A stretch of DNA of 64,000 nt from an uncultured Gemmatimonadales bacterium (GTDB taxonomy: Bacteria > Gemmatimonadota > Gemmatimonadetes > Gemmatimonadales > Gemmatimonadaceae), in contig CAWBZV010000005.1 in the NCBI GenBank assembly GCA_963793305.1, positions 544,001 to 608,000 of the forward strand, read 5' to 3'. Below the pieces are notes generated by a model. It made no database searches. It had not been told where the DNA came from and worked only from the letters and a program-made list of their open reading frames with translations. Made by a program: the position numbers and the translations under genes. This document shows positions 1-64,000 of the stretch, one piece after another. The first letter of the stretch is position 1, and each line of letters starts with the position of its first letter.

Positions 1-71
1 TCTCGCATGGCTCTTCGCGCAACGGCGGCAGAAGTGAGTGCGTGAATTGGACGTGCGGTACGTTCGCCGCA

Positions 72-1248
72 TTAGTCTGGTGTCGGCCCGACATAGGATT
101 CGGCGAGGCTCGTGAGCGCCGCCTCGGATCGAGTCACGTAGTCGAGCTCCGCGAGCTGCCGGCGATAGTCGAACGCATTGCCGTCTGGGTTGCGGTGTAG
201 CATCGCCGTCATCCAGTATGCGAAGCGCTGCGCCGCCCAGACGCGCGCCAGGCAGGTGTCCGAGTAGGCGTCGAGCAAGTCCTCACGGCCGCGGCGATAG
301 TAGGCCGCCAATGCTCGCGCGAGCGTACGGAACGTCGGCGAGCGCGAGATTCAAGCCCTTTGCTCCAGTCGGAGGCACGATGTGCGCTGCGTCGCCGGCC
401 AAGAAGAGGTGATTGAAGCGCATCGGCTCTATCACGAAGCTGCGCATTCCCGTAATGCCCTTCTGGAGAATCTCACCGTGGTTCGGGCGCCATCCGTCGG
501 CACACGCGAACCGTGTGTCGAGCTCCTCCCAGATCCGCTCATCGGTCCATGGGGCGAGCGGCTCGTCGGCGTCGCATTGGAGGTAGAGGCGGGTCACGGT
601 CGAGGAGCGCATGCTGAAAAGGGCGAACCCGCGCTCGTGCAATGCATAGACGAGCTCACTGGAGCTCGGCGCGGCCTGGGCGAGGATGCCGAGCCAGCCG
701 AAAGGGTAGGTGCGGTCGTAGGCGACGTAGGCTGCCGGGGGCACCGATGCGCGTGAGATGCCATGGAATCCGTCGCATCCGGCGAGGAAATCGCAGGTGA
801 TGTTTTGTTCTTCGCCCGCGATCCGGCAGCGGATCCGGGGGGTCGGTGTGTCGAGGGCGGCGATGGAGACGGATTCGACCTCGAAGTACAACGGACGCCC
901 GGTGGCGCGGCGGGACGCGATGAGATCTTTGACGACCTCGTTCTGTCCGTAGATCGTGATGGACCGTCCGTTGGTCAGCGCTTCGAAATCAACGTGGTGT
1001 CGGCGCCCGCCAAAGCAGAGCCACATGCCGCTGTGTCGCATGCCCTCGCGCAGTAGCCGTTCGCCGACGCCGGCGGCCTCCAGGAGGCGGACGGACCCGT
1101 GCTCCAGGACACCGGCCCGAACCCGATCGACCACGTAATCGCTCGATTTGTTCTCGACGATGACCGAGTCGATCCCTTCCAGGTGGAGGAGGTGGCCGAG
1201 CATGAGGCCGGCCGGTCCCGCGCCAATGATCCCGACTTGTGTTCGCAC
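72..1248 (-). CDS. pobA: 4-hydroxybenzoate 3-monooxygenase (apparent frameshift at ~331)
   Basis: N-terminal MRTQVGIIGAGPAGL, RVRAGVLE, DG motif (GCDGFHG) and GDAAHIVPPTGAKGLN. The C-terminus continues in ORF 72..311. Removing one base at GAACGTC (330-336) restores LADVRTLARALAAY. Confidence 0.93.
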
Positions 1249-1303
1249 GTGGTGACGAGACGGAAGTGTTGATTTCGACCGCTACTGGTGACACGATAAC
1301 GTC

Positions 1304-2011
1304 GTGGCTCCGACAACGTATCCGCGACCCGAGCCGGACGACCAGCCGCCCGTCATGTATCCGCCGTATCGCGCCACGGTGCGCCGGGCGCCGGCCGAGC
1401 CGATGATCCGCATCCCCCATACCTTGTCGGAGTTGACGGGACCGTGGTATGGCGACTTACCGCTGGGCGAGACCGACAACGATCTTACGCGACAGCACAC
1501 GGGCGAACCACTCGGCGAGCGGATCATCGTCACGGGACGGGTCCTCGATGAGGATGGCCGGCCGATCCCACGGGCGCTGGTGGAGGTGTGGCAGTGCAAT
1601 GCGGGGGGCCGGTATCGGCACGGGCGCGACAACCATCCTGCCCCCCTGGATCCGAACTTCACGGGGGCTGGTCGAACGATCACCGACGATCAAGGGCGCT
1701 ATCGGTTCGTGACGATCAAGCCCGGCGCGTACCCGTGGCAGAATCACGCCAACGCGTGGCGCCCGGCGCACATTCATTTCTCGCTCTTCGGCTCCTGCTT
1801 CATCACGCGGATGGTCACCCAGATGTATTTCCCGGGTGACCCGCTGCTCGCTGGCGATCCGATCTATCAGTCCGTGGGGACCGAGCGTGGGCGGCGACGA
1901 CTCGTCGCGACGTACGACCCGGCGCTGTCCGAGCCGGAATGGGCGCTCGGCTACCAGTTCGATTTTGTGTTGCGCGGACGCAATGCAACGCCGTTCGAGG
2001 GGACGCCGTGA
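1304..2011 (+). CDS. pcaH: protocatechuate 3,4-dioxygenase beta subunit
   Basis: Intradiol dioxygenase motifs WQCNAGGRYRH, IKPGAYPW and WRPAHIHFS. Confidence 0.95.
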   Translation: MAPTTYPRPEPDDQPPVMYPPYRATVRRAPAEPMIRIPHTLSELTGPWYGDLPLGETDNDLTRQHTGEPLGERIIVTGRVLDEDGRPIPRALVEVWQCNAGGRYRHGRDNHPAPLDPNFTGAGRTITDDQGRYRFVTIKPGAYPWQNHANAWRPAHIHFSLFGSCFITRMVTQMYFPGDPLLAGDPIYQSVGTERGRRRLVATYDPALSEPEWALGYQFDFVLRGRNATPFEGTP

Positions 2012-2577
2012 CGGACTGCGTGCCGTCGCAGACTGTTGGCCCATTCTTTCACCTGGGGCTCTGCGCCGATGAACGGTGGGGTCGCATCGCGAGTCCGGGC
2101 GCTGCTGGCGACCACGTGCAGCTGCGGATCGCGGTCCTGGACGGTGACGGGGCGCCGGTAACGGATGCGCTGATCGAACTGTGGCAGGCCGATGCGAAAG
2201 GACGGTACCATCATCCGCGCGACCCAGGCGCGTCCAGTGTCGATCCGGCGTTCGGGGGGTTCGGGCGATTGCCCACCGACGCCGAGGGTGAGTGCGTCTT
2301 CGAGACCATACGGCCTGGGGGCGTGAGTGACGCTCGGGGCGGTCGGCAGGCCTCGCACGTGAACGTCTCGGTGTTCGCGCGTGGTCTTCTCCGACGGCTC
2401 GTCACGCGGGTGTATTTTGCTGACGATCCTGGTCTCGACACGGACGCCGTCCTGTTGCTCGTTCCGGCGAGCCGTCGACGCACGTTGATCGCGACCCCCG
2501 TTGCTGGACCGCTTGGCGGATGGCGTCACGTGATCCGGTTGCAAGGCGAGGGCGAAACCGTGTTCTTCGACCTGTAG
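2008..2577 (+). CDS. pcaG: protocatechuate 3,4-dioxygenase alpha subunit
   Basis: PSQTVGPFFH, WQADAKG and C-terminal IRLQGEGETVFFDL. GTG start overlaps the pcaH stop (GTGA). Confidence 0.95.
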   Translation: MTDCVPSQTVGPFFHLGLCADERWGRIASPGAAGDHVQLRIAVLDGDGAPVTDALIELWQADAKGRYHHPRDPGASSVDPAFGGFGRLPTDAEGECVFETIRPGGVSDARGGRQASHVNVSVFARGLLRRLVTRVYFADDPGLDTDAVLLLVPASRRRTLIATPVAGPLGGWRHVIRLQGEGETVFFDL

Positions 2578-2585
2578 GCGTGGGC

Positions 2586-3725
2586 ATGCCCGTTCGCTTG
2601 ATCGAGTGTCTGGTGTCGACCGATGAGATGGCGGACCTCTTCTCGGATCGCGCGGTCCTCGAAGCCATGCTGCGCTTCGAGGTGGGGCTGGCGCGGGCCC
2701 AAGCCCGATTGGGTCTCATCCCCGCTCGCGCGGCGGAGTCGATTGCTCGGGCGGCGGACCCGGACCAGTTCGACACCGCGGTGTTGGCGCGGGACGCGCG
2801 GCGATCGGCGACGCCGGTCGTTCCGCTCGTGGATGCACTGACCGAGCGGGTTCGGGCGATCGAGCCGACGGACGCGGCGTTCGTGCACTTGGGAACGACG
2901 AGTCAGGATGTGGCCGACACCGCGCTCGTGCTGATGCTACGGCGCGCAGAGGGTGTGCTCACTGGCGATCACGAGCGGCTCACGCGTGCGCTGCGCGAGC
3001 TGTCCGGGCGCCACGCGGCGACGGTCATGGTTGCTCGGACGCTCCTGCAGCCGGCGCAGGCAACGACATTCGGGTATAAGGTCGCGCTTTCCCTGGCGTC
3101 GATTCAGCGGAGCTGGCGCGACCTGCGTGGTGCGCTCGCCGGTGCGATCCAACTCCAGTTCGGCGGGGCAGCGGGCACGCTCGCAGCGTACGCGGACGCC
3201 CACGCGCTCGCAGCCGAACTCGGTCGGGAGCTCGAGCTCCCGGTACCATTGGCGCCATGGCATACGCATCGCGACCGACTCGCGAGCGCAGTCGCCAGCT
3301 TGGGCATCTACGGCGCGAGCCTGGCGAAGCTGGCGCGCGATCTGACGCTCCTCATGCAAGTCGAGGTGGGCGAGGTGTCGGAGCCGGGCGGACGGTCGTC
3401 ATCCATGCCGCACAAGCGGAACCCGGCGGGGTCGGTCGTGGCACTCGCTTCCTTCGCGAGAATTCCGGGGCTCGTCGGCACATACTTGAGTCTCATGGTC
3501 CAGGAGCACGAGCGCGCGGCAGGTCACTGGCAGGCGGAGTGGCGGACGGTTGCCGACGTCGTGACGGGCACGGCGAGCGCGTTGGCGGCGGTCGCCGACG
3601 CCGTCGAACATCTCGAGGTGCGGCAGGATCGCATGCGGGCCAACGTGGAGTCCACGGTGCACGATGCGAATGTGGGCGCGGCCGAGGCATTGCGCCGGCG
3701 ACTGCTCGACGAGGCGGCGGAGTAA
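2586..3725 (+). CDS. pcaB: 3-carboxy-cis,cis-muconate cycloisomerase
   Basis: Fumarase/aspartase superfamily signature SSSMPHKRNP, HLGTTSQD and QEHERAAG; pca gene context. Confidence 0.9.
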   Translation: MPVRLIECLVSTDEMADLFSDRAVLEAMLRFEVGLARAQARLGLIPARAAESIARAADPDQFDTAVLARDARRSATPVVPLVDALTERVRAIEPTDAAFVHLGTTSQDVADTALVLMLRRAEGVLTGDHERLTRALRELSGRHAATVMVARTLLQPAQATTFGYKVALSLASIQRSWRDLRGALAGAIQLQFGGAAGTLAAYADAHALAAELGRELELPVPLAPWHTHRDRLASAVASLGIYGASLAKLARDLTLLMQVEVGEVSEPGGRSSSMPHKRNPAGSVVALASFARIPGLVGTYLSLMVQEHERAAGHWQAEWRTVADVVTGTASALAAVADAVEHLEVRQDRMRANVESTVHDANVGAAEALRRRLLDEAAE

Positions 3726-3729
3726 CGCC

Positions 3730-4880
3730 GTGCCGTTCGCGACCGTTGGGGGACTTCGGCACTACTATAGAATCGACGGCGCCGACGACCGACCGACACT
3801 CGTTCTGGCGCACGCGCTGGGGTGCGATCACACCCTGTGGGAGGCCCAGGCGACCGCGTTGGCGGCGCGCTTTCGGGTGGTTCGTTACGACGTGCGCGGG
3901 CACGGCGCGACGGAGGCGACCACTGGCGACTATAGCATTGAGATGCTCGCGCGGGACGCGTTGGGGCTGGCCGACGAGTTGGGCATTCGAGCGATTCGCG
4001 TTCTGCGGGCTGTCGCTCGGGGGCATGATCGGTCAGTGGTTGGCGGCGCGGGCGCCAGAACGCGTGACGGCCCTCATCCTGGCCAACACCACGGCGCGCC
4101 TGATCGATCCCAGCGTCATGGACGATCGGCGCCGGACGGTCCTGGAGCAGGGGATCGCCGCGGTCGCCGACGAGGTGCTGTCGCGGTTCTTCATGCCTCA
4201 GACGTTGAGATCGTCTTCCGCCGTGGTGGCGAATGTGCACCGAGTGCTTGGCGCGACGAACCCGGTAGGGTATGGCGGTTGCTGCGCGGCGATCCGGGAC
4301 ATGGATCAGACCGAGATGGTGAGCGGGATTCGGGTGCCGACGCTCATCATCGTCGGTGACCACGACACCTCAGCGCCGTGGCTGGGGCACCGTGACGTGC
4401 TCGCGTCGCGCATACCGGATGCGCGGGTGGTGCGGCTTCCGGCCGCCCACTTGTCCAACCTCGAGCGGCCGCGGTCGTTCACCGCGGCGCTGTGGCGGTT
4501 TCTGGTGCCGGAGTCGGAAGATGCGCTCGAAGCCGGCGCGGCGAAGCGACGCGAGATCTTGGGCGACGCGCATGTGGACCGGGCCGATGCGGCGACGACG
4601 GATTTCACGCGGGCGTTCCAGCAACTCATCACGCGGTACGCGTGGGGCACGATCTGGCAACGGCCTGATCTCGATGATCGCACGCGCCGCGTGCTCGTGT
4701 TGGTGATCACGGCTGCGCTCGGGCGCTGGGAGGAGTTTCGGATGCACGTGCGCGCTGGGCTGGCGCACGGGCTGGAGCCGTGCGACGTCGAGGAGGCGCT
4801 GCTCCAGGTGGCGGTCTACGCCGGTCTACCGGCGGCAAACACGGGATTTCAGATCGCTTCAGAACGAGATGCACGCGTAG
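3730..4880 (+). CDS. pcaL: 3-oxoadipate enol-lactonase / 4-carboxymuconolactone decarboxylase fusion (PcaD-PcaC; apparent frameshifts at ~3987 and ~4863)
   Basis: YDVRGHG, GLSLGG nucleophile and AAHLSN, followed by a CMD domain (FQQLITRYAWGTIWQRP, YAGLPAAN). Removing one base at each site gives GIERF and SDEMHA-stop (TAG 4878-4880). Confidence 0.88.
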
Positions 4881-4901
4881 CACGCGACGTGGCGAGTGTT
4901 G

Positions 4902-5171
4902 TTACTTCCGGGAACTCGTCCGACTCTCGGGCAGTAGGCTGGATTCGAACAAGGCGACCGAGCCATCGGGCAAGGTGGTGACGACGCGCGGCAAATACGG
5001 CGGATCATCGGTGATCCAGATCTTGGTGTGCACGGGTGCATCATCGGCATTCTCTACGATCCACGCAGGCGATGGGCCGTTCTCACGACCCGTGATCCGG
5101 TATATCTCCCACTGCGTGACCTGGTGGCCCGGCGTGAAGGAGAATGTCGGCACACGCCATGACTGGCCCGG
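4902..5171 (-). pseudogene. 3' fragment of a hypothetical protein, 5' part missing
   Basis: Protein-like sequence PGQSWRVPTFSF...TKIWITDDPPYLPRVVTT is fused in frame to an inverted kinase fragment. No own start is visible. Confidence 0.5.
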
Positions 5172-5688
5172 CTGCGCGATCATCGCCACTTCCTCCGCGA
5201 GTGGACGCTCCCGGCCGGGTGTGTCCAGCGTCTGGCGCAGCAGATCGGCAAATCCGGTGACCAACTCGCGCGCCCGCCGCGGATCCTCCAGAATGACCGC
5301 CCGGATCGAACCAAGGTACCTGGCGCTCGAGTGCGAGCGGTTCGGCGACGCGATCGATGTCGCGATCGAGATCGACGAGGAGGCGGGTCGGCGACTCGTA
5401 CCGGTGTTCGTGCTGTGTCCATTGGTGGAAAACGCCGTTACTCACGGCCGGCATACGAGTCCGCCACCGCTCCGCGTGCGCCTGCGGGCCCAGGCGAGTC
5501 CGGAGCGACTGCGTGTGGAGATTGCGAACACGGGCCGTCTGGACGTCGGTGATGGGCATCGGCCTACGGGGGTGGCCAGCGTTCGCGACCGGCTGGCGCT
5601 CGTGTACCGGGACCGCCAACGGTTTTCGCTCGGCGAGGCGGAGGGTTGGGTGCGCGCTACCATAGAGATCGACACCCCGCGCCGATGA
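5172..5688 (+). pseudogene. LytS/YehU-type sensor histidine kinase remnant; 5172-5316 inverted, N-terminus and H-box missing
   Basis: Plus strand from 5317 reads YLALECERFGD...PLVENAVTHG...EIANTG...TGVASVRDRL. Minus strand 5316-5172 reads LGSIRAVILEDPRRARELVTGFADLLRQTL...PLAEEVAMIAQ, the segment expected directly upstream. Confidence 0.85.
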
Positions 5689-6383
5689 CCCTGCGCGCGC
5701 TGGTGATCGATGATGAGCGGCACGCTCGGGCCGATCTCCGCACGTTGTTGGCGGCCCATCCGTCCGTGGAGGTGGTCGCCGAGGCGGAGGACTTCGATGT
5801 GGCGCGGTCGACCCTGGCGGTCTGTCGGCCGGACCTCGTGTTCCTCGACATCGCGCTCGGGCAGCGATCCGGGTTTGATCTCCTGGACGCGATCGACGGC
5901 CGTTGTCGCGTCATCTTCGTCACCGCGTACGATCGGTATGCCGTGCGGGCGTTCGAGGTGCGCGCGCTCGATTACTTGCTCAAGCCCGTTCATCCCGATC
6001 GATTGGCGGCTGCGTTGGCGCGCGTGGAGTACCACGAACCGGTGCTGTTCTTCAAGTCGGGTGACTCGGGGGCATTCGTGCGAGCGAGCGAGATCGCGTG
6101 CGTGCTGGCGGAAGGCGATTACTCGCGCGTCGTGACCACGAGCGGGAGAGAGCACGTCCTGCTTCGCTCGTTGTCGAACTGGGAGCGACGTTTGTCGGGT
6201 GGGGGCTTCGCGCGCATCCACCGGTCCGCGATTGCGAATTTGAAGGCGGTGTCGAGAGTTTCGCGCGGACGCGATGGGCGGTGGCGTTTGTACGTTACTC
6301 CGCTCGAGCGACCTCTCATTGTGAGCCGGCGCGTCGCCAACCGGATGTCTCTTCTCAGGGTTCCAACATCAGGCGGAACGTGA
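5685..6383 (+). CDS. LytTR-family response regulator
   Basis: Receiver domain (IDDERHAR, DLVFLDI, FVTAYD, DYLLKP) plus LytTR FARIHRSAIANL. Start overlaps the kinase stop (ATGA). Confidence 0.92.
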   Translation: MTLRALVIDDERHARADLRTLLAAHPSVEVVAEAEDFDVARSTLAVCRPDLVFLDIALGQRSGFDLLDAIDGRCRVIFVTAYDRYAVRAFEVRALDYLLKPVHPDRLAAALARVEYHEPVLFFKSGDSGAFVRASEIACVLAEGDYSRVVTTSGREHVLLRSLSNWERRLSGGGFARIHRSAIANLKAVSRVSRGRDGRWRLYVTPLERPLIVSRRVANRMSLLRVPTSGGT

Positions 6384-7251
6384 ACGGCTTCCAGCGCCCG
6401 TTGCGAACCGCAATGGCAATCAGTATGAGAGCGGCGGTGAAGCACACCGCAACGGCGACGAGTGAGGCTTCGGGCCCAAAGGCCCCTCCGGTCAGCAGGA
6501 CGTTCCCCGACAGCGGAACCTTGAAGATGCCGTGAAAGGCTTTCCCGGAGACGATCGCCCCGAACACGCCGCCTTCCGTAAAGTTCCAGGCGAAATGCAG
6601 ACCTATGGGAAACCAGAGATTGCGGCTGACCATGTAGGCCGCGGCGAGCAATACCCCCGCCTCGAGCGCGATGGCGATCGTGCTCACCGCGGTGGCGCCT
6701 GGATTTCCAATGTGGTAGTACGCGAAGAGCGCAGCGGAGAGGATGATCGCCCCCAGGGTGCCGACGCTCTCCTCGAGTATGCGAAAGAAGCCGCCGCGGT
6801 ACGCCAACTCCTCGCCGATGCCGGAGATGATCGCAATGATCAGCATGATCAGGGCGCCGCCAAATCCCGCTCGGCCTTCCCAATGCGCGACGCCGAGGAG
6901 GAACAGTACGCTGTAGATGAGGCAGAAGAGCACAACACCGAGCAGTGCCCCCAATGCGGCGAGGCGTCCGCCCCCTCCCCGAAACCTCAGCTCAGTCGCC
7001 GGGCGACGTTCGAATAACCGCACGAGCAGCACGTATGCGCCGAGCATGACGAGGCTGAAGAAGGCCGTCGCGACGAGCATAGCCGGTGGCAGGAAGGCGT
7101 CCGGCAGCTTGTTCGAGATCCACTCGAGCGGATACTGCACGCCCTGGTACACCGCGTGAAGCACGACGAAGAAGACGAGGAGCCGGATGATGGCAACGCG
7201 TGAGAGCGTGTGCCACCAACCCGCCTTGGCCAACACAACCTCTGTCGTCAG
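6355..7251 (-). CDS. CPBP (Abi/CAAX type II) intramembrane metalloprotease
   Basis: EELAYRG, FAYYH and IGLHFAWN motifs; hydrophobic helices. Start uncertain. Confidence 0.88.
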   Translation of the reverse strand: MTTEVVLAKAGWWHTLSRVAIIRLLVFFVVLHAVYQGVQYPLEWISNKLPDAFLPPAMLVATAFFSLVMLGAYVLLVRLFERRPATELRFRGGGGRLAALGALLGVVLFCLIYSVLFLLGVAHWEGRAGFGGALIMLIIAIISGIGEELAYRGGFFRILEESVGTLGAIILSAALFAYYHIGNPGATAVSTIAIALEAGVLLAAAYMVSRNLWFPIGLHFAWNFTEGGVFGAIVSGKAFHGIFKVPLSGNVLLTGGAFGPEASLVAVAVCFTAALILIAIAVRNGRWKPFTFRLMLEP

Positions 7252-7281
7252 ACGAGAGCGATAGCTTGCGGCGTGCAAGAA

Positions 7282-7299
7282 TGCTTGCACGAAAGCAAC
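7282..7299 (-). promoter_or_regulatory. 18-bp motif copy GTTGCTTTCGTGCAAGCA
   Basis: Degenerate match to the window-wide consensus, pointing into the CPBP gene. Confidence 0.55.
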
Positions 7300-7329
7300 A
7301 TCCACGGCGCCCGACGCGTCCGTCGGGTT

Positions 7330-8973
7330 TCAGGGTGCGTTGGAACGGTAGTCTGCAAGAAGAATGAGGCCATCCGCAAGCGTCTCCCGCCAGCTCACGT
7401 AGTCGTGGCCCCCGATGAACTCCTGGTAGAAGACCTTATAGCCCTTGGCGCGCAGTACATCCCGGAGGTGGCGGTTCGGTACGAGGATCGAGCCGCCCTT
7501 GCCGGTCACGTCGAGCTCCATCGACCCTGCGTCGAGGTAGAACCGGATCGGCAGCTTGGGGCTCGTGACGAATAGCCGCGCGACGTAACTCGGGTCAGCA
7601 TCCGGGTCGAATGACCCTGGCTTCGAAGGGTCTTGCGGTGGTATCCACCAATACGATCCGGATTGGGAGAGCACGTTGCCGAACGTCTCCGGATGCCGGA
7701 ACGCGGCGTACGTTGCGGCCAAGCCCCCGTAACTCGATCCGCCAATCGTCACCCAGCGCGGATTCGTCGTGACGTGGTAATGCTGCCGCACCCACGGTAC
7801 GAGCTCGTGGCTCAGGAAGTCCGCGAACGTGGGGTTGCACGGCAGTTCGGTCGCGCGGGCGACGTTCGAGATCATCACCGCCACGACCGGTGGGATACGT
7901 TTCGCGGCGATCAGATTGTCCAGAATGACGGGAGTCGGGACGACCTGAAGGTAGGTGTCGCCGTCGAACACGAGGAGGAGACCGTACGGCTTCGCGCTCG
8001 TCGAATAGCCCGGTGGCGTGTACACGGTGATCTTGCGCGAGTTCTTCAAGAGCGCGCTCTCGATGCGCGTCGTGTCGAGCTTCCCGGTGGCGACGTCGGA
8101 TCGCTTCTCGATCCATGGCTGCGGCGGAGCGTCCGGCATCTCGAGGATCGACGCGCCGCGATGCAGTGCCGCGTCGGGATCGTGGGGATCCTGGAACATG
8201 GCGCGGGGATTCAACGGGTCGCGCTGGGAGACCGCGGCGATCACGTTCTGAATGGCGGAGTCGCCAAACGTCTGCTTCGTGAAGTGCGGTGGATCTGGTG
8301 CCAGGGTGTAGTACGTGCGCGCGCGGTGGTCGACGCGAAAGGACTTGTACCAGACGTTGGTTCCGGCGATGCGCGTCATGAGGCAGTTCTCCGGGTTGTC
8401 CCGAAGGCATGGGGCGTACACGACGAGCACGCCGCTCGTTTCATCCCCGCCGCGCCAGAGGAATGTCACCAAGGTGTTCTCGATCAGGGGGCTTCCTTGG
8501 GGACCGATCTGTTGCCAGAATGCCGCGGCGTCGGCCGGGGTCTTGATCTGCGCGATGCGTGGACTCTGGTTCGTATCCGGCGGCGGCGTCACGACGGGCG
8601 GTCCGGATATGCCGAGCAGGGTAATGGAATAGGTCGCCGGGACGTTCTTCTCGCGCGCAGAGACGGTGAGCTGCCACGGTCCGGCCTGGGCGGCGAAAAA
8701 TCGCGCCGGCCTGCCTTTGAGGAGCGTCGAGGAAAATGCTCGTTCGAGCATACCGCTTGGGTCAGAGACGGAAAGGATCACGTCCTGGCCTTTATCGGAG
8801 AGCTGCAGCGCGACCAGGTTGCCCGCGCGCAGGTCGAGCGTGTATCGGTCGATCGCGCCTGCCTCAACGACGTGCGTGATCGGCTTGCCGGCCTCGAGCT
8901 GAGGCACGGGGGCGGTCTGCGCATTGAGAAGGGACGACGCGAGAGAGACGAGCAGGCAGTGCACGATGCGCAC
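7330..8973 (-). CDS. enterochelin esterase (Fes)-like hydrolase with signal peptide and extra N-terminal domain
   Basis: VTFLWRG, DPLNP, RKITVYTPPGY, GGSSYGG, VLSQSGSYWW and GGHDY. Confidence 0.85.
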   Translation of the reverse strand: MRIVHCLLVSLASSLLNAQTAPVPQLEAGKPITHVVEAGAIDRYTLDLRAGNLVALQLSDKGQDVILSVSDPSGMLERAFSSTLLKGRPARFFAAQAGPWQLTVSAREKNVPATYSITLLGISGPPVVTPPPDTNQSPRIAQIKTPADAAAFWQQIGPQGSPLIENTLVTFLWRGGDETSGVLVVYAPCLRDNPENCLMTRIAGTNVWYKSFRVDHRARTYYTLAPDPPHFTKQTFGDSAIQNVIAAVSQRDPLNPRAMFQDPHDPDAALHRGASILEMPDAPPQPWIEKRSDVATGKLDTTRIESALLKNSRKITVYTPPGYSTSAKPYGLLLVFDGDTYLQVVPTPVILDNLIAAKRIPPVVAVMISNVARATELPCNPTFADFLSHELVPWVRQHYHVTTNPRWVTIGGSSYGGLAATYAAFRHPETFGNVLSQSGSYWWIPPQDPSKPGSFDPDADPSYVARLFVTSPKLPIRFYLDAGSMELDVTGKGGSILVPNRHLRDVLRAKGYKVFYQEFIGGHDYVSWRETLADGLILLADYRSNAP

Positions 8974-9038
8974 GGATTGCTCCGAAATGAGGTTGAGTCC
9001 GCGGGTGAAGTGAACTTGGACTCGCGGCGTGGCCCACG

Positions 9039-9497
9039 CTACATCACCCTTACGCCTTCGGCCTCGAGCAGTCGCTTGAGGCGTTCGAGGTCTCGGCGGT
9101 TGTCGCGTCGTATCGCTCTTGCCATGAGGGGCGCGATAACTCGAAGCAGCCCGGCCGGGCCTCCTCGATTTCGCAACGTCATTCTTGTCCCGCCGGCGGC
9201 CGTGTCCTCCCACGCATAGGTCGTTTCCATCGGAAACGGCCCGGCTATTCCTCGCATTACCAATCGTTGTCGTGGCGTCAGGTCGAGGACTTCGTACGTG
9301 TAGTTGAGCTTCTGCCCCAGGAAACGCGCGGTGAACGTGATGCGCGAGCCGAGGCGCAACGGACGTGGCGTAAGCCAGTGAGCGGACTTGATGTTCTCAT
9401 ACCACTCCGGCGCATTGTCTGGATTGGCCGCGTACGCGGCGACCACGCTTCGGGCGCAGTCGATCTCGATGTGCGTGACGACGTTGATGTGTGCCAT
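9039..9497 (-). CDS. SRPBCC family protein
   Basis: YAANPDNAPEWYENI, GPFPMETTYAW and DLERLKRLLE. Confidence 0.85.
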   Translation of the reverse strand: MAHINVVTHIEIDCARSVVAAYAANPDNAPEWYENIKSAHWLTPRPLRLGSRITFTARFLGQKLNYTYEVLDLTPRQRLVMRGIAGPFPMETTYAWEDTAAGGTRMTLRNRGGPAGLLRVIAPLMARAIRRDNRRDLERLKRLLEAEGVRVM

Positions 9498-9638
9498 CTG
9501 GGCTGCGCTGGATTGCCCTGAACCAGGGGGAACGAGACGGCGGCGAGCACCGCCGTGACTTCCGCGATCCGCACGCGTGCTGACGCACCCGGCCGCGCGG
9601 GGCGGACGGATCGAGGCCCGTCTGACGCGCCGATGCCC

Positions 9639-11744
9639 TCAATACTGAAGATCGTGCTGTGAGACCTGCTTGTTCTGCAGGTACTTGTCGAACCAGCCGA
9701 GGATGTGCTGGAGGCGTTCGATACGGTGCTGCGGCTTCCCGGATCGCGACAGCTCGTGGGTCTCGCCGGGAAATGACACCATGACGGTCGTTTTGTGGAG
9801 CGCCTTGAGCGCGCGGAACATTGTCATGCCACCCGATCCCGATGGTGCTCTCGTGTCCAATTCACCTTCCACCAGCATGAGTGGTGTGGTGACGCGCTCG
9901 ATGTAGGTAATCGGCGACCGCCGTGCGTAGTCCTGTGGATCCTTGAAGGGCGGCTCCCGGAACCAGTTGGGCGTGAATAACGTGAAGTCCGCCGTATACC
10001 ACCAGGCCGACCAGTCCGCGATCGAGCGCTGCGAGACCGCCGCCGCAAATCGGTTCGTCTGGGTGATGATCCAATTCGTCAACAACCCACCTCCGCTTCC
10101 TCCGGTCACTCCCAACCGTTTCTCGTCGATGTACCCGCGCTTGATCAGCGTATCGACTCCGATCATGAGGTCTTTGAAGTCGTCGCCGGGGTAGTGATAC
10201 TGAATGACGTTGCCGAACGCTTCTCCATAGCTGGTGCTGCCACGGGGGTTCGGCGCCAGTACGACATACCCCCGTGCCGCCATGACCTGAAACTCATGGA
10301 AGAACGACTCGCCATAGGCGGTATGCGGGCCGCCATGGATGTTCAAGATGAGCGGATATTTCTTACTCGGCGAGAAATCCGGTGGCTTGACGATCCAGGC
10401 CTCGATGGGCGTGCCATCAAAGCTCTTGTAGATGATCCGCTCCGGAGTCGACAACGTGAGCTGCGTCCACAGTGAGTCGTTCACGTGCGTCAGCTGCGTC
10501 AATGCCTTGGTCGCTGGATCGAGCGCATACAGCTCCGTGAGATGCGTGCCGTCGCTGATCGTGAGCGCGAACTTGCCCGCACCTGGCGTCGCGGTGTACG
10601 CGACAATATCGTGCGCGCCCGTCGTCACCGGGTCGATCGCCTTGGTGGCCACGTCGATCCGCACGATGTTCGATCGTCCATGCTCGGTCATCGCGATGAA
10701 CACGTTCTTTCCGTCCGCCGACCACACGAGCGGGTCCCCACCACCCCCTCGCGGCGGATGTTGATCTCCGAGCACAAAGCTGCCGACATCCGCGTCGCCA
10801 CCCTTGGTCAATCGCACCACTGGCCCGCGCGCACCCTCCTCTCCGAGGAACACCGCCTCCTGCGTCCACGACTGCGCATGGGCAGGATTGATCGCGCCAG
10901 TGAACGCGAACGTTTTCCCGTCTGGCGCCGACGCGACCCGCTCGATGGTCCCGTCGATGTCGAGGATCTTGGTCATCGCCCCACCGGCTGCCGGTACGGC
11001 GAAGGCGTCATCGTCGGGGTTATCATAGTACGGCTCTTCAACCCGGTCCGACGTGAACACGATGCGCGAGCCGTCCACGCTCCACGTCGGACCGTTTTCA
11101 TCATAAGGGCCGAACGTGATCTGCCGCGCCTTCGCCGGCGCGTCGGCGGCCGGATCGACGGGCACGACCCAGATGTGATCGTGCCGCATCGGATCGAGCC
11201 AGCCCTTGTCATTGTCGCGGTATTCCGCCCGCGTGATCACCCGCACGTCGCTCTTCGGCTTTGACGGCGCGCTATCCTCGCTGAGCGTCGAGCTCGTGAA
11301 GGCGATCATACGGCCATCCGGCGACCACTGCTCGGACGACGCACCTTTCGCCAGGTCCGTGAGCTGCCGCGGCTCTCCGCCCGCTAGCGACAGCAGATAC
11401 AACTGAGGCGACCCCGTGTCAGTCGCCGTCCGCACGAACGCGATCGCGCGACCGTCAGGCGACCACCGCGCGGCCTTGTCCCGCGGCCCAGCCGTGAGTC
11501 GTCTCGGAACGCCCCGCCCATCCGTCGCGACAACCCAGACGCTCGTCTCGTACTTGTCCCCCTGCTCGCTGACGGTCACCAGCGTGTACGCCGCGAGCGC
11601 GCCATCCGGCGAGATGCGCGGATCGGCGACCCACCGGAATTGCAACAAGTCGCGCTCGGTAATCGGTCGTGGCGCTGGTGTCGTGACCGGCGCCATGATG
11701 ATCGACCCAACCATACTCAACGTCAGGGGCAACAGATGACGCAC
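9639..11744 (-). CDS. S9 family peptidase (acylaminoacyl/dipeptidyl peptidase-like) with beta-propeller
   Basis: IHGGPH, NPRGSTSYG, GGSGGG nucleophile, catalytic His in ETHEL, and PD40-like WSPDG repeats. Alternative in-frame ATG at 11795. Confidence 0.92.
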   Translation of the reverse strand: MRHLLPLTLSMVGSIIMAPVTTPAPRPITERDLLQFRWVADPRISPDGALAAYTLVTVSEQGDKYETSVWVVATDGRGVPRRLTAGPRDKAARWSPDGRAIAFVRTATDTGSPQLYLLSLAGGEPRQLTDLAKGASSEQWSPDGRMIAFTSSTLSEDSAPSKPKSDVRVITRAEYRDNDKGWLDPMRHDHIWVVPVDPAADAPAKARQITFGPYDENGPTWSVDGSRIVFTSDRVEEPYYDNPDDDAFAVPAAGGAMTKILDIDGTIERVASAPDGKTFAFTGAINPAHAQSWTQEAVFLGEEGARGPVVRLTKGGDADVGSFVLGDQHPPRGGGGDPLVWSADGKNVFIAMTEHGRSNIVRIDVATKAIDPVTTGAHDIVAYTATPGAGKFALTISDGTHLTELYALDPATKALTQLTHVNDSLWTQLTLSTPERIIYKSFDGTPIEAWIVKPPDFSPSKKYPLILNIHGGPHTAYGESFFHEFQVMAARGYVVLAPNPRGSTSYGEAFGNVIQYHYPGDDFKDLMIGVDTLIKRGYIDEKRLGVTGGSGGGLLTNWIITQTNRFAAAVSQRSIADWSAWWYTADFTLFTPNWFREPPFKDPQDYARRSPITYIERVTTPLMLVEGELDTRAPSGSGGMTMFRALKALHKTTVMVSFPGETHELSRSGKPQHRIERLQHILGWFDKYLQNKQVSQHDLQY

Positions 11745-11820
11745 CGAAACGCCTCGCGAGTCAGAAGCCGGGTGGCATGTGGATAGTTCGCCCATAGCAC
11801 TATTCAATGCATCGGGCAAT

Positions 11821-11838
11821 TTCTAGAACAAACGCAAC
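11821..11838 (-). promoter_or_regulatory. 18-bp motif copy GTTGCGTTTGTTCTAGAA
   Basis: Upstream of the S9 peptidase; in-frame ATG 26 nt downstream. Confidence 0.75.
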
Positions 11839-11918
11839 ACGGTGGCGCGGATGCACGCGGTCTACCGCGACGCCGGCTCGTTCGTTATCGTTGCGATCCG
11901 AACGCAACGGGGTCCGCC

Positions 11919-13022
11919 ATGGACCGTCGAGCTTTTCTCAAGCGATCGTTGATCGCGTCGGCCGTGACGCTCGGTCCCGTGGGCGCCTCGGTTGAGTCGC
12001 TGGTTGGTGCCGCGCCGAAGCGCATCCTGGTTCTCGGCGGCACTCTGTTCCTTGGTCCTGCGCTCGTTCAGGCTGCCGTCGCCGCCGGTCACACGGTGAC
12101 GCTCTTCAATCGTGGGATTACGAATCCCGAGCTGTTCCCACACCTGGAGAAGCTTCGTGGGTTTCGGAGTGCCGACTCGAGTGATCAGGATCTCTCGACG
12201 CTGAGTCGACGCCATTTCGATGCCATTGTGGACGTTTGGCCCAATGATCCGACCGTGGTGGCGTCGGCCGCCGAGTTCCTCAAGGATCATTCGGGGCACT
12301 ACCTGTATGTCTCGTCGGTGGCGGCGTACGACGGCGACGCCATGATAAAGCCGGGACTCGATGAATCGAGCCCTATGAACGCGTGGGATGGTCCGAGTCC
12401 GCAATACAACCGGGGCAAAGCCGAAAGTGAACGTCGTTTGCACGCGATCTTCGGCGATCGGATCACCATCGTGCGACCAGGTCCCATCAAAGGGGAGCGC
12501 GACGATAGCTCGGATCTCTATACCTGGCTCGTCCGGGCTCAAGCGGGAGGCCGGCATATTGCTCCGGGCGATGGGAACGACCCGGTGGAACTGGTCGACG
12601 TCAAAGATGTCGCGCGGTTCCTGATCATGGCTATCAATCAGACCCTCTTCGGGACGTTCAATCTGGCGGGTCGATCAATGCGCTTTGTCGAATTTCTGGG
12701 GGCTTGCCAGGGCGCGATGCGGTCCGATCCGGAATGGATCTGGATTCCCAAGAGCTTTCTCGACCATCATGGCCTCGAAACTGCGCACACATCCCTCGGC
12801 GACTTCCCGTTTTGGCGATCGCCGGGCGACTATCAGGGTATCTATCAAGCCAGGAGTGACAAGGCCTTCGCCGCGGGCTGGGCCACTCGTCCGTTCGAAG
12901 AGACCGCCTGGGATTGCCTCAGCACATTTCGGTCGCTGGGCGAGACTGGTACGTGGAGCGACGTGCTTCCGCCCGCAAAGGAGCGGGAGGTTCTCGACGC
13001 GTGGATGCATCGCGCCAAATAG
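11919..13022 (+). CDS. NAD-dependent epimerase/dehydratase family protein with Tat signal
   Basis: MDRRAFLK twin-arginine motif, LVLGGTLFLG, FNRG, YxxxK (YNRGK) and VRPG. Confidence 0.85.
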   Translation: MDRRAFLKRSLIASAVTLGPVGASVESLVGAAPKRILVLGGTLFLGPALVQAAVAAGHTVTLFNRGITNPELFPHLEKLRGFRSADSSDQDLSTLSRRHFDAIVDVWPNDPTVVASAAEFLKDHSGHYLYVSSVAAYDGDAMIKPGLDESSPMNAWDGPSPQYNRGKAESERRLHAIFGDRITIVRPGPIKGERDDSSDLYTWLVRAQAGGRHIAPGDGNDPVELVDVKDVARFLIMAINQTLFGTFNLAGRSMRFVEFLGACQGAMRSDPEWIWIPKSFLDHHGLETAHTSLGDFPFWRSPGDYQGIYQARSDKAFAAGWATRPFEETAWDCLSTFRSLGETGTWSDVLPPAKEREVLDAWMHRAK

Positions 13023-13092
13023 CCCTCGTGCGCCTCAAGTTGCATCGGCAGATGGCACCGAGTCCCGACGTTCGGTCCGATCGCATGGTGTG

Positions 13093-14533
13093 TCACGGCC
13101 GATTGCACGACACGGGATAGTCAGCGATTGGTTGACGATGCACGACGTCGGCCAATGCTGACCAGTCCGCGAGCGGCTGGTGCTGGGCGACGACGCGAGA
13201 CGGACTGAGCCCGTAACGGCATGCGGCCGCATAGACCTCAGTCGCATACAGCGACGGAGCGCTCAGTGTCTGCACGTAGTCGCTAGCCCACAGGACGCCG
13301 TCTCGGGAGAGATACACCATGAGCGCGCCTTCGCTCCCGATCCCATCGATCGCATAGTACCCGATATCACGCCCGTTGCGTGTCTCGCCCACGCCACGGA
13401 AGTGCATCCGCGGACGTGGGTGCATCGATTCGAGTTTGTCCGGATGCCATTGCCAGCGGCGAGCCACAACGGAGTCCAGGAAGGCGCGCGACATATCGCG
13501 CGAGATGACCGTCGCGCCACTGGCGACCCAAAAACGGACGCCGGAGACATGCGGCCAGGCAAGATCGGTGACGACGACCGCGACCGGGTGCCGCCCCGGA
13601 AAGAGATGGCTGATCCACTGGGAATCGGCCCGCGCGCGAGTCTCGCCTTGCGTGGCATTCGAGCACGTACACCGTATCGTGGAGCAACGACGCGATCTCG
13701 TTGTAGCCGCGATTGGCGAGAATGAACGTCGTCGGACCGAGACGCACCGTGTCGAGCGGCGCGGCCTGGAGGAACCGCGGCGTTTCCACTGTGGAGACCC
13801 GACCGGAGTCCGGCATGGTCAGGGGTGGAGCCGAGTCTCTAGCGACGCGCGCGACACTGATGAGGCTCCGCACGATCTCATTCTGACCGTCGACCACGCG
13901 GGCCACGGTCGTCGGCATGAGCAAGCCGCCAAACGCCTCAGCTGACGGATACAGGAGCCACGTCGTGTACACGTATTCGACATGGACTTCGCCCCACAGA
14001 TACTGAGGCTCCATCCGGTCGAGCTTCGTCACGAAGCCAGTCTTCGGATCAACAAAGAGCCGTTCCGGTCCATAGAGGCCCGCGCGCTCGAGTACGATGC
14101 GGGGGTAATCCCGAAACAGACAACGGCCTTCCGTCCGGACACCCGGCGCGGAGGACCAGGCATGAACGACCAGCCGAGGATCGAGCGCGCGCGTGCCTTC
14201 CACAGAGGGCCACGAGGCAAAGCGCCCGACCACCCCGTGATCGTCCGAGAGTATGGTGGTGCGCTGATCGAACGCGCCCGTCATCGAGTCGCGCTCGACG
14301 CCGGTCGACGGGTCGACCCAGCTGAAATGATCGTCGACGAACGTCAGATACGGCGGGTACATCCGATCCGATTCGTACGCATGCGAGATGGCATTGCGGG
14401 TGACCATCCTGATGACCGGCGCACCCGGTGCATCGAGATCGAGCACGTGTCTGGCGCGACGCAAGACATCCGCTGGCACATCGGCTGACGCGACCAGCGC
14501 GCAAGCGCTGGCGAGCAACGGCATGGTGAGCAT
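13093..14533 (-). CDS. exported MBL-fold-like protein with atypical metal motif (apparent frameshift at ~13659)
   Basis: Joining ORF 13367..14704 to the 13093..13494 frame gives VYVLDATQGE...VVVTDLAWPHVSG...LWASDY...VVAQH, an MBL-like layout. Start uncertain. Confidence 0.6.
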
Positions 14534-14743
14534 GCGGGCAAAGTACCGATGTGGATGTGTGACGTGCCTCCGAGCGATGCGAATGGGAGAACGAGCACGG
14601 CGAACAGCATAAGGGTGGAGTGGACGGCGCCACAGCACCAGGTGGGATGGCCGTCCCGAGTGGGCGTGGTTCTCGTGCCGTACGCTTCGAATGGGTCTGC
14701 ACACGCGTGCGTTCCACCGCGCGGCCGCCTGATGTCGTGCCGG

Positions 14744-14761
14744 GTCTAAAACAAACGCAAC
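14744..14761 (-). promoter_or_regulatory. 18-bp motif copy GTTGCGTTTGTTTTAGAC
   Basis: Left member of a divergent pair, pointing to the MBL-like gene. Confidence 0.7.
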
Positions 14762-14807
14762 GTCGTCAGCAATTGAACGGCTGGGGGTCTTTGGAGTCGG
14801 TGGCGCA

Positions 14808-14825
14808 GTTGCTTTTGTTCAATAC
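14808..14825 (+). promoter_or_regulatory. 18-bp motif copy GTTGCTTTTGTTCAATAC
   Basis: Right member of the divergent pair; in-frame GTG of the alkyl sulfatase ORF 26 nt downstream. Confidence 0.7.
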
Positions 14826-14928
14826 GGTGCGGCGTGCGCAATTCTAAATTGTGGGAGAGCAGCGCACTGACGCGCGGGGTGATCGGTCTCGCGCGATTGC
14901 GCACGTCGCCCGGTTGCGAGGAGCTACA

Positions 14929-16866
14929 ATGGTCTCACGACGCACTGCCTGCGTGCTCGCGATGGCGATCGTTGCGCAGTCGGCCCAGTCCCAGGACGCG
15001 AAACCCGCGGAACCGACTGTGGCGGCCGCGAATCGAGCTGTCCAATGGCGCTTGCCGTTTGGCGACCGGCAGGATTTCGAGGACGCGACACGAGGATTCA
15101 TCGCGACGACTCCCGATACCAGCGATCCCGATGGCTACGCGTTTCTCGCGCATGAAGCGCCACCGACTGTGAATCCGAGTCTCTGGCGTCAGGCGCAGCT
15201 GGACACCATTCACGGCTTGTTCAAGGTCGCCGACGGTGTCTATCAGGTTCGCGGTTTCTCGAGCGCGAACCTGACGATCGTGGAAGGGCGGACGGGGCTC
15301 ATCGTGATCGACGCGCTGTCCACACCCGGAGCCGCAAGAGAAGCCCTCGACCTCTATTTTGCGCACCGCCCTCGCACGCCGGTCGTGGCGCTGCTCTACA
15401 GCCACAGTCATTCCGACCACTTCGGCGGCGCCAGCGGCGTGGTCTCGCCGGCTGACGTGGCTGCCGGAAAGACGCAGGTCATTGCACCAGCGGGTTTCAT
15501 GGACGCCATCATCGTGGAATCCGCGGTGGCTGAGAACCTCAAATCCCGACGCGCCCAGTTTCAGTTTGGTGGGCTGCTGCCGCGTGGAGAACGCGGGAGC
15601 GTTGACTATGGCATTGGTAAGATCGAGTCGCGCGGGGCGGACGGTGGCGGACCGCTCATCGCGCCCACGGTTACGATCGAGCAGTCGATGGACAGCCGTA
15701 CGATCGACGGCGTGCCGTTCGTCTTTGAACTCGCTCCGGAATCGGAAGCGCCATCCGAGATGTTGATTTATCTGCCGCAGTCGCACGTGCTCGATGCGAC
15801 CGAGGATGCGACGCATGCGCTCCACAACCTCCTCCCGTTTCGCGGCTCAGTCGTGCGCGACGCGAATCGGTGGTCGCGCTATCTCAATACCGCGCTCGAT
15901 CGCTTCGGAGGCGACGCGCGGGTGCTCATCGCCCAGCACCAATGGCCGGTCTGGGGGAACGAGCGCGTGCGCGCCCGATTGGCGAATCAGCGTGATCTCT
16001 ACAAGTATGTGCATGATCAGACCATTCGCCTCATGAATCAGGGCTTGGGGCCGACGGAGATCGCCGCGGCCTTGACGCTGCCACCTGGCCTCGAGAACGA
16101 CTGGTCGACGCACGAGTATTACGGTACGATCTCGCACGATTCGAAGGCGGTCTATCAACGCTACGTCGGCTGGTACGACGGCAATCCGGCGACGCTCAAC
16201 CGTCTGCCGCGCGTCGAAGAAGCGAAGAAGTACGTCGAGTATATGGGCGGATCGGCCGCCGTGATCGCGCGGGCGCGACAGGACTTCCAGGCGGGCCAGT
16301 ACCGCTGGGTTGCCGAGATCATGGATCAGGTCGTATTCGCGGAGCCTTCCAACGAGGACGCGCGCCGTCTCGCGGCGGATGCACTTGAACAGCTGGGATA
16401 CCTGGCGGAATCCGGTGCTTGGCGAAACTCGTACCTGCTCGCCGCACAGGAGCTCCGCGGCGCGGCCCCCAGCCGTGCATCATCCAATTCGGGCATCAGG
16501 GCAGTGATCCTGCACGCGATGCCGATCGGGCTCGTGTTCGATTATCTGGGTACGCGCGTCGACGGGCCTCGTGCCGGAACACGGCAGATCGTCATCGGCT
16601 GGCGATTCACCGATACGCGCGAGGCCCTTACCTCGACGCTCGCGCACGGCGCGTTGACCTGGATCGATGGCAAGGCTGACCCGAATGCCATGACGACGGT
16701 GACGACCACGCGAGCCGTGTTCGACAGTGTCATGCTGGGGCAACGGCCACTGGCCGATGCACTGGAGCGTCGCGCCATCACGACGACCGGCGATGCGCAG
16801 GCCGTAACGGACTTCCGGGGGCTGCTCGTCGACTTCCGGCCCGGCATGCCCATCGTCGAGCCTTGA
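14929..16866 (+). CDS. alkyl/aryl sulfatase (SdsA1/YjcS/Bds1-like MBL fold)
   Basis: TVNPSLWRQAQL, YSHSHSDHFGG, QHQWP, YYGTISH, GWYDGNPA and SCP2-like C-terminus. GAGGAG precedes ATG 14929. Confidence 0.92.
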   Translation: MVSRRTACVLAMAIVAQSAQSQDAKPAEPTVAAANRAVQWRLPFGDRQDFEDATRGFIATTPDTSDPDGYAFLAHEAPPTVNPSLWRQAQLDTIHGLFKVADGVYQVRGFSSANLTIVEGRTGLIVIDALSTPGAAREALDLYFAHRPRTPVVALLYSHSHSDHFGGASGVVSPADVAAGKTQVIAPAGFMDAIIVESAVAENLKSRRAQFQFGGLLPRGERGSVDYGIGKIESRGADGGGPLIAPTVTIEQSMDSRTIDGVPFVFELAPESEAPSEMLIYLPQSHVLDATEDATHALHNLLPFRGSVVRDANRWSRYLNTALDRFGGDARVLIAQHQWPVWGNERVRARLANQRDLYKYVHDQTIRLMNQGLGPTEIAAALTLPPGLENDWSTHEYYGTISHDSKAVYQRYVGWYDGNPATLNRLPRVEEAKKYVEYMGGSAAVIARARQDFQAGQYRWVAEIMDQVVFAEPSNEDARRLAADALEQLGYLAESGAWRNSYLLAAQELRGAAPSRASSNSGIRAVILHAMPIGLVFDYLGTRVDGPRAGTRQIVIGWRFTDTREALTSTLAHGALTWIDGKADPNAMTTVTTTRAVFDSVMLGQRPLADALERRAITTTGDAQAVTDFRGLLVDFRPGMPIVEP

Positions 16867-16877
16867 AGCGAGACAAC

Positions 16878-17721
16878 ATGATCGTATTCCTGAACGGCGC
16901 GTTCGTGGCCGAAGCGGACGCCATGGTGTCGATTCGCGACCGCGCATTCCTCTTCGGCGACGCCGTGTATGAAGCGCTGCGCGCCCGCGCGGGTCGCTAC
17001 TTCGAGCCCGACCGGCACATGCATCGACTGCGCTACGGACTCAATCAACTGCGTATCACGATGTCCGACGTCGAGCTCGCGCGCCTGCTGCCAACGGGCG
17101 AGGCGCTGCTGCGCCTCAACGATCTGCTGTTGGCGGACGCGCTGCTCTACATGCAGGTGAGCCGCGGCGTGGCCGCGCGCCGGCATGCGTTCCCCGAATC
17201 CCCCTGTCTCTCCGACGGTGCTCCTCACGACGACACCGTTGAACGCCCATCGGCGCCTCACGGACGAAGGCGCGACCGCCGTCACATGCGAGGACCTCCG
17301 GTGGTCCCGGTGCGATATCAAGACCGTGAACCTCTTGGGCAACGTCGTAGCAAACCAGCAGGCCGTGGAGCGCGGCGCGTATGAGGCGATACTCGTGCGG
17401 GATGGGTGCGTCACCGAGGCCAGCCACAGCAATGTCTTCGCGGTGATCGGCGGGACGATCCGGACGCACCCGGCTGACCGGCGCATCCTGCGCGGCGTGA
17501 CGCGCGAGGTGGTCATCGCGTGTGCGGTCGCGCGCGGATGGACGGTCCAGGAAACGCCGTTTACCACTCGGGAGTTGCTGGCGGCGCCGGAGGTGTTCCT
17601 GACCGGCACGACCACCGACGTGATGCCGATCGTGGCCATCGACAACGCGCGGATCGGCGATGGTCGGCCCGGGCCGGTCACGCGTGCGCTGGCCGATGAT
17701 CTCTCGAGATGCCTCCGATAG
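16878..17721 (+). CDS. class IV aminotransferase, D-amino-acid aminotransferase-like (apparent frameshift at ~17191)
   Basis: DRAFLFGDAVYE, YMQVSRG, RCDIKTVNLLGNV, TEASHSNVF and ILRGVTR. One extra C in a C-run. Confidence 0.87.
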
Positions 17722-17745
17722 CGTTTCCCACGCGCTACGCGGGCG

Positions 17746-18691
17746 CTACTCGCTCAAGAATCGCTCGACGGCCGGAAAGAACACATCCGGCCGGTCCACG
17801 AAGGAGTAGTGGCTCGCGCGGTCGATCACGAGTAGGCGCGCTCGGGGAAACGCGGCCGCCCACGCCTCGGAGCCGGTGAGCGGCATGAAATCGTTTCGCC
17901 CGTGCACCACCAGCACCGGTACATTTACCCGGTGCACCAACGTATCCCACACCCACTCGCCCCATGCGCCGGATGCGTTGCGGCCCACGCGCGCGCCCCG
18001 GGCGATGTTGTCCGCGGTATCCGCGCACTCCGTAGTAATCGTGCGTCGCATGGCAGTCGTGTCGAAGAAGTAGTTGCGGAGATACAGCGCATAGAACGCG
18101 CGGCAGAGCAACGGCTTGTCATGCGCCGTGTCGCTCAGGGCAGCGTGCATAAGGATGTCGATGCGGGCGCGGGTGGCGCTGTCGAATCCTGCCAAACGCG
18201 CGTGGTTCGCGTCCATGGCGAACGGATGGAATCGTGGCGGGACCGCGTCGACGAGGATGAGTTTCGCCACGGACTGCGGATGGGCCGCGGCATAGAGCGC
18301 TGCGAGCCCACCGCCCCACGAGTGTCCAAGAAGTGTCATCCGCGCGATCCCGAAGTGCTGACGAATGGCTTCAAGGTCGGCAAGGTGGTCCGCATTACGC
18401 AGGTGTGTGGAGTCCGCGACGAACGACGACCGACCGTTGCCGCGCTGATCGTAGAGCAAGAGCGCGTGATGACGCGCCAGCGGGATCAAGGCCGGATCAA
18501 ACTCGGAGATCGTCCCGCCGGGTCCGCCGTGGAGCGCGACGATCGTGTCGCGTCCGCGACCGATGAGACGGTAGTAGAGGCGCACCTGGTCGGGCCCCGT
18601 CACGAAACCCTCGGATCGCGCGAGCGCATCCGGACGGCAGGCGGAGATCCAGGCCGCACACGAGTACCGCGAGCGAACGCGTTGTCGTCAT
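17746..18691 (-). CDS. alpha/beta hydrolase, proline iminopeptidase-like, probably exported (apparent frameshift at ~18660)
   Basis: LHGGPG, YDQRGNGRS and GHSWGG. The signal-like N-terminus MTTTRSLAVLV lies in another frame. Confidence 0.82.
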
Positions 18692-18794
18692 GCAGCCTTG
18701 GACGCCACCGGTGGTCTCATGGTTGCGTTGGTCGCGTGAACGCGAGACTCGAAGCGCGAGCTTCCTGGTGGTGAGCGTTGGGCAGCACGACGAC

Positions 18795-18812
18795 GTTGCA
18801 CTCGTTCAAGAC
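18795..18812 (+). promoter_or_regulatory. 18-bp motif copy GTTGCACTCGTTCAAGAC
   Basis: ATG 18852 lies 40 nt downstream. Confidence 0.72.
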
Positions 18813-18851
18813 CTTTGCCGACTGACGCGCTCCTTTCCAGGCGGTAGGCTG

Positions 18852-20699
18852 ATGCAGGCCCATCCCCTCCGGCGACAGAGCGGCGTCATCACTCTCGTGC
18901 ATTACGACTCTCGGGCCTGCACCGCCCAGGCCGTCGTTGCGGCTGCGCTGATCCTGACATGGGGTGCGACGGCGGTTCGAGCGCAAACTGTGAACGGCAT
19001 GCTGCGGTCGGCCGTGAACGACCAGCTGATGCCATACGGGACCATCTCCGTGGGAGACGACGCGCGTGAGTGGTTCACCGACGCTGCCGGGCGATTCGTT
19101 CTCGCACGGACTAACGATGAGACGTATCGGCTGCGCGCACGGCAGATCGGATTCGCGCCCCTCGATACGACCGTGCATGTCGGCGGCGATTCGCCCCAAA
19201 TCGTGATACGGTTGCGGCCCCTGGTTATTGATCTCGAGTCGCGGCGTAACACAACGAACGAACGGTCGTGCGACGCCGCCGGCATCCGGACGAGTGCGAA
19301 TCCATCAGCGTTGGCGTCGGCCCTCGACCTGTTGCGCGAGAACGGCGATCGCTATGAGGTCCTCCTCGCTCGCTATCCGTTCCAGCATCGCTGGCAAGAG
19401 CGCAGGTACGTTCAAGTCAAGAGGGGGACGGATCTCGATGACAGCGCGCTCGTGGCCGACACCGTGGTCTATGATAGCCGCGCGCGCCACGGGTATCGGA
19501 TCGGGTCGACGCTCTACCAGGTTCGCTCGGCGGGTCGCGAAACGGAGCTGACCATATTCCTGCCTACGCCACGCGATTTCACCGACTCGCTGTTTCAACG
19601 CGAGCACTGTTTTACCTATCGGGGGACATCGCATCACGAGATTCGGATCGACTTTCGCCCCGCCCATCGGATCACCGTGCCCGACGTCGCCGGGTCCATC
19701 TACCTCGACCAGGCGCGCTACGTTGTGCGCCGCGCGGTATTCGAGCTCACTCACCCTGAGGCCATGGATCCGCCGATCGAACGTTTCACCGTGCAGGCGA
19801 CGTTCGACGAGATCGTTCCATTGGTGCCCGTCCTCACCAGCCTACATGGGGAACAGCGGCTTGCGACGGCGTGGCGCTTCGAGGGTGCGGCGGGCGGGGA
19901 GGGCGTTGAACGAACGGCGATCGACGACAAGCGCATGATCGGTCGCGTGTTTCTTGGCGCGATTGGCGGGCAAAGCGCGCCGATCACATCGTGGTCGCTC
20001 CCGCTGGCGTTGCTGCCGGCAACGGTCGCGTGCGGGCTCCCGTCATCGAACGTGATGACCGACGTCCTGATCTACGGAACGCTCGACGGTCCGGGGGCTG
20101 CCGATGATGCCGTGTACCAGGTGATCGACAGCATCCAAGCGCGCTTTCGTCTCCCAGAGACCCTCACGCTCCCGGTCTACGGATACAGGACAGGGACGCT
20201 CGTGGCTCCCACTCTTGGTGGACAAGTGACTTTCACCATGGATCCGAGCGGTCACGCCACACGTATTGCCGTGAGCGCGACGTTGCTCTCACCTACGGTC
20301 GATAGCAGTCTCGCGGCTGCCGTGCTCACGTCCGGCTCAGCGCGGGTGCTCCGGCCACTCCGAGCCGGGCGCTACACACTGTCGCTGTCCGCGCTGCCGC
20401 CCGCGTCGGGCGCAGCGTCGATAGGCTTCGTACGGCTCAAGGCGGAGGCATTTCATCTCGATCATGGCGCGGCGCTGGAGCCCGACTCGACCCAACCACC
20501 GTTTCCCACTGACCGTCCGTTCGATTTTGTTGTGGACGAATATGGTCGCGCTATTTTAGCCACGGCGCACATGGCGAAGCCGTCGCCGGAGACGGTCTCC
20601 GAAGCAGTCGCTCACGCATTGCCGAGGCTTCGATTCCGTCCCGCTGTCATTGGGGGATGCCGGGTGAAGCAGCAGGTCGTTCTGCCCAGCGGCCATTGA
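18852..20699 (+). CDS. carboxypeptidase-regulatory-like domain protein with TonB-C-like C-terminus
   Basis: TDAAGRF...RARQIGFAPLDT at the N-terminus; FVVDEYG...RFRPAVIGGCRVKQQV at the C-terminus. Confidence 0.65.
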   Translation: MQAHPLRRQSGVITLVHYDSRACTAQAVVAAALILTWGATAVRAQTVNGMLRSAVNDQLMPYGTISVGDDAREWFTDAAGRFVLARTNDETYRLRARQIGFAPLDTTVHVGGDSPQIVIRLRPLVIDLESRRNTTNERSCDAAGIRTSANPSALASALDLLRENGDRYEVLLARYPFQHRWQERRYVQVKRGTDLDDSALVADTVVYDSRARHGYRIGSTLYQVRSAGRETELTIFLPTPRDFTDSLFQREHCFTYRGTSHHEIRIDFRPAHRITVPDVAGSIYLDQARYVVRRAVFELTHPEAMDPPIERFTVQATFDEIVPLVPVLTSLHGEQRLATAWRFEGAAGGEGVERTAIDDKRMIGRVFLGAIGGQSAPITSWSLPLALLPATVACGLPSSNVMTDVLIYGTLDGPGAADDAVYQVIDSIQARFRLPETLTLPVYGYRTGTLVAPTLGGQVTFTMDPSGHATRIAVSATLLSPTVDSSLAAAVLTSGSARVLRPLRAGRYTLSLSALPPASGAASIGFVRLKAEAFHLDHGAALEPDSTQPPFPTDRPFDFVVDEYGRAILATAHMAKPSPETVSEAVAHALPRLRFRPAVIGGCRVKQQVVLPSGH

Positions 20700-20833
20700 C
20701 CCCGCGTGGAATCATCTGGCGAATGTGCTCTCGCATCCGCTGAACATGAGTGCAAACCAAGCCCTGACCACGGATGTCCCATGGGAATCGCGCTGGCCCT
20801 CAACTTTCACTCGGCGGCCCTGCCGCTCCATTG

Positions 20834-22625
20834 ATGCCTCGCCTCGCACTCCTGCTCGCCACGCTCCCCACGATCGCGCTGGCGCAGTCCGCGCCCATCA
20901 GCGACGTGCACTATGACGTGACGGTCGACTCGACGACGGTCACGCACCGGGATATCGACGTTCTCGATGCAGTTCCGTGTTGGCGGCGACGCGCCGGTCG
21001 TGTTGTCGCTGCCCGCGTGGAGCCCGGGGCACTACGTGTTGCTCTGGTTCGCCCGCCGCGTATCGCACTTCACACCGACCGCCGATGGGAAGCCGCTCCA
21101 CTGGCGGATGGTCGACTATCAGACGTGGCGGTTGACCGGCGCTCACGCTGGCCAGCACGTCACCGTCCGCTTCTCGTATCTCGCCGACACGATCGACCGT
21201 GCAGTCGCCTGGACGAAGCCCGATTTTGCGTTCTTCAACGGCACGAATCTGTTCCTGTATCCTGTGGGTCAGGGGTTCAACTGGCCGGCGACAGTCACCG
21301 TTCACACGAGCCCCGGTTGGGGCATTGCAACAGGAATGGACGCGGCTCCGGCGCCGCCAACGTATGGCGCCGCGAACTATCACGATCTGACCGACTCGCC
21401 CTTCTTCGTCGGTCACTTCGACATCGACAGCATAGTGGCGGCGCCAGGGCACTACGTCCGGTTCGTCAACTATCCCGCCGGCGTCGTTGATCAGGCGCAC
21501 TCCGCGCGCATCCTCGGCTGGCTGGCGAAGCTCGCGCCGGTCGAAGGCGCGGTGTTCCACGAGATCCCGTGGCGGACCTACACGGTGCTCGAGATCGCCG
21601 ACCCACATCCGAATGACGGGGGGCTCGAACACCATGATTCGCAACTCGACGAGATCCAGGCCGCCTATCTCGACTTGCCGTTCCTGCCCGGGCTCTACTC
21701 CCACGAGATGTTCCACTCGTGGAACGTGAAGCGTTTGCGGCCCGCCGACCTGGTGCCGTACCGGTACACCGACGCGCAGATCACGCAATGGCTGTGGATG
21801 TCCGAGGGGGTCACGGACTACTACTCCTACCTGGCGAACATGCGGAGCGGGATCTCCGACTCGGCCGCCTTTCTCGACCACATCGCGGGCAATATCGTGG
21901 GCGTCGGCAGCACGCCGCCGACCGCGTTGGCGGATGCCTCGATGCAACCGTGGATCAATCCGACCGACGGCTCGGGCGGCATCTATTACCCGAAGGGGGC
22001 GCTCGCCGGGTTCATGCTCGATCTCATGATTCGCGATGCCAGCAACAACACGCGCTCGCTCGACGATGTGATGCGCACGCTGTACGAGACGACATACAAG
22101 AAAGGCCTCGGGTTCACACCGGTCGAGTGGTGGGGGACGATCAGCCGGTATGCGGGTGGCAAGTCGTTCGACGCCGTCAATCGCCGCTTCATTGAAGGAC
22201 GGGATCCGTACCCCTGGGACTCGGTGCTGGCATGCGCCGGGCTGCGCATCACAACGGATACGGTGCGCGATGTCGCGTTCGGGCTCCTTCCCTCCATCGA
22301 CTCGGAGGGCGTCCACACCCTGTTCGTCATCCCGGGTGGAGCCGCGGAGCGCGCGGGCATCAAGGTGGGCGATATCATCGTGTCACTCGGCGACGTCGCC
22401 TTGGGGAAATACCAGTCGTTCGATGACGCGCTCGACGCGCTCCGCACGGGCCTCCAGGACAAAGCACAGGCGCCGTACTTCGTGCGACGTGGTTCCGAAA
22501 CCGTGAACGGGTCGTTCCCGGTCGAATTCCATACCCATGCGCGGACGCGGATCGCGCCCGACCCCAACGCGTCCGAGAGGGCGCAACGGATCCGCCACGG
22601 CCTCGTCCACGGGAGCACGTCGTAG
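20834..22625 (+). CDS. M61 glycyl aminopeptidase-like metallopeptidase with PDZ domain (apparent frameshift at ~20961)
   Basis: Signal peptide, LPAWSPGHY, GGLEH, HEMFHSWNVKRLRP, EGVTDYY, YYPKG, and PDZ-like AERAGIKVGD. Confidence 0.9.
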
Positions 22626-22750
22626 GGCCGCGCATTGAGTGAGCGCAGCGGGCCACGGGCACGCGATCATCCGCGCGGCACGCGGCGGGATCGCGAGGCT
22701 ACGGTCCATTTGCACGGGTGGACGATCGCCCTCAGGGCGACCCTGGCGGG

Positions 22751-23194
22751 CTAGCGCCTGTTCGAGGCTGCGGGTCGAGTCGTGGTCGCGTGGCGCGCCA
22801 AGCGGGTGCGACGCTCTTTGTCGCGTATCACGTCTTTGAGTGACGCCAAGCTTGCCCGGTCCGGAAGCGTGTCGCTCAACGCGCAGAGCGCGAGCGTCAT
22901 TCCCGAACGCTCGAACAGGGTATCGCGGACGTGTCTGGCGACCGCGGTGAGTACGATCCACTTCTCGACCTTTGCCCGGTAGACGTGTGCACGTCCGTCG
23001 AAGAAGCGTTCGGCGAGTCGCTTCTTGTACAGGTTGCTCAGGTGCGTGAGCGTCGTGGTGTAGCACTCCTTCCCGAGGGCGCGATGGAGGTCGCGCGCGG
23101 TCACCGCCTCGAACGTCCATAGCCCGCGGAGGATCGCCAGCTCGGCCGCCGTCGGCAACCGGAATCGGTGGTTTGTCGCCGGGACTTGCACCAT
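22751..23194 (-). CDS. BlaI/MecI/CopY family transcriptional regulator
   Basis: PTAAELAILRGLW, YTTTLTHLSNLYKK and RAHVYRA. Confidence 0.85.
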   Translation of the reverse strand: MVQVPATNHRFRLPTAAELAILRGLWTFEAVTARDLHRALGKECYTTTLTHLSNLYKKRLAERFFDGRAHVYRAKVEKWIVLTAVARHVRDTLFERSGMTLALCALSDTLPDRASLASLKDVIRDKERRTRLARHATTTRPAASNRR

Positions 23195-23221
23195 GAGAAA
23201 CTGTCCCGCTAGCGGACACCC

Positions 23222-23239
23222 GTCTTGAACGGCTGCAAC
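23222..23239 (-). promoter_or_regulatory. 18-bp motif copy GTTGCAGCCGTTCAAGAC
   Basis: BlaI-like ATG 28 nt downstream. Confidence 0.72.
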
Positions 23240-23251
23240 ATATCTCCCGGT

Positions 23252-23767
23252 TCAACGCGATTGGTCGATTAGGTGCCTCACTTGTTGCAGGTGATTGATG
23301 TCATGGCCAGCCATCATTCGAATGAGTTGCGAGACGGATTCCTCGCCTCGCTCCTCGTGCTCGATCCAGCCAGCGTTTTCGGCGGGCGATAAGTCGTAGA
23401 GCAGCGCGAGTGTCCACCGGCGAATGGCGGCGAATGTCGCCAGGCTCAGGCCAATGTCGAGGGATCGATACTTGTTGGTTTCGGCCCATTGGTCTTGGTC
23501 GAACCCCATGACCATCTGACCGGGTTGGGCGGCCGCCCATCGCAGGCGGGCGGTCATGATGATTTCGGCGTCCGCCAAGTGGGCGACTTGCTCCCGAATG
23601 CTCCATTGCCCCGGCTCGGGGCGAAAATCGAGGGTCGATCGAGGAAGCTTGCCGATCAGACCTTCGAGGTTGCGCGGCGTGGCCTCGATGATAACGATCG
23701 GGTCTTGATCACCAACATATCCGTACAGGCGGGCCACGTATTGTTCGGAGGTTTCTTGTGGGCGCAT
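23252..23767 (-). CDS. DinB family protein
   Basis: PGQWSIREQVAHLADAE, HEERG and AGHDINHL. Confidence 0.88.
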   Translation of the reverse strand: MRPQETSEQYVARLYGYVGDQDPIVIIEATPRNLEGLIGKLPRSTLDFRPEPGQWSIREQVAHLADAEIIMTARLRWAAAQPGQMVMGFDQDQWAETNKYRSLDIGLSLATFAAIRRWTLALLYDLSPAENAGWIEHEERGEESVSQLIRMMAGHDINHLQQVRHLIDQSR

Positions 23768-23799
23768 GTGGGGATAACGTGGCTCGTCGAGTAGGCGGA

Positions 23800-23817
23800 G
23801 TCTTGAACGACCGCAAC
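23800..23817 (-). promoter_or_regulatory. 18-bp motif copy GTTGCGGTCGTTCAAGAC
   Basis: DinB ATG 33 nt downstream. Confidence 0.75.
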
Positions 23818-23943
23818 TTTGTCGTTGCATCCGGGCGACATCTGGGGCGCAGCCTTTGGCGCCATCACTGGCGTCAGACGCGAGTGATGGCCGGGCACGT
23901 GTCTCACATGTTTTACGGGACCGACCTACGGTGACGGACCTGG

Positions 23944-26373
23944 TCACTCCGCGCGCAGTGCGTCGTTCGGCGCGGCGCGCATCGCACTCCGCGCGGGCAC
24001 GTAGACAGCCGCGGCCGCAATCGCCGCCATGAGCACCGGGATCACGCTGAACGTCACGGCGTCGGTCGCACTCACGCCGAACAAGAGGCCGGACATGAGC
24101 CGCGTCAGCGCGAACGCGCCGGCGAGTCCGGCCGCCACGCCGATGCCGACGGTGAGGCCGAACTCGCGGGCGATGAGGCCCAAGATGCGCGCGCGATCGG
24201 CGCCCAGCGCCATGCGGATGCCGATCTCGCGGCGGCGCTGCCCCACCCAGTAGGCGATCGTGCCGTACACGCCGACGGCCGCGAGGATGAGCGCGGCGAT
24301 GGCGAACGTCGAGAGCAGCAACATCGAGAGGCGCCGCCGCGCGAACGAGTCGGCGAGCCGCTGCTCCATGGTGCTCACGTCGTACGCGGGCAGCTCCGCA
24401 TCCAGCGTATGCACTTCGCCCAGCACGGCGCTCGTGAGCCGCGACACGTCGTGGAGCGCGGTGTGCGTGCGCACGACGACGAACCGGCTCGCGATCGGGT
24501 ACTGCTCGACCGGGAAATAGGCCGTGATCGGCGGTGCAACCTCGGTCTGGTACTCGCGCTTGTCGCGCACGATGCCGACCACGGTGCGCCACGGCCCGTC
24601 GGCTCCTTGGCGTAGGCGCTTGCCGATCGCGCCGTCCGGCCAGAATCGCGCCGCCAGTGCCTCGTCGACGATGACGACCGGCGGCGACTGTTGGTTGTCG
24701 TGCACGTCGAAGAACCGCCCCTGGACGAGCGGCATGCCCATCGCCCGGAAATAGTCGGGGCTCACGTACCCGCTGCTGGTAACGATGATGTCGCCGCCGG
24801 CGGCCTTGGGCACGTACCCTTCGATGCGGATCGGTTCCCAGGCGAGCGACACGGAGCTCAACGGCAACTGGTAGTTGCTACCGACGAACTCGACGCCGGG
24901 AAGCGCGGTCAACTTGAGGTCCAGCGCTCGATAGAAATTCGTCACCGACTCCGGCGTCTGGTATCGCGATCCCGGCAGTGAGAGCCGAAGCGACAACGTG
25001 TTCCGCGGGTCGAACCCGGGATCGGCGCGCAGCACACGCGCATAGCTCCGGACCAGGAGCCCCGCGCCGACCAGTAGGACGAGCGAGAGTGCGACTTCGG
25101 CGGTGATGAGCGCGCCGCGCGTGCGCGACCGGTCGACAGTCGACCCGCGAGCGCCTTCCTTGAGTACGCTGGTCGCATCGACTCGAGAGGCGCGGAGGGC
25201 AGGTGCGAGACCAAAGAGGAGCGTGCTGGCCAACGAGACCGCGAACGTGAACGCGAGCACCGTGATATCGATGTGGATCGCGTCGAGGCGCGGAATGCCG
25301 GCGGGACCGGCGTGGCGCAGAAGCCAGACGCTCGCGAGGGCCATCCCAAACCCGAGCACGCCGCTGGCGAGCGCGAGGGTCAGATTCTCGCCGGCCAGTT
25401 GCCGGATGAGGCGCCGCCGGTCCGCACCGATCGCCGCCCGGAGGGCGAGCTCTTTCTCCCGTACGACCGCGCGCGAAACGAGGAGGCCGGCGACGTTGCT
25501 GCACGCGATCGTGAGCAGCACCGCGACGGCGCCCAGGAGAACGTAGAGCGCGAGGCGCGTATCGCCGACCACTTGGTCGATGAGCGGCACGACGCTGATC
25601 GTGAGGCCGCTGTTCGCCGGATAGAACGCCGGATACTCTTGCTTCATCCGCGCGGCGATCGTCTCCATCTCGGCCTGCGCCGACGCCTCGGAAACACCGG
25701 GCTTGAGCGAGGCAAAGACGTTAAAGTCTTCGCCATCGCGGTTGGTCCGCGCGCTCGCCGGCACCGGCAGCGGGAGGATGAGCTCAATGTGCTGCACGCT
25801 GTTGACCGCCGGCATCACGTCCTTGTCGAACACGAAATCCGGCGACAGAACGCCCACGATCGCGACGCTATTCCCGCTCAGCGTCAACGTCTTGTCAATG
25901 ACCCCAGGGTCGCCCCCGAAGCGCCGTTGCCAGAATCCGTACGTCAACACGACCCCGAGCGGCCGGCCCGGCTCGTCGTCTTGGGCCGTGAACAGGTGAC
26001 CGAGCACCGCGTGCGCGCCGAGCATGGACAGGAGCGCGGACGACATGCGGACGCCGTCGATGCGCTCCGGCGCGCCGCTGCCGGTCATGTTGAAGCTCGC
26101 GCCGATCGCGGCCGCGACGCGGTCGAAGGCCGTGTTCTCGGTCTTGATATCGAGATATTGCCCGAGCGAGAGCCAGTCGCGCGGGACGCCGAGGCCAGGC
26201 GACCGCTGCCACAGCATCGCCAGACGCTCGGCGTGCGGATATGGCAGCGGACGGAGCAGGAGCGCGTTCGCGACGCCGAAGATCGCGCTGGTGGCCCCGA
26301 TGCCGATCGTCAGCGACAGCAGCGCCGCGATCGTGAACCCCGGGGCTTTGACAAGGGTGCGGATGCTGTTCAC
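23944..26373 (-). CDS. MacB/FtsX-like duplicated ABC permease (ADOP type)
   Basis: PGFTIAALLSLTIGIGA, LLRPLPY, IACSNVA and REIGIRMALGA; two periplasmic-plus-permease repeats. Confidence 0.92.
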   Translation of the reverse strand: MNSIRTLVKAPGFTIAALLSLTIGIGATSAIFGVANALLLRPLPYPHAERLAMLWQRSPGLGVPRDWLSLGQYLDIKTENTAFDRVAAAIGASFNMTGSGAPERIDGVRMSSALLSMLGAHAVLGHLFTAQDDEPGRPLGVVLTYGFWQRRFGGDPGVIDKTLTLSGNSVAIVGVLSPDFVFDKDVMPAVNSVQHIELILPLPVPASARTNRDGEDFNVFASLKPGVSEASAQAEMETIAARMKQEYPAFYPANSGLTISVVPLIDQVVGDTRLALYVLLGAVAVLLTIACSNVAGLLVSRAVVREKELALRAAIGADRRRLIRQLAGENLTLALASGVLGFGMALASVWLLRHAGPAGIPRLDAIHIDITVLAFTFAVSLASTLLFGLAPALRASRVDATSVLKEGARGSTVDRSRTRGALITAEVALSLVLLVGAGLLVRSYARVLRADPGFDPRNTLSLRLSLPGSRYQTPESVTNFYRALDLKLTALPGVEFVGSNYQLPLSSVSLAWEPIRIEGYVPKAAGGDIIVTSSGYVSPDYFRAMGMPLVQGRFFDVHDNQQSPPVVIVDEALAARFWPDGAIGKRLRQGADGPWRTVVGIVRDKREYQTEVAPPITAYFPVEQYPIASRFVVVRTHTALHDVSRLTSAVLGEVHTLDAELPAYDVSTMEQRLADSFARRRLSMLLLSTFAIAALILAAVGVYGTIAYWVGQRRREIGIRMALGADRARILGLIAREFGLTVGIGVAAGLAGAFALTRLMSGLLFGVSATDAVTFSVIPVLMAAIAAAAVYVPARSAMRAAPNDALRAE

Positions 26374-26518
26374 AGGCCGAACATAATCACTGGGTGGGCC
26401 ACCCGCGCTCCCTCGGCGACAGTTCTACACACTGCTTTCCATGGCGGCGGCAAAAGGTTCCTCACTTGTGTCAGCGCATGCCGCCGCGGCCGTGGATCAG
26501 CGCGCGGACGCAGGCGGA

Positions 26519-26979
26519 TCACCGCAAGCTTATCTCCTGATAGACGAGCTCAGTAAGCGCCTCTGCCTCATTGTTAAATTGTTTCGAGAGATCCTGGTCA
26601 TTTCCGGCAAATCGTTGCCGGAACGGCGTGAGATCCACGCTTCCCTTGACCTCGTCGAAGCTGGCGAACTTGCCGTGGCCGGGAAGCTGACCGGCTTGTC
26701 CGTCCACTGGCGGATTTGGGCGATGTCTTCCCGGGCATCCGAGGGCATAAATCCGGCATCGACCACGAAGACCTGCCGGTCGCCGATGATCACCGTCGTG
26801 TTACTGCTCCCGACGCCAAGCTGCTCATCTTTGTGCTGGATCTCATAGACGCCGTCGGCGAGCTTCGTCACTTTCCGTTCCGTCTGGCCCGACAGCGGCT
26901 GTGCCGCCGCGAGTCCGAGCGCCATCATACACAGGTATGGCCGGAGCGAATCGCCGAGTGAGCGACTGCGAAACGTCAT
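26519..26979 (-). pseudogene. MBL-fold metallo-hydrolase with large internal deletion
   Basis: Signal peptide and KLADGVY...SNTTVIIGD...VVDAG...WTDKPVSF, then a jump in another frame to a C-terminal tail. No HxHxDH motif present. Confidence 0.7.
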
Positions 26980-27044
26980 TGGGGATCTCCTGAAGTGGTG
27001 CAGCCATGGCGGGAGCCGAAACTAAGGGTGGCGCCAGCGTCGGC

Positions 27045-27062
27045 GTCTTGCACGAAGACAAC
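27045..27062 (-). promoter_or_regulatory. 18-bp motif copy GTTGTCTTCGTGCAAGAC
   Basis: Upstream of the MBL remnant. Confidence 0.68.
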
Positions 27063-27078
27063 ACGATGGTCGGATCGG

Positions 27079-28263
27079 CTAGTGCGCCTGGGTGGGCGTC
27101 ACGTACGCCCCGAGATCACTATTGTCGCTCTCGATGTCGGTGAACCGGAACGGGATGCTTCGGGCAGCCAACGGATCCGGCCCATCACTGATCTGAAAGT
27201 GGAGGTGGACGAGCGGGCTGTCCCCGGTATCGCCCACCTCTCCGATCTGGTGCCCGCGGGTGACCGATGTGCCCGGCGTGACGGTCACACTGCCCGACTT
27301 GAGATGACCATAGGCCGAGTACTCGCCATTGGCATGTTGGATCACGACGTAGTTGCCGATCACGCCGCGATGGGGATCACTGATCATGAGGCCCATGTTG
27401 TACTGCGTGACCCGCTGGCGATACGTATCCTCCGATTCGCCCGGGCGCTGGCGGCGGGTCGCATAATCCTGCGTGGCGCCGTTTTCGGCGGCGACCACCT
27501 TCCCATCGGCGGCGGCCAACACGGGTTGGCCATAACCGTAGTAATCCGTCGGCGCATCGCCGCCGCCGCGCGACGGCGAGCCCAACGTGTCGAGCTTCCA
27601 GAAATCCAACGCGAATTCGGTCTGTGCGTTCCACCGATGGTGGCTGGTGATATTCGGGATCGAGCGCGCGAACCACACGCCGCGCAGTGGCATCGTATAC
27701 GAGTTGTGGTATTGCGGCATGATCGCGGGTACCGTCGTCGCGACCTCACGGGTCGTGCCGTTGGCATCGATGATCGAGGCGTGCAGGCGCACGATCGTCG
27801 GCTGGCCGCGCACCGCCAGATAGATGTTCGAGGCGAGGAGCGCTCCATGCGGCGGCGTGGTGCGCTCGGCGACAAAGTGATTGCCGGAGCCCAGAACGGT
27901 GCCCGGAATCGACATCTCGGCAAGCGCCGCCATGCCTTGCGCGCGCATCTCGACCTGTTCCTGCGTGGCGCTCTGGATGGCGTCGAAGGGTATCGTCACC
28001 GTGGCGAGCGTCCCATTGCGATCGGCCGCGTCGATGCGGAGATGCGTCAGACGCACCGGCTTCGCGGTCGTATTCACGAACGCGACCTCGTGGACAACGA
28101 GATCCACATACCCGCGGTCGGGCGAGGCCGGGTAGAGGTAGACCGAGCCGGCCGGGTAGATCTGAATCGTCTGGGCAGGCGCCAGCGCCGGGACGATCAG
28201 GGGCGCAATGCGCAGGACGCGTGCGAAGGTGCAGATCAAGACAACTCCGGTTGAAATGGGCAC
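27079..28263 (-). CDS. M23 family metallopeptidase
   Basis: HRW...FALDF, PVLAAADG, GNYVVIQH, YGHL and GDTGDSPLVHLHFQ. Start uncertain. Confidence 0.88.
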   Translation of the reverse strand: MPISTGVVLICTFARVLRIAPLIVPALAPAQTIQIYPAGSVYLYPASPDRGYVDLVVHEVAFVNTTAKPVRLTHLRIDAADRNGTLATVTIPFDAIQSATQEQVEMRAQGMAALAEMSIPGTVLGSGNHFVAERTTPPHGALLASNIYLAVRGQPTIVRLHASIIDANGTTREVATTVPAIMPQYHNSYTMPLRGVWFARSIPNITSHHRWNAQTEFALDFWKLDTLGSPSRGGGDAPTDYYGYGQPVLAAADGKVVAAENGATQDYATRRQRPGESEDTYRQRVTQYNMGLMISDPHRGVIGNYVVIQHANGEYSAYGHLKSGSVTVTPGTSVTRGHQIGEVGDTGDSPLVHLHFQISDGPDPLAARSIPFRFTDIESDNSDLGAYVTPTQAH

Positions 28264-28330
28264 AACGGCACACGGGCGCCCACGGCGCCCGCCGAGACGA
28301 GTTTCGCCCCTGCCACCCTATTCGGGCAAG

Positions 28331-28348
28331 GTTGCAATCGTTCTAGAC
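28331..28348 (+). promoter_or_regulatory. 18-bp motif copy GTTGCAATCGTTCTAGAC
   Basis: Upstream of the YceI-TPR gene. Confidence 0.72.
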
Positions 28349-28466
28349 AACATCGGCGCGGCTCGCCACCATCGATCCCGCGCGTCCGTCCTGGAATGTG
28401 GCGTGTGCGAACCGGACCATCCCACACGAATATCGAGTGCACGAGCCTATGCCTAGTTTGCGGGCC

Positions 28467-29505
28467 ATGCCCACCTCGCCGGTGTCGCGAGCATTGCTTC
28501 GGTTCCTGGGCGTGGTGCTGTTCGCTGGGCACAGCGCCTACGGCCAAAGCCCGTCCGAGCTCGCCCGCATGCGCTACGACGCGGACCCGCAGCATTCCAG
28601 CGTGGCCTTCACTGTTCGACTCTTCGGGGTCGCCAAGGTGCATGGTCGCTTCAAAGACTATGGGGCGACCGTCATCTGATGATCCGGATCATATCGAGCG
28701 CTCGTCGGTGACCGCCATAATCGGGACCTCGAGCATTGACACGGACATGGACTTCCGTGACAAACATCTCCGGAGTCCGGATTTCTTCGACGTGGACAAG
28801 TATCCGGTCATCACATTTCAAAGTGACCGCGTCGAGCGTACGGCGGCCGGCTGTCAGGCCATCGGTCGCTTCACCATGCACGGCGTGACCCGGGTCATCA
28901 CACTTCCCATCGCCATCGTGCTCCAGCCGCGCAGTACGGGTAAGTCTGGCACGACGAACGTGGCGTTCTCCGCGGCGACCCGGCTCAGTCGCCAGGACTT
29001 CGGCATTGCCGGAACGAACAAATTCAATCCGTCGTTCGATCCGGTGACCTCAATGGTTTCCGACAGCGTCGACATCGAGCTGGACATTATGGCGAATCGG
29101 CCAGGATACCTCACCTGGACTTTCACGGGACAAACGCCGCCTTCGATCGCTGACACGGTCGGACGCGTTGTTGCGGCACATGGGGTCGACGATGCGCTGC
29201 GGCTCTATCAGCGAATGCATGCGGAGCAGCCCAAAGCCTACAATTTTTCGCCGGGCCAATTGGACCACTTGGGTCATCAACTCCTGCAACGCGGCGCGGT
29301 GAACGACGCCGTTGCGATTTTGCGGTTCAACGCACAACAATTTCCGACCATCGCCGGCGTCATCCAGTCGCTCGCGGACGCGTACCTGTGGGCCGGTGAC
29401 AGCAGCCGGGCGGTCGCAACCTACCGTCAAGCGCTCGCGGTGGATTCACTGAATCCCACCGCGATCGAAACATTGCGTCGCCTGGCGGCGAGGGGCGGGG
29501 CATAG
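28467..29505 (+). CDS. YceI family protein with C-terminal TPR-like domain (apparent frameshift at ~28678)
   Basis: DPQHSSVAF, VHGRF, SIDT..RDKHLRSPDFFDVDKYPVITF and SRQDFGI; helical tail SLADAY...YRQAL. Confidence 0.87.
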
Positions 29506-29534
29506 GTACGCGCGGCTGTGTCGCTTGCCGTGAT

Positions 29535-29552
29535 GTTGGATTTGTTCTAGAC
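29535..29552 (+). promoter_or_regulatory. 18-bp motif copy GTTGGATTTGTTCTAGAC
   Basis: About 260 nt upstream of AraC paralogue 1, same strand. Confidence 0.72.
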
Positions 29553-29809
29553 AACGCGCCGACAATGTGGTTCTCGAGCCTGCGTCACTATGGGTATCGT
29601 CTCACCACTGCGATTTCTCGGTTGGTGGCCCGCGACCATCGGCGTGTGATTGTGGCACTGCTCATCCCAACTTCGGGACTACCCGGGGTGCATTGCCGGC
29701 GTACTGGCCGAATATCGCCACTCGACGGTGGCCCGGCGCCGGCACGGGCCTTTCTCTATCTCGTCCTCATGGACTTACAAACGCTGCAGGTCGCGCCGAC
29801 CGAGTGACG

Positions 29810-30734
29810 ATGGCGCGACACGAGAGGCGGCCGCAACTGGCGCGCGGTGAGTACTACGGCCGTGTCGTGACGCATCGCGATACGGCGGGGCTGCGGTTGA
29901 CCGATCTGCATCACGCGCGGGGCGTGTTCTTGCCGGAACACACGCACGAGTGCGCGTATTTTTGGCTCCTGCTGTCTGGCGCGTATCGAGAGCACATCGG
30001 GTCGAGGGAGTACCCGCATTGGCCGTTCTCGTTCGGATACTGTCCGATCGGGCTCGAGCATCGGGATGAGGTGGGTCGGTGTGGCGCCCGGTTCTTCGCG
30101 ATCGAGCTCGACGCGCACGGTGCGCAGATGATCGCGGACCTGAACCGTCCGATGAGCACGGCACCGTTCGAGGTGCACGACACGTTGGCGTTCAGCGCGC
30201 TCCTCCAGCTCCACACGGAGTTCTTGCGCGCCCGCGACGGTGGGTATGAGGTGGAGTGCCTCACCGCGGAAACGCTGACGGCCGAGTTCATCGGCTTCGC
30301 GTTCGAGCCCCGGGCCCGGCCCGCGCACCGCCAACCGCGCTGGCTCGCTCCGGTGATCGAGTATCTCGACGCGCACTATGCCCATGTCATCCGCATTAGC
30401 ACGTTGGCGGCCAGTGCGGGAGTGCATCAGGTACACCTGGCGCGCGTGTTTCGCGAGGTCCACCGCTGCAGCATTGCGCAGTATCTGACGACGTTGCGCG
30501 TGCGGCGCGCCTGTTCGTTGCTCGAACGTCGGAGAGCTGACGCTGAGCCAGATTGCGCTACTGACGGGATTCTCGGATCAGAGTCATTTCACGCGCGCCT
30601 TTACGGCCACGGTCGGCTGTTCGCCTGGGGCCTTCCGGCGGGCCGTGTTCCCGCGCGTGCGGTTGGTGCCGGATGCAGCGACACACGCCGCACCGTGTTA
30701 TTCCGAGGGGATTCGTTCGAGTCAGTCGGCGTGA
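29810..30734 (+). CDS. AraC-family transcriptional regulator, paralogue 1 (apparent frameshift at ~30525)
   Basis: Cupin-like LPEHTHECAY and HTH GVHQVHLARVFR. After removing one A: LSQIALLTGFSDQSHFTRAF, collinear with the paralogue at 42758. Confidence 0.92.
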
Positions 30735-30772
30735 GGGTCCCCGGCGCGTCAGCGCCACGGAGTGCGTCGGCA

Positions 30773-30790
30773 TTGCGCGGCGTTCAAACC
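30773..30790 (+). promoter_or_regulatory. degenerate motif copy TTGCGCGGCGTTCAAACC
   Basis: Directly after araC1; CPBP ATG 29 nt downstream. Weak match. Confidence 0.4.
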
Positions 30791-30818
30791 AAAATGGACT
30801 GGTGTTGTCTCACCGATC

Positions 30819-31679
30819 ATGAGTCGCATCCTTCGGTTCATCGGTCTCATCGCGCTCCTGAGCACGCCGCTGTACATCCTGCACGCCTACAGCCATACAC
30901 CGGGCGCCGGCGCCTACATTCGGCTCCTCATGTGGTGTCCGGCGGCCGCGGCACTCCTCACCCTGCGATCCACCGGCGGGGACCTCGCCAGCATCGGCTG
31001 GCGCTGGCCCTCGGCGCAGTGGGTGGCGTTGAGCTGCCTCATTCCCGTGCTGTACCTCACGGCCACGTATGCGGTTGGGTGGATGATGGGTGGTGGCACA
31101 TTCTTCAATGAAGCATTCGTCCGCACCACGCGGACGAGCTTTGCGTGGCAACGGCTCCCGGTGTGGTCCGTGGCTCCGCTCTTCGTCATCGTCGCCGGAT
31201 CGTCGCGTCTTGTCGCGGACGCCGCACCACTGGGTGAAGAGATCGGCTGGCGCGGCTTTCTTGTACCAGCGCTCGTTGAGCGGCACGGTTTCGTGGTGAC
31301 ATCACTCGTCTCGGGGTTACTCTGGGGGCTCTGGCACTTCCCCTTGATGTTCATCAATCAACCCATGGACTCGTCCGCGCTGATTGGTGCTGCGTGCTTT
31401 CTGGCCACGTTGACTGGGTTATCGTTCCCGATGACCTGGCTTCGGCTCCGCAGTGGCAGCGTCTGGAGTGCGGCATTGTTCCACGTCTCGCACAATACGT
31501 TCAATTCCATCGCGCTGGCACTTCTCACGCCGACCGCGCGGACGCCGATCCTCATGGACGAAACGGGCGTCGTGATGGCAGCGGTCGGATGCCTGATGGC
31601 CGCGATCTTTTGGGCGGTCGCTCGCCGCACGGGGGGAATGGGCACGCCGCGCGTCGCGCCGAGCAGTCCGATGCGTTAG
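30819..31679 (+). CDS. CPBP (Abi/CAAX type II) intramembrane metalloprotease
   Basis: GEEIGWRGFL, WGLWHFP and SVWSAALFHVSHN. Confidence 0.92.
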   Translation: MSRILRFIGLIALLSTPLYILHAYSHTPGAGAYIRLLMWCPAAAALLTLRSTGGDLASIGWRWPSAQWVALSCLIPVLYLTATYAVGWMMGGGTFFNEAFVRTTRTSFAWQRLPVWSVAPLFVIVAGSSRLVADAAPLGEEIGWRGFLVPALVERHGFVVTSLVSGLLWGLWHFPLMFINQPMDSSALIGAACFLATLTGLSFPMTWLRLRSGSVWSAALFHVSHNTFNSIALALLTPTARTPILMDETGVVMAAVGCLMAAIFWAVARRTGGMGTPRVAPSSPMR

Positions 31680-31770
31680 TAGACCATCCTCGTGAAGCGG
31701 ATCCGGCGCGTTCGCATTGCGCACTACCTGACCACGGGAGTGCGTCGGCGTCTCGCCGACGAGTCAAGTC

Positions 31771-31788
31771 GTTGCATTTGTTCAATAC
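31771..31788 (+). promoter_or_regulatory. 18-bp motif copy GTTGCATTTGTTCAATAC
   Basis: LytTR regulator ATG 35 nt downstream. Confidence 0.72.
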
Positions 31789-31822
31789 GACGCGTCCGCC
31801 CCGCACTATCGATCGATCATTG

Positions 31823-32554
31823 ATGCGTGCCACCGAAATCCGGACGCTCCTGGTCGATCCAGATCAGATGGCCCGGCGGGACCTGACCGCGGCGCTGCGG
31901 CGCCACGGTGATGTCCGGCTCATCTCCCGCTGTGGGACGGCGAAGGTGGGGGCCATCGCGATCAGAGCGCACCAACCGGATCTCGTCTTGCTCGACATAC
32001 GGTTGATGGCCCCGCTCCCTTCTCCGCCGATCGAGGAGGAGGTCCCCACGGACACCGCGCCGGCGCTGGTGGTCCTGACGACGCATGCCGACTCCACCGT
32101 CCGCGGCCACCATCCTGGCGCCGTGTGCTCTCTCGTGAAGCCCTGGACCGAGCACGACATTGATGAAACGATCGGGCGCGTTCGCGCGTGGATCCGACCG
32201 CGGCGCGCGCATCCTACGGACCGCTACTCGAATCGGCTGGCCCTGTGCTCAAACCATGGGATCATGTTGGTCGAGACGACCGTCATTGACTGGATCGAAG
32301 CGACCGACACCTGTGCCGTGGTGCACGTGGGAGACCATGCCCAGCCGGTTCGTGACACCATCAGTGATCTCGATCGGGCGCTGGATCCGAATCGATTCGC
32401 CCGTGTCAGCCGCACGGCCATCGTCAACGTCGAGCGGGTCCGCGCGGTTCGCCCCGAGCCCGGTCGGCGCTATGTCCTGTGGCTCGTCAACGGGGCGCGC
32501 ATCGTCACCAACCGCATGCGACCGGGATTCGTCGCCCCTTCGCTCGGGCTGTAA
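31823..32554 (+). CDS. LytTR-family response regulator, divergent receiver, no adjacent kinase
   Basis: PDLVLLDIRL, LVKP, IDWIEA and LDPNRFARVSRTAIVN. Confidence 0.82.
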   Translation: MRATEIRTLLVDPDQMARRDLTAALRRHGDVRLISRCGTAKVGAIAIRAHQPDLVLLDIRLMAPLPSPPIEEEVPTDTAPALVVLTTHADSTVRGHHPGAVCSLVKPWTEHDIDETIGRVRAWIRPRRAHPTDRYSNRLALCSNHGIMLVETTVIDWIEATDTCAVVHVGDHAQPVRDTISDLDRALDPNRFARVSRTAIVNVERVRAVRPEPGRRYVLWLVNGARIVTNRMRPGFVAPSLGL

Positions 32555-32578
32555 GCCGTCGCCGTCCACCCTTGTCGT

Positions 32579-33499
32579 TCATACTGCGAGCAGTCGCTCG
32601 TAGACATTGGCATCGACATTGCCGCCGCTGACGATGCAGCACACGTGAGCGCCGCGAAAGCGAGATGGGCTCGACAGCAGCGCCGCGACGCTGAGTGCCC
32701 CGGTCGGTTCCGCTTTGAGATGCGCATCGGTGAACAACATGCGCATCGCATCCCGAATCGCATCCTCGGAGACTTCGATCGCGCCGTGTACGGTGCTTTG
32801 GAGCACCGCCCAGGGCATGACTCCGACGCGTCGGCCGCGCGCCCCATCGGCAATGGTCGATGACTCGTGTTTGAGCGGCACGATCCGGCCCGTGGCCAGC
32901 GACCGGGCGAAGTCGTTCGCCAGGGCGGGCTCGGCCACCCACATGGGGGTTGGCCGACCACCGACCTCGAGGCCCGTCACGATTCCCGCGGCGAGTCCTC
33001 CCCCTCCGATCGGGGCGATCACCGCGTCGAATGCGCGAGCGGCCAGCTGATACCCGAGCGTGGCGTAGCCGGCGATCACGAGCGGATCATCGTGGGGTGT
33101 CGCGATATAGGCCTCGCGTTCCTCTTGAACGCACTCCCTCACTTTTGCCTCGCGCGTCATCACGCTGAGGTCGCAGAGCTCCAGGACGCCACCATACGCG
33201 CGAACCGCGTCCATCTTCACGCGGCTCGCGGTCGTTGCCATGACGATCCGGCATCGCTTCCCAGCGTGCTGGCACGCCAGGGCGAGCGCTGCGCCGAAGT
33301 TTCCGGAGCTGGCCGAGATGACGACCCGGTGCGGAATGTGGCGGACGAGATGATACGCGCCGCGAAAGGCAAAGCTGCCGGTCCATTGCATCGTCTCGCT
33401 CGCCAAGACCACTTTGGCTCCGACGCGCGCTGACAGCTGGGGCGCGTCGATGAACGTGGTCGGGCGAGGGTCGGGGATGACTACCGTTGCGACACTCAT
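32579..33499 (-). CDS. PLP fold-type II threonine/serine dehydratase-like protein lacking the canonical catalytic Lys
   Basis: TGSFAFRGA (family motif GSFKxRG), SSGNFG, PIGGGGL, TIADG, EPTGA and SGGNVD. Confidence 0.85.
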   Translation of the reverse strand: MSVATVVIPDPRPTTFIDAPQLSARVGAKVVLASETMQWTGSFAFRGAYHLVRHIPHRVVISASSGNFGAALALACQHAGKRCRIVMATTASRVKMDAVRAYGGVLELCDLSVMTREAKVRECVQEEREAYIATPHDDPLVIAGYATLGYQLAARAFDAVIAPIGGGGLAAGIVTGLEVGGRPTPMWVAEPALANDFARSLATGRIVPLKHESSTIADGARGRRVGVMPWAVLQSTVHGAIEVSEDAIRDAMRMLFTDAHLKAEPTGALSVAALLSSPSRFRGAHVCCIVSGGNVDANVYERLLAV

Positions 33500-33579
33500 G
33501 ACCCCTCTCCAGTCCCCGATGGCGCTACCTGTCGCTCGAGCGCCAGGCTCGATCCAACCTGGAGGGGATGACTGGTCCG

Positions 33580-33597
33580 GTCTTGAACGAACGCAAC
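33580..33597 (-). promoter_or_regulatory. 18-bp motif copy GTTGCGTTCGTTCAAGAC (consensus)
   Basis: Left member of a divergent pair. Confidence 0.78.
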
Positions 33598-33637
33598 GTC
33601 GGTCGATTTGAGGTTGCGCATAGCGCCTGAGCCATAT

Positions 33638-33655
33638 GTTGCGTGCGTTCAATAC
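33638..33655 (+). promoter_or_regulatory. 18-bp motif copy GTTGCGTGCGTTCAATAC
   Basis: Right member of the divergent pair. Confidence 0.72.
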
Positions 33656-33765
33656 GGTAGCGGGCCGGTGATTCAGACTTTGGACCTATCGCTTCTTGAT
33701 AGGTATGCTCGCCGCAGCGATGCTTGGTCCTACCATGCTTCACCACACACTTGCAAACTGGAGCG

Positions 33766-36136
33766 ATGACGCTACGCGTGATCGTGCTCGCGACGATCGG
33801 CCTCATGGCCATGGTGAGTCCGACTCCTCGAGCGGCGGACGATCCGCTGCGCCTGCCGACCGGGCTCCGACTCGATCCCGCTGGCCGCTCGATCCCGGTC
33901 GGCAATATGCCACTCGCTGCGCTGGCATCTCCCGATGGCCGATGGCTGGTCTTAAGCCTCTCCGGATACCGCGAGCAGGGCATTGAGGTCGTCGACCGCG
34001 CGTCCGGCGCGGTCGCGCAGCGCATCGCGCAGCCCGGCGCGTTCCTCGGGCTCGCCTGGAGCACTGATGGCGGCACGCTCTACGCATCAGGCGGGGTAGC
34101 CGATGCCGTGTACATATATAGTTGGCGGCCCGACTCCACCCACCCGGCCACATTGGCCGACAGCATCGCGCTCGGCCACCCCGACTCCACCAATCCGGGT
34201 ACGCGCTATCCCGCCGGCATCGCGCTCTCGCCCGACGGCCGCACGATGTACGTCGCCGAGAATCTGAGCGACTCGCTCGCCGTCATCGACCTCGCCATCC
34301 GTCGTGTCACCCAGCGCGTCAGCCTCGGTCCGTTCCCCTACGGGGTGGCCGTCGCCCCTAACGGCGACGTGTACGCGTCGGCGTGGGGCGCAGACTATGT
34401 CTCGGTATTCCACGCGAATGCCAACCGTCGGCTCACCGCCGATCGCGTCATCGAACGTCGGACGCCACCCGTCGGCACTCCTCTTCAACACCGATGGCAG
34501 CCGCTTGTTCGTCGCGTCGGCCAGCACGGACCGCGTCAGTGTGGTCGACCCCAAATCGCCCCGCGTCATCCGCTGGCTGCTCGATGCACCGCCCGATGGT
34601 GTGACCGAGGGCAGCACCCCGAACGCGCTGGCGCTGTCCCAGGACGGCACGCGGTTGTTCGTGGCCGAGGCCGACGCGAACGCAGTCGCCGTATTCGACC
34701 TCGCATCGAACACTCTGACCGGGCGCATTCCGACCGAGTGGTATCCGTCGGCGATCGTCGTCACGGGCGACTCCCTGTGGGTCGTCAATGGGAAGGGCCG
34801 CGGCGCCGGTCCGAACCCCCGCGGCAAGCAACCCAACATCGCGATCACCAAGACGAACGCCGCGAGCTATACGCTCGGACAGCTGAGTGGCACCGTCACG
34901 GTTGTCCCCGCCGCCCACGGCGTCGCACTGGACTCGCTGTCGGCCCGCGTCTCACGCGCGAACGGATGGAACCGACCGCGCGCACCGCGTGCGCACTATC
35001 CACCGTTCACGCACGTGGTCTACATCATCAAAGAGAACCGGACCTACGACCAGGTGTTCGGCGATCTCTCGCAGGCCGACGGCGACACGTCGCTCCTCTT
35101 CTTCCCCCGCCTGATCTCGCCCAACCATCACGCGCTCGCGGAGCGATTCGGGATCTTCGACCGGTTCTTCACGAACGCCGAGGTGAGTGAGCAAGGGCAT
35201 CAGTGGTCGATGGGCGCGTACGTGACGGACTACGCCGAGAAAACCACGTCCTCCACCTATCGCGGCAAGCGCCCGGAGCCGGACGAGCTGGGCGAAACGG
35301 ACGAACCGGCCAACGGATACTTGTATGACGCCGCGCGAAAGAAAGGCATCACGTTCCGGGATTACGGCGAGTTTGCCGAGACCCTACAACCTGACTCCAC
35401 CCGTCCGCCCATCTACCGCGCGGGCAAAGCTGCGCTCGCGCCATTCACCAGTTCGATTTATCCGCCATTCGACCTCGCCGTGCGCGATCAGGTCAGAGCG
35501 GACGCATGGCTCACCGAGCTGCACGAGTTCGAGCGCAGCGGACGGATGCCGGCGCTCGAGATTCTGCACCTGCCCTCGGACCACACGTCCGGCTCGCGGC
35601 CCGGCATGCCCACGCCCCGAGCCTACATGGCCGACAACGACCTCGCGCTCGGACGCATCATCGAAGGACTCTCGCGGTCACCGTTCTGGGCCCACACCGT
35701 CGTGTTCGTTCTCGAGGACGATGCCCAGGATGGGCCGGACCACGTCGACTCGCACCGCTCCGTGATGCTGGCGATCTCGGCGTGGAATCGCGGCGGTGTG
35801 CTGCATCGGTTCGTCAATACCACCGACGTCATGGCGACCATCGAAGAGATACTGGGACTCGGGTCGCTGTCCCAGTTCGACCATTTCGGCCGGCCATTGC
35901 GCGACATCTGGAGCACCCATCCCGACGTGCGCCCGTATGTGGCGCTCACACCAGCGCAGCCGCTGGCCGAGCTGAACATCGCCTCGGGTCCGGACCCTGA
36001 CGTCGACTACTCGCGTCCGGATCGCGTCGACGACGTGTTATTCAATCACCTCCTGTGGAGTCAGATCAAAGGATCGAACGTGCCGTATCCCACCATTCAC
36101 CGCGCTGCGATGCAGGAATTCGTCCGCGGACAATGA
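33766..36136 (+). CDS. YncE/YVTN beta-propeller plus phosphoesterase (alkaline phosphatase superfamily) protein (apparent frameshift at ~34454)
   Basis: Signal peptide, LPTG, SPDG repeats, HVVYIIKENRTYDQVFGD, LPSDHT and EDDAQDGPDHVDSHRS. Confidence 0.9.
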
Positions 36137-36281
36137 CGCGCATGCGAGCGCGCGGCGCGACCCCGCAGCTCCTCGCTGGCGGGCTAGCCGATGACCCTGA
36201 TGTCCGGGTACGCGTCGCCGTGTCACGCAACCCATGGGGAACAACGGGGTCAGCGATACCGCACGCCGTCGCCCATCGGCA

Positions 36282-38192
36282 TCATGCGGACCCATGTTTC
36301 GTCGTCCCAGCGGCGGCGAACGGATCCATCGACGCGAACGCCCGCCGGAGCTGATCGTCCGTCAGCAGCGGGAGCTGTGGGAGCAGCGGCGCGCGCGGAT
36401 CGAGGTGCGCAATTTCCGACGCATGCGCCGCGAGCCAATCCAGCAGCCCCCGCATGATCCTCGCATTCGCTTGCCCGTGCGGCGACGCGTCACCAATGTT
36501 GGGACTGATGATCGCACCTAACGCGAGGCGCGGCCGCAGCGCAAACGCGACTTCCGACAGCTTGGCTCTGAACTCGAGATCGGCGGTGGGCAGGTCGAGG
36601 CCGAGCGCATTGTCGATCGCGTGTCGCCCTTCGTGCGCGAAGATCGAACTTTCCTCGAACGCTCGTCCGTACTCACCTTCGAATGCGGCCTCCAGCACGA
36701 GACCGCTGTCGCCGGATTGCCGGAGCGAGTCGAGGAGCGACGGCATACCGTCGCGCTGCAGGCGTTCGGCAACGCCGGCAAAGTACGCCATCGGGTGCGC
36801 GGCGGCGCTCGCCGCATCGGCCACGCTGTCTGCGGCGATGCGTCGTGTCTGCTTGGCGACCTCGGTCAGGTCGGTCATCTGGCGCCACATCATGATGGGC
36901 TGTGTCACATAGCCACGACGGATCTCGACAATGAGGTTCTTGTTCCCCCAGCCGCCATGCGACGCCCTGCCGTCCCACGCCCACGTCTGGTAGCCATTGG
37001 AGACCATGCCGTCGAGGACCACGAGTCGCACGGTCGCCTCGTGTCCATACTGACGCACCGTGCGGCGGTCATCCACGACACGGTGACCCATGTGCAGGTC
37101 GAATTGGCCGGCCGTCTCACCGACATTGACGACCACGTTGAAGCGCTGATCCAGCACGCGCGTGACGCTATCGAAGGTTATCGACGCCGTCGGGGCGCGT
37201 CCGGTCAGTCGCGACCATACGGCCCGCCCGTGTCGTTCGATGTCGCGCCGCCAGCCCGCTGAATCGCCGCGTCCGAGCGCGATCTGTCGGTAGTATGCGT
37301 TGGTCGTTTGGACGAGTGTGTCGAGGAAGTCATGATAGGCGACGATCGCGACGAGGCGTGGGTCGAGTCTCTGCGTCTGCCGATCACGTGCCAAGAGCGC
37401 CGCTTCATCGAAAAGACCTGACGCCGCGAGGGCGACCGCTGTCGCCGCGGCGCGCGCGCCGGAGAGTGGGTCGGGATCGTGAGCCAGCATCTTCTCGAGG
37501 GTGCGACGTTGCGCCGCCAGCGGCCCGTGAAGCGAATCGCCGGTGCCGATCAGATAGTACGAGCGCCATCCCTCGCGGATCGCGTCACCGTCCATCGTGA
37601 GCACCCCACCCCGCACGAGCAAGCGCGCCGGATCGAGTGACCCCGGCGATCGGCGTACGACATCCTTCAACCGCGCGACGACTGCCGAGAGCGAGTCGGG
37701 TGAGGGCCCACTCCCAGATCGTGCTCTGGACGCATGCTCAAATCGCGCCGTGGCCAATGCTTGGAGCGCGAGCACTGAATCGGACGCCGGCCCCGTCACG
37801 GACAAGGCCTCCGCAGCGTCACGTTCCGCCTCGTCGTATTGGCCATACTCGGTCAGCATGCGAGCGCGTTCCCGCAACGACGCACCCCGGCCGTCGGGAA
37901 CGATCGCCAGTGAGTCGAGCAGCCGCGCGGCCGTGACCGTGTCCCGGTGAATGCGCCAGGCGATAGTGGCCAAGGTCGTGAACGCCTCGATGCGATCGGC
38001 GGACGTGGTATCGGTCGCGATGACGTCGTGGTACGCCCGCGCAGCCGCATCGAGGTCATTGGCAATGAACGCCGCGCGAGCACGATCAATCGCTCCGTCA
38101 TCGCGACCGACTGGAGAGAGCACGGCGAGTGCGGACGCGAGAACCATCCGCCGCGCGACGTGAGGGAGTGGCACGAGCACCCATGCGTCCAT
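36282..38192 (-). CDS. hypothetical exported helical-repeat protein with HExxH motif
   Basis: Long ORF, signal-like N-terminus, TPR-like helices, and SIFAHEGRHAID followed by LEFRAKLSE. Confidence 0.65.
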   Translation of the reverse strand: MDAWVLVPLPHVARRMVLASALAVLSPVGRDDGAIDRARAAFIANDLDAAARAYHDVIATDTTSADRIEAFTTLATIAWRIHRDTVTAARLLDSLAIVPDGRGASLRERARMLTEYGQYDEAERDAAEALSVTGPASDSVLALQALATARFEHASRARSGSGPSPDSLSAVVARLKDVVRRSPGSLDPARLLVRGGVLTMDGDAIREGWRSYYLIGTGDSLHGPLAAQRRTLEKMLAHDPDPLSGARAAATAVALAASGLFDEAALLARDRQTQRLDPRLVAIVAYHDFLDTLVQTTNAYYRQIALGRGDSAGWRRDIERHGRAVWSRLTGRAPTASITFDSVTRVLDQRFNVVVNVGETAGQFDLHMGHRVVDDRRTVRQYGHEATVRLVVLDGMVSNGYQTWAWDGRASHGGWGNKNLIVEIRRGYVTQPIMMWRQMTDLTEVAKQTRRIAADSVADAASAAAHPMAYFAGVAERLQRDGMPSLLDSLRQSGDSGLVLEAAFEGEYGRAFEESSIFAHEGRHAIDNALGLDLPTADLEFRAKLSEVAFALRPRLALGAIISPNIGDASPHGQANARIMRGLLDWLAAHASEIAHLDPRAPLLPQLPLLTDDQLRRAFASMDPFAAAGTTKHGSA

Positions 38193-38203
38193 CGACCGTG
38201 ACC

Positions 38204-38547
38204 TCACGTGCCCCACTCGGCGCGCGGGGGAGAAAGATGTCGAGCTCCACCGTGTCCTCGAGCGCGAGAGCGCGGTGGGGAACATTCGCGGGAACGTGCA
38301 GCACCTCACCGGCGCTCACCACGACGCGCTGCTCGTCGTGTGGCCCGATCCAGAACTGCAGCTTGCCCTCCAACACGTACGTGAGCTGCTCGTTCTCGTG
38401 CTGATGGGGTTCGACAACGCAGCCACGGCGCCGGAACGCGCGCGTGAGCGTGAGGCGGTCACCAGAGATGACGTGCCGGCGAAGATCGGGAGACTCGATG
38501 GGCGGGATCTCGTCCCATCGATACAATGTGCCCGAACTATCATCCAT
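38204..38547 (-). CDS. cupin domain protein (apparent 1-nt deletion at ~38235)
   Basis: PHQHENEQLTYVLEG and VPANVPH. Restoring one T gives DIFSPPRAEWGT-stop. Confidence 0.85.
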
Positions 38548-39463
38548 CAGCATGCTCCACGCCCACGACAAAGGAGTCGTCGGGCGCGACGTAGGCGTAC
38601 GCCATTCGGGTGGTGTTGAACGCGAAGCCGCTGGTGCCGTCGGCGCCGATGAGGATCAACCCCCCATTCCCTCGACCGCGGAGGCGCAGGTGGCCTGCCG
38701 AGAGTCGTGCGGCCTCGCGGGGCGTGTGCCCGCTGCGGAGGTACTCGACCGCAGTCTTCGCCAGCACCACGCGCATGATCGCTTCGCCCAAACCCGTGCA
38801 CGACACCCCGCCGGCCTCGGCATCGGCGTAGCACCCACAGCCGATCAGCGAGGAGTCGCCGACACGACCGCGATGCTTGCAGAGCGTCCCGCCGGTCGAC
38901 GTACCGGCCACGAGCCCACCCGTGCTATCGATGGCGACGGCTCCGACAGTGCCCATGGCGTGCTCGGTCGTGAAGTCCGAGAGCCCAGCGTCCGGCCTGC
39001 CGCGCCACTCGAGCCACGCGGCGCGCTCGCGTTCGACCACCAGCTCCGACGGGTCGCAGAGTGGCAGTCCTTGCTCTGCGGCGAATTGTCGGGCGCCCTC
39101 CCCGACCAGCATCATGTGCTCGCCAAGCTCGAGGATCCGTCGGGCGAGGGTGATCGGGTTGCGCACCCCGCGCACGCCGGCAACGGCACCCGCGTTCAGT
39201 GTGACGCCGTCCATGATCATCGCATCCAGCTCGACGTAGCCATCCCGATTGAGGTGCGACCCCGTCCCTGCATCGAACACGGGGCGGTCCTCCAGGACCC
39301 GAATGGCCGACTCCACCGCGTCGAACGCGCTCCCGCCACGCGAAAGGATCGCCCAACCCGCGGCGAGCGCGTCGTGGCAACCGGCGCGACAGTCGGCGAC
39401 CGCCGCGTCGGGGATGTTCCAGGCACCGCCGTGTACGATGAGCGATGGGTGCATAGGGGTCAT
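38540..39463 (-). CDS. iaaA: isoaspartyl peptidase / L-asparaginase (Ntn hydrolase)
   Basis: LIVHGGAW, ELDAMIMDG, GTVGAVA (Thr nucleophile), TSTGG, GRVGDS and TGLGE. Confidence 0.92.
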   Translation of the reverse strand: MTPMHPSLIVHGGAWNIPDAAVADCRAGCHDALAAGWAILSRGGSAFDAVESAIRVLEDRPVFDAGTGSHLNRDGYVELDAMIMDGVTLNAGAVAGVRGVRNPITLARRILELGEHMMLVGEGARQFAAEQGLPLCDPSELVVERERAAWLEWRGRPDAGLSDFTTEHAMGTVGAVAIDSTGGLVAGTSTGGTLCKHRGRVGDSSLIGCGCYADAEAGGVSCTGLGEAIMRVVLAKTAVEYLRSGHTPREAARLSAGHLRLRGRGNGGLILIGADGTSGFAFNTTRMAYAYVAPDDSFVVGVEHADG

Positions 39464-39490
39464 TGTATACAACGGCTGAGAATTGTATAC
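39463..39490. promoter_or_regulatory. GntR/FadR-type operators: TTGTATACAA (39463-39472) and TTGTATAC (39483-39490)
   Basis: Perfect palindrome plus a second copy, in the short gap between iaaA and the divergent GntR gene. Confidence 0.75.
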
Positions 39491-39503
39491 TCCAGCAGTC
39501 TCG

Positions 39504-40265
39504 ATGTCCAGACGCGCAACCGGATCCACTCTCGTGGCGCCCCACGGCGAGCGAGCCGACCAGGCCTACGATCGACTCCTGGCGCTCATCGTGCGTGGCC
39601 GCCTGGCGTCTGGCACCCGCGTGACGGAGGCCGCCCTGGCGCTTGAGCTGGGCATGAGTCGGACGCCGGTTCGCTCGGCGCTCGACCGGCTCACCCAAGA
39701 GCGTTTTGTGGTTCCGGCGTCGGCGGGCTTGCGCGTCGAACTCGTCGTCGCCCCCCTCACCGAGGCCGATATTCGGGAGCTGTGGACGGTCATGGCCGCG
39801 CTCGAGGGCGCCGCCGCTCTGGGGCTCGATGACATGGCGCGCACCACGCTCCGGCGACTGGCCTTCGCTATGCGAGCGACGAACGACGAGCTGGCGCGCC
39901 TCACCCGGAAGCGTTCGCGCCCGACGGATCGGATCGGCGAGCTGATGGCGCACTTTCACATGCTCTTCATGGACACCTGTGCGGGGCCGCGCCTGCGGAC
40001 GCTCCATGCGTCGGTCCTCCCGCACGTGCAGCGGTACGAGTGGGCCTATCATCCGACCCACGACTACGAGCCATCCATCGCCGAGCACGCCACGATCTGC
40101 CAAAAGATCGAGTCGGGCGATCACAAGCGCCTGCGCACCCTCATCGAATCGCACTGGACATGTGGTATGGAGCGGCGCCTCGAACAGACTCGCACCGCGG
40201 TCGCCACCATCAGCCCGCCGCGATCCGCTATCTCGGCCCGTTGGCCGATAGGCCCGCGTTCGTGA
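39504..40265 (+). CDS. GntR-family regulator with FCD domain
   Basis: EAALALELGMSRTPVRSAL HTH, FHMLF and SIAEHATI. Confidence 0.9.
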   Translation: MSRRATGSTLVAPHGERADQAYDRLLALIVRGRLASGTRVTEAALALELGMSRTPVRSALDRLTQERFVVPASAGLRVELVVAPLTEADIRELWTVMAALEGAAALGLDDMARTTLRRLAFAMRATNDELARLTRKRSRPTDRIGELMAHFHMLFMDTCAGPRLRTLHASVLPHVQRYEWAYHPTHDYEPSIAEHATICQKIESGDHKRLRTLIESHWTCGMERRLEQTRTAVATISPPRSAISARWPIGPRS

Positions 40266-41097
40266 GGGGATGCGGCCGGTCGGCGGGGTGCGTGGTCACG
40301 CGCAGCTCGTACAGGTGGCCGCGCTCGACCTCTTCCAACTGTGAGAGCAACAGATTGAGATCATCGTATGGGCTGAGATACCGGCCGGTCAGCGCGTCGA
40401 CCTTGCCCGACGCCAGCGTCAGTGCGAGATGCGCGGAGCGCTCGGGCGGAATGTCCAAGCCCTGGTCGAAGATCCGGCGGAACCAGGGCAGCCACCGCTG
40501 GCCTTCAGCGGTGCCGAGCGCCTGCTCGGCCATTGCCGTCCGCACAGTGCCAGGCGACATCGCGAATGCGGTGACCCCGTATGGCTTCGCCTCGAGGGCT
40601 ACGCACTCGGTCAACCGCACGAGCGCTGTCTTGCTGGTTTGGTAGGCCGATAGGTAGGCCATCGATCCCATACCAGTCACAAGGTTGATGACTCGCCCGC
40701 GTCGGCGCCCGATCATGCCGGGCAACGCCGCTCGCATCGTGAGCCATGGTCCGCGCGCGTTGACGTCGATCGCGCGCCACCAGTCGTCGAGGTTGGATTC
40801 CCAGAGTGGACCGAACGGACCGGCCACGCCGGCGTTATTGACGAGGATGTCAATCGGGCCGACGGCGGCCATCACCGCATCAACCGCTCGCGGATTGGTG
40901 ACATCCAGAACAATCGCTCTCGCGCGTCCTCCGCGCTCCACGATGGATGTGACCGTCTCGTCGAGCTCATCCCGAGAACGAGCGCACACGACCACGAAGG
41001 CGCCCGCGTGTGCGAATGTCTGGGCGATCGCTCGCCCGATGCCGCGGCCGCCACCGGTGACGACCGCCGTCATTCCCTCGAGTGCATTCTCGGACAC
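40228..41097 (-). CDS. short-chain dehydrogenase/reductase
   Basis: TGGGRGIG, NNAG, YQTSK and PGTVRT. Confidence 0.92.
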   Translation of the reverse strand: MSENALEGMTAVVTGGGRGIGRAIAQTFAHAGAFVVVCARSRDELDETVTSIVERGGRARAIVLDVTNPRAVDAVMAAVGPIDILVNNAGVAGPFGPLWESNLDDWWRAIDVNARGPWLTMRAALPGMIGRRRGRVINLVTGMGSMAYLSAYQTSKTALVRLTECVALEAKPYGVTAFAMSPGTVRTAMAEQALGTAEGQRWLPWFRRIFDQGLDIPPERSAHLALTLASGKVDALTGRYLSPYDDLNLLLSQLEEVERGHLYELRVTTHPADRPHPLTNAGLSANGPR

Positions 41098-41105
41098 GAG
41101 CTATT

Positions 41106-41669
41106 TCAATTCGGCTGGAATCCCGCGGCGCGGAGGAGGGAACGCTCCAATTTTCCGGTACTTGGGCAATAGACCGGCGTCGCGCTCGTCGCCAGGTCGA
41201 TTGCCATCGCCGTCGCCAGCGTCGTGACGCGCGTATTCTGTGCGTCTTTCGCGCTCAAGGTCGAGACGACGGAGATACTGAGCTGATACGAGTCGGCGCG
41301 CGGCGTGCCGATGGTGGCATCATTGCCGCAATCAAAGAACGTCGAGAGATGGGAGCCGAGAAATGTCCTCATCGCGACGATGTGCCTGTTGCCGAGCATG
41401 TGCTGCGCCGGATCGCTGGTCTTGATGTCCACGCCCAGGCTCTGATATGCCGCGTTGAGCGCGGCGTAGGCCGAATCGAGGGGCGCCGACACGACGGTTT
41501 GGTTCCCGACATCGGCGTTGGTGTACACCATGTGTGGTGCCTCGAGCCCATTCTGGGTGCCAGATGCCGTCTCGACGACCTCTCGGATCCCGCCCTCTGG
41601 CGGCGGACCGCCTCCGCTGGTGCATCCCAGCGCGCTCAGCGCCATCGCACAGACCACGACTCGCATCAT
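41106..41669 (-). CDS. hypothetical lipoprotein
   Basis: AGGAGG RBS; signal MMRVVVCAMALSALGC with lipobox. Confidence 0.7.
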   Translation of the reverse strand: MMRVVVCAMALSALGCTSGGGPPPEGGIREVVETASGTQNGLEAPHMVYTNADVGNQTVVSAPLDSAYAALNAAYQSLGVDIKTSDPAQHMLGNRHIVAMRTFLGSHLSTFFDCGNDATIGTPRADSYQLSISVVSTLSAKDAQNTRVTTLATAMAIDLATSATPVYCPSTGKLERSLLRAAGFQPN

Positions 41670-41777
41670 GATGGTTCGCCTCCTATTTACCGCCCCTGTC
41701 GAACACGGCATTGATCTTCCATGAAGATGGCGAGCAGCAGAGGCACTGTGATACACTGGTCATGCACTCAGGTCCGC

Positions 41778-41795
41778 GTCTTGAATGAATCCAAC
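41778..41795 (-). promoter_or_regulatory. 18-bp motif copy GTTGGATTCATTCAAGAC
   Basis: Upstream of the lipoprotein gene. Confidence 0.7.
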
Positions 41796-41844
41796 ACCGA
41801 CGCGTCTCTTGACACGCATCGGTCGGCCTCGCAGATCTTCGGCC

Positions 41845-42564
41845 ATGTTCGCATTACCTACCGCTGGTGTTCTCACTCTCAGCCTGCTCGCGTTCGCCAC
41901 CACGCCGCTCCGCGGTCAACCCAGCGTGAGACCGGGGGACGCTGTGCCGCTCGACTCCACGACTGCCTTAACGCCGATCAATGCGCGTGTGGTCTGGGTC
42001 GACTACCGGGGCCGGCGGGCGCTCCACCTGGCTCCGCGGGAGGGACACGAACACGATACCGACCAGCACATGCTGGCGGTGCTCGATCAGACTGACTTCC
42101 ACAACGGCGTGATCGAGGTCGATGTCGCGGGACAGCGGCGCGCAGGCTACTCGACCCGCTCGGATACGCTGGGCTACAAAGGGATGATCGGCGTGACGTT
42201 TCGCCTGCGCGGGGACAGCGGGGAGCGGATCTATGTGCGTCCGCACAATGCTCGCCTCACGGACCAGCTGTATCGGAATTACGCGACGCAATACGAGTCG
42301 ACGCCGGAGTACCCCTTCGATCGACTGCGCCACGAGAGTCCGGGTGTGTACGAGTCGTACGTCGATCTCGAGCCTGGCATGTGGACGAGGCTCACGATCG
42401 AGGTCTCAGGAACGGACGCGCGCCTCTATGTGAACGGCGCAGCGCAACCCTGTCTCATCGTGCATGATCTCAAGCTGGGTGACACGCGCGGAAGGATCGC
42501 ATTGTGGTCGCGGATCAGCACCGACGCGTACTTCTCGAATTTGCGTGTCGCACGGAAGCCATGA
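41845..42564 (+). CDS. exported hypothetical protein, concanavalin/DUF1080-like beta-sandwich
   Basis: Signal peptide; DFHNGVIEVDVAG, IYVRP, YESYVDLEPG and AYFSNLRV. Confidence 0.65.
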   Translation: MFALPTAGVLTLSLLAFATTPLRGQPSVRPGDAVPLDSTTALTPINARVVWVDYRGRRALHLAPREGHEHDTDQHMLAVLDQTDFHNGVIEVDVAGQRRAGYSTRSDTLGYKGMIGVTFRLRGDSGERIYVRPHNARLTDQLYRNYATQYESTPEYPFDRLRHESPGVYESYVDLEPGMWTRLTIEVSGTDARLYVNGAAQPCLIVHDLKLGDTRGRIALWSRISTDAYFSNLRVARKP

Positions 42565-42579
42565 CGCGACAATCAGGGT

Positions 42580-42597
42580 GTCTAGAATGAATCAAAC
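42580..42597 (-). promoter_or_regulatory. 18-bp motif copy GTTTGATTCATTCTAGAC (no same-strand gene directly downstream)
   Basis: 16/18 identical to the copy at 41778; divergent from araC2. Confidence 0.6.
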
Positions 42598-42679
42598 ATC
42601 GAGAATACGGCCCCGCTGGATGTCGGTTTATCCCAGCTCCGGGCGCAGTCGTCACCGGCTATGGTGCAATGGGCTCACC

Positions 42680-42704
42680 AATCCACAAATTAGGGTTGTG
42701 GATT
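42680..42704. promoter_or_regulatory. inverted repeat AATCCACAA-N7-TTGTGGATT upstream of araC2
   Basis: Perfect 9-bp arms in an AT-rich promoter region, 54 nt before the ATG. Confidence 0.55.
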
Positions 42705-42757
42705 CCATTTTATATGACAAGTGGGGCAGCGTTGCGGCGCTGCAAGTGGAGTGATCA

Positions 42758-43684
42758 ATGTCGCGATATGAGGCCAGGCCCCGTCTCTCCCGGGGCGAGC
42801 ACTACGGTCGCGTCGTCACACATCGCGAGACGGCGGGACTGCGGCTGACCGAGCTGCATCACACGCGCGCGGAGCTCTTGCCGGAGCACACGCACGAGTG
42901 TGCGCACTTTTGGCTCCTCCTCTCGGGTGCGTTCCAAGATCACTTCGGGTCGAAGGTGCGTCCGTATCGACCGTTCTCGTTCGGCTACTACCCCGGCGAG
43001 CTCGAGCAGCAGGACGAGTTTGGCCGAGATGGCGCGCGATTCTTTACGATTGAGCTCGACGCGCACTGGGCGCAGATGGTTGCGGATCTGAACCGTCCCC
43101 TGAGCGCTGAGCCGGCCGATGTGCACGACACGCTCGCCTTTCGGGCGATGCTGCAGCTGCACAGCAGATTCCTCCACGCCCGTGACGGCGGCTATGACGT
43201 GGACTGCCTCGCCGCGGAGTCGCTGACCGCGGAGCTCATCGGCTACGCGTTCGAACCGCGCAGTCGTTCTCAGCAGCGGCAGCCGCGCTGGTTGAGTCCG
43301 GTCATGCAGTTTCTCGATGAATACTATACCCGCCCGTTCCGCATCAGCACGCTGGCGGCTTGCGCAGGCGTCCACCCGGTGCATCTGGCGCGTGTCTTCC
43401 GGGAGGTGCACCGGTGCAGTATCGCCCAATATCAGACGGCGTTGCGCATCCGACGCGCCTGTTCGTTGCTCGGCGTGTCAGATCTCACGCTGAGTCAGAT
43501 TGCGCTGCAGACGGGATTCGCCGATCAGAGCCATTTTACGCGTGCCTTCACTGCGACGACCGGTTGCCCACCTGGCGAGTTCCGGCGAACTGTTTTTCCA
43601 CGCGTTCGTGCGGACGAGCTTTCGGATTCGCTTCGGCACGTTCCGGACTACGACGATCGCGTGCGTACGAATCGGTCGGCGTAG
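42758..43684 (+). CDS. AraC-family transcriptional regulator, paralogue 2
   Basis: LPEHTHECAH, GVHPVHLARVFR and LSQIALQTGFADQSHFTRAF. Confidence 0.95.
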   Translation: MSRYEARPRLSRGEHYGRVVTHRETAGLRLTELHHTRAELLPEHTHECAHFWLLLSGAFQDHFGSKVRPYRPFSFGYYPGELEQQDEFGRDGARFFTIELDAHWAQMVADLNRPLSAEPADVHDTLAFRAMLQLHSRFLHARDGGYDVDCLAAESLTAELIGYAFEPRSRSQQRQPRWLSPVMQFLDEYYTRPFRISTLAACAGVHPVHLARVFREVHRCSIAQYQTALRIRRACSLLGVSDLTLSQIALQTGFADQSHFTRAFTATTGCPPGEFRRTVFPRVRADELSDSLRHVPDYDDRVRTNRSA

Positions 43685-43731
43685 GGGCTCAGGGCGGGCA
43701 TCGCGCGGGTGAGCGCGCCGTGACACTGCGG

Positions 43732-44178
43732 CTACTTCGCTCCGCTCGGTTGAGTCGATGCGGACGATGACGTTGATAGTCCGACGCTCAGTGCGATGGC
43801 GGCCGTCACCGCGGTGAGGATCGCGACGAGCGCAATCGTCTTGCCACTCGAAATCTTTCGCTGCTCCGTGACGGCGATGTCGGACACGGGAATGGTCACG
43901 ATTTCGCCAGTCCACGGCGCTTCCGTGCCATCGAGCAGCGTCGTGCGCATCATGGATAGGGTCACCGTCGACGTATCGACGGTGCGAAGGCGGCCCGCCA
44001 CCATTCGTACTTGCGTGCCGATCTGGTTGGCCAATGTCGTGCGCGCGTCCGGCGTGATTGTCATGCGGACCTCGTTGCCGGCTACGAGGCGCGCGCGAGG
44101 CACGTTGCCGTACTCGAAGCAGCTGGCCGTGAAGAGCACGAGCAGGAACGGCCCGTGGGGGCGAAAGCGTGAGAGCAT
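43732..44178 (-). CDS. hypothetical lipoprotein with C-terminal membrane helix, downstream of susD
   Basis: Lipobox FTASC; hydrophobic C-terminal segment. Confidence 0.65.
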   Translation of the reverse strand: MLSRFRPHGPFLLVLFTASCFEYGNVPRARLVAGNEVRMTITPDARTTLANQIGTQVRMVAGRLRTVDTSTVTLSMMRTTLLDGTEAPWTGEIVTIPVSDIAVTEQRKISSGKTIALVAILTAVTAAIALSVGLSTSSSASTQPSGAK

Positions 44179-44233
44179 CAGCGGGCGCCGCCGGCTCAGG
44201 ATCGAGCCGGCGGCCATACCAATCTCATCGGGG

Positions 44234-45833
44234 CTACCACGCCGCTGGTGACGACGAGTAGGTCAGGGTCGGGCATGCCGTCGGCTGATTGGCGTTCAGC
44301 GCGGTAGGACCGACGTTCGGTGTATTCGGGTCGGCGTTGATCGCCGTCAAACCATAGGGCAGCCGACCCGGGATGTTGCCACGCGTGACCGCTGACGAGG
44401 TGCTGGCCGGCGCGGCCGCGAGCCACGGGAAGCACGTGCGCTTATAGTCGTTGTACACCTCGGGTGTCGCGAAGAGGTCGATGTACTTCTCTTCGATAAT
44501 GTTCTGGAGCGTTGCCGCCACGGGCGGTTGCGCGGGGAACGTGCACTCGGACGAGCAGTTCTTGAGGCCGTCGAGCACATCCGCGCCGTAGGTTTCGTTC
44601 GAGCGCACTTTGTTCAACGCGGTTTGTGCGAGCCCGGCATTCCCGGTCTCGACCGCGGCCTCGGCGACGATCAACCAGGTTTCGGCGAAGGTCACGCCAG
44701 GTGAGTAGAATGACCCGTCGAAGTTGAAGAGGTTGAAGGCCGAGTTGCCTCCCCCATACGGCAACGCCGAGTTGTTCCCGGGTCGATTGCCCGTACACCC
44801 GGCGTCCGGCGCGAGCGCCGGGGCGGTGAGCACGCACGGTGCGCCGTTTCCATCGGAGAAGTAGAAGTTGAACCGCCCGTTGTCGATGTCGAGGCCACTG
44901 GCGATGCGGGCTTTCATGAGGTGGATAATTGCCGAGCCGGCGTTGATGTCCGCGCGGGCGCCCATGAACGCGAACCACCCGTTCGGGTTCAGCGCACCGT
45001 TGAAATACCAGTTCCAGTCGTCGTTTGGCGTCTGGATGCCTGCTTGTGCCTCAGTGAGCGCGAGGCCGTAGTTCGAATGCATCGACCGGTGCCATATCCA
45101 GGTAGAACCGGGCTTTCAGGGTATGCGCGACTGCGGCGTACACCGCTTTCAGCTGGCTCGCTGTCCGGCCCGTGTAAATGATCTCGGCCGTGCGGTTGAC
45201 TGAACTGGTGATCGGGCCGGAAGGGCCAATGTTCGGGCTGCCCTTCGTGACGTCGGCCGTGGCGCAATTGAGGTAGATCAGCGCACTGTCGAGCGTTGTC
45301 TCCACTTCCTTCAAGACCGTGATCTGGTCATCGTACTTGGGCGTGGGGAACGAGGTCGGATTGAACGCTTGGCTGTACGGGACGGCGCCCCAAATCGACG
45401 CGACCTCGCCGACGAGCATGGCCTCCCAGACCATCGCGATGCCCTTGAACAGCGAGTCGTGTTCGGCTTGTGCATACTGTTGGATGAGACGGGCATCGCC
45501 CGCTCCACCGCCACCTTCGTTGATCCCGGCGTAGAACGATGAATACGGACCGTCGGTACTCGTGGGTCCCACGACGTAGAGATCGTACCCCTGCTGCTGG
45601 CGCGCGACGCCAGCGGTCTGTTGCATGTACTCGCCCGTGAACCGGGCGAACTGCGAGGTGAATTGCTGTGCTTGCGCGGCCTCGAGGCCAACGTAGAGTG
45701 ACGTCGGGTCCTTGAGCTTCTGCACGGCGTTCGGGTTGTTGCCCCCGAGACTCGGGCCGGACAGGTAATCGTGGCACCCGGCAGCGCCGACAACGAGGGC
45801 AGCGCCGAGTGCGATCGCGAATGCAATGCGCAT
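44234..45833 (-). CDS. SusD/RagB-family nutrient-binding lipoprotein (apparent frameshift at ~45076)
   Basis: Lipobox AAGC, WGAVPYSQA, PKYDDQ, AHTLKARFYL, IIEEKYI, YNDYKRT and IPGRLPY. Confidence 0.88.
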
Positions 45834-45849
45834 GGGAGTCGATGTCCGG

Positions 45850-48800
45850 TCAGCGGTTGAGGGAAACGGTAATGACGTAGGAGCGATCCTGGGGAATGTT
45901 GAAGTAGTCGATCCCGCGGATCGGCGACGCCGAGCCCAAAATGCTGGTCTCTGGGTCGATGCCCTTGTACGACGTCCAGGTGTGGAGGTTGCGGCCGGAC
46001 AGTCGGAGCTCGATGCTCGAGAATAACGTCACGCGTTGGATCGCCGGCATGTCGAGCGTGTAGCCAACCGAGATCTCGCGCAGTTTGGCGAACCCGGACG
46101 GCTCCACGAAGAGCGCACTCGCGCCGCTGAAGACGCCGTCCGCTCCCTGGAACCAGTTCTGGTCGAGCGTGACGGACTTACCGGCACCCGGGCCGGCCAC
46201 AGGACCGGGCATGTAGCTCGACCCGTACACGACGCTCTTACCCCGAACGAGCGTGTTGGCCAATGTCCCGAACCAATTGAGCGCGCCCTCGGTGCCATTG
46301 TAGCTACTGCCACCGTTCTGGACGTCGAGCAGCGCCGTGATCGTGAATTTTTGCAGGTGAATGCCGGTGTGTACTGCGCCGATCCAGTTGCGGTTCGGAT
46401 CGCCGATGACGTACGAGGCCAATGCGTCGACTTGCGGCAACCCACTCGCGTCGAGGTACACGGAGCCGGGCTTCGCGCCTTTGCATTGACCCGCGGTCTG
46501 GTCGAGGTTCACACCATTGAGGTTCACGTTGTGACCGCAGCGCACGACGTCGGTACCGTAATAGACGCCGACCTGTTGTCCCACGATTGCCGCGCCGGTG
46601 ATACCACCCAGCCCACCGGTGCCGCCCATATTGACGAACTGCACGCCATTCGGCAGGCTCGTCACCTGGCTCCGGTTCCGCGACCAGTTTACGCCAACGT
46701 CCCAGGACAGCAGCTTCGTCTGGATCGGGCGCAGGTTCAGCGCGACCTCGAATCCGTGATTCCAGAGATCGGCGGCGTTTTGATACTGCTGTGTGTAGTT
46801 CGTGTAGGGTGAGACCGGCACGGGAAAGATCGCTCCGTCCGTGTTCTCCCGATAATACGAGAAGCTCACGTCCCCGAAGTTTTTGAGAAACCCGATGTCG
46901 GTCCCGATCTCGAACTCCTTCTGGCGCTCGGTTGCGAGGTTCGGGTTCGGCTCGATCGGTTGCGTGACCACACCACCTTGGCCGTTGATGCTGGCCGTGT
47001 TGATCGTGGTGAAGCCGTCGCCGAAGAGCGCCGACGCGAACGTATTGGAGAGCACGTAGGGCTGTGGTTGCGTACCGCTTTCGCCATACGCCGACCGCAG
47101 TTTCACGCTCGTCAGGATGTTGTTGTTGTTCTCGCCTTGGCGAATCAGCTGCCAGGCAGCGCTCACCTTGGGGAACAAGCTGAACTGCTGATTCACGCCG
47201 AACGTCGAGGCGCCGTCATCGCGCAAGGCGCCGGTGAGCGTGAGTTGGTGGAACAGGCTCGCCTGGGCCTGGCCGAAGAACGAGGCCAGGCGGACCGCCG
47301 ACGTATACGCGAACGGTGATTGGACGAGGGAGCCGTTCGTGACCACCAATGGCGCCGGCGACGCGAGGGCATTGACCTGGGTCGCCTCGGTGTTGAACTG
47401 CTTCACGTTCTCGTTGTTGCCGACGGTGAGCGACCCATCGAAGTTGCTGGAGAACGAGTGCGTCGCGGTCGCCGTGAGGGTCTGATCGATCGACCACTGT
47501 TTCACGAAGCCTTGATTGACGAAGCCTTGCGCGATCGAAGCATTTGTTGGAACGAATCCCGCGCTTCCGGAGGCCGACCACGGCTCGGTGAACAGTCGCT
47601 CGTCGTTCGAGTAGTCCGCGCCAATGTTCTCGCTGAACTTGAGCCACGAGAGCGCCTGGTAATCGGCCGTGATGTTGCCGAACGTGCGCGCCACGTTTGA
47701 CGTGTTCTTCTCGTTGTTGGCCACGAAGAACGGATTGTCGTACACGCGCGAGATGTAGTCCGTCCCGGGCGCGGGATTTTCGAAGCGCGTCGATACGGGT
47801 TCGCCGTCCGGCGCGAGGTAGGCGGCGTTGTTGAACGTCGCCGGCGTGCGCCACGCGCCCAGGAGGAGGCTCGAGAGGCTGTTACTGCTCTCGACATACG
47901 CCCCGTTCGAACGTCGAGAACGCGATGTTCGCCGACAGGCGGAGGTCCGAGTTGACCTGATGCGCGCCGTTGAACCGGAGGGCGGTGCGGGCGTAACCAT
48001 CGTTCGGCCCGATGAGCATGCCCCGGTTGTCGTTGTATGCGCCGGACACGTAGAACGTCGTCCGCTCGTTGCCGCCGGACGCGGTGATGGCCTCGTCGTA
48101 GACGTGGCCGGTCGTGAACATGTTGTTGTAGTTGTTATAAATCGGCGTGCCGGCCTGGATGGTATCGCCCCAGGATGCGCCACGGCCGGGCGGCGCACAA
48201 TTGATGATGCCGGCGCATGAATACGTCGCGCCACCGGTGCCGAGGTTGTACAGCGTCTGGTGCGCCGGGAGGTTCCCGACATTGTCCCATGACGTCGAGC
48301 TCTTGGCCGAGTAGTGCGTTTGGCCGGCGCGGCCCCGTTTCGTCGTGATGAGAATGACGCCCTGGCCGGCCCGCGATCCGTAAATCGCGCCCGCCGAGGG
48401 ACCTTTCAGAATCTCGACGTTCTCGATGTCGTCGGGATTGATGTCGAGCGCGCGATTGGGTTGCTGCGGGCCTCCGTTGGCGGCCGCCGTCATACCGGGC
48501 GCGAAGCCCGGGGTCTGCTCGATCGAGTTGTCGACCGGGAGGCCGTCGACCACGATGAGCGGCTGACCGTCGGACGCGGTCAGGGTCGTGAGGCCACGGA
48601 GCTGGATGTACGTCGAGACGCCCGGCTGGCCGGAGCTGGACGACACTTCCACTCCAGGCGCCTTGGCGGCGAGCGCGGTGATCACATTCGACTCGTTGCT
48701 GCGTTGAATCTCGTCGGGCGCGACCGTGCTGCGCGCCGTCCCGAGTTGCTCCACCGTCTGCTGCGTGCCCTGGCCGGTGACGACCACTGTGCCCAATTGG

Positions 48801-49156
48801 AAGGGATTGAGGGCGAGTGTGAAGTTCTGGGTGATCGGACCACCGGTGAGTGTCACCGGCGCGGCGGCGCTCGTATAGCCAACCAAACGCACCGTCAGCG
48901 TGACCGCCTGTCCCGCGAGCCGAGCGGCCGGAATGACCAGAGTGTAGTGGCCGTCACCCCGGGTGGTGGCGCTCACGTTCATCGTTTGGATGAACACATT
49001 CGCGTCGGACAGGGGTATGCCGTTGTTGCTCGTCACCAGTCCGGTGATGGTGGCCGGTGCTTGAGCCGTGGCGCGATGGGGCAGCGCCAAGGCGAGCGCG
49101 GCGGCGACCGCACGCACCGTCCTCTGGGAGAGCGCCCTACTTCGCTGACTGGACAT
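45850..49156 (-). CDS. SusC/RagA-family TonB-dependent receptor (apparent frameshift at ~47910)
   Basis: Carboxypeptidase-like N-domain, QPLIVVDG, DINPDDIENVEILKGPSAGAIYGSRAGQGVILITTKRG, FPKVSAAW, GRNLHTWT and GIDPE. Confidence 0.93.
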
Positions 49157-49312
49157 AGGTCTCATGACACCTCGCGGGTGGGGGATGTCTTGGCGATCTC
49201 TCCGCGACCCAACGCTACGGACACCTACTATGGAAATAGTTGGGACAGGGAATCGCTATCACATCCGTAATGCAAAGTGGACCAAACGATGACAACCCCG
49301 CGGGCGATACTC

Positions 49313-49350
49313 TTGAACAAACCCAACATGCGGTTGAACAAACCCAACAT
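49313..49350 (-). repeat. exact 17-bp direct repeat TTGAACAAACCCAACAT x2 with 4-bp spacer, equal to two tandem motif copies (49310-49327, 49331-49348)
   Basis: Read directly from the sequence; 21-bp period; upstream of susC. Confidence 0.85.
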
Positions 49351-49363
49351 CACGCGCGGGGCA

Positions 49364-49381
49364 GTTGTGTTCGTTCAAGAC
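49364..49381 (+). promoter_or_regulatory. 18-bp motif copy GTTGTGTTCGTTCAAGAC
   Basis: Divergent partner of the susC tandem site. Confidence 0.77.
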
Positions 49382-49438
49382 ACCATGCTGCTCCTCCGTA
49401 GCATTCGATAGATGCAGCCCGCGTTACGGTAGAGTCCC

Positions 49439-50503
49439 GTGCATCCACTCCATCACGCGACGCTCCTCACAGGGTTGTTGGCGGGTCTCCATGCGAGCGT
49501 CTGTCCTCCGGTGCACGCGCAGTCGGTGTCGTCGATCGATGGGACGTGGGTGGGTGTACTGAGTAGCAGCCGGGATACGGCGTATACCGTCGTCTCGATT
49601 GACGAAGACAAGAATGGGACCAGACGCGTCGCGTGGAATCGCCCGATCGGCGGGCCCGATCCATTCGACAGCGGCGCGTCCGGGCGCGCCGATGCCGACT
49701 CGCTCTGGCTGCCGCTTCGAGAATCGGTCGGTTGGTTTCACCTGGCTGGCGATCGTCTGCGCGCGTCGCCGCGTCGGGCCAGTGCGGTGGAGCTCCGCCG
49801 GGTGCGCTACCTCGCCGACAGCGACGCGGTGGCGTACGGTGGTGCGTACCGGCTCACGGACGGGAGCGGAGATATCGTTGTCGCGACATTTCTCGGTCGC
49901 GTCGCGTTCTTCGACGCGAGAGATGGCCGGAGCGCACGGCTGAATCCAGACGGGCCCGACGCGTTCACGAACGGACCCGGCGCCATCGTGCACGTTCCGG
50001 TCGAAGCCCGTTGGATGTTCCGTGGCGGCGAGGCGGGCGATGTTCGCGCGCTGCGCATTCTCGCCACGAACGGTGCGGTCACCACGGCCACGCGGGACAC
50101 GTCGTATCGGAGCGAGATGGTGTCGTATCCCAGCGGCGGCCTATCGATCGCCGGGACACTCCGGACGCCGCGCGAGGGTCATCCTCGCCCGGCGATTCTC
50201 TTGATCTCGGGGTCGGGGCCGTCGACGGAGGTGCGCCAGGTGATCGCAGCACATCGCGCGTGGGCCCAACGCCTGCAGGCGGAAGGGCGTCTCGTGTCCG
50301 CGGACAAGTTGACGGATGATGACGGCCGTTCCGTTCCGGCCGCGCCGACCACTCCCGCCGTCTCCGCCACCCCGACCGCGCGCCTCGGCGGATTCTACAT
50401 CATTCGCGCCCGCGACTACGATGAGGCGGTCCACATCGCGAACGACGGTCCGACTGTCAAGTACGGCGGCCGGGTGCAGGTGCGGATGATCGACAAAGTC
50501 TGA
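49439..50503 (+). CDS. chimeric ORF: N-terminal part of an exported alpha/beta hydrolase fused to a YciI-like domain
   Basis: IAGTLRTP...PAILLISGSGPS runs directly into HRAWAQRL...LGGFYIIRARDYDEAVHIA...GRVQVR. No GxSxG nucleophile segment follows. Confidence 0.65.
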   Translation: MHPLHHATLLTGLLAGLHASVCPPVHAQSVSSIDGTWVGVLSSSRDTAYTVVSIDEDKNGTRRVAWNRPIGGPDPFDSGASGRADADSLWLPLRESVGWFHLAGDRLRASPRRASAVELRRVRYLADSDAVAYGGAYRLTDGSGDIVVATFLGRVAFFDARDGRSARLNPDGPDAFTNGPGAIVHVPVEARWMFRGGEAGDVRALRILATNGAVTTATRDTSYRSEMVSYPSGGLSIAGTLRTPREGHPRPAILLISGSGPSTEVRQVIAAHRAWAQRLQAEGRLVSADKLTDDDGRSVPAAPTTPAVSATPTARLGGFYIIRARDYDEAVHIANDGPTVKYGGRVQVRMIDKV

Positions 50504-50553
50504 GACCTCGCCGGGTACAATGACCGCCGATTCGCCGGCGGTGCGGCCAGCGT

Positions 50554-50571
50554 GTTGCGTTCGTTCTAGAA
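50554..50571 (+). promoter_or_regulatory. 18-bp motif copy GTTGCGTTCGTTCTAGAA
   Basis: In-frame ATG of the M16 peptidase ORF 27 nt downstream. Confidence 0.77.
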
Positions 50572-50648
50572 ATCGCCAGCCGCATCGAATAAGTGATATG
50601 GCTGGCCAACCAGCTGGCCACCTGGGTTCTGATTCGCGAGGAGTGATC

Positions 50649-52043
50649 GTGCGTCATCTGCTGCGATTCCTGAGCGTCGTCATTCTAGCGGGTTGTGGCG
50701 CGTCAGCGGCCGGGACGAAGGCGGCGTCATCGGCCACGGCGTTCCACCTCCCGGCCCAGTATCGAACGCTCCCCAATGGCCTTCGCGTCGTCCTCTCGCC
50801 GGACCACACGGCGCCGATCGTCACCGTCGCCGTGTACTATCACATCGGGTTTCGCATCGAGCCGCGCGGCCGCACGGGGTTCGCGCACCTGTTCGAGCAT
50901 CTCATGTTCCAGGGCTCGGAGCACCTCGGCAAGTTGGCATTCATCAAGCTCGTCGAGGCGAATGGCGGCTCCCTCAACGGCTCGACGCGATTCGACTTCA
51001 CGAACTACTACGAGACGGTGCCGTCGAACACGCTCGAGACATTCCTGTGGGCCGAAGCCGATCGGATGCGATCGCTGGCGATCACGCAGGACAACCTCAC
51101 GAACCAGCAGGGGGTCGTGAAGAGCGAAGTCCGCGTCAACGTGATCAATACGCCATATGGGGGGTTCCCCTGGCTCGACATGCCCCAGTACGCGAATACC
51201 AATTGGTACAACGCACACAACTTCTATGGGGACCTGCACGATATCGACGCCGCCACACTGACGGATGCCGCCACGTTCCACCGCGCCTATTACGCGCCCA
51301 ACAACGCCGTGCTCGTCGTGTGGGGCGACCTGGACTCCGCGCAGACCTCGCGGTGGATCGACACGTACTTCGCATCCATCCCGCAAGGGCCCGCGGTATC
51401 ACGGCCCGATATCACGGAGCCGGTCCAGAACAAAGAGATCCACGCTCAGAAGACGGACTCGTTGGCGACGCGCCCGGCGCTGGCTTTTGCGTATCACATG
51501 CCGGCGCGGAACACCCCGGAGTACTTCGCGATGGGGCTCATCGACCAGATTCTGCTCCAGGGCAACGATTCGCGGCTGTATCAGGCACTCGTCCAACGAG
51601 CCGGCCTCACCGCCGACGTGACGGGCGGCATCAACCTCCTCGGCAACATGTTCGATTACGAGGGGCCAATGTTGTGGATCGCGTCGCTGTATCACGATCA
51701 GAACCACAGCGACGCCGAAATTCTGCATCTGGTCGATGCGACGATCGATTCGCTGTCGAACGTGCCCGTCGATCCCGCGACCGTGGCGCGCGCGGTGGTG
51801 AAAGCCCGCGCGCAGCTCTACGGCGCCATGACCCCCGGCTTCGGTGAGGGCGCGGCAGACATCCTGGCAAGCTACGCGCTGTTCGACAATGACCCCACCC
51901 GCGTCAATACCATCGACTCGTCCTTGAGCGCGGTCACGCCCGCCCTCATCCAACGCACCGCGCAAGAATATCTCCGAGTGACGAACCGCACCGTCCTCAG
52001 CATTCTTCCCGGGAAGACTGGCGATGCCACAGCTGTTCAGTAA
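50649..52043 (+). CDS. M16 family zinc peptidase, catalytic subunit, lipoprotein
   Basis: Lipobox LAGC, LPNGL, GFAHLFEHLMF (HxxEH), NGST and YYAPNNA. Alternative ATG at 50598. Confidence 0.93.
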   Translation: MRHLLRFLSVVILAGCGASAAGTKAASSATAFHLPAQYRTLPNGLRVVLSPDHTAPIVTVAVYYHIGFRIEPRGRTGFAHLFEHLMFQGSEHLGKLAFIKLVEANGGSLNGSTRFDFTNYYETVPSNTLETFLWAEADRMRSLAITQDNLTNQQGVVKSEVRVNVINTPYGGFPWLDMPQYANTNWYNAHNFYGDLHDIDAATLTDAATFHRAYYAPNNAVLVVWGDLDSAQTSRWIDTYFASIPQGPAVSRPDITEPVQNKEIHAQKTDSLATRPALAFAYHMPARNTPEYFAMGLIDQILLQGNDSRLYQALVQRAGLTADVTGGINLLGNMFDYEGPMLWIASLYHDQNHSDAEILHLVDATIDSLSNVPVDPATVARAVVKARAQLYGAMTPGFGEGAADILASYALFDNDPTRVNTIDSSLSAVTPALIQRTAQEYLRVTNRTVLSILPGKTGDATAVQ

Positions 52044-53415
52044 GCGAGTGGCGCTCTGCGCCCTCTCCGCCCTCGCGACTGCGCCCGTCATCGCGCAGGT
52101 CAGTCAGGCACCGGCACCCGCCGCCCCCAAGCCTTTTGCTCTCCCTGCCAAACGCGAGCTGCTGCTCGAGAACGGGATGCACGTCACCCTCGTGCCGTAT
52201 GGCATCCTGCCGCTCGCCACAGTTTCGCTGGTCATACGGACGGGCGCGATCGATGAGGCAGCCGATCAGGTGTGGCTCTCCAAACTCATGGGAGACTTCC
52301 TGCCCCAAGGGACGACCACGCGCACGGCCGCCGCGATCGCCAACGCGGCCGCTGGCATGGGTGGAACTCTCACGGTCTCGGCCCAGGACGACGAGATCAA
52401 TGTGGGTGGTGGTGTGCTCGGGGACTCGGCCGCGGCATTCGTGAGCCTCATTGGTGATGTCGCTGAGCACCCGACCTTTCCGGACTCGGAGCTCAAACGC
52501 CTCACCGGCGATCGCCTGCGCGCACTGGCGATTGCCCGTGCGCAGCCGCACCAGCTCACCCAAGAGCAGTACGCGCCGCTCATGTATCCGGATCATCCGT
52601 ACGGCCGCGTGATGCCGGCCGCTACGGCGCTCAAGGCGTACACGACCGCCGCGGTGCGGGCGTTTTACGCCAAGAACGTTGGCGCCACCCGAGCGCACCT
52701 CTATGTCGTTGGCCGCTTCGACCCCGCTGAGGCCGAGCGCGCCGCGCGCGCGGCATTCTCCAGCTGGGCCGCTGGCCAGCCGCCGACGGTCAACGTGCCG
52801 ACCATCCGCGCCGGCAGACGGCTCGTGGTCATCGACCGCCCCCACGCGGTGCAATCGACCATCGTCCTGGGTCTCCGAGTCGCGGAGCCGAAAAACGCGG
52901 ATTGGATCCCGCTGACCGTGACCGACGCCCTCCTCGGAGGCATGTTCAGCTCACGGATCACGACCAACATTCGCGAGCGCAAAGGCTACACGTACTCGCC
53001 GTTCAGCGCGGTCGGTCCCCATTACCAGACCGCGACGTGGACGGAGGTCGCCAACGTCACGACGAACGTCACCGGTCCTGCGCTCAAAGAGATCTTCGGC
53101 GAGATCGACCGGTTGCGCCGGACCCCACCCTCGGCTGACGAGCTCAAAGGCGTCCAGAACTACCTCGCCGGCATCTCCGTCTTGATCGATGCGACGCCAT
53201 CGGGTCTCCTGTCCCAGCTCTCCTTCGTCGATCTCCAAGGTTTGGGAGACAGCTATCTCTCCGACTACGTGCGACACGTATACGCCGTGACGCCGGCCGA
53301 CGTGCAGTCCGTGGCCGTGCGGTATGTGGATCCGGCGAAAATGGCTATTGTCGTCGCCGGGGACACTGCACGCATCGCTGGCCAGCTGGCGCCGTACCGC
53401 GCAGTGGTGCAATGA
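52024..53415 (+). CDS. M16 family peptidase, non-catalytic partner subunit
   Basis: LENGM, GTTTR, HPYG and LGGMFSSRITTNIRERKGYTY; lacks HxxEH. Confidence 0.9.
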   Translation: MPQLFSKRVALCALSALATAPVIAQVSQAPAPAAPKPFALPAKRELLLENGMHVTLVPYGILPLATVSLVIRTGAIDEAADQVWLSKLMGDFLPQGTTTRTAAAIANAAAGMGGTLTVSAQDDEINVGGGVLGDSAAAFVSLIGDVAEHPTFPDSELKRLTGDRLRALAIARAQPHQLTQEQYAPLMYPDHPYGRVMPAATALKAYTTAAVRAFYAKNVGATRAHLYVVGRFDPAEAERAARAAFSSWAAGQPPTVNVPTIRAGRRLVVIDRPHAVQSTIVLGLRVAEPKNADWIPLTVTDALLGGMFSSRITTNIRERKGYTYSPFSAVGPHYQTATWTEVANVTTNVTGPALKEIFGEIDRLRRTPPSADELKGVQNYLAGISVLIDATPSGLLSQLSFVDLQGLGDSYLSDYVRHVYAVTPADVQSVAVRYVDPAKMAIVVAGDTARIAGQLAPYRAVVQ

Positions 53416-53437
53416 AACGTTATCGAGGGAATGACCG

Positions 53438-55495
<2,058 letters not shown>

Positions 55496-55741
55496 TGCCC
55501 TGTCTATAGGCCGTCGCGATTTGGGGACACTGATCGTTGTCGGTCGGCCAGGGGGGCCATGTGAACTGTCGGGCCACGCATATGGTCCTTCAGTTCACCC
55601 CTGCGGCGCAGCCCACGGCATGCGCGGTAGCCGGCATGACGCGGGGCTGAAACGCGGGCCCAGCGCTGGAGTGTCCCATTCTCTCCCTACTCTACCCAAG
55701 CGTGCTCCAGCACTGGGCCGTGTTATGCGCGCTCGCCCGAT

Positions 55742-56308
55742 CTATTTTAGGAGCTCGGGCGGGATCGGGCTGCCCGGTCGCTCGTCATCCCAGGACGCCG
55801 CGGTGATCCACCACCGGGTGCCATCCCAATACAGGTCGAGACTGTTGACGCCGCGCGCGAGGAGCGGACCCTTGGGGTCTTGGCGCGTCTCGTAGGTGCT
55901 CATGACGTGCGCGATGTTTCCGACTCGGTAGCTCACGCGGTGGATCTCGTGCTCGTCAAACCCACCTTTCACGAGTGACGCGTCCGTTGCGTCGACGTAC
56001 TCCTGGTGACTCAGCACCTTGACCGTCGGTGTGCCGTCTGCCTTCACGTTCGTCGAAAAGAACCGCAAGCCCGGCCAGTACAGGGTCCGATCGCGGCCCC
56101 ATTGGCGCGGCTGACCCGGAGGGCCGGTGATGACGTTGTAATAGGCCTTGATCACTCCGTTGATCGTCGACACGTCTTCAGCGCGCGCGGCGATCGTGGG
56201 TACCAGAACGTGAGCCTGTGAAGCTGTCTCTTGTGACATGGCCAGTCGGGGGATGAACGCCAGCGTGCCAATGAGGCGGACCAACAGCGACGCGACACGA
56301 GTGGTCAC
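55742..56308 (-). CDS. exported NTF2-like hypothetical protein
   Basis: AGGAGG RBS before GTG 56308; DVSTINGVIKAYY, GNIAHVMSTYE, RGVNS and RWWI. Confidence 0.75.
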   Translation of the reverse strand: MTTRVASLLVRLIGTLAFIPRLAMSQETASQAHVLVPTIAARAEDVSTINGVIKAYYNVITGPPGQPRQWGRDRTLYWPGLRFFSTNVKADGTPTVKVLSHQEYVDATDASLVKGGFDEHEIHRVSYRVGNIAHVMSTYETRQDPKGPLLARGVNSLDLYWDGTRWWITAASWDDERPGSPIPPELLK

Positions 56309-56475
56309 AATCGACCTCCTGAGTATACCGTGTCCGGGCGCAAGGGCCGACGACCCTCCAGCGTCTTGGTCACGGTCTCGTGCGGCCAAGCACCCCCAGG
56401 GATGTCTGGCGATCACGCGCACGGGGGCCCTCAGCGACTGGAGCACGGTCAATCATAACCCGTGCGCCTTGGGGC

Positions 56476-56493
56476 GGATTGAACGGATCAAAC
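56476..56493 (-). promoter_or_regulatory. degenerate motif copy GTTTGATCCGTTCAATCC
   Basis: Intergenic, pointing into the NTF2-like gene. Confidence 0.5.
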
Positions 56494-56518
56494 CTTCTCG
56501 TGATGCCGACGGTGGGCC

Positions 56519-57862
56519 CTAGCGCGCCGGGTGAATAGTATCGAAGAACACGAGGGCGTCGAACGCGCTCCCCGGCGGCGCGACGACATACCCGTCCTCC
56601 GCCCGCATGGCGTGAGGCGCGGCCAGCCAGCGAGCCACCGGGCCGGTAGCCGGTGCGCCCGCGATGTCCAACTGATACGTCGAGTATTGAAAGGGACGGA
56701 GGCTACATAACGTGCCATCGACACTCAAGGGATCAGCCGGACGTATAGCCTTGTCGGCACGGAGACGAAAGGCGGTGCCAATCGGAACGTAAGCGCTGCC
56801 CAGGTCGTGTTGGAGATACTGCCCCAGGCTGGCGACGGCGGTGGGGCGCGAGTTGAGCAGTTGACCGTCAATGAGCGCGCGGGACACGTGGAGGTTGTGG
56901 GCCCAGATCACGACCACTCCGCGCGCGCCTTCGCGAGAGAGCACCCATTCGACATTTGCAGTCATGGCTTGATCGCGGGGATTGCTCGGTGCGTTCCAGC
57001 CGACGTGTAGCGCCGTTTCGGTCTGGAGGGCAAGGCGTGTCAGTCGCAGTGCCCAGTCGTATGCGTCCGGTGACGATCGTGCGCGGTACACGGCGCCTTG
57101 TGATTGCATGCGGTCGACCAGGGTTTGCAACTGCGTCCGCAGTGCATCCTGCCTCTTACCGAGCGACACGTAGAGCGGTAGTGTGCCGGGGCCGTCGCTG
57201 TCCAACGCGCGCGCGATCGGCTCGAGCCCTGCGCGCGAGCGATCCGCGAAGGCTGGATCGACTCCTTGAAGAAAGTGCCACACGGACTCGAGCGCAGGAC
57301 GCAGGCTGCCGCCGCCATCTGCGGGCATGTCCATTCCGTAGAAATGGACGCGATGGGCAGCATCGTCGCCGCGGTTGTACGCATGCCGCCAGCGGAGCGC
57401 ACCAATCGTCTCGGTATCACGCCACCAGTCGTAACTCAGTGCACGCGAGAAATCGGGGGCGGTATCCGTCTCGCCGGACACCCAGGCGTCGATCGCCCGA
57501 GCTTCGACGAGTCCGGTTTCCATCACGACTGCCGCTACTGGTCGTCGCGCCAGCAGTTGAGCGGTAACTTGGCGATGCCATTGCAGGAACTCGTGCATGT
57601 CGTGAACGCTCTCGCCGAGTGCCACGATGCGAGCGTGACGGGTCAGTTGAACGAGCGTCGAATCCGGTGCGGGCAGCGGTCGGGCATGTGATCTCGACCA
57701 CTGGACAAAGGCGGCGCGGCCGGCTGTGTCTTGCGTCGGTTGGGCAAGACAGCGACCGGCGACGGTGGAAACGAGAAAGAGCGCGAGAGAAAAGGCGGTA
57801 CGACGCCCGCGAACCGGCCTCGTCATTCTCCACTGGAGGCTGAACGCTGCGAGGAATCGCAC
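56519..57862 (-). CDS. erythromycin esterase family protein, exported
   Basis: IVALGESVH, VVMETG, VHFYGMD, RDQAMTANV, IWAHNLH, LGQYL and FDALVF. Confidence 0.88.
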   Translation of the reverse strand: MRFLAAFSLQWRMTRPVRGRRTAFSLALFLVSTVAGRCLAQPTQDTAGRAAFVQWSRSHARPLPAPDSTLVQLTRHARIVALGESVHDMHEFLQWHRQVTAQLLARRPVAAVVMETGLVEARAIDAWVSGETDTAPDFSRALSYDWWRDTETIGALRWRHAYNRGDDAAHRVHFYGMDMPADGGGSLRPALESVWHFLQGVDPAFADRSRAGLEPIARALDSDGPGTLPLYVSLGKRQDALRTQLQTLVDRMQSQGAVYRARSSPDAYDWALRLTRLALQTETALHVGWNAPSNPRDQAMTANVEWVLSREGARGVVVIWAHNLHVSRALIDGQLLNSRPTAVASLGQYLQHDLGSAYVPIGTAFRLRADKAIRPADPLSVDGTLCSLRPFQYSTYQLDIAGAPATGPVARWLAAPHAMRAEDGYVVAPPGSAFDALVFFDTIHPAR

Positions 57863-57909
57863 CTCGGCATGGTTGTGGCCGCGTCAAAGTATCCGACTGT
57901 CGCGAGGCC

Positions 57910-57927
57910 TTCTTGAGGGAAACCAAC
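57910..57927 (-). promoter_or_regulatory. degenerate motif copy GTTGGTTTCCCTCAAGAA
   Basis: Esterase GTG 48 nt downstream. Confidence 0.45.
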
Positions 57928-58043
57928 ATCGGCGCGAAGTCCGTGTCGTCGTTGCGCCCGGTTGTGCTCTCTAATATGCTCCTGAGGGAAGTAACTAGGG
58001 GGAAGGCCGCCCCACGACTCGATGCGCTCGGCAACCGGGATCT

Positions 58044-58367
58044 ATGCCACTGCTCAAGGGAACGCTCAATCCGTTGGTCTTGAAGGCGCTGTGCTTGGGC
58101 CCGATGCACGCGTTCGAGATCGCGACCTGGCTCGCGGATCGGTCGAGTGGTGAGTTCATGATCGAGGAGCCGGCGTTGCTCCAAGCGCTGCATCGTCTGG
58201 AGGAGCGGCGGCTGATCGTGGCGGAATGGGGCGTGACCGCCAACAATCGACGCGCGCGGTACTATCGCGTGACCGCGGCGGGCCGAGCGCAGCTGCGCGC
58301 GGAGACGGAGTCGCTCAAAGGGTCGGTGGCGGCACTCACCGCTGTTCTCGAGTCGAGGACGGCCTGA
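58044..58367 (+). CDS. PadR-family regulator (acidobacterial type)
   Basis: LLKGTL, ALHRLE and EWGVTANNRRARYY; adjacent to an ADOP permease. Confidence 0.9.
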   Translation: MPLLKGTLNPLVLKALCLGPMHAFEIATWLADRSSGEFMIEEPALLQALHRLEERRLIVAEWGVTANNRRARYYRVTAAGRAQLRAETESLKGSVAALTAVLESRTA

Positions 58368-58381
58368 CGCAGGGTCCTGAC

Positions 58382-61070
58382 ATGACAGCACACCGCGTTC
58401 GCGCCGGCGTGGCCCGGCTCTTCCAGCTTGCTTTGCGGCGTCCTGATCGGGCGGCGACCGAGGCCGATGCGGAGCTCGATGCGGTGCTCGAAGCCAAGGC
58501 GGAATATTTCATCGCGCGGGGGATGTCTCCCGAGGCGGCCCGCGCGGAGGCGACGCGCGCTCTGGGGATTCCGCTGGACGCTGCCCGGGCGCTCGTGCAC
58601 CGGTCGGCCCGACACCGGGAGCAGCGGCTGCGCATACGCGAGCGACTAGGCGAGGCCGTCGCCACCTGTCGGTACGCGGTGCGGACGTTGCGCCGGAGCC
58701 CGGTATTCGCTGTGGCGACGATCGCGACGCTGGCGCTGGCGATCGGCGCGACGACCGCGATCTATACGGCCGTCAACGCCGTGATCCTGCGGCCGCTTCC
58801 GTACACGCAGCCCGATCGCCTGGTGACCATCGGCGAGGACAACGCCGACTTCAACTGGCAGCTCGCCGATGCCGCGCCCGCCAACTTCCTCGACTGGCAC
58901 GATCGCGTGTCGGCATTTCGTGGGGTCGCGGCGTTTTCGCCGTTTGTCGGGAACGCCACGCTGACCGGATTTGGCAACCCGCGAGTGCTCAAGGCAACGC
59001 AGGCCAGCGGCAACTTGTTCACCGTGCTCGGCGTGCGCGCGGCAATGGGTCGCACATTCGAGGATGCGGAGACCTGGCAGCGGAGTGGTCGGCCGGTCGC
59101 GCTGTTGAGTGATCACGTGTGGCGAGAGGTCTTCGGGGGCAAGCCCGTCGTCGGGCAGACCATCCGACTCGATGGCCAGGCCGTCGACATCGTCGGCGTT
59201 CTGCCGGCGAGTTTCTCTATCCCCGGCCTTAGTGCCGACATCTGGGCGCCGTTCGGATGGGATCCCGCCAACCGTCAGCAGACGTGGTTTCGGCGGGCCC
59301 ATTTCGTACGCGTGTTGGCGCGCCTCGCTCCGGGCCTGACGATGGGGAGCGCGGACGCTGCGCTGCACGTCGTCGTCCGCGCGCTCCAGACCGAGTATCC
59401 GGCGACCAACGCGCACATGGGCGCAAGCCTGGCGCCCCTGCATGATTACCTGATCGGACCTGCGGAGCGCCCGCTGAGCGTTGCGTTCGCGGCCGCCGCG
59501 GCGCTCCTGCTCATTGCGTGCGCGAACGTGGGCAACCTGCTGCTGGTGCGCGCGGCGGCGCGGTCCCGTGAAGCGGCGTTGCGCCGCGCGCTCGGTGCCG
59601 GCCGGTCGCGGCTCGTGGTGCAGGCGTTGACGGAGAGCCTCATGCTTGCGCTCTTGGGCGGCACGGGTGGGATCGCGCTCGGCTGGTTGGGCACGGCGGC
59701 GCTGGCGGCATTGATGCCGCACAACATGCTGCCGGTGAACGATCTGGCCGTTGACTGGAGCGTGCTGCGGTTCGTCGGCGCCGTCACGTTGGTGTGTGGC
59801 ATCGCGTTCGGCATCGGGCCCGCGCTCTGGATGGCGCGGGGTGGAGCTGCCGACGCGCTCAAGGACGAAGCGCGCGGGTCGAGCGCATCCGCGCGGTCGC
59901 GGCGGTGGGGCGATACGCTGCTCGTGAGTCAGGTGGCGATCGCGCTCGCGCTCACGCTCGGTGCGGGGCTGCTGGTCAAGAGTTACGAGTTGCTGCAGCG
60001 GGTCAAGCCGGGGTTCGACCCGAGCGGGGTTCTGGCCGTCACGGTCGACGTGACATTCGACAGCGCGGCGAAGACTTTACGGTTCTATGACGATCTGTTG
60101 GCCCGTGCGCGTGGGCTGCCGGGGGTCGAGTCGGTGGCGCTCGTCTCCACGCTGCCGCTCACCGGTCCACCGTGGTCGAGCGAGTTCGCGGTGGCGGGCC
60201 GCCCACCTCTGCCGCGCGGGGGCAATGTGGTGCATCGGGAGGTGAGCCCCGATTACCAACGCGTGATGCGCGTGCCTCTCATACGCGGCCGCTTGTTCGC
60301 GGACGCCGATCGGTCGGACGCGCCGTTGGTCGTGCTGATCAACGAGACGCTGGCGAAGACGTACTTCCAGGGCGAGGATCCGATCGGCCTGCGGGTGGCG
60401 TTCGATCGCGTGCCGGATTCGAACGTCGCACTGGCGCACGATCATCGGCGTCGTGGGCGACGAGCGCCAGACGTCGATGAGCGAGGCGCCGCGATCCGAG
60501 TTCCTTGCTCCGGCAGCGCAGGATGGTGGGGAGAACCTGTCGCTCCTGCTGCGGACGCGCGGTGATCCTCACGCGCTCGTCGGGAGTGTTCGGCAGATCG
60601 TTGGAGCCCTCAGCCCGGACTTGGGCATCGCGTCGGTCCAGACAATGGCGGATGTGCGCGCGGCGGCGTTGGCGCGCGACCGGTTTCTGACCGTGCTGTT
60701 CCTGTTGTTCGCGGCCGTGGGGGTGGTGCTCGGCGTGGTCGGCATCTACGGGGTGGTGGCGCAGCTGGCGCGCCGGCGCATGCGCGAGCTCGGGATCCGC
60801 GTCGCGTTGGGCGCGCGGCGGTGGCAGGTGCAGTGGCTGGTGGTGCGGCGCGGGCTCGCGTTGTCGGCGATCGGGATCGCGATCGGGGTTGTCGGCGCGG
60901 TCGCGGTCACCGGTGTGATGCGGTCGCTCCTCTACGGGGTGACGCCGGAGGACCCACTGACGTTCGCGATCGTTCCGGCGCTGGTGCTCGTGACCGCCGC
61001 GCTGGCGTCGTGGGTGCCGGCGCTGCGGGCGAGCCGATCTGACGCGGCGGAGGTGTTGCGGGCGGAGTAG
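58382..61070 (+). CDS. MacB/FtsX-like duplicated ABC permease (ADOP type) with permease prefix domain (apparent frameshift at ~60422)
   Basis: GMSPEAARAEA, LRRSPVF, LLIACANVGNL and ELGIRVALGA. Removing one A gives DSTSHWRTIIGVVGD. Confidence 0.92.
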
Positions 61071-61132
61071 GCTGCAGTCGCCTGGGGGCAGTCATTGCCC
61101 GGCCGCGAGGGTGCGCGGTTCATGTGCCACGT

Positions 61133-61150
61133 GTTGTGTTCGTGCAAGAC
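61133..61150 (+). promoter_or_regulatory. 18-bp motif copy GTTGTGTTCGTGCAAGAC
   Basis: In-frame GTG 31 nt downstream. Confidence 0.75.
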
Positions 61151-61180
61151 CCGTCTGGCGCGGGACGCCAATGTCGGCGG

Positions 61181-62584
61181 GTGTTCGGACCCAAACTCGC
61201 GAGGTCGTCCCTCGTCGCCCTACTCGCGATCGCTCCGCTGCGCGGCCAAATGCCCTCCCTGTCATTCGACGATCTGGCGCGCGCGCCGGGCGTCGATCCG
61301 GCACAAGTGCAGTGGCTGCGCTCGCATCTCACCGCGGCGGAACGGGACACCGTCGTACATCTCGTCGAGGCGCTCTCACGGCCCGAAGCCGTTCAGCTGC
61401 TGCCGGCATTCTTCTATTTGGATGGCACCGCGGAATCGCCGTTCGGTACCCCGCGGGTCTTTCTCGACAGCGTGGTGCAGCGGCCGCCGACCGGTGGCGC
61501 GGGCGTCGTCCGGGCCGTGTACCTGGCCGCGCGCATGCGCGACACCGTCCTCCGCGACGCGCGGCGCGCGGGATTCTACGCGATCGACTGGTTGGGACGG
61601 CCCTATGCCCCCGCGCATGCGACCATGCCGCCCACATCGGACGGCACGACCATCGACCTCGCGTTCGACTTCGTGCCCGCCGACACGCTCCTGGCGATTC
61701 TCGGCACGCCGAATGTGACGGCGCGCGAGGCCGAGCGACGGATCAGCACACCGGTGTTCGACGCACTCATCGAACACCGGAGCCAGAGCTTCTATCCCGT
61801 GCCGCTGTCGCGCGAGCAGCTGGCCCTCGTGCTGGCCCACGCCGCGAGTCCCGATCCGCTCGACCAGTTGTACATGTGGGCGCAGCCGAGGGGGTTCTAC
61901 GACTACGCCAACGTCGGTCGGCATCGCGCCGCGTACCGCGCGCTCGTCGATACGTTGCGGGCGCACCAGGCGGACATCGTTGGTCGCGTCGCGGTCGCGA
62001 TAGCTCCGTACCTCCCCAGTCACACCCGCCTGGTGCGCCACCTCTCGTTTTACTTCGCGGACGGCGCCAATGGCTGGGCGACGAGCCATGTGGCGGCCAT
62101 CGATCTGGAGTGGTTCAAGGACGACTACGAGCGTCTGGTGAACCTGACGACGCACGAGACGTTCCACGCCGCGCAGACGGCCGCTCGCGGAGCGCAAGCG
62201 CCCGAGGAGCCATCGCCGAACCCGGTGCTCGCGCAGGCGATGGACGTGATCTTCCTTGAAGGCACGGCCACTTTCATCGCGCCCCCGTCACCGCGCACGG
62301 CAGAGCAACGCGCGGCAGCCATCCACGAGGGGGCGCGACTGCTCGACGCGATCGCCCACGAGACCAATGCGACCGTCGCCCAGACCGCGCTCGATCGCGG
62401 CACCGCGTCGGCGGGTCCCTTCTATTGGCTCGGCGCCGCCATGTCCCAGGTTATTGTCGACGCACTCGGCCCGCGCGCGCTCGCCACGACGCTGCGCACC
62501 GGGGCGAATGGATTCTTCGCGACCTACCGCGCCGCGCTCACGAAGCGACCCGCCACGGCCGACGTGCTGGCCTTGATCCCATGA
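61181..62584 (+). CDS. exported putative Zn-dependent protease (HExxH...E)
   Basis: Signal peptide, THETFHA, FLEGTATF and GPFYWLG. Confidence 0.7.
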   Translation: MFGPKLARSSLVALLAIAPLRGQMPSLSFDDLARAPGVDPAQVQWLRSHLTAAERDTVVHLVEALSRPEAVQLLPAFFYLDGTAESPFGTPRVFLDSVVQRPPTGGAGVVRAVYLAARMRDTVLRDARRAGFYAIDWLGRPYAPAHATMPPTSDGTTIDLAFDFVPADTLLAILGTPNVTAREAERRISTPVFDALIEHRSQSFYPVPLSREQLALVLAHAASPDPLDQLYMWAQPRGFYDYANVGRHRAAYRALVDTLRAHQADIVGRVAVAIAPYLPSHTRLVRHLSFYFADGANGWATSHVAAIDLEWFKDDYERLVNLTTHETFHAAQTAARGAQAPEEPSPNPVLAQAMDVIFLEGTATFIAPPSPRTAEQRAAAIHEGARLLDAIAHETNATVAQTALDRGTASAGPFYWLGAAMSQVIVDALGPRALATTLRTGANGFFATYRAALTKRPATADVLALIP

Positions 62585-63858
62585 GACCGCTCATGATTCG
62601 CCTCTGGCTCGCGATATCACTCGCGGGCGTGACCTCACCCGCGTGTGCCCAACACGCCGATTCGACGTATCGACAGCACCTGGCGGCCGCGCGGGCGAGC
62701 GACCCGGCGACGGCACAGGCGCATTTACTTCGCGCCCTCGAGCTCATACACGGTCATCCGGATGTCGTGTACTTTCTGGCGCGCAACGCCGTCCAACGGG
62801 GCGAGCCCGGTACGGCCATCGCCTATTTGCGCACGATCGCCGCGATGGGCCTGGCCTACCCCATCGATCGCGACACGACATTCGCATCCCTTGGCGGTCG
62901 CGAGGATTTTCGCGCGGTGCGCGCGGCGATGATGGCCAACCACACGCCGATCGGTCACTCGACGACCGTGGCGACGGCGTCGGATCCCGATCTGCTGGTC
63001 GAGGATGTCGCCTATGATCCGTCGACGCGCACGTTCTACGCGACCAGCGTGCACACGCAGCGGATCGTTGCGTTCTCTTCATCGGGCGCGACCGCGACGT
63101 TCGCGGCGTCCGACGATGATACGCTGCTGACGCCGGTCGCGATCGTGGTCGACCGCCGCCGCCGCACGCTGTGGGCGACGACGGCGTCCATGCGGCAGGC
63201 CGAGCATTGGAGCGCCGCCGATTCGGGGCGGAGCGGCGTCCTGCGATACGACCTGGGCACGCATCGGCTCATCGGTCGGTCCATGCTGCCGTCCGATGGG
63301 GCGGCGCACGAACTGGGTGATATGACGCTCGACGCATCCGGGAATCCTATCGTCTCGGATGGCACGGGTGGTGGCGTGTATATCCTGGATCGGCGCAGTG
63401 GCGCGCTCACGGTGCTGGTCCCGCCTGGTACATTCCGCTCGCCGCAAACGCCGGCCGTCGCGCCTGACGGTCGCATTCTCGTCGCGGACTATGCGATGGG
63501 GCTTGCCTCCGTGGATCCTACGACCCACGCGGTGTCGTGGATCGCGCACGCCGACACCGTCGCCATGAATGGGATCGATGGCATGTACCTCGTTGGCGAC
63601 ACGTTGTACGCGATTCAGAATGGGACCACTCCCGAGCGCGTGACGCGCTTCGTGCTGGACGCGGGGCTGCGTCGTGTCATCGACTGGTCCGTGGTCGAGC
63701 GCGCGACTCCCGGGCTCGGGGAGCCCACGCACGGTGTCGTGGTCGGCAACGACTTTTACTTCATCGCCAACAGCGGCTGGGATCGATTCGGCGACAATGG
63801 GCACGTGACGAGGCCGGGTGGCACACCGGCACGGCTCGTTCGCGTCGGTGGATCGTGA
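62581..63858 (+). CDS. exported SMP-30/gluconolactonase-like beta-propeller with N-terminal TPR-like region
   Basis: Signal peptide, EDVAYD, GDMTLD, FRSPQ, GIDGM, IQNG and FIANSGW; ATGA overlap with the previous gene. Confidence 0.75.
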   Translation: MRPLMIRLWLAISLAGVTSPACAQHADSTYRQHLAAARASDPATAQAHLLRALELIHGHPDVVYFLARNAVQRGEPGTAIAYLRTIAAMGLAYPIDRDTTFASLGGREDFRAVRAAMMANHTPIGHSTTVATASDPDLLVEDVAYDPSTRTFYATSVHTQRIVAFSSSGATATFAASDDDTLLTPVAIVVDRRRRTLWATTASMRQAEHWSAADSGRSGVLRYDLGTHRLIGRSMLPSDGAAHELGDMTLDASGNPIVSDGTGGGVYILDRRSGALTVLVPPGTFRSPQTPAVAPDGRILVADYAMGLASVDPTTHAVSWIAHADTVAMNGIDGMYLVGDTLYAIQNGTTPERVTRFVLDAGLRRVIDWSVVERATPGLGEPTHGVVVGNDFYFIANSGWDRFGDNGHVTRPGGTPARLVRVGGS

Positions 63859-64000
63859 ACCGACGGCAGCGCTTATCGGCGGTGCCTCGGGGTCGGCGAC
63901 GGCGACCCGTGAGACAGGTCCTACGTACCGCAGTCCACGAACTGCGGCGTGGGCTGCGGCGGCCCGGTGCGCGGATAATATGATATTTCCCGTCCGGATC

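Follow-up and report, generated by a model that had tools for sequence, protein, structure and literature searches.

We believe that the window examined here (the whole stretch of 64,000 nucleotides) holds part of an AraC regulon peculiar to this lineage and made up mostly of predicted exported hydrolases, in which two AraC paralogues encoded in the same island likely activate about 56 promoters and which was partly built by promoter reuse, an account that we consider probable. Its basis is an 18-bp, non-palindromic motif, GTTG(C/G)(G/A)TT(C/T)GTTCAAGAC, of which 56 copies reach a matrix score of at least 20 in the 5.7-Mb genome, and all 56 fall inside a single block of about 175 kb (C5:435,375-609,649).

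The motif and the block that holds it

All 23 positions and strands listed for the window in the earlier note carry the motif, some of them in a weak form. Mismatches to the consensus given there number zero at 5 positions, one at 11, two at 2, three at 4 (7282, 49331, 56476 and 57910) and seven at 1, namely 30773, where the left half is displaced by one base and which is doubtful as a motif copy. The 18 window matches with at most two mismatches compare with a chance expectation of 0.04 (100 shuffles), and these sites score 21.5-32.2 with a matrix for which only the 38 sites in the rest of the block were used. With the same matrix the weaker positions score 13-15.8 (7282), about 16 (56476), 11 (49331), 9-11.2 (57910) and -16 to -17.8 (30773). 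Those 38 sites had first been found with a window-seeded matrix, which makes their independence from the window incomplete; the independent counterpart is the motif derived de novo from foreign flanks, described below. Matrices with shuffled columns returned 0-1 matches, against 56 for the real one. Of the block sites 26 are on the plus and 30 on the minus strand, and all carry T at position 3. The earlier note was right that the pca cluster and the GntR-iaaA block are free of the motif (top scores 5.4 and 1.7) and that the window holds three back-to-back pairs, of which the whole block has nine, with gaps of 5-76 nt. Its window sites are real, but it understated the size of the set, which is about 2.5 times larger; only about one third had been seen. 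The features in window coordinates are:

7282..7299, minus: weak site before a CAAX (Rce1-like) protease gene; TATCGC at +18
11821..11838, minus: site before an S9 peptidase gene
11729..11846 (approximate limits), minus: promoter-leader-start cassette (site, -10, leader, first codons VRHLL) common to the M16 gene
14744..14761, minus: site, back-to-back pair 1, before an exported protein without family assignment
14808..14825, plus: site, pair 1, before an alkyl-sulfatase gene
18795..18812, plus: site before a CarboxypepD-like-domain protein gene
23222..23239, minus: site before a BlaI-like (Penicillinase_R) regulator gene
23800..23817, minus: site before a DinB protein gene; ATG at +32
27045..27062, minus: site before an internally deleted MBL-fold gene copy, its 5' part 93% identical to the gene at C5:515-516 kb
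28331..28348, plus: site before a YceI-TPR gene; the entire unit is absent from a related strain
29535..29552, plus: site 258 nt upstream of AraC paralogue 2, facing that gene
29810..30734, plus: AraC paralogue 2, 72% identical to paralogue 1
30755..30771 (copy 1) and 31732-31749 (copy 2), plus: 17-18 bp direct repeat flanking the CAAX unit
30773..30790, plus: doubtful site before a CAAX protease gene
31771..31788, plus: site before a LytTR regulator gene; TATCGA at +18
33580..33597, minus: site, pair 2, before a PALP enzyme gene
33638..33655, plus: site, pair 2, before a beta-propeller phosphoesterase gene, an 89% copy of site-less C5:1,198,181
41778..41795, minus: site before an exported protein without family assignment
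42580..42597, minus: site that diverges from AraC paralogue 1 and at present points at a convergent gene's 3' end
42758..43684, plus: AraC paralogue 1 (P0001), cupin-fold N-terminal domain and double HTH
49310..49348, minus: tandem sites 21 bp apart before SusC/SusD (49310 strong, 49331 weak); one copy in a relative
49364..49381, plus: site, pair 3, before a YCII-domain protein gene
50554..50571, plus: site before an M16 peptidase pair
50546..50664 (approximate limits), plus: promoter-leader-start cassette common to the S9 gene
56476..56493, minus: weak site; TATGAT at +18
57910..57927, minus: weak site before an erythromycin-esterase-family gene; TACTTT at +18; the unit is absent from a related strain
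61133..61150, plus: site before a DUF5700 zinc peptidase gene; GTG at +30

The suggestion that this region is a mosaic island held in that the block is absent at the locus in the closest genome (G001), where the flanks lie 11 kb apart at tRNA-Pro against 197 kb here, but a foreign composition was not found, GC and GC3 being like those of the flanks. It is not a single att-bounded element, as att copies occur only at C5:618,061 and 621,497 and none at the left edge. A relaxase and MobC sit in small neighbouring elements, and the tRNA-Pro element contains an ORF (C5:628,199) that looks recombinase-like by eye. The block also encodes five LytTR regulators and one sigma-70-family fusion, with a sixth LytTR gene at window position 5685, just outside the site-led stretch. 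At least 71 of the 138 gene calls in the block are site-led and about half are not, by a rule that overlooks genes with mis-called starts. Signal-peptide-like N-termini, called by a crude rule on hydrophobicity, are encoded by 28 of 37 site-led genes, compared with 1567 of 4445 genome-wide. Predicted exported hydrolases, peptidases included, and importers dominate, as had been proposed, but an antibiotic role found no support, since nothing links the EreA-like, serine-hydrolase and MBL-fold genes to antibiotics. The purpose is likely signal-induced scavenging of extracellular peptides and esters.

Promoter geometry and the candidate regulators

The copies had been described as intergenic or at extreme 5' ends, and as pointing into the next gene. 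Genome-wide, none of the 56 matrix sites lies deep in a called gene, though genes cover 74% of the block, and 48 of the 56 face a gene, against 59% under the null (p=1.5e-5). The site at 42580 does not face a gene start, as stated, but it is not the sole exception, given that 8 of the 56 face convergent gene 3' ends. An nA..T hexamer resembling a -10 element stands at +18 after the motif at 26 of 56 sites (against 3.5%; p=2e-23) and is missing there from the other 30, while any other offset from 10 to 27 has it at 7 sites at most. An ATG stands at +30-32 after 8 of the 56 sites, compared with 1.4% (p=1e-6). If transcription starts 30-31 nt past the motif, as we predict, the site would span about -48 to -31, overlapping the -35 with its centre near -41, and several messages would be leaderless. 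The block promoters thus predicted have a forward site over the -35 and a canonical -10 at fixed spacing, as class II activator promoters do, and we suggest that the motif is the activator site of both island AraC paralogues, acting with the housekeeping sigma factor.

Both proteins belong, by domain content, to the AraC/XylS family, and their binding of the site is a candidate function. The C-terminal double HTH of P0001 scores 81 bits against Pfam HTH_18 (cut-off 33.6), and its AlphaFold2 model, made for P0001 only, has a pLDDT of 91 and a nine-strand N-terminal domain, with ToxT, CsvR, Rns, CuxR and cupins as the best fold matches (best E 7.6e-12). None of 23 NCBIfam cut-offs for named AraC regulators (AraC, RhaS/R, MelR, MarA, Rob, RamA, SoxS) was reached, the best score being 56 against 208 bits. 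In paralogue 2 the second HTH alone scores 43 bits. It is not a pseudogene: the extra base at 30525 is missing from the contigs of three runs, where the gene is whole, and this frameshift is an assembly error, so both local AraC genes are intact. The recognition helices are common to both paralogues, both of which would be expected to bind the site. P0001 has D61 and Q84 where the AraC subfamily has E61 and H84, while paralogue 2 retains H44/H46/E61/H84; with shared recognition helices and different predicted sensor pockets, two inputs could drive one regulon. The site at 29535 makes positive autoregulation of paralogue 2 possible.

The class II AraC reading of the earlier note has good support from independent comparisons, namely of foreign AraC loci, a de novo motif and -10 spacing. 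A site adjoins an AraC gene of this subfamily in 17 of 80 foreign loci, compared with 13 of 1896 random windows, normally with one site per regulator, across other phyla and often at a fixed distance, 32-34 nt after the last HTH. The flanks of the 80 foreign AraC genes alone yielded the de novo motif AtGTTnnnTtcGTTCaAT (log-likelihood 238, against 60 shuffled); when its matches in the genome are ranked, 17 of the best 20 and 33 of the best 40 fall in the block. In foreign loci the -10 is commoner at +19 (10 of 25) than at +18 (4 of 25). Since 63 of the 80 score below 12 with the matrix of this genome, the site differs across the subfamily. Given that the same signal occurs singly beside this subfamily elsewhere, the two such regulators of the island likely activate dozens of mostly exported enzymes. 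The block contains only three subfamily AraC loci, the two intact genes and one remnant. At the off-block AraC genes, of which 48 of 49 were examined, adjacent scores do not exceed 13.

We also considered whether the sites could be promoter elements read by another factor, such as an off-block AraC type, a block LytTR protein or the ECF sigma factor of the block. The LytTR regulators and sigma-70-family fusion of the block are in favour of this view, as are three off-block AraC genes of other types flanked by related weak sites (scores 9-13). However, sites adjoining other AraC types mostly have C at position 3, the motif emerged from the flanks of this subfamily alone, and the -10 is of the housekeeping type. 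LytTR operators are direct repeats about 21-22 bp apart, whereas a positive-scoring partner 21 bp upstream is present at only 1 of 56 sites, and we rejected the motif as a LytTR operator. Another reader is thus very unlikely in our view, although the off-block AraC genes with weak sites could contribute to regulation. Reading the motif as the peptide VAFVQD of AraC C-termini is true for one off-block AraC (C2:758,879); the frames upstream of block sites are not AraC-like.

Origins of the site-led genes

The putative regulon may have grown from a one-regulator-one-target module beside the tRNA-Pro integration hotspot, by two routes. In the first, redundant AraC genes would be lost and the site kept, as in one case: G005, of the same genus, has PD40-PD40-AraC-site-SusC where this genome has PD40-PD40-remnant-site-SusC, a comparison indicating that a third AraC survives as a remnant only. 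In the second, with two clear cases, gene copies would be placed behind site-bearing promoters. The SusCD copy shares 90.5% identity with C3:222,121. Upstream of the latter there is no site, and this upstream context persists in G001, G005 and G003; by this comparison the copy acquired its site after the genus radiation. The S9 and M16 genes, which encode unrelated peptidases, share a promoter-leader cassette (score 80; null maximum 41). Local tandem duplication does not explain most sites, because neighbours resemble each other only slightly more than sites far apart do (p=0.04-0.34). Copies of mobile repeats of MITE or REP type share sequence past a short core and have inverted ends; the motif is no such repeat, the 40-nt flanks of its copies being mostly unrelated (16 of 1540 pairs score at least 20, against 3-4 shuffled), and Rfam had no match in the window. 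Coding-exact copy edges were dismissed as a block-specific signature of capture, as off-block paralogues show them too.

A less coherent history would have AraC-site-target modules arriving singly and their regulators being deleted, leaving sites that decay or are incidentally read. One regulator remnant does keep its site, the gene copy at 27045 is decayed, the sites facing convergent gene ends would fit, and AraC targets at other loci include homologues of block genes (YceI in L009/L010; SusC in L019/L022). Yet 56 sites are near consensus beside a single remnant, an upstream site is found in 0 of 22 off-block paralogues of block genes and 0 of 23 same-genus homologue loci, the SusCD site is a late gain, and comparison with two relatives shows 0-4 differences over the 18 site positions, while the spacers differ more. 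We regard such relics as quite unlikely.

Recombination or insertion machinery that moves site-plus-gene units could also, or mainly, use the motif as its target, which would account for the clustering of sites. A related strain is without three whole units, with two joints, at both ends, 12-33 nt upstream of sites; at the metagenome locus L124 the SusC unit is the same but its back-to-back partner is another site-led unit, and the nine back-to-back pairs point the same way. Integron cassettes share one orientation, palindromic attC sites with a GTT core, an integrase adjoining the array and a crossover inside the site. The block resembles them in that unrelated genes are each headed by a short motif starting with GTT and that units are gained or lost between strains, but it uses both orientations, has no attC palindrome and has a predicted promoter per unit. 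We rejected an integron cassette array on these grounds, no integrase being found and the joints lying 12-33 nt or more upstream, outside the motif. One joint of a missing unit falls at the 17-18 bp repeat, flanks are unrelated, no recombinase family was detected among the 155 proteins of block and flanks scanned, and conservation is explained by the constant -10 spacing together with the AraC association across phyla. A class II promoter can do without the DNA immediately preceding its site, so that selection alone could position joints there, and we judge a recombination target about as improbable as relics. Slightly less unlikely, in our opinion, is that the block is an active gene-recruitment platform, in which site-headed promoter cassettes capture copies of own and related genes and a targeting mechanism inserts new units just upstream of activator-bound sites; the result would be an inducible secretome array resembling an integron but lacking attC and integrase.

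Comparison with other systems and significance

The predicted AraC regulon resembles the class II promoters of MarA, SoxS and RamA, for which an asymmetric forward site near -41 overlapping the -35, a canonical -10 and a poor -35 are described, with several paralogues reading one site type and many targets, 8+11 of 36 regions obeying class I/II rules (as outlined in PMC10268841). In the block, the same geometry, one site type for several paralogues and many targets are predicted; in contrast, MarA-type proteins have no sensor domain and scattered targets, whereas here there is a cupin domain, an unrelated site sequence and a single block holding all strong sites. ToxT, Rns, CsvR and CuxR share the cupin and double-HTH fold of P0001 at 10-13% identity. 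ToxT activates genes of its own island. The regulons of these four comprise few operons with one function, compared with about 50 predicted promoters of unrelated hydrolases here. Putative mobile promoters, as presented in PMC3575422, are similar promoter regions before unrelated coding sequences, mostly pairs averaging 92% identity; the S9/M16 cassette is alike, but the dozens of promoters here have no more than site and spacing in common and point to one regulator.

The literature searched, mostly outside subscription journals and not including regulon databases, held no description of the motif or regulon. Among 260 genomes of the family none has more than three exact matches, against 26 here, and the three in G558 form no array. 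For window 41000-50999 no RNA holder turned up, which is uninformative about expression. Scanning metagenomes for back-to-back pairs yielded 78 loci: L124 and L132 are relatives of this block, 49 low-GC loci were set aside as lacking two matrix sites, and 27 others are chance or short inverted repeats without a link to the block. A scan of viral sequences found 16 single matches, none of them close to an AraC gene. Both scans used the exact pattern, which expansions of a variant site would escape.

The AraC subfamily is widespread, with more than 1000 relatives in Acidobacteriota, Gemmatimonadota and other phyla, and the libraries searched contained no characterised member. The motif and its promoter geometry now make targets of this subfamily predictable. 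The block would also be a snapshot of regulon growth, from a one-to-one module to about 56 promoters for two regulators within one genus, in which paralogues, sister genomes and strain variants date and map single recruitment events. In E. coli and B. subtilis, small regulons co-localise with their regulator and large ones have distant targets, according to the account in PMC2699516. Local regulons have a low-copy regulator near its targets, as here, but the regulon predicted here would be large and fully co-localised, counter to that pattern, which makes it testable whether regulator-target proximity or promoter reuse drives such clustering.

The motif and its placement at promoters

The earlier note had given 23 positions for an 18-bp motif, a candidate AraC operator, and we found it at all of them and on the correct strand, weak forms included: 18 of the 23 carry at most two mismatches to the consensus, against 0.04 expected, while four are weak and that at 30773 is doubtful. 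Best scores were 5.4 in the pca cluster and 1.7 in the GntR-iaaA block, both of which the note had described as free of the motif. The genome (G000; 5.72 Mb, 26 contigs), in which the window spans C5:544,001-608,000, is assigned to the Gemmatimonadaceae through a named protein identical to a same-genus AraC (P0008 and L019). Scanning it with a refined matrix yielded 56 matches scoring at least 20, every one within the 175-kb block C5:435,375-609,649, and five column-shuffled matrices gave 0-1 matches each. Because block sites had served to train this matrix, independent evidence comes instead from the motif derived de novo from foreign AraC flanks. The motif is real and more extensive than first described.

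An exact pattern matched 22 times in G000 and never in 30 relatives; among 400 genomes of the phylum, 15 had one match and none had more. A looser pattern occurred 26 times in G000, compared with at most 2 in 42 genomes carrying the AraC subfamily and at most 3 in each of 260 family genomes (counts that include G435 and G613, flagged as unpublished, with 2 matches each). The block is carried by related populations, represented by the loci L124 and L132 (84-89% identical) and by public-run contigs, one of which covers window 27000-31558 with 16 differences. Separately, genome G558 holds two sites 1.9 kb apart (L250:18704 and L251:596), and no AraC gene was detected within about 20 kb of them.

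None of the 56 sites lies deep within a called gene, though 74% of the block does, and 48 of them face a gene (null 59%, p=1.5e-5). Genes were called with our own codon-model caller, and some starts are wrong. The other eight, all strong, are directed at a convergent gene's 3' end:

Window 42580
G000 C5:435375, 441774, 494319, 495555, 499688, 523547 and 543159

In four of these cases two same-strand sites enclose the opposite-strand gene. Such sites might give rise to antisense transcripts or small RNAs, or might be left over after loss of their targets. A hexamer of the form nA..T starts exactly 18 nt past the motif in 26 of 56 cases (null 3.5%), whereas no other offset between 10 and 27 has more than 7, and an ATG opening a frame of at least 90 codons lies 30-32 nt past the motif in 8 of 56 (null 1.4%), the pattern expected of leaderless transcripts. 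From the spacing of this -10-like hexamer and the ATG, the site would lie at about -48 to -31 relative to predicted start sites, overlapping the -35 element, which is the class II geometry known from MarA, SoxS and RamA promoters (PMC10268841).

The AraC subfamily that probably reads the site

The genome contains 49 HTH_18 matches, 41 of them above cut-off. One AraC subfamily has three members, all inside the block:

Window 42758: AraC paralogue 1, P0001
Window 29810: AraC paralogue 2, 72% identical to P0001
C5:444,120: AraC remnant, last HTH only

We considered whether the frameshift in paralogue 2 reflects true gene damage; this was ruled out, because the base at window 30525 is missing from contigs of three runs, which marks an assembly error. 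Together with it, single extra bases at window 28678 and 47910 split the YceI and SusC genes and are absent in run contigs; other split genes of the assembly may likewise be errors.

The earlier note had proposed looking for the motif beside homologues of these regulators in other genomes. The comparison used the best 80 of 569 confirmed foreign loci of the subfamily (Acidobacteriota, Gemmatimonadota, Bacteroidota and others; one of the 80, L053, comes from G435, and no conclusion rests on G435 or G613). A score of at least 12 was reached in 17 of these 80, compared with 13 of 1896 random windows, and at least 16 in 11 of 80 compared with 2 of 1896; 63 of 80 remained below 12. The sites scoring at least 12 either follow the AraC gene directly or precede it in divergent orientation. 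A motif built de novo from the 80 foreign flanks alone, AtGTTnnnTtcGTTCaAT (238 vs 60 for shuffled DNA), placed 17 of its top 20 and 33 of its top 40 matches in G000 within the block, a region that makes up 3% of the genome. Exported hydrolases are also the targets in the foreign loci.

The predicted fold of P0001 combines a cupin domain with a double HTH and resembles ToxT, Rns and CuxR; comparison with named AraC families reached none of them. Both recognition-helix regions are common to P0001 and paralogue 2. The conserved subfamily residues E61 and H84 are replaced by D and Q in P0001 and its three closest relatives, which suggests that the two paralogues may respond to different inducers. 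We also observed related weak sites (scores 9-13) beside AraC genes of another type at C2:758,879 and in the C2:62,905 and C5:420,592 regions, one of which overlaps the regulator's own C-terminal codons. The operator may be common to several AraC subfamilies.

Content and setting of the block

At least 71 of the block's 138 gene calls are predicted to lie behind a site. They include peptidases (S9, M1, M13, M16, aspartyl, DUF5700, CAAX), esterases, MBL-fold enzymes, a sulfatase, a phosphoesterase, SusCD importers, and BlaI-like and LytTR regulators. By a crude rule, the N-terminus resembles a signal peptide in 28 of the 37 first genes, compared with 35% genome-wide. None of the analyses connected these genes with antibiotics, which the earlier note had raised as a possible purpose.

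The closest relative, G001, matches the flanks at 91-93% identity; there, sequences that 197 kb separate in G000 lie 11 kb apart, at tRNA-Pro, and the block is therefore an island. It adjoins small tRNA-Pro elements that carry relaxase and MobC genes, its GC and GC3 are native, and no att repeat was found at its left edge. The features at its borders are:

C5:432,842-432,915 (L001:8842-8915), minus strand: tRNA-Ile with UAU anticodon, left edge of block
C5:611,600-629,500 (L007:3600-20000): small elements in tandem at tRNA-Pro(GGG), with two att copies (618,061 and 621,497) and genes for relaxase, NikA/MobC, and TIR_2 and RES domain proteins

A tRNA-Ile with a UAU anticodon is rare in bacteria. 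This one shares 93% identity with the tRNA-Ile(GAU) at C2:481,800, from which its anticodon stem and T stem differ by paired changes, and ATA accounts for 106 of 2209 Ile codons in the block, close to the rest of the genome (3225 of 74,989).

Growth and clustering of the proposed regulon

Two growth routes are visible, regulator loss and recruitment. G005, of the same genus, has the order PD40-PD40-AraC-site-SusC, and G000 keeps this order with the AraC gene reduced to the remnant, which points to regulator loss in G000. As for recruitment, the closest paralogues that site-led genes have outside the block all lack a site (0/22), and so do 23 same-genus loci whose homologues in the block may or may not be site-led. 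Between the SusCD operons at C5:476,980 and C3:222,121, identity is 90.5% over a stretch that begins 11 nt ahead of the ATG and ends with the stop codon, and the site-free upstream context of the C3 copy is kept in G001, G005 and G003. The S9 and M16 genes have in common a cassette of ~110 bp comprising site, -10, leader and first codons, and their off-block homologues begin differently; this appears to be an instance of the promoter reuse that PMC3575422 surveys.

The units also turn over between strains: in single contigs of one run, a related strain has no copy of three units of site plus gene, with joints at:

Window 28309-29523
Window 30741-31738
Window 56511-58015

These joints sit upstream of the sites, and one coincides with a 17-18 bp repeat that is not part of the motif, which argues against the motif itself being a recombination site. 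Coding-only edges of copied genes occur off-block too, and neighbouring sites are barely more similar than distant ones. The clustering may reflect selection for closeness to a low-copy activator (PMC2699516), accretion at an integration hotspot, or targeted insertion. Two further local features were observed:

Window 26519-26979, minus strand: internally deleted copy of an MBL-fold gene, site kept; source C5:514,988-516,102, ends 90-93% identical
C5:537,484-537,540 and 538,504-538,560 (L006): direct repeat of ~57 bp enclosing site 538,357 and its gene

The operator, its assignment to the subfamily, and a regulon of this size with complete co-localisation were not found in the literature searched. 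Finally, the switch belongs to a familiar type, and we consider a lineage-specific class II regulon under AraC control the probable and best explanation of the motif array.
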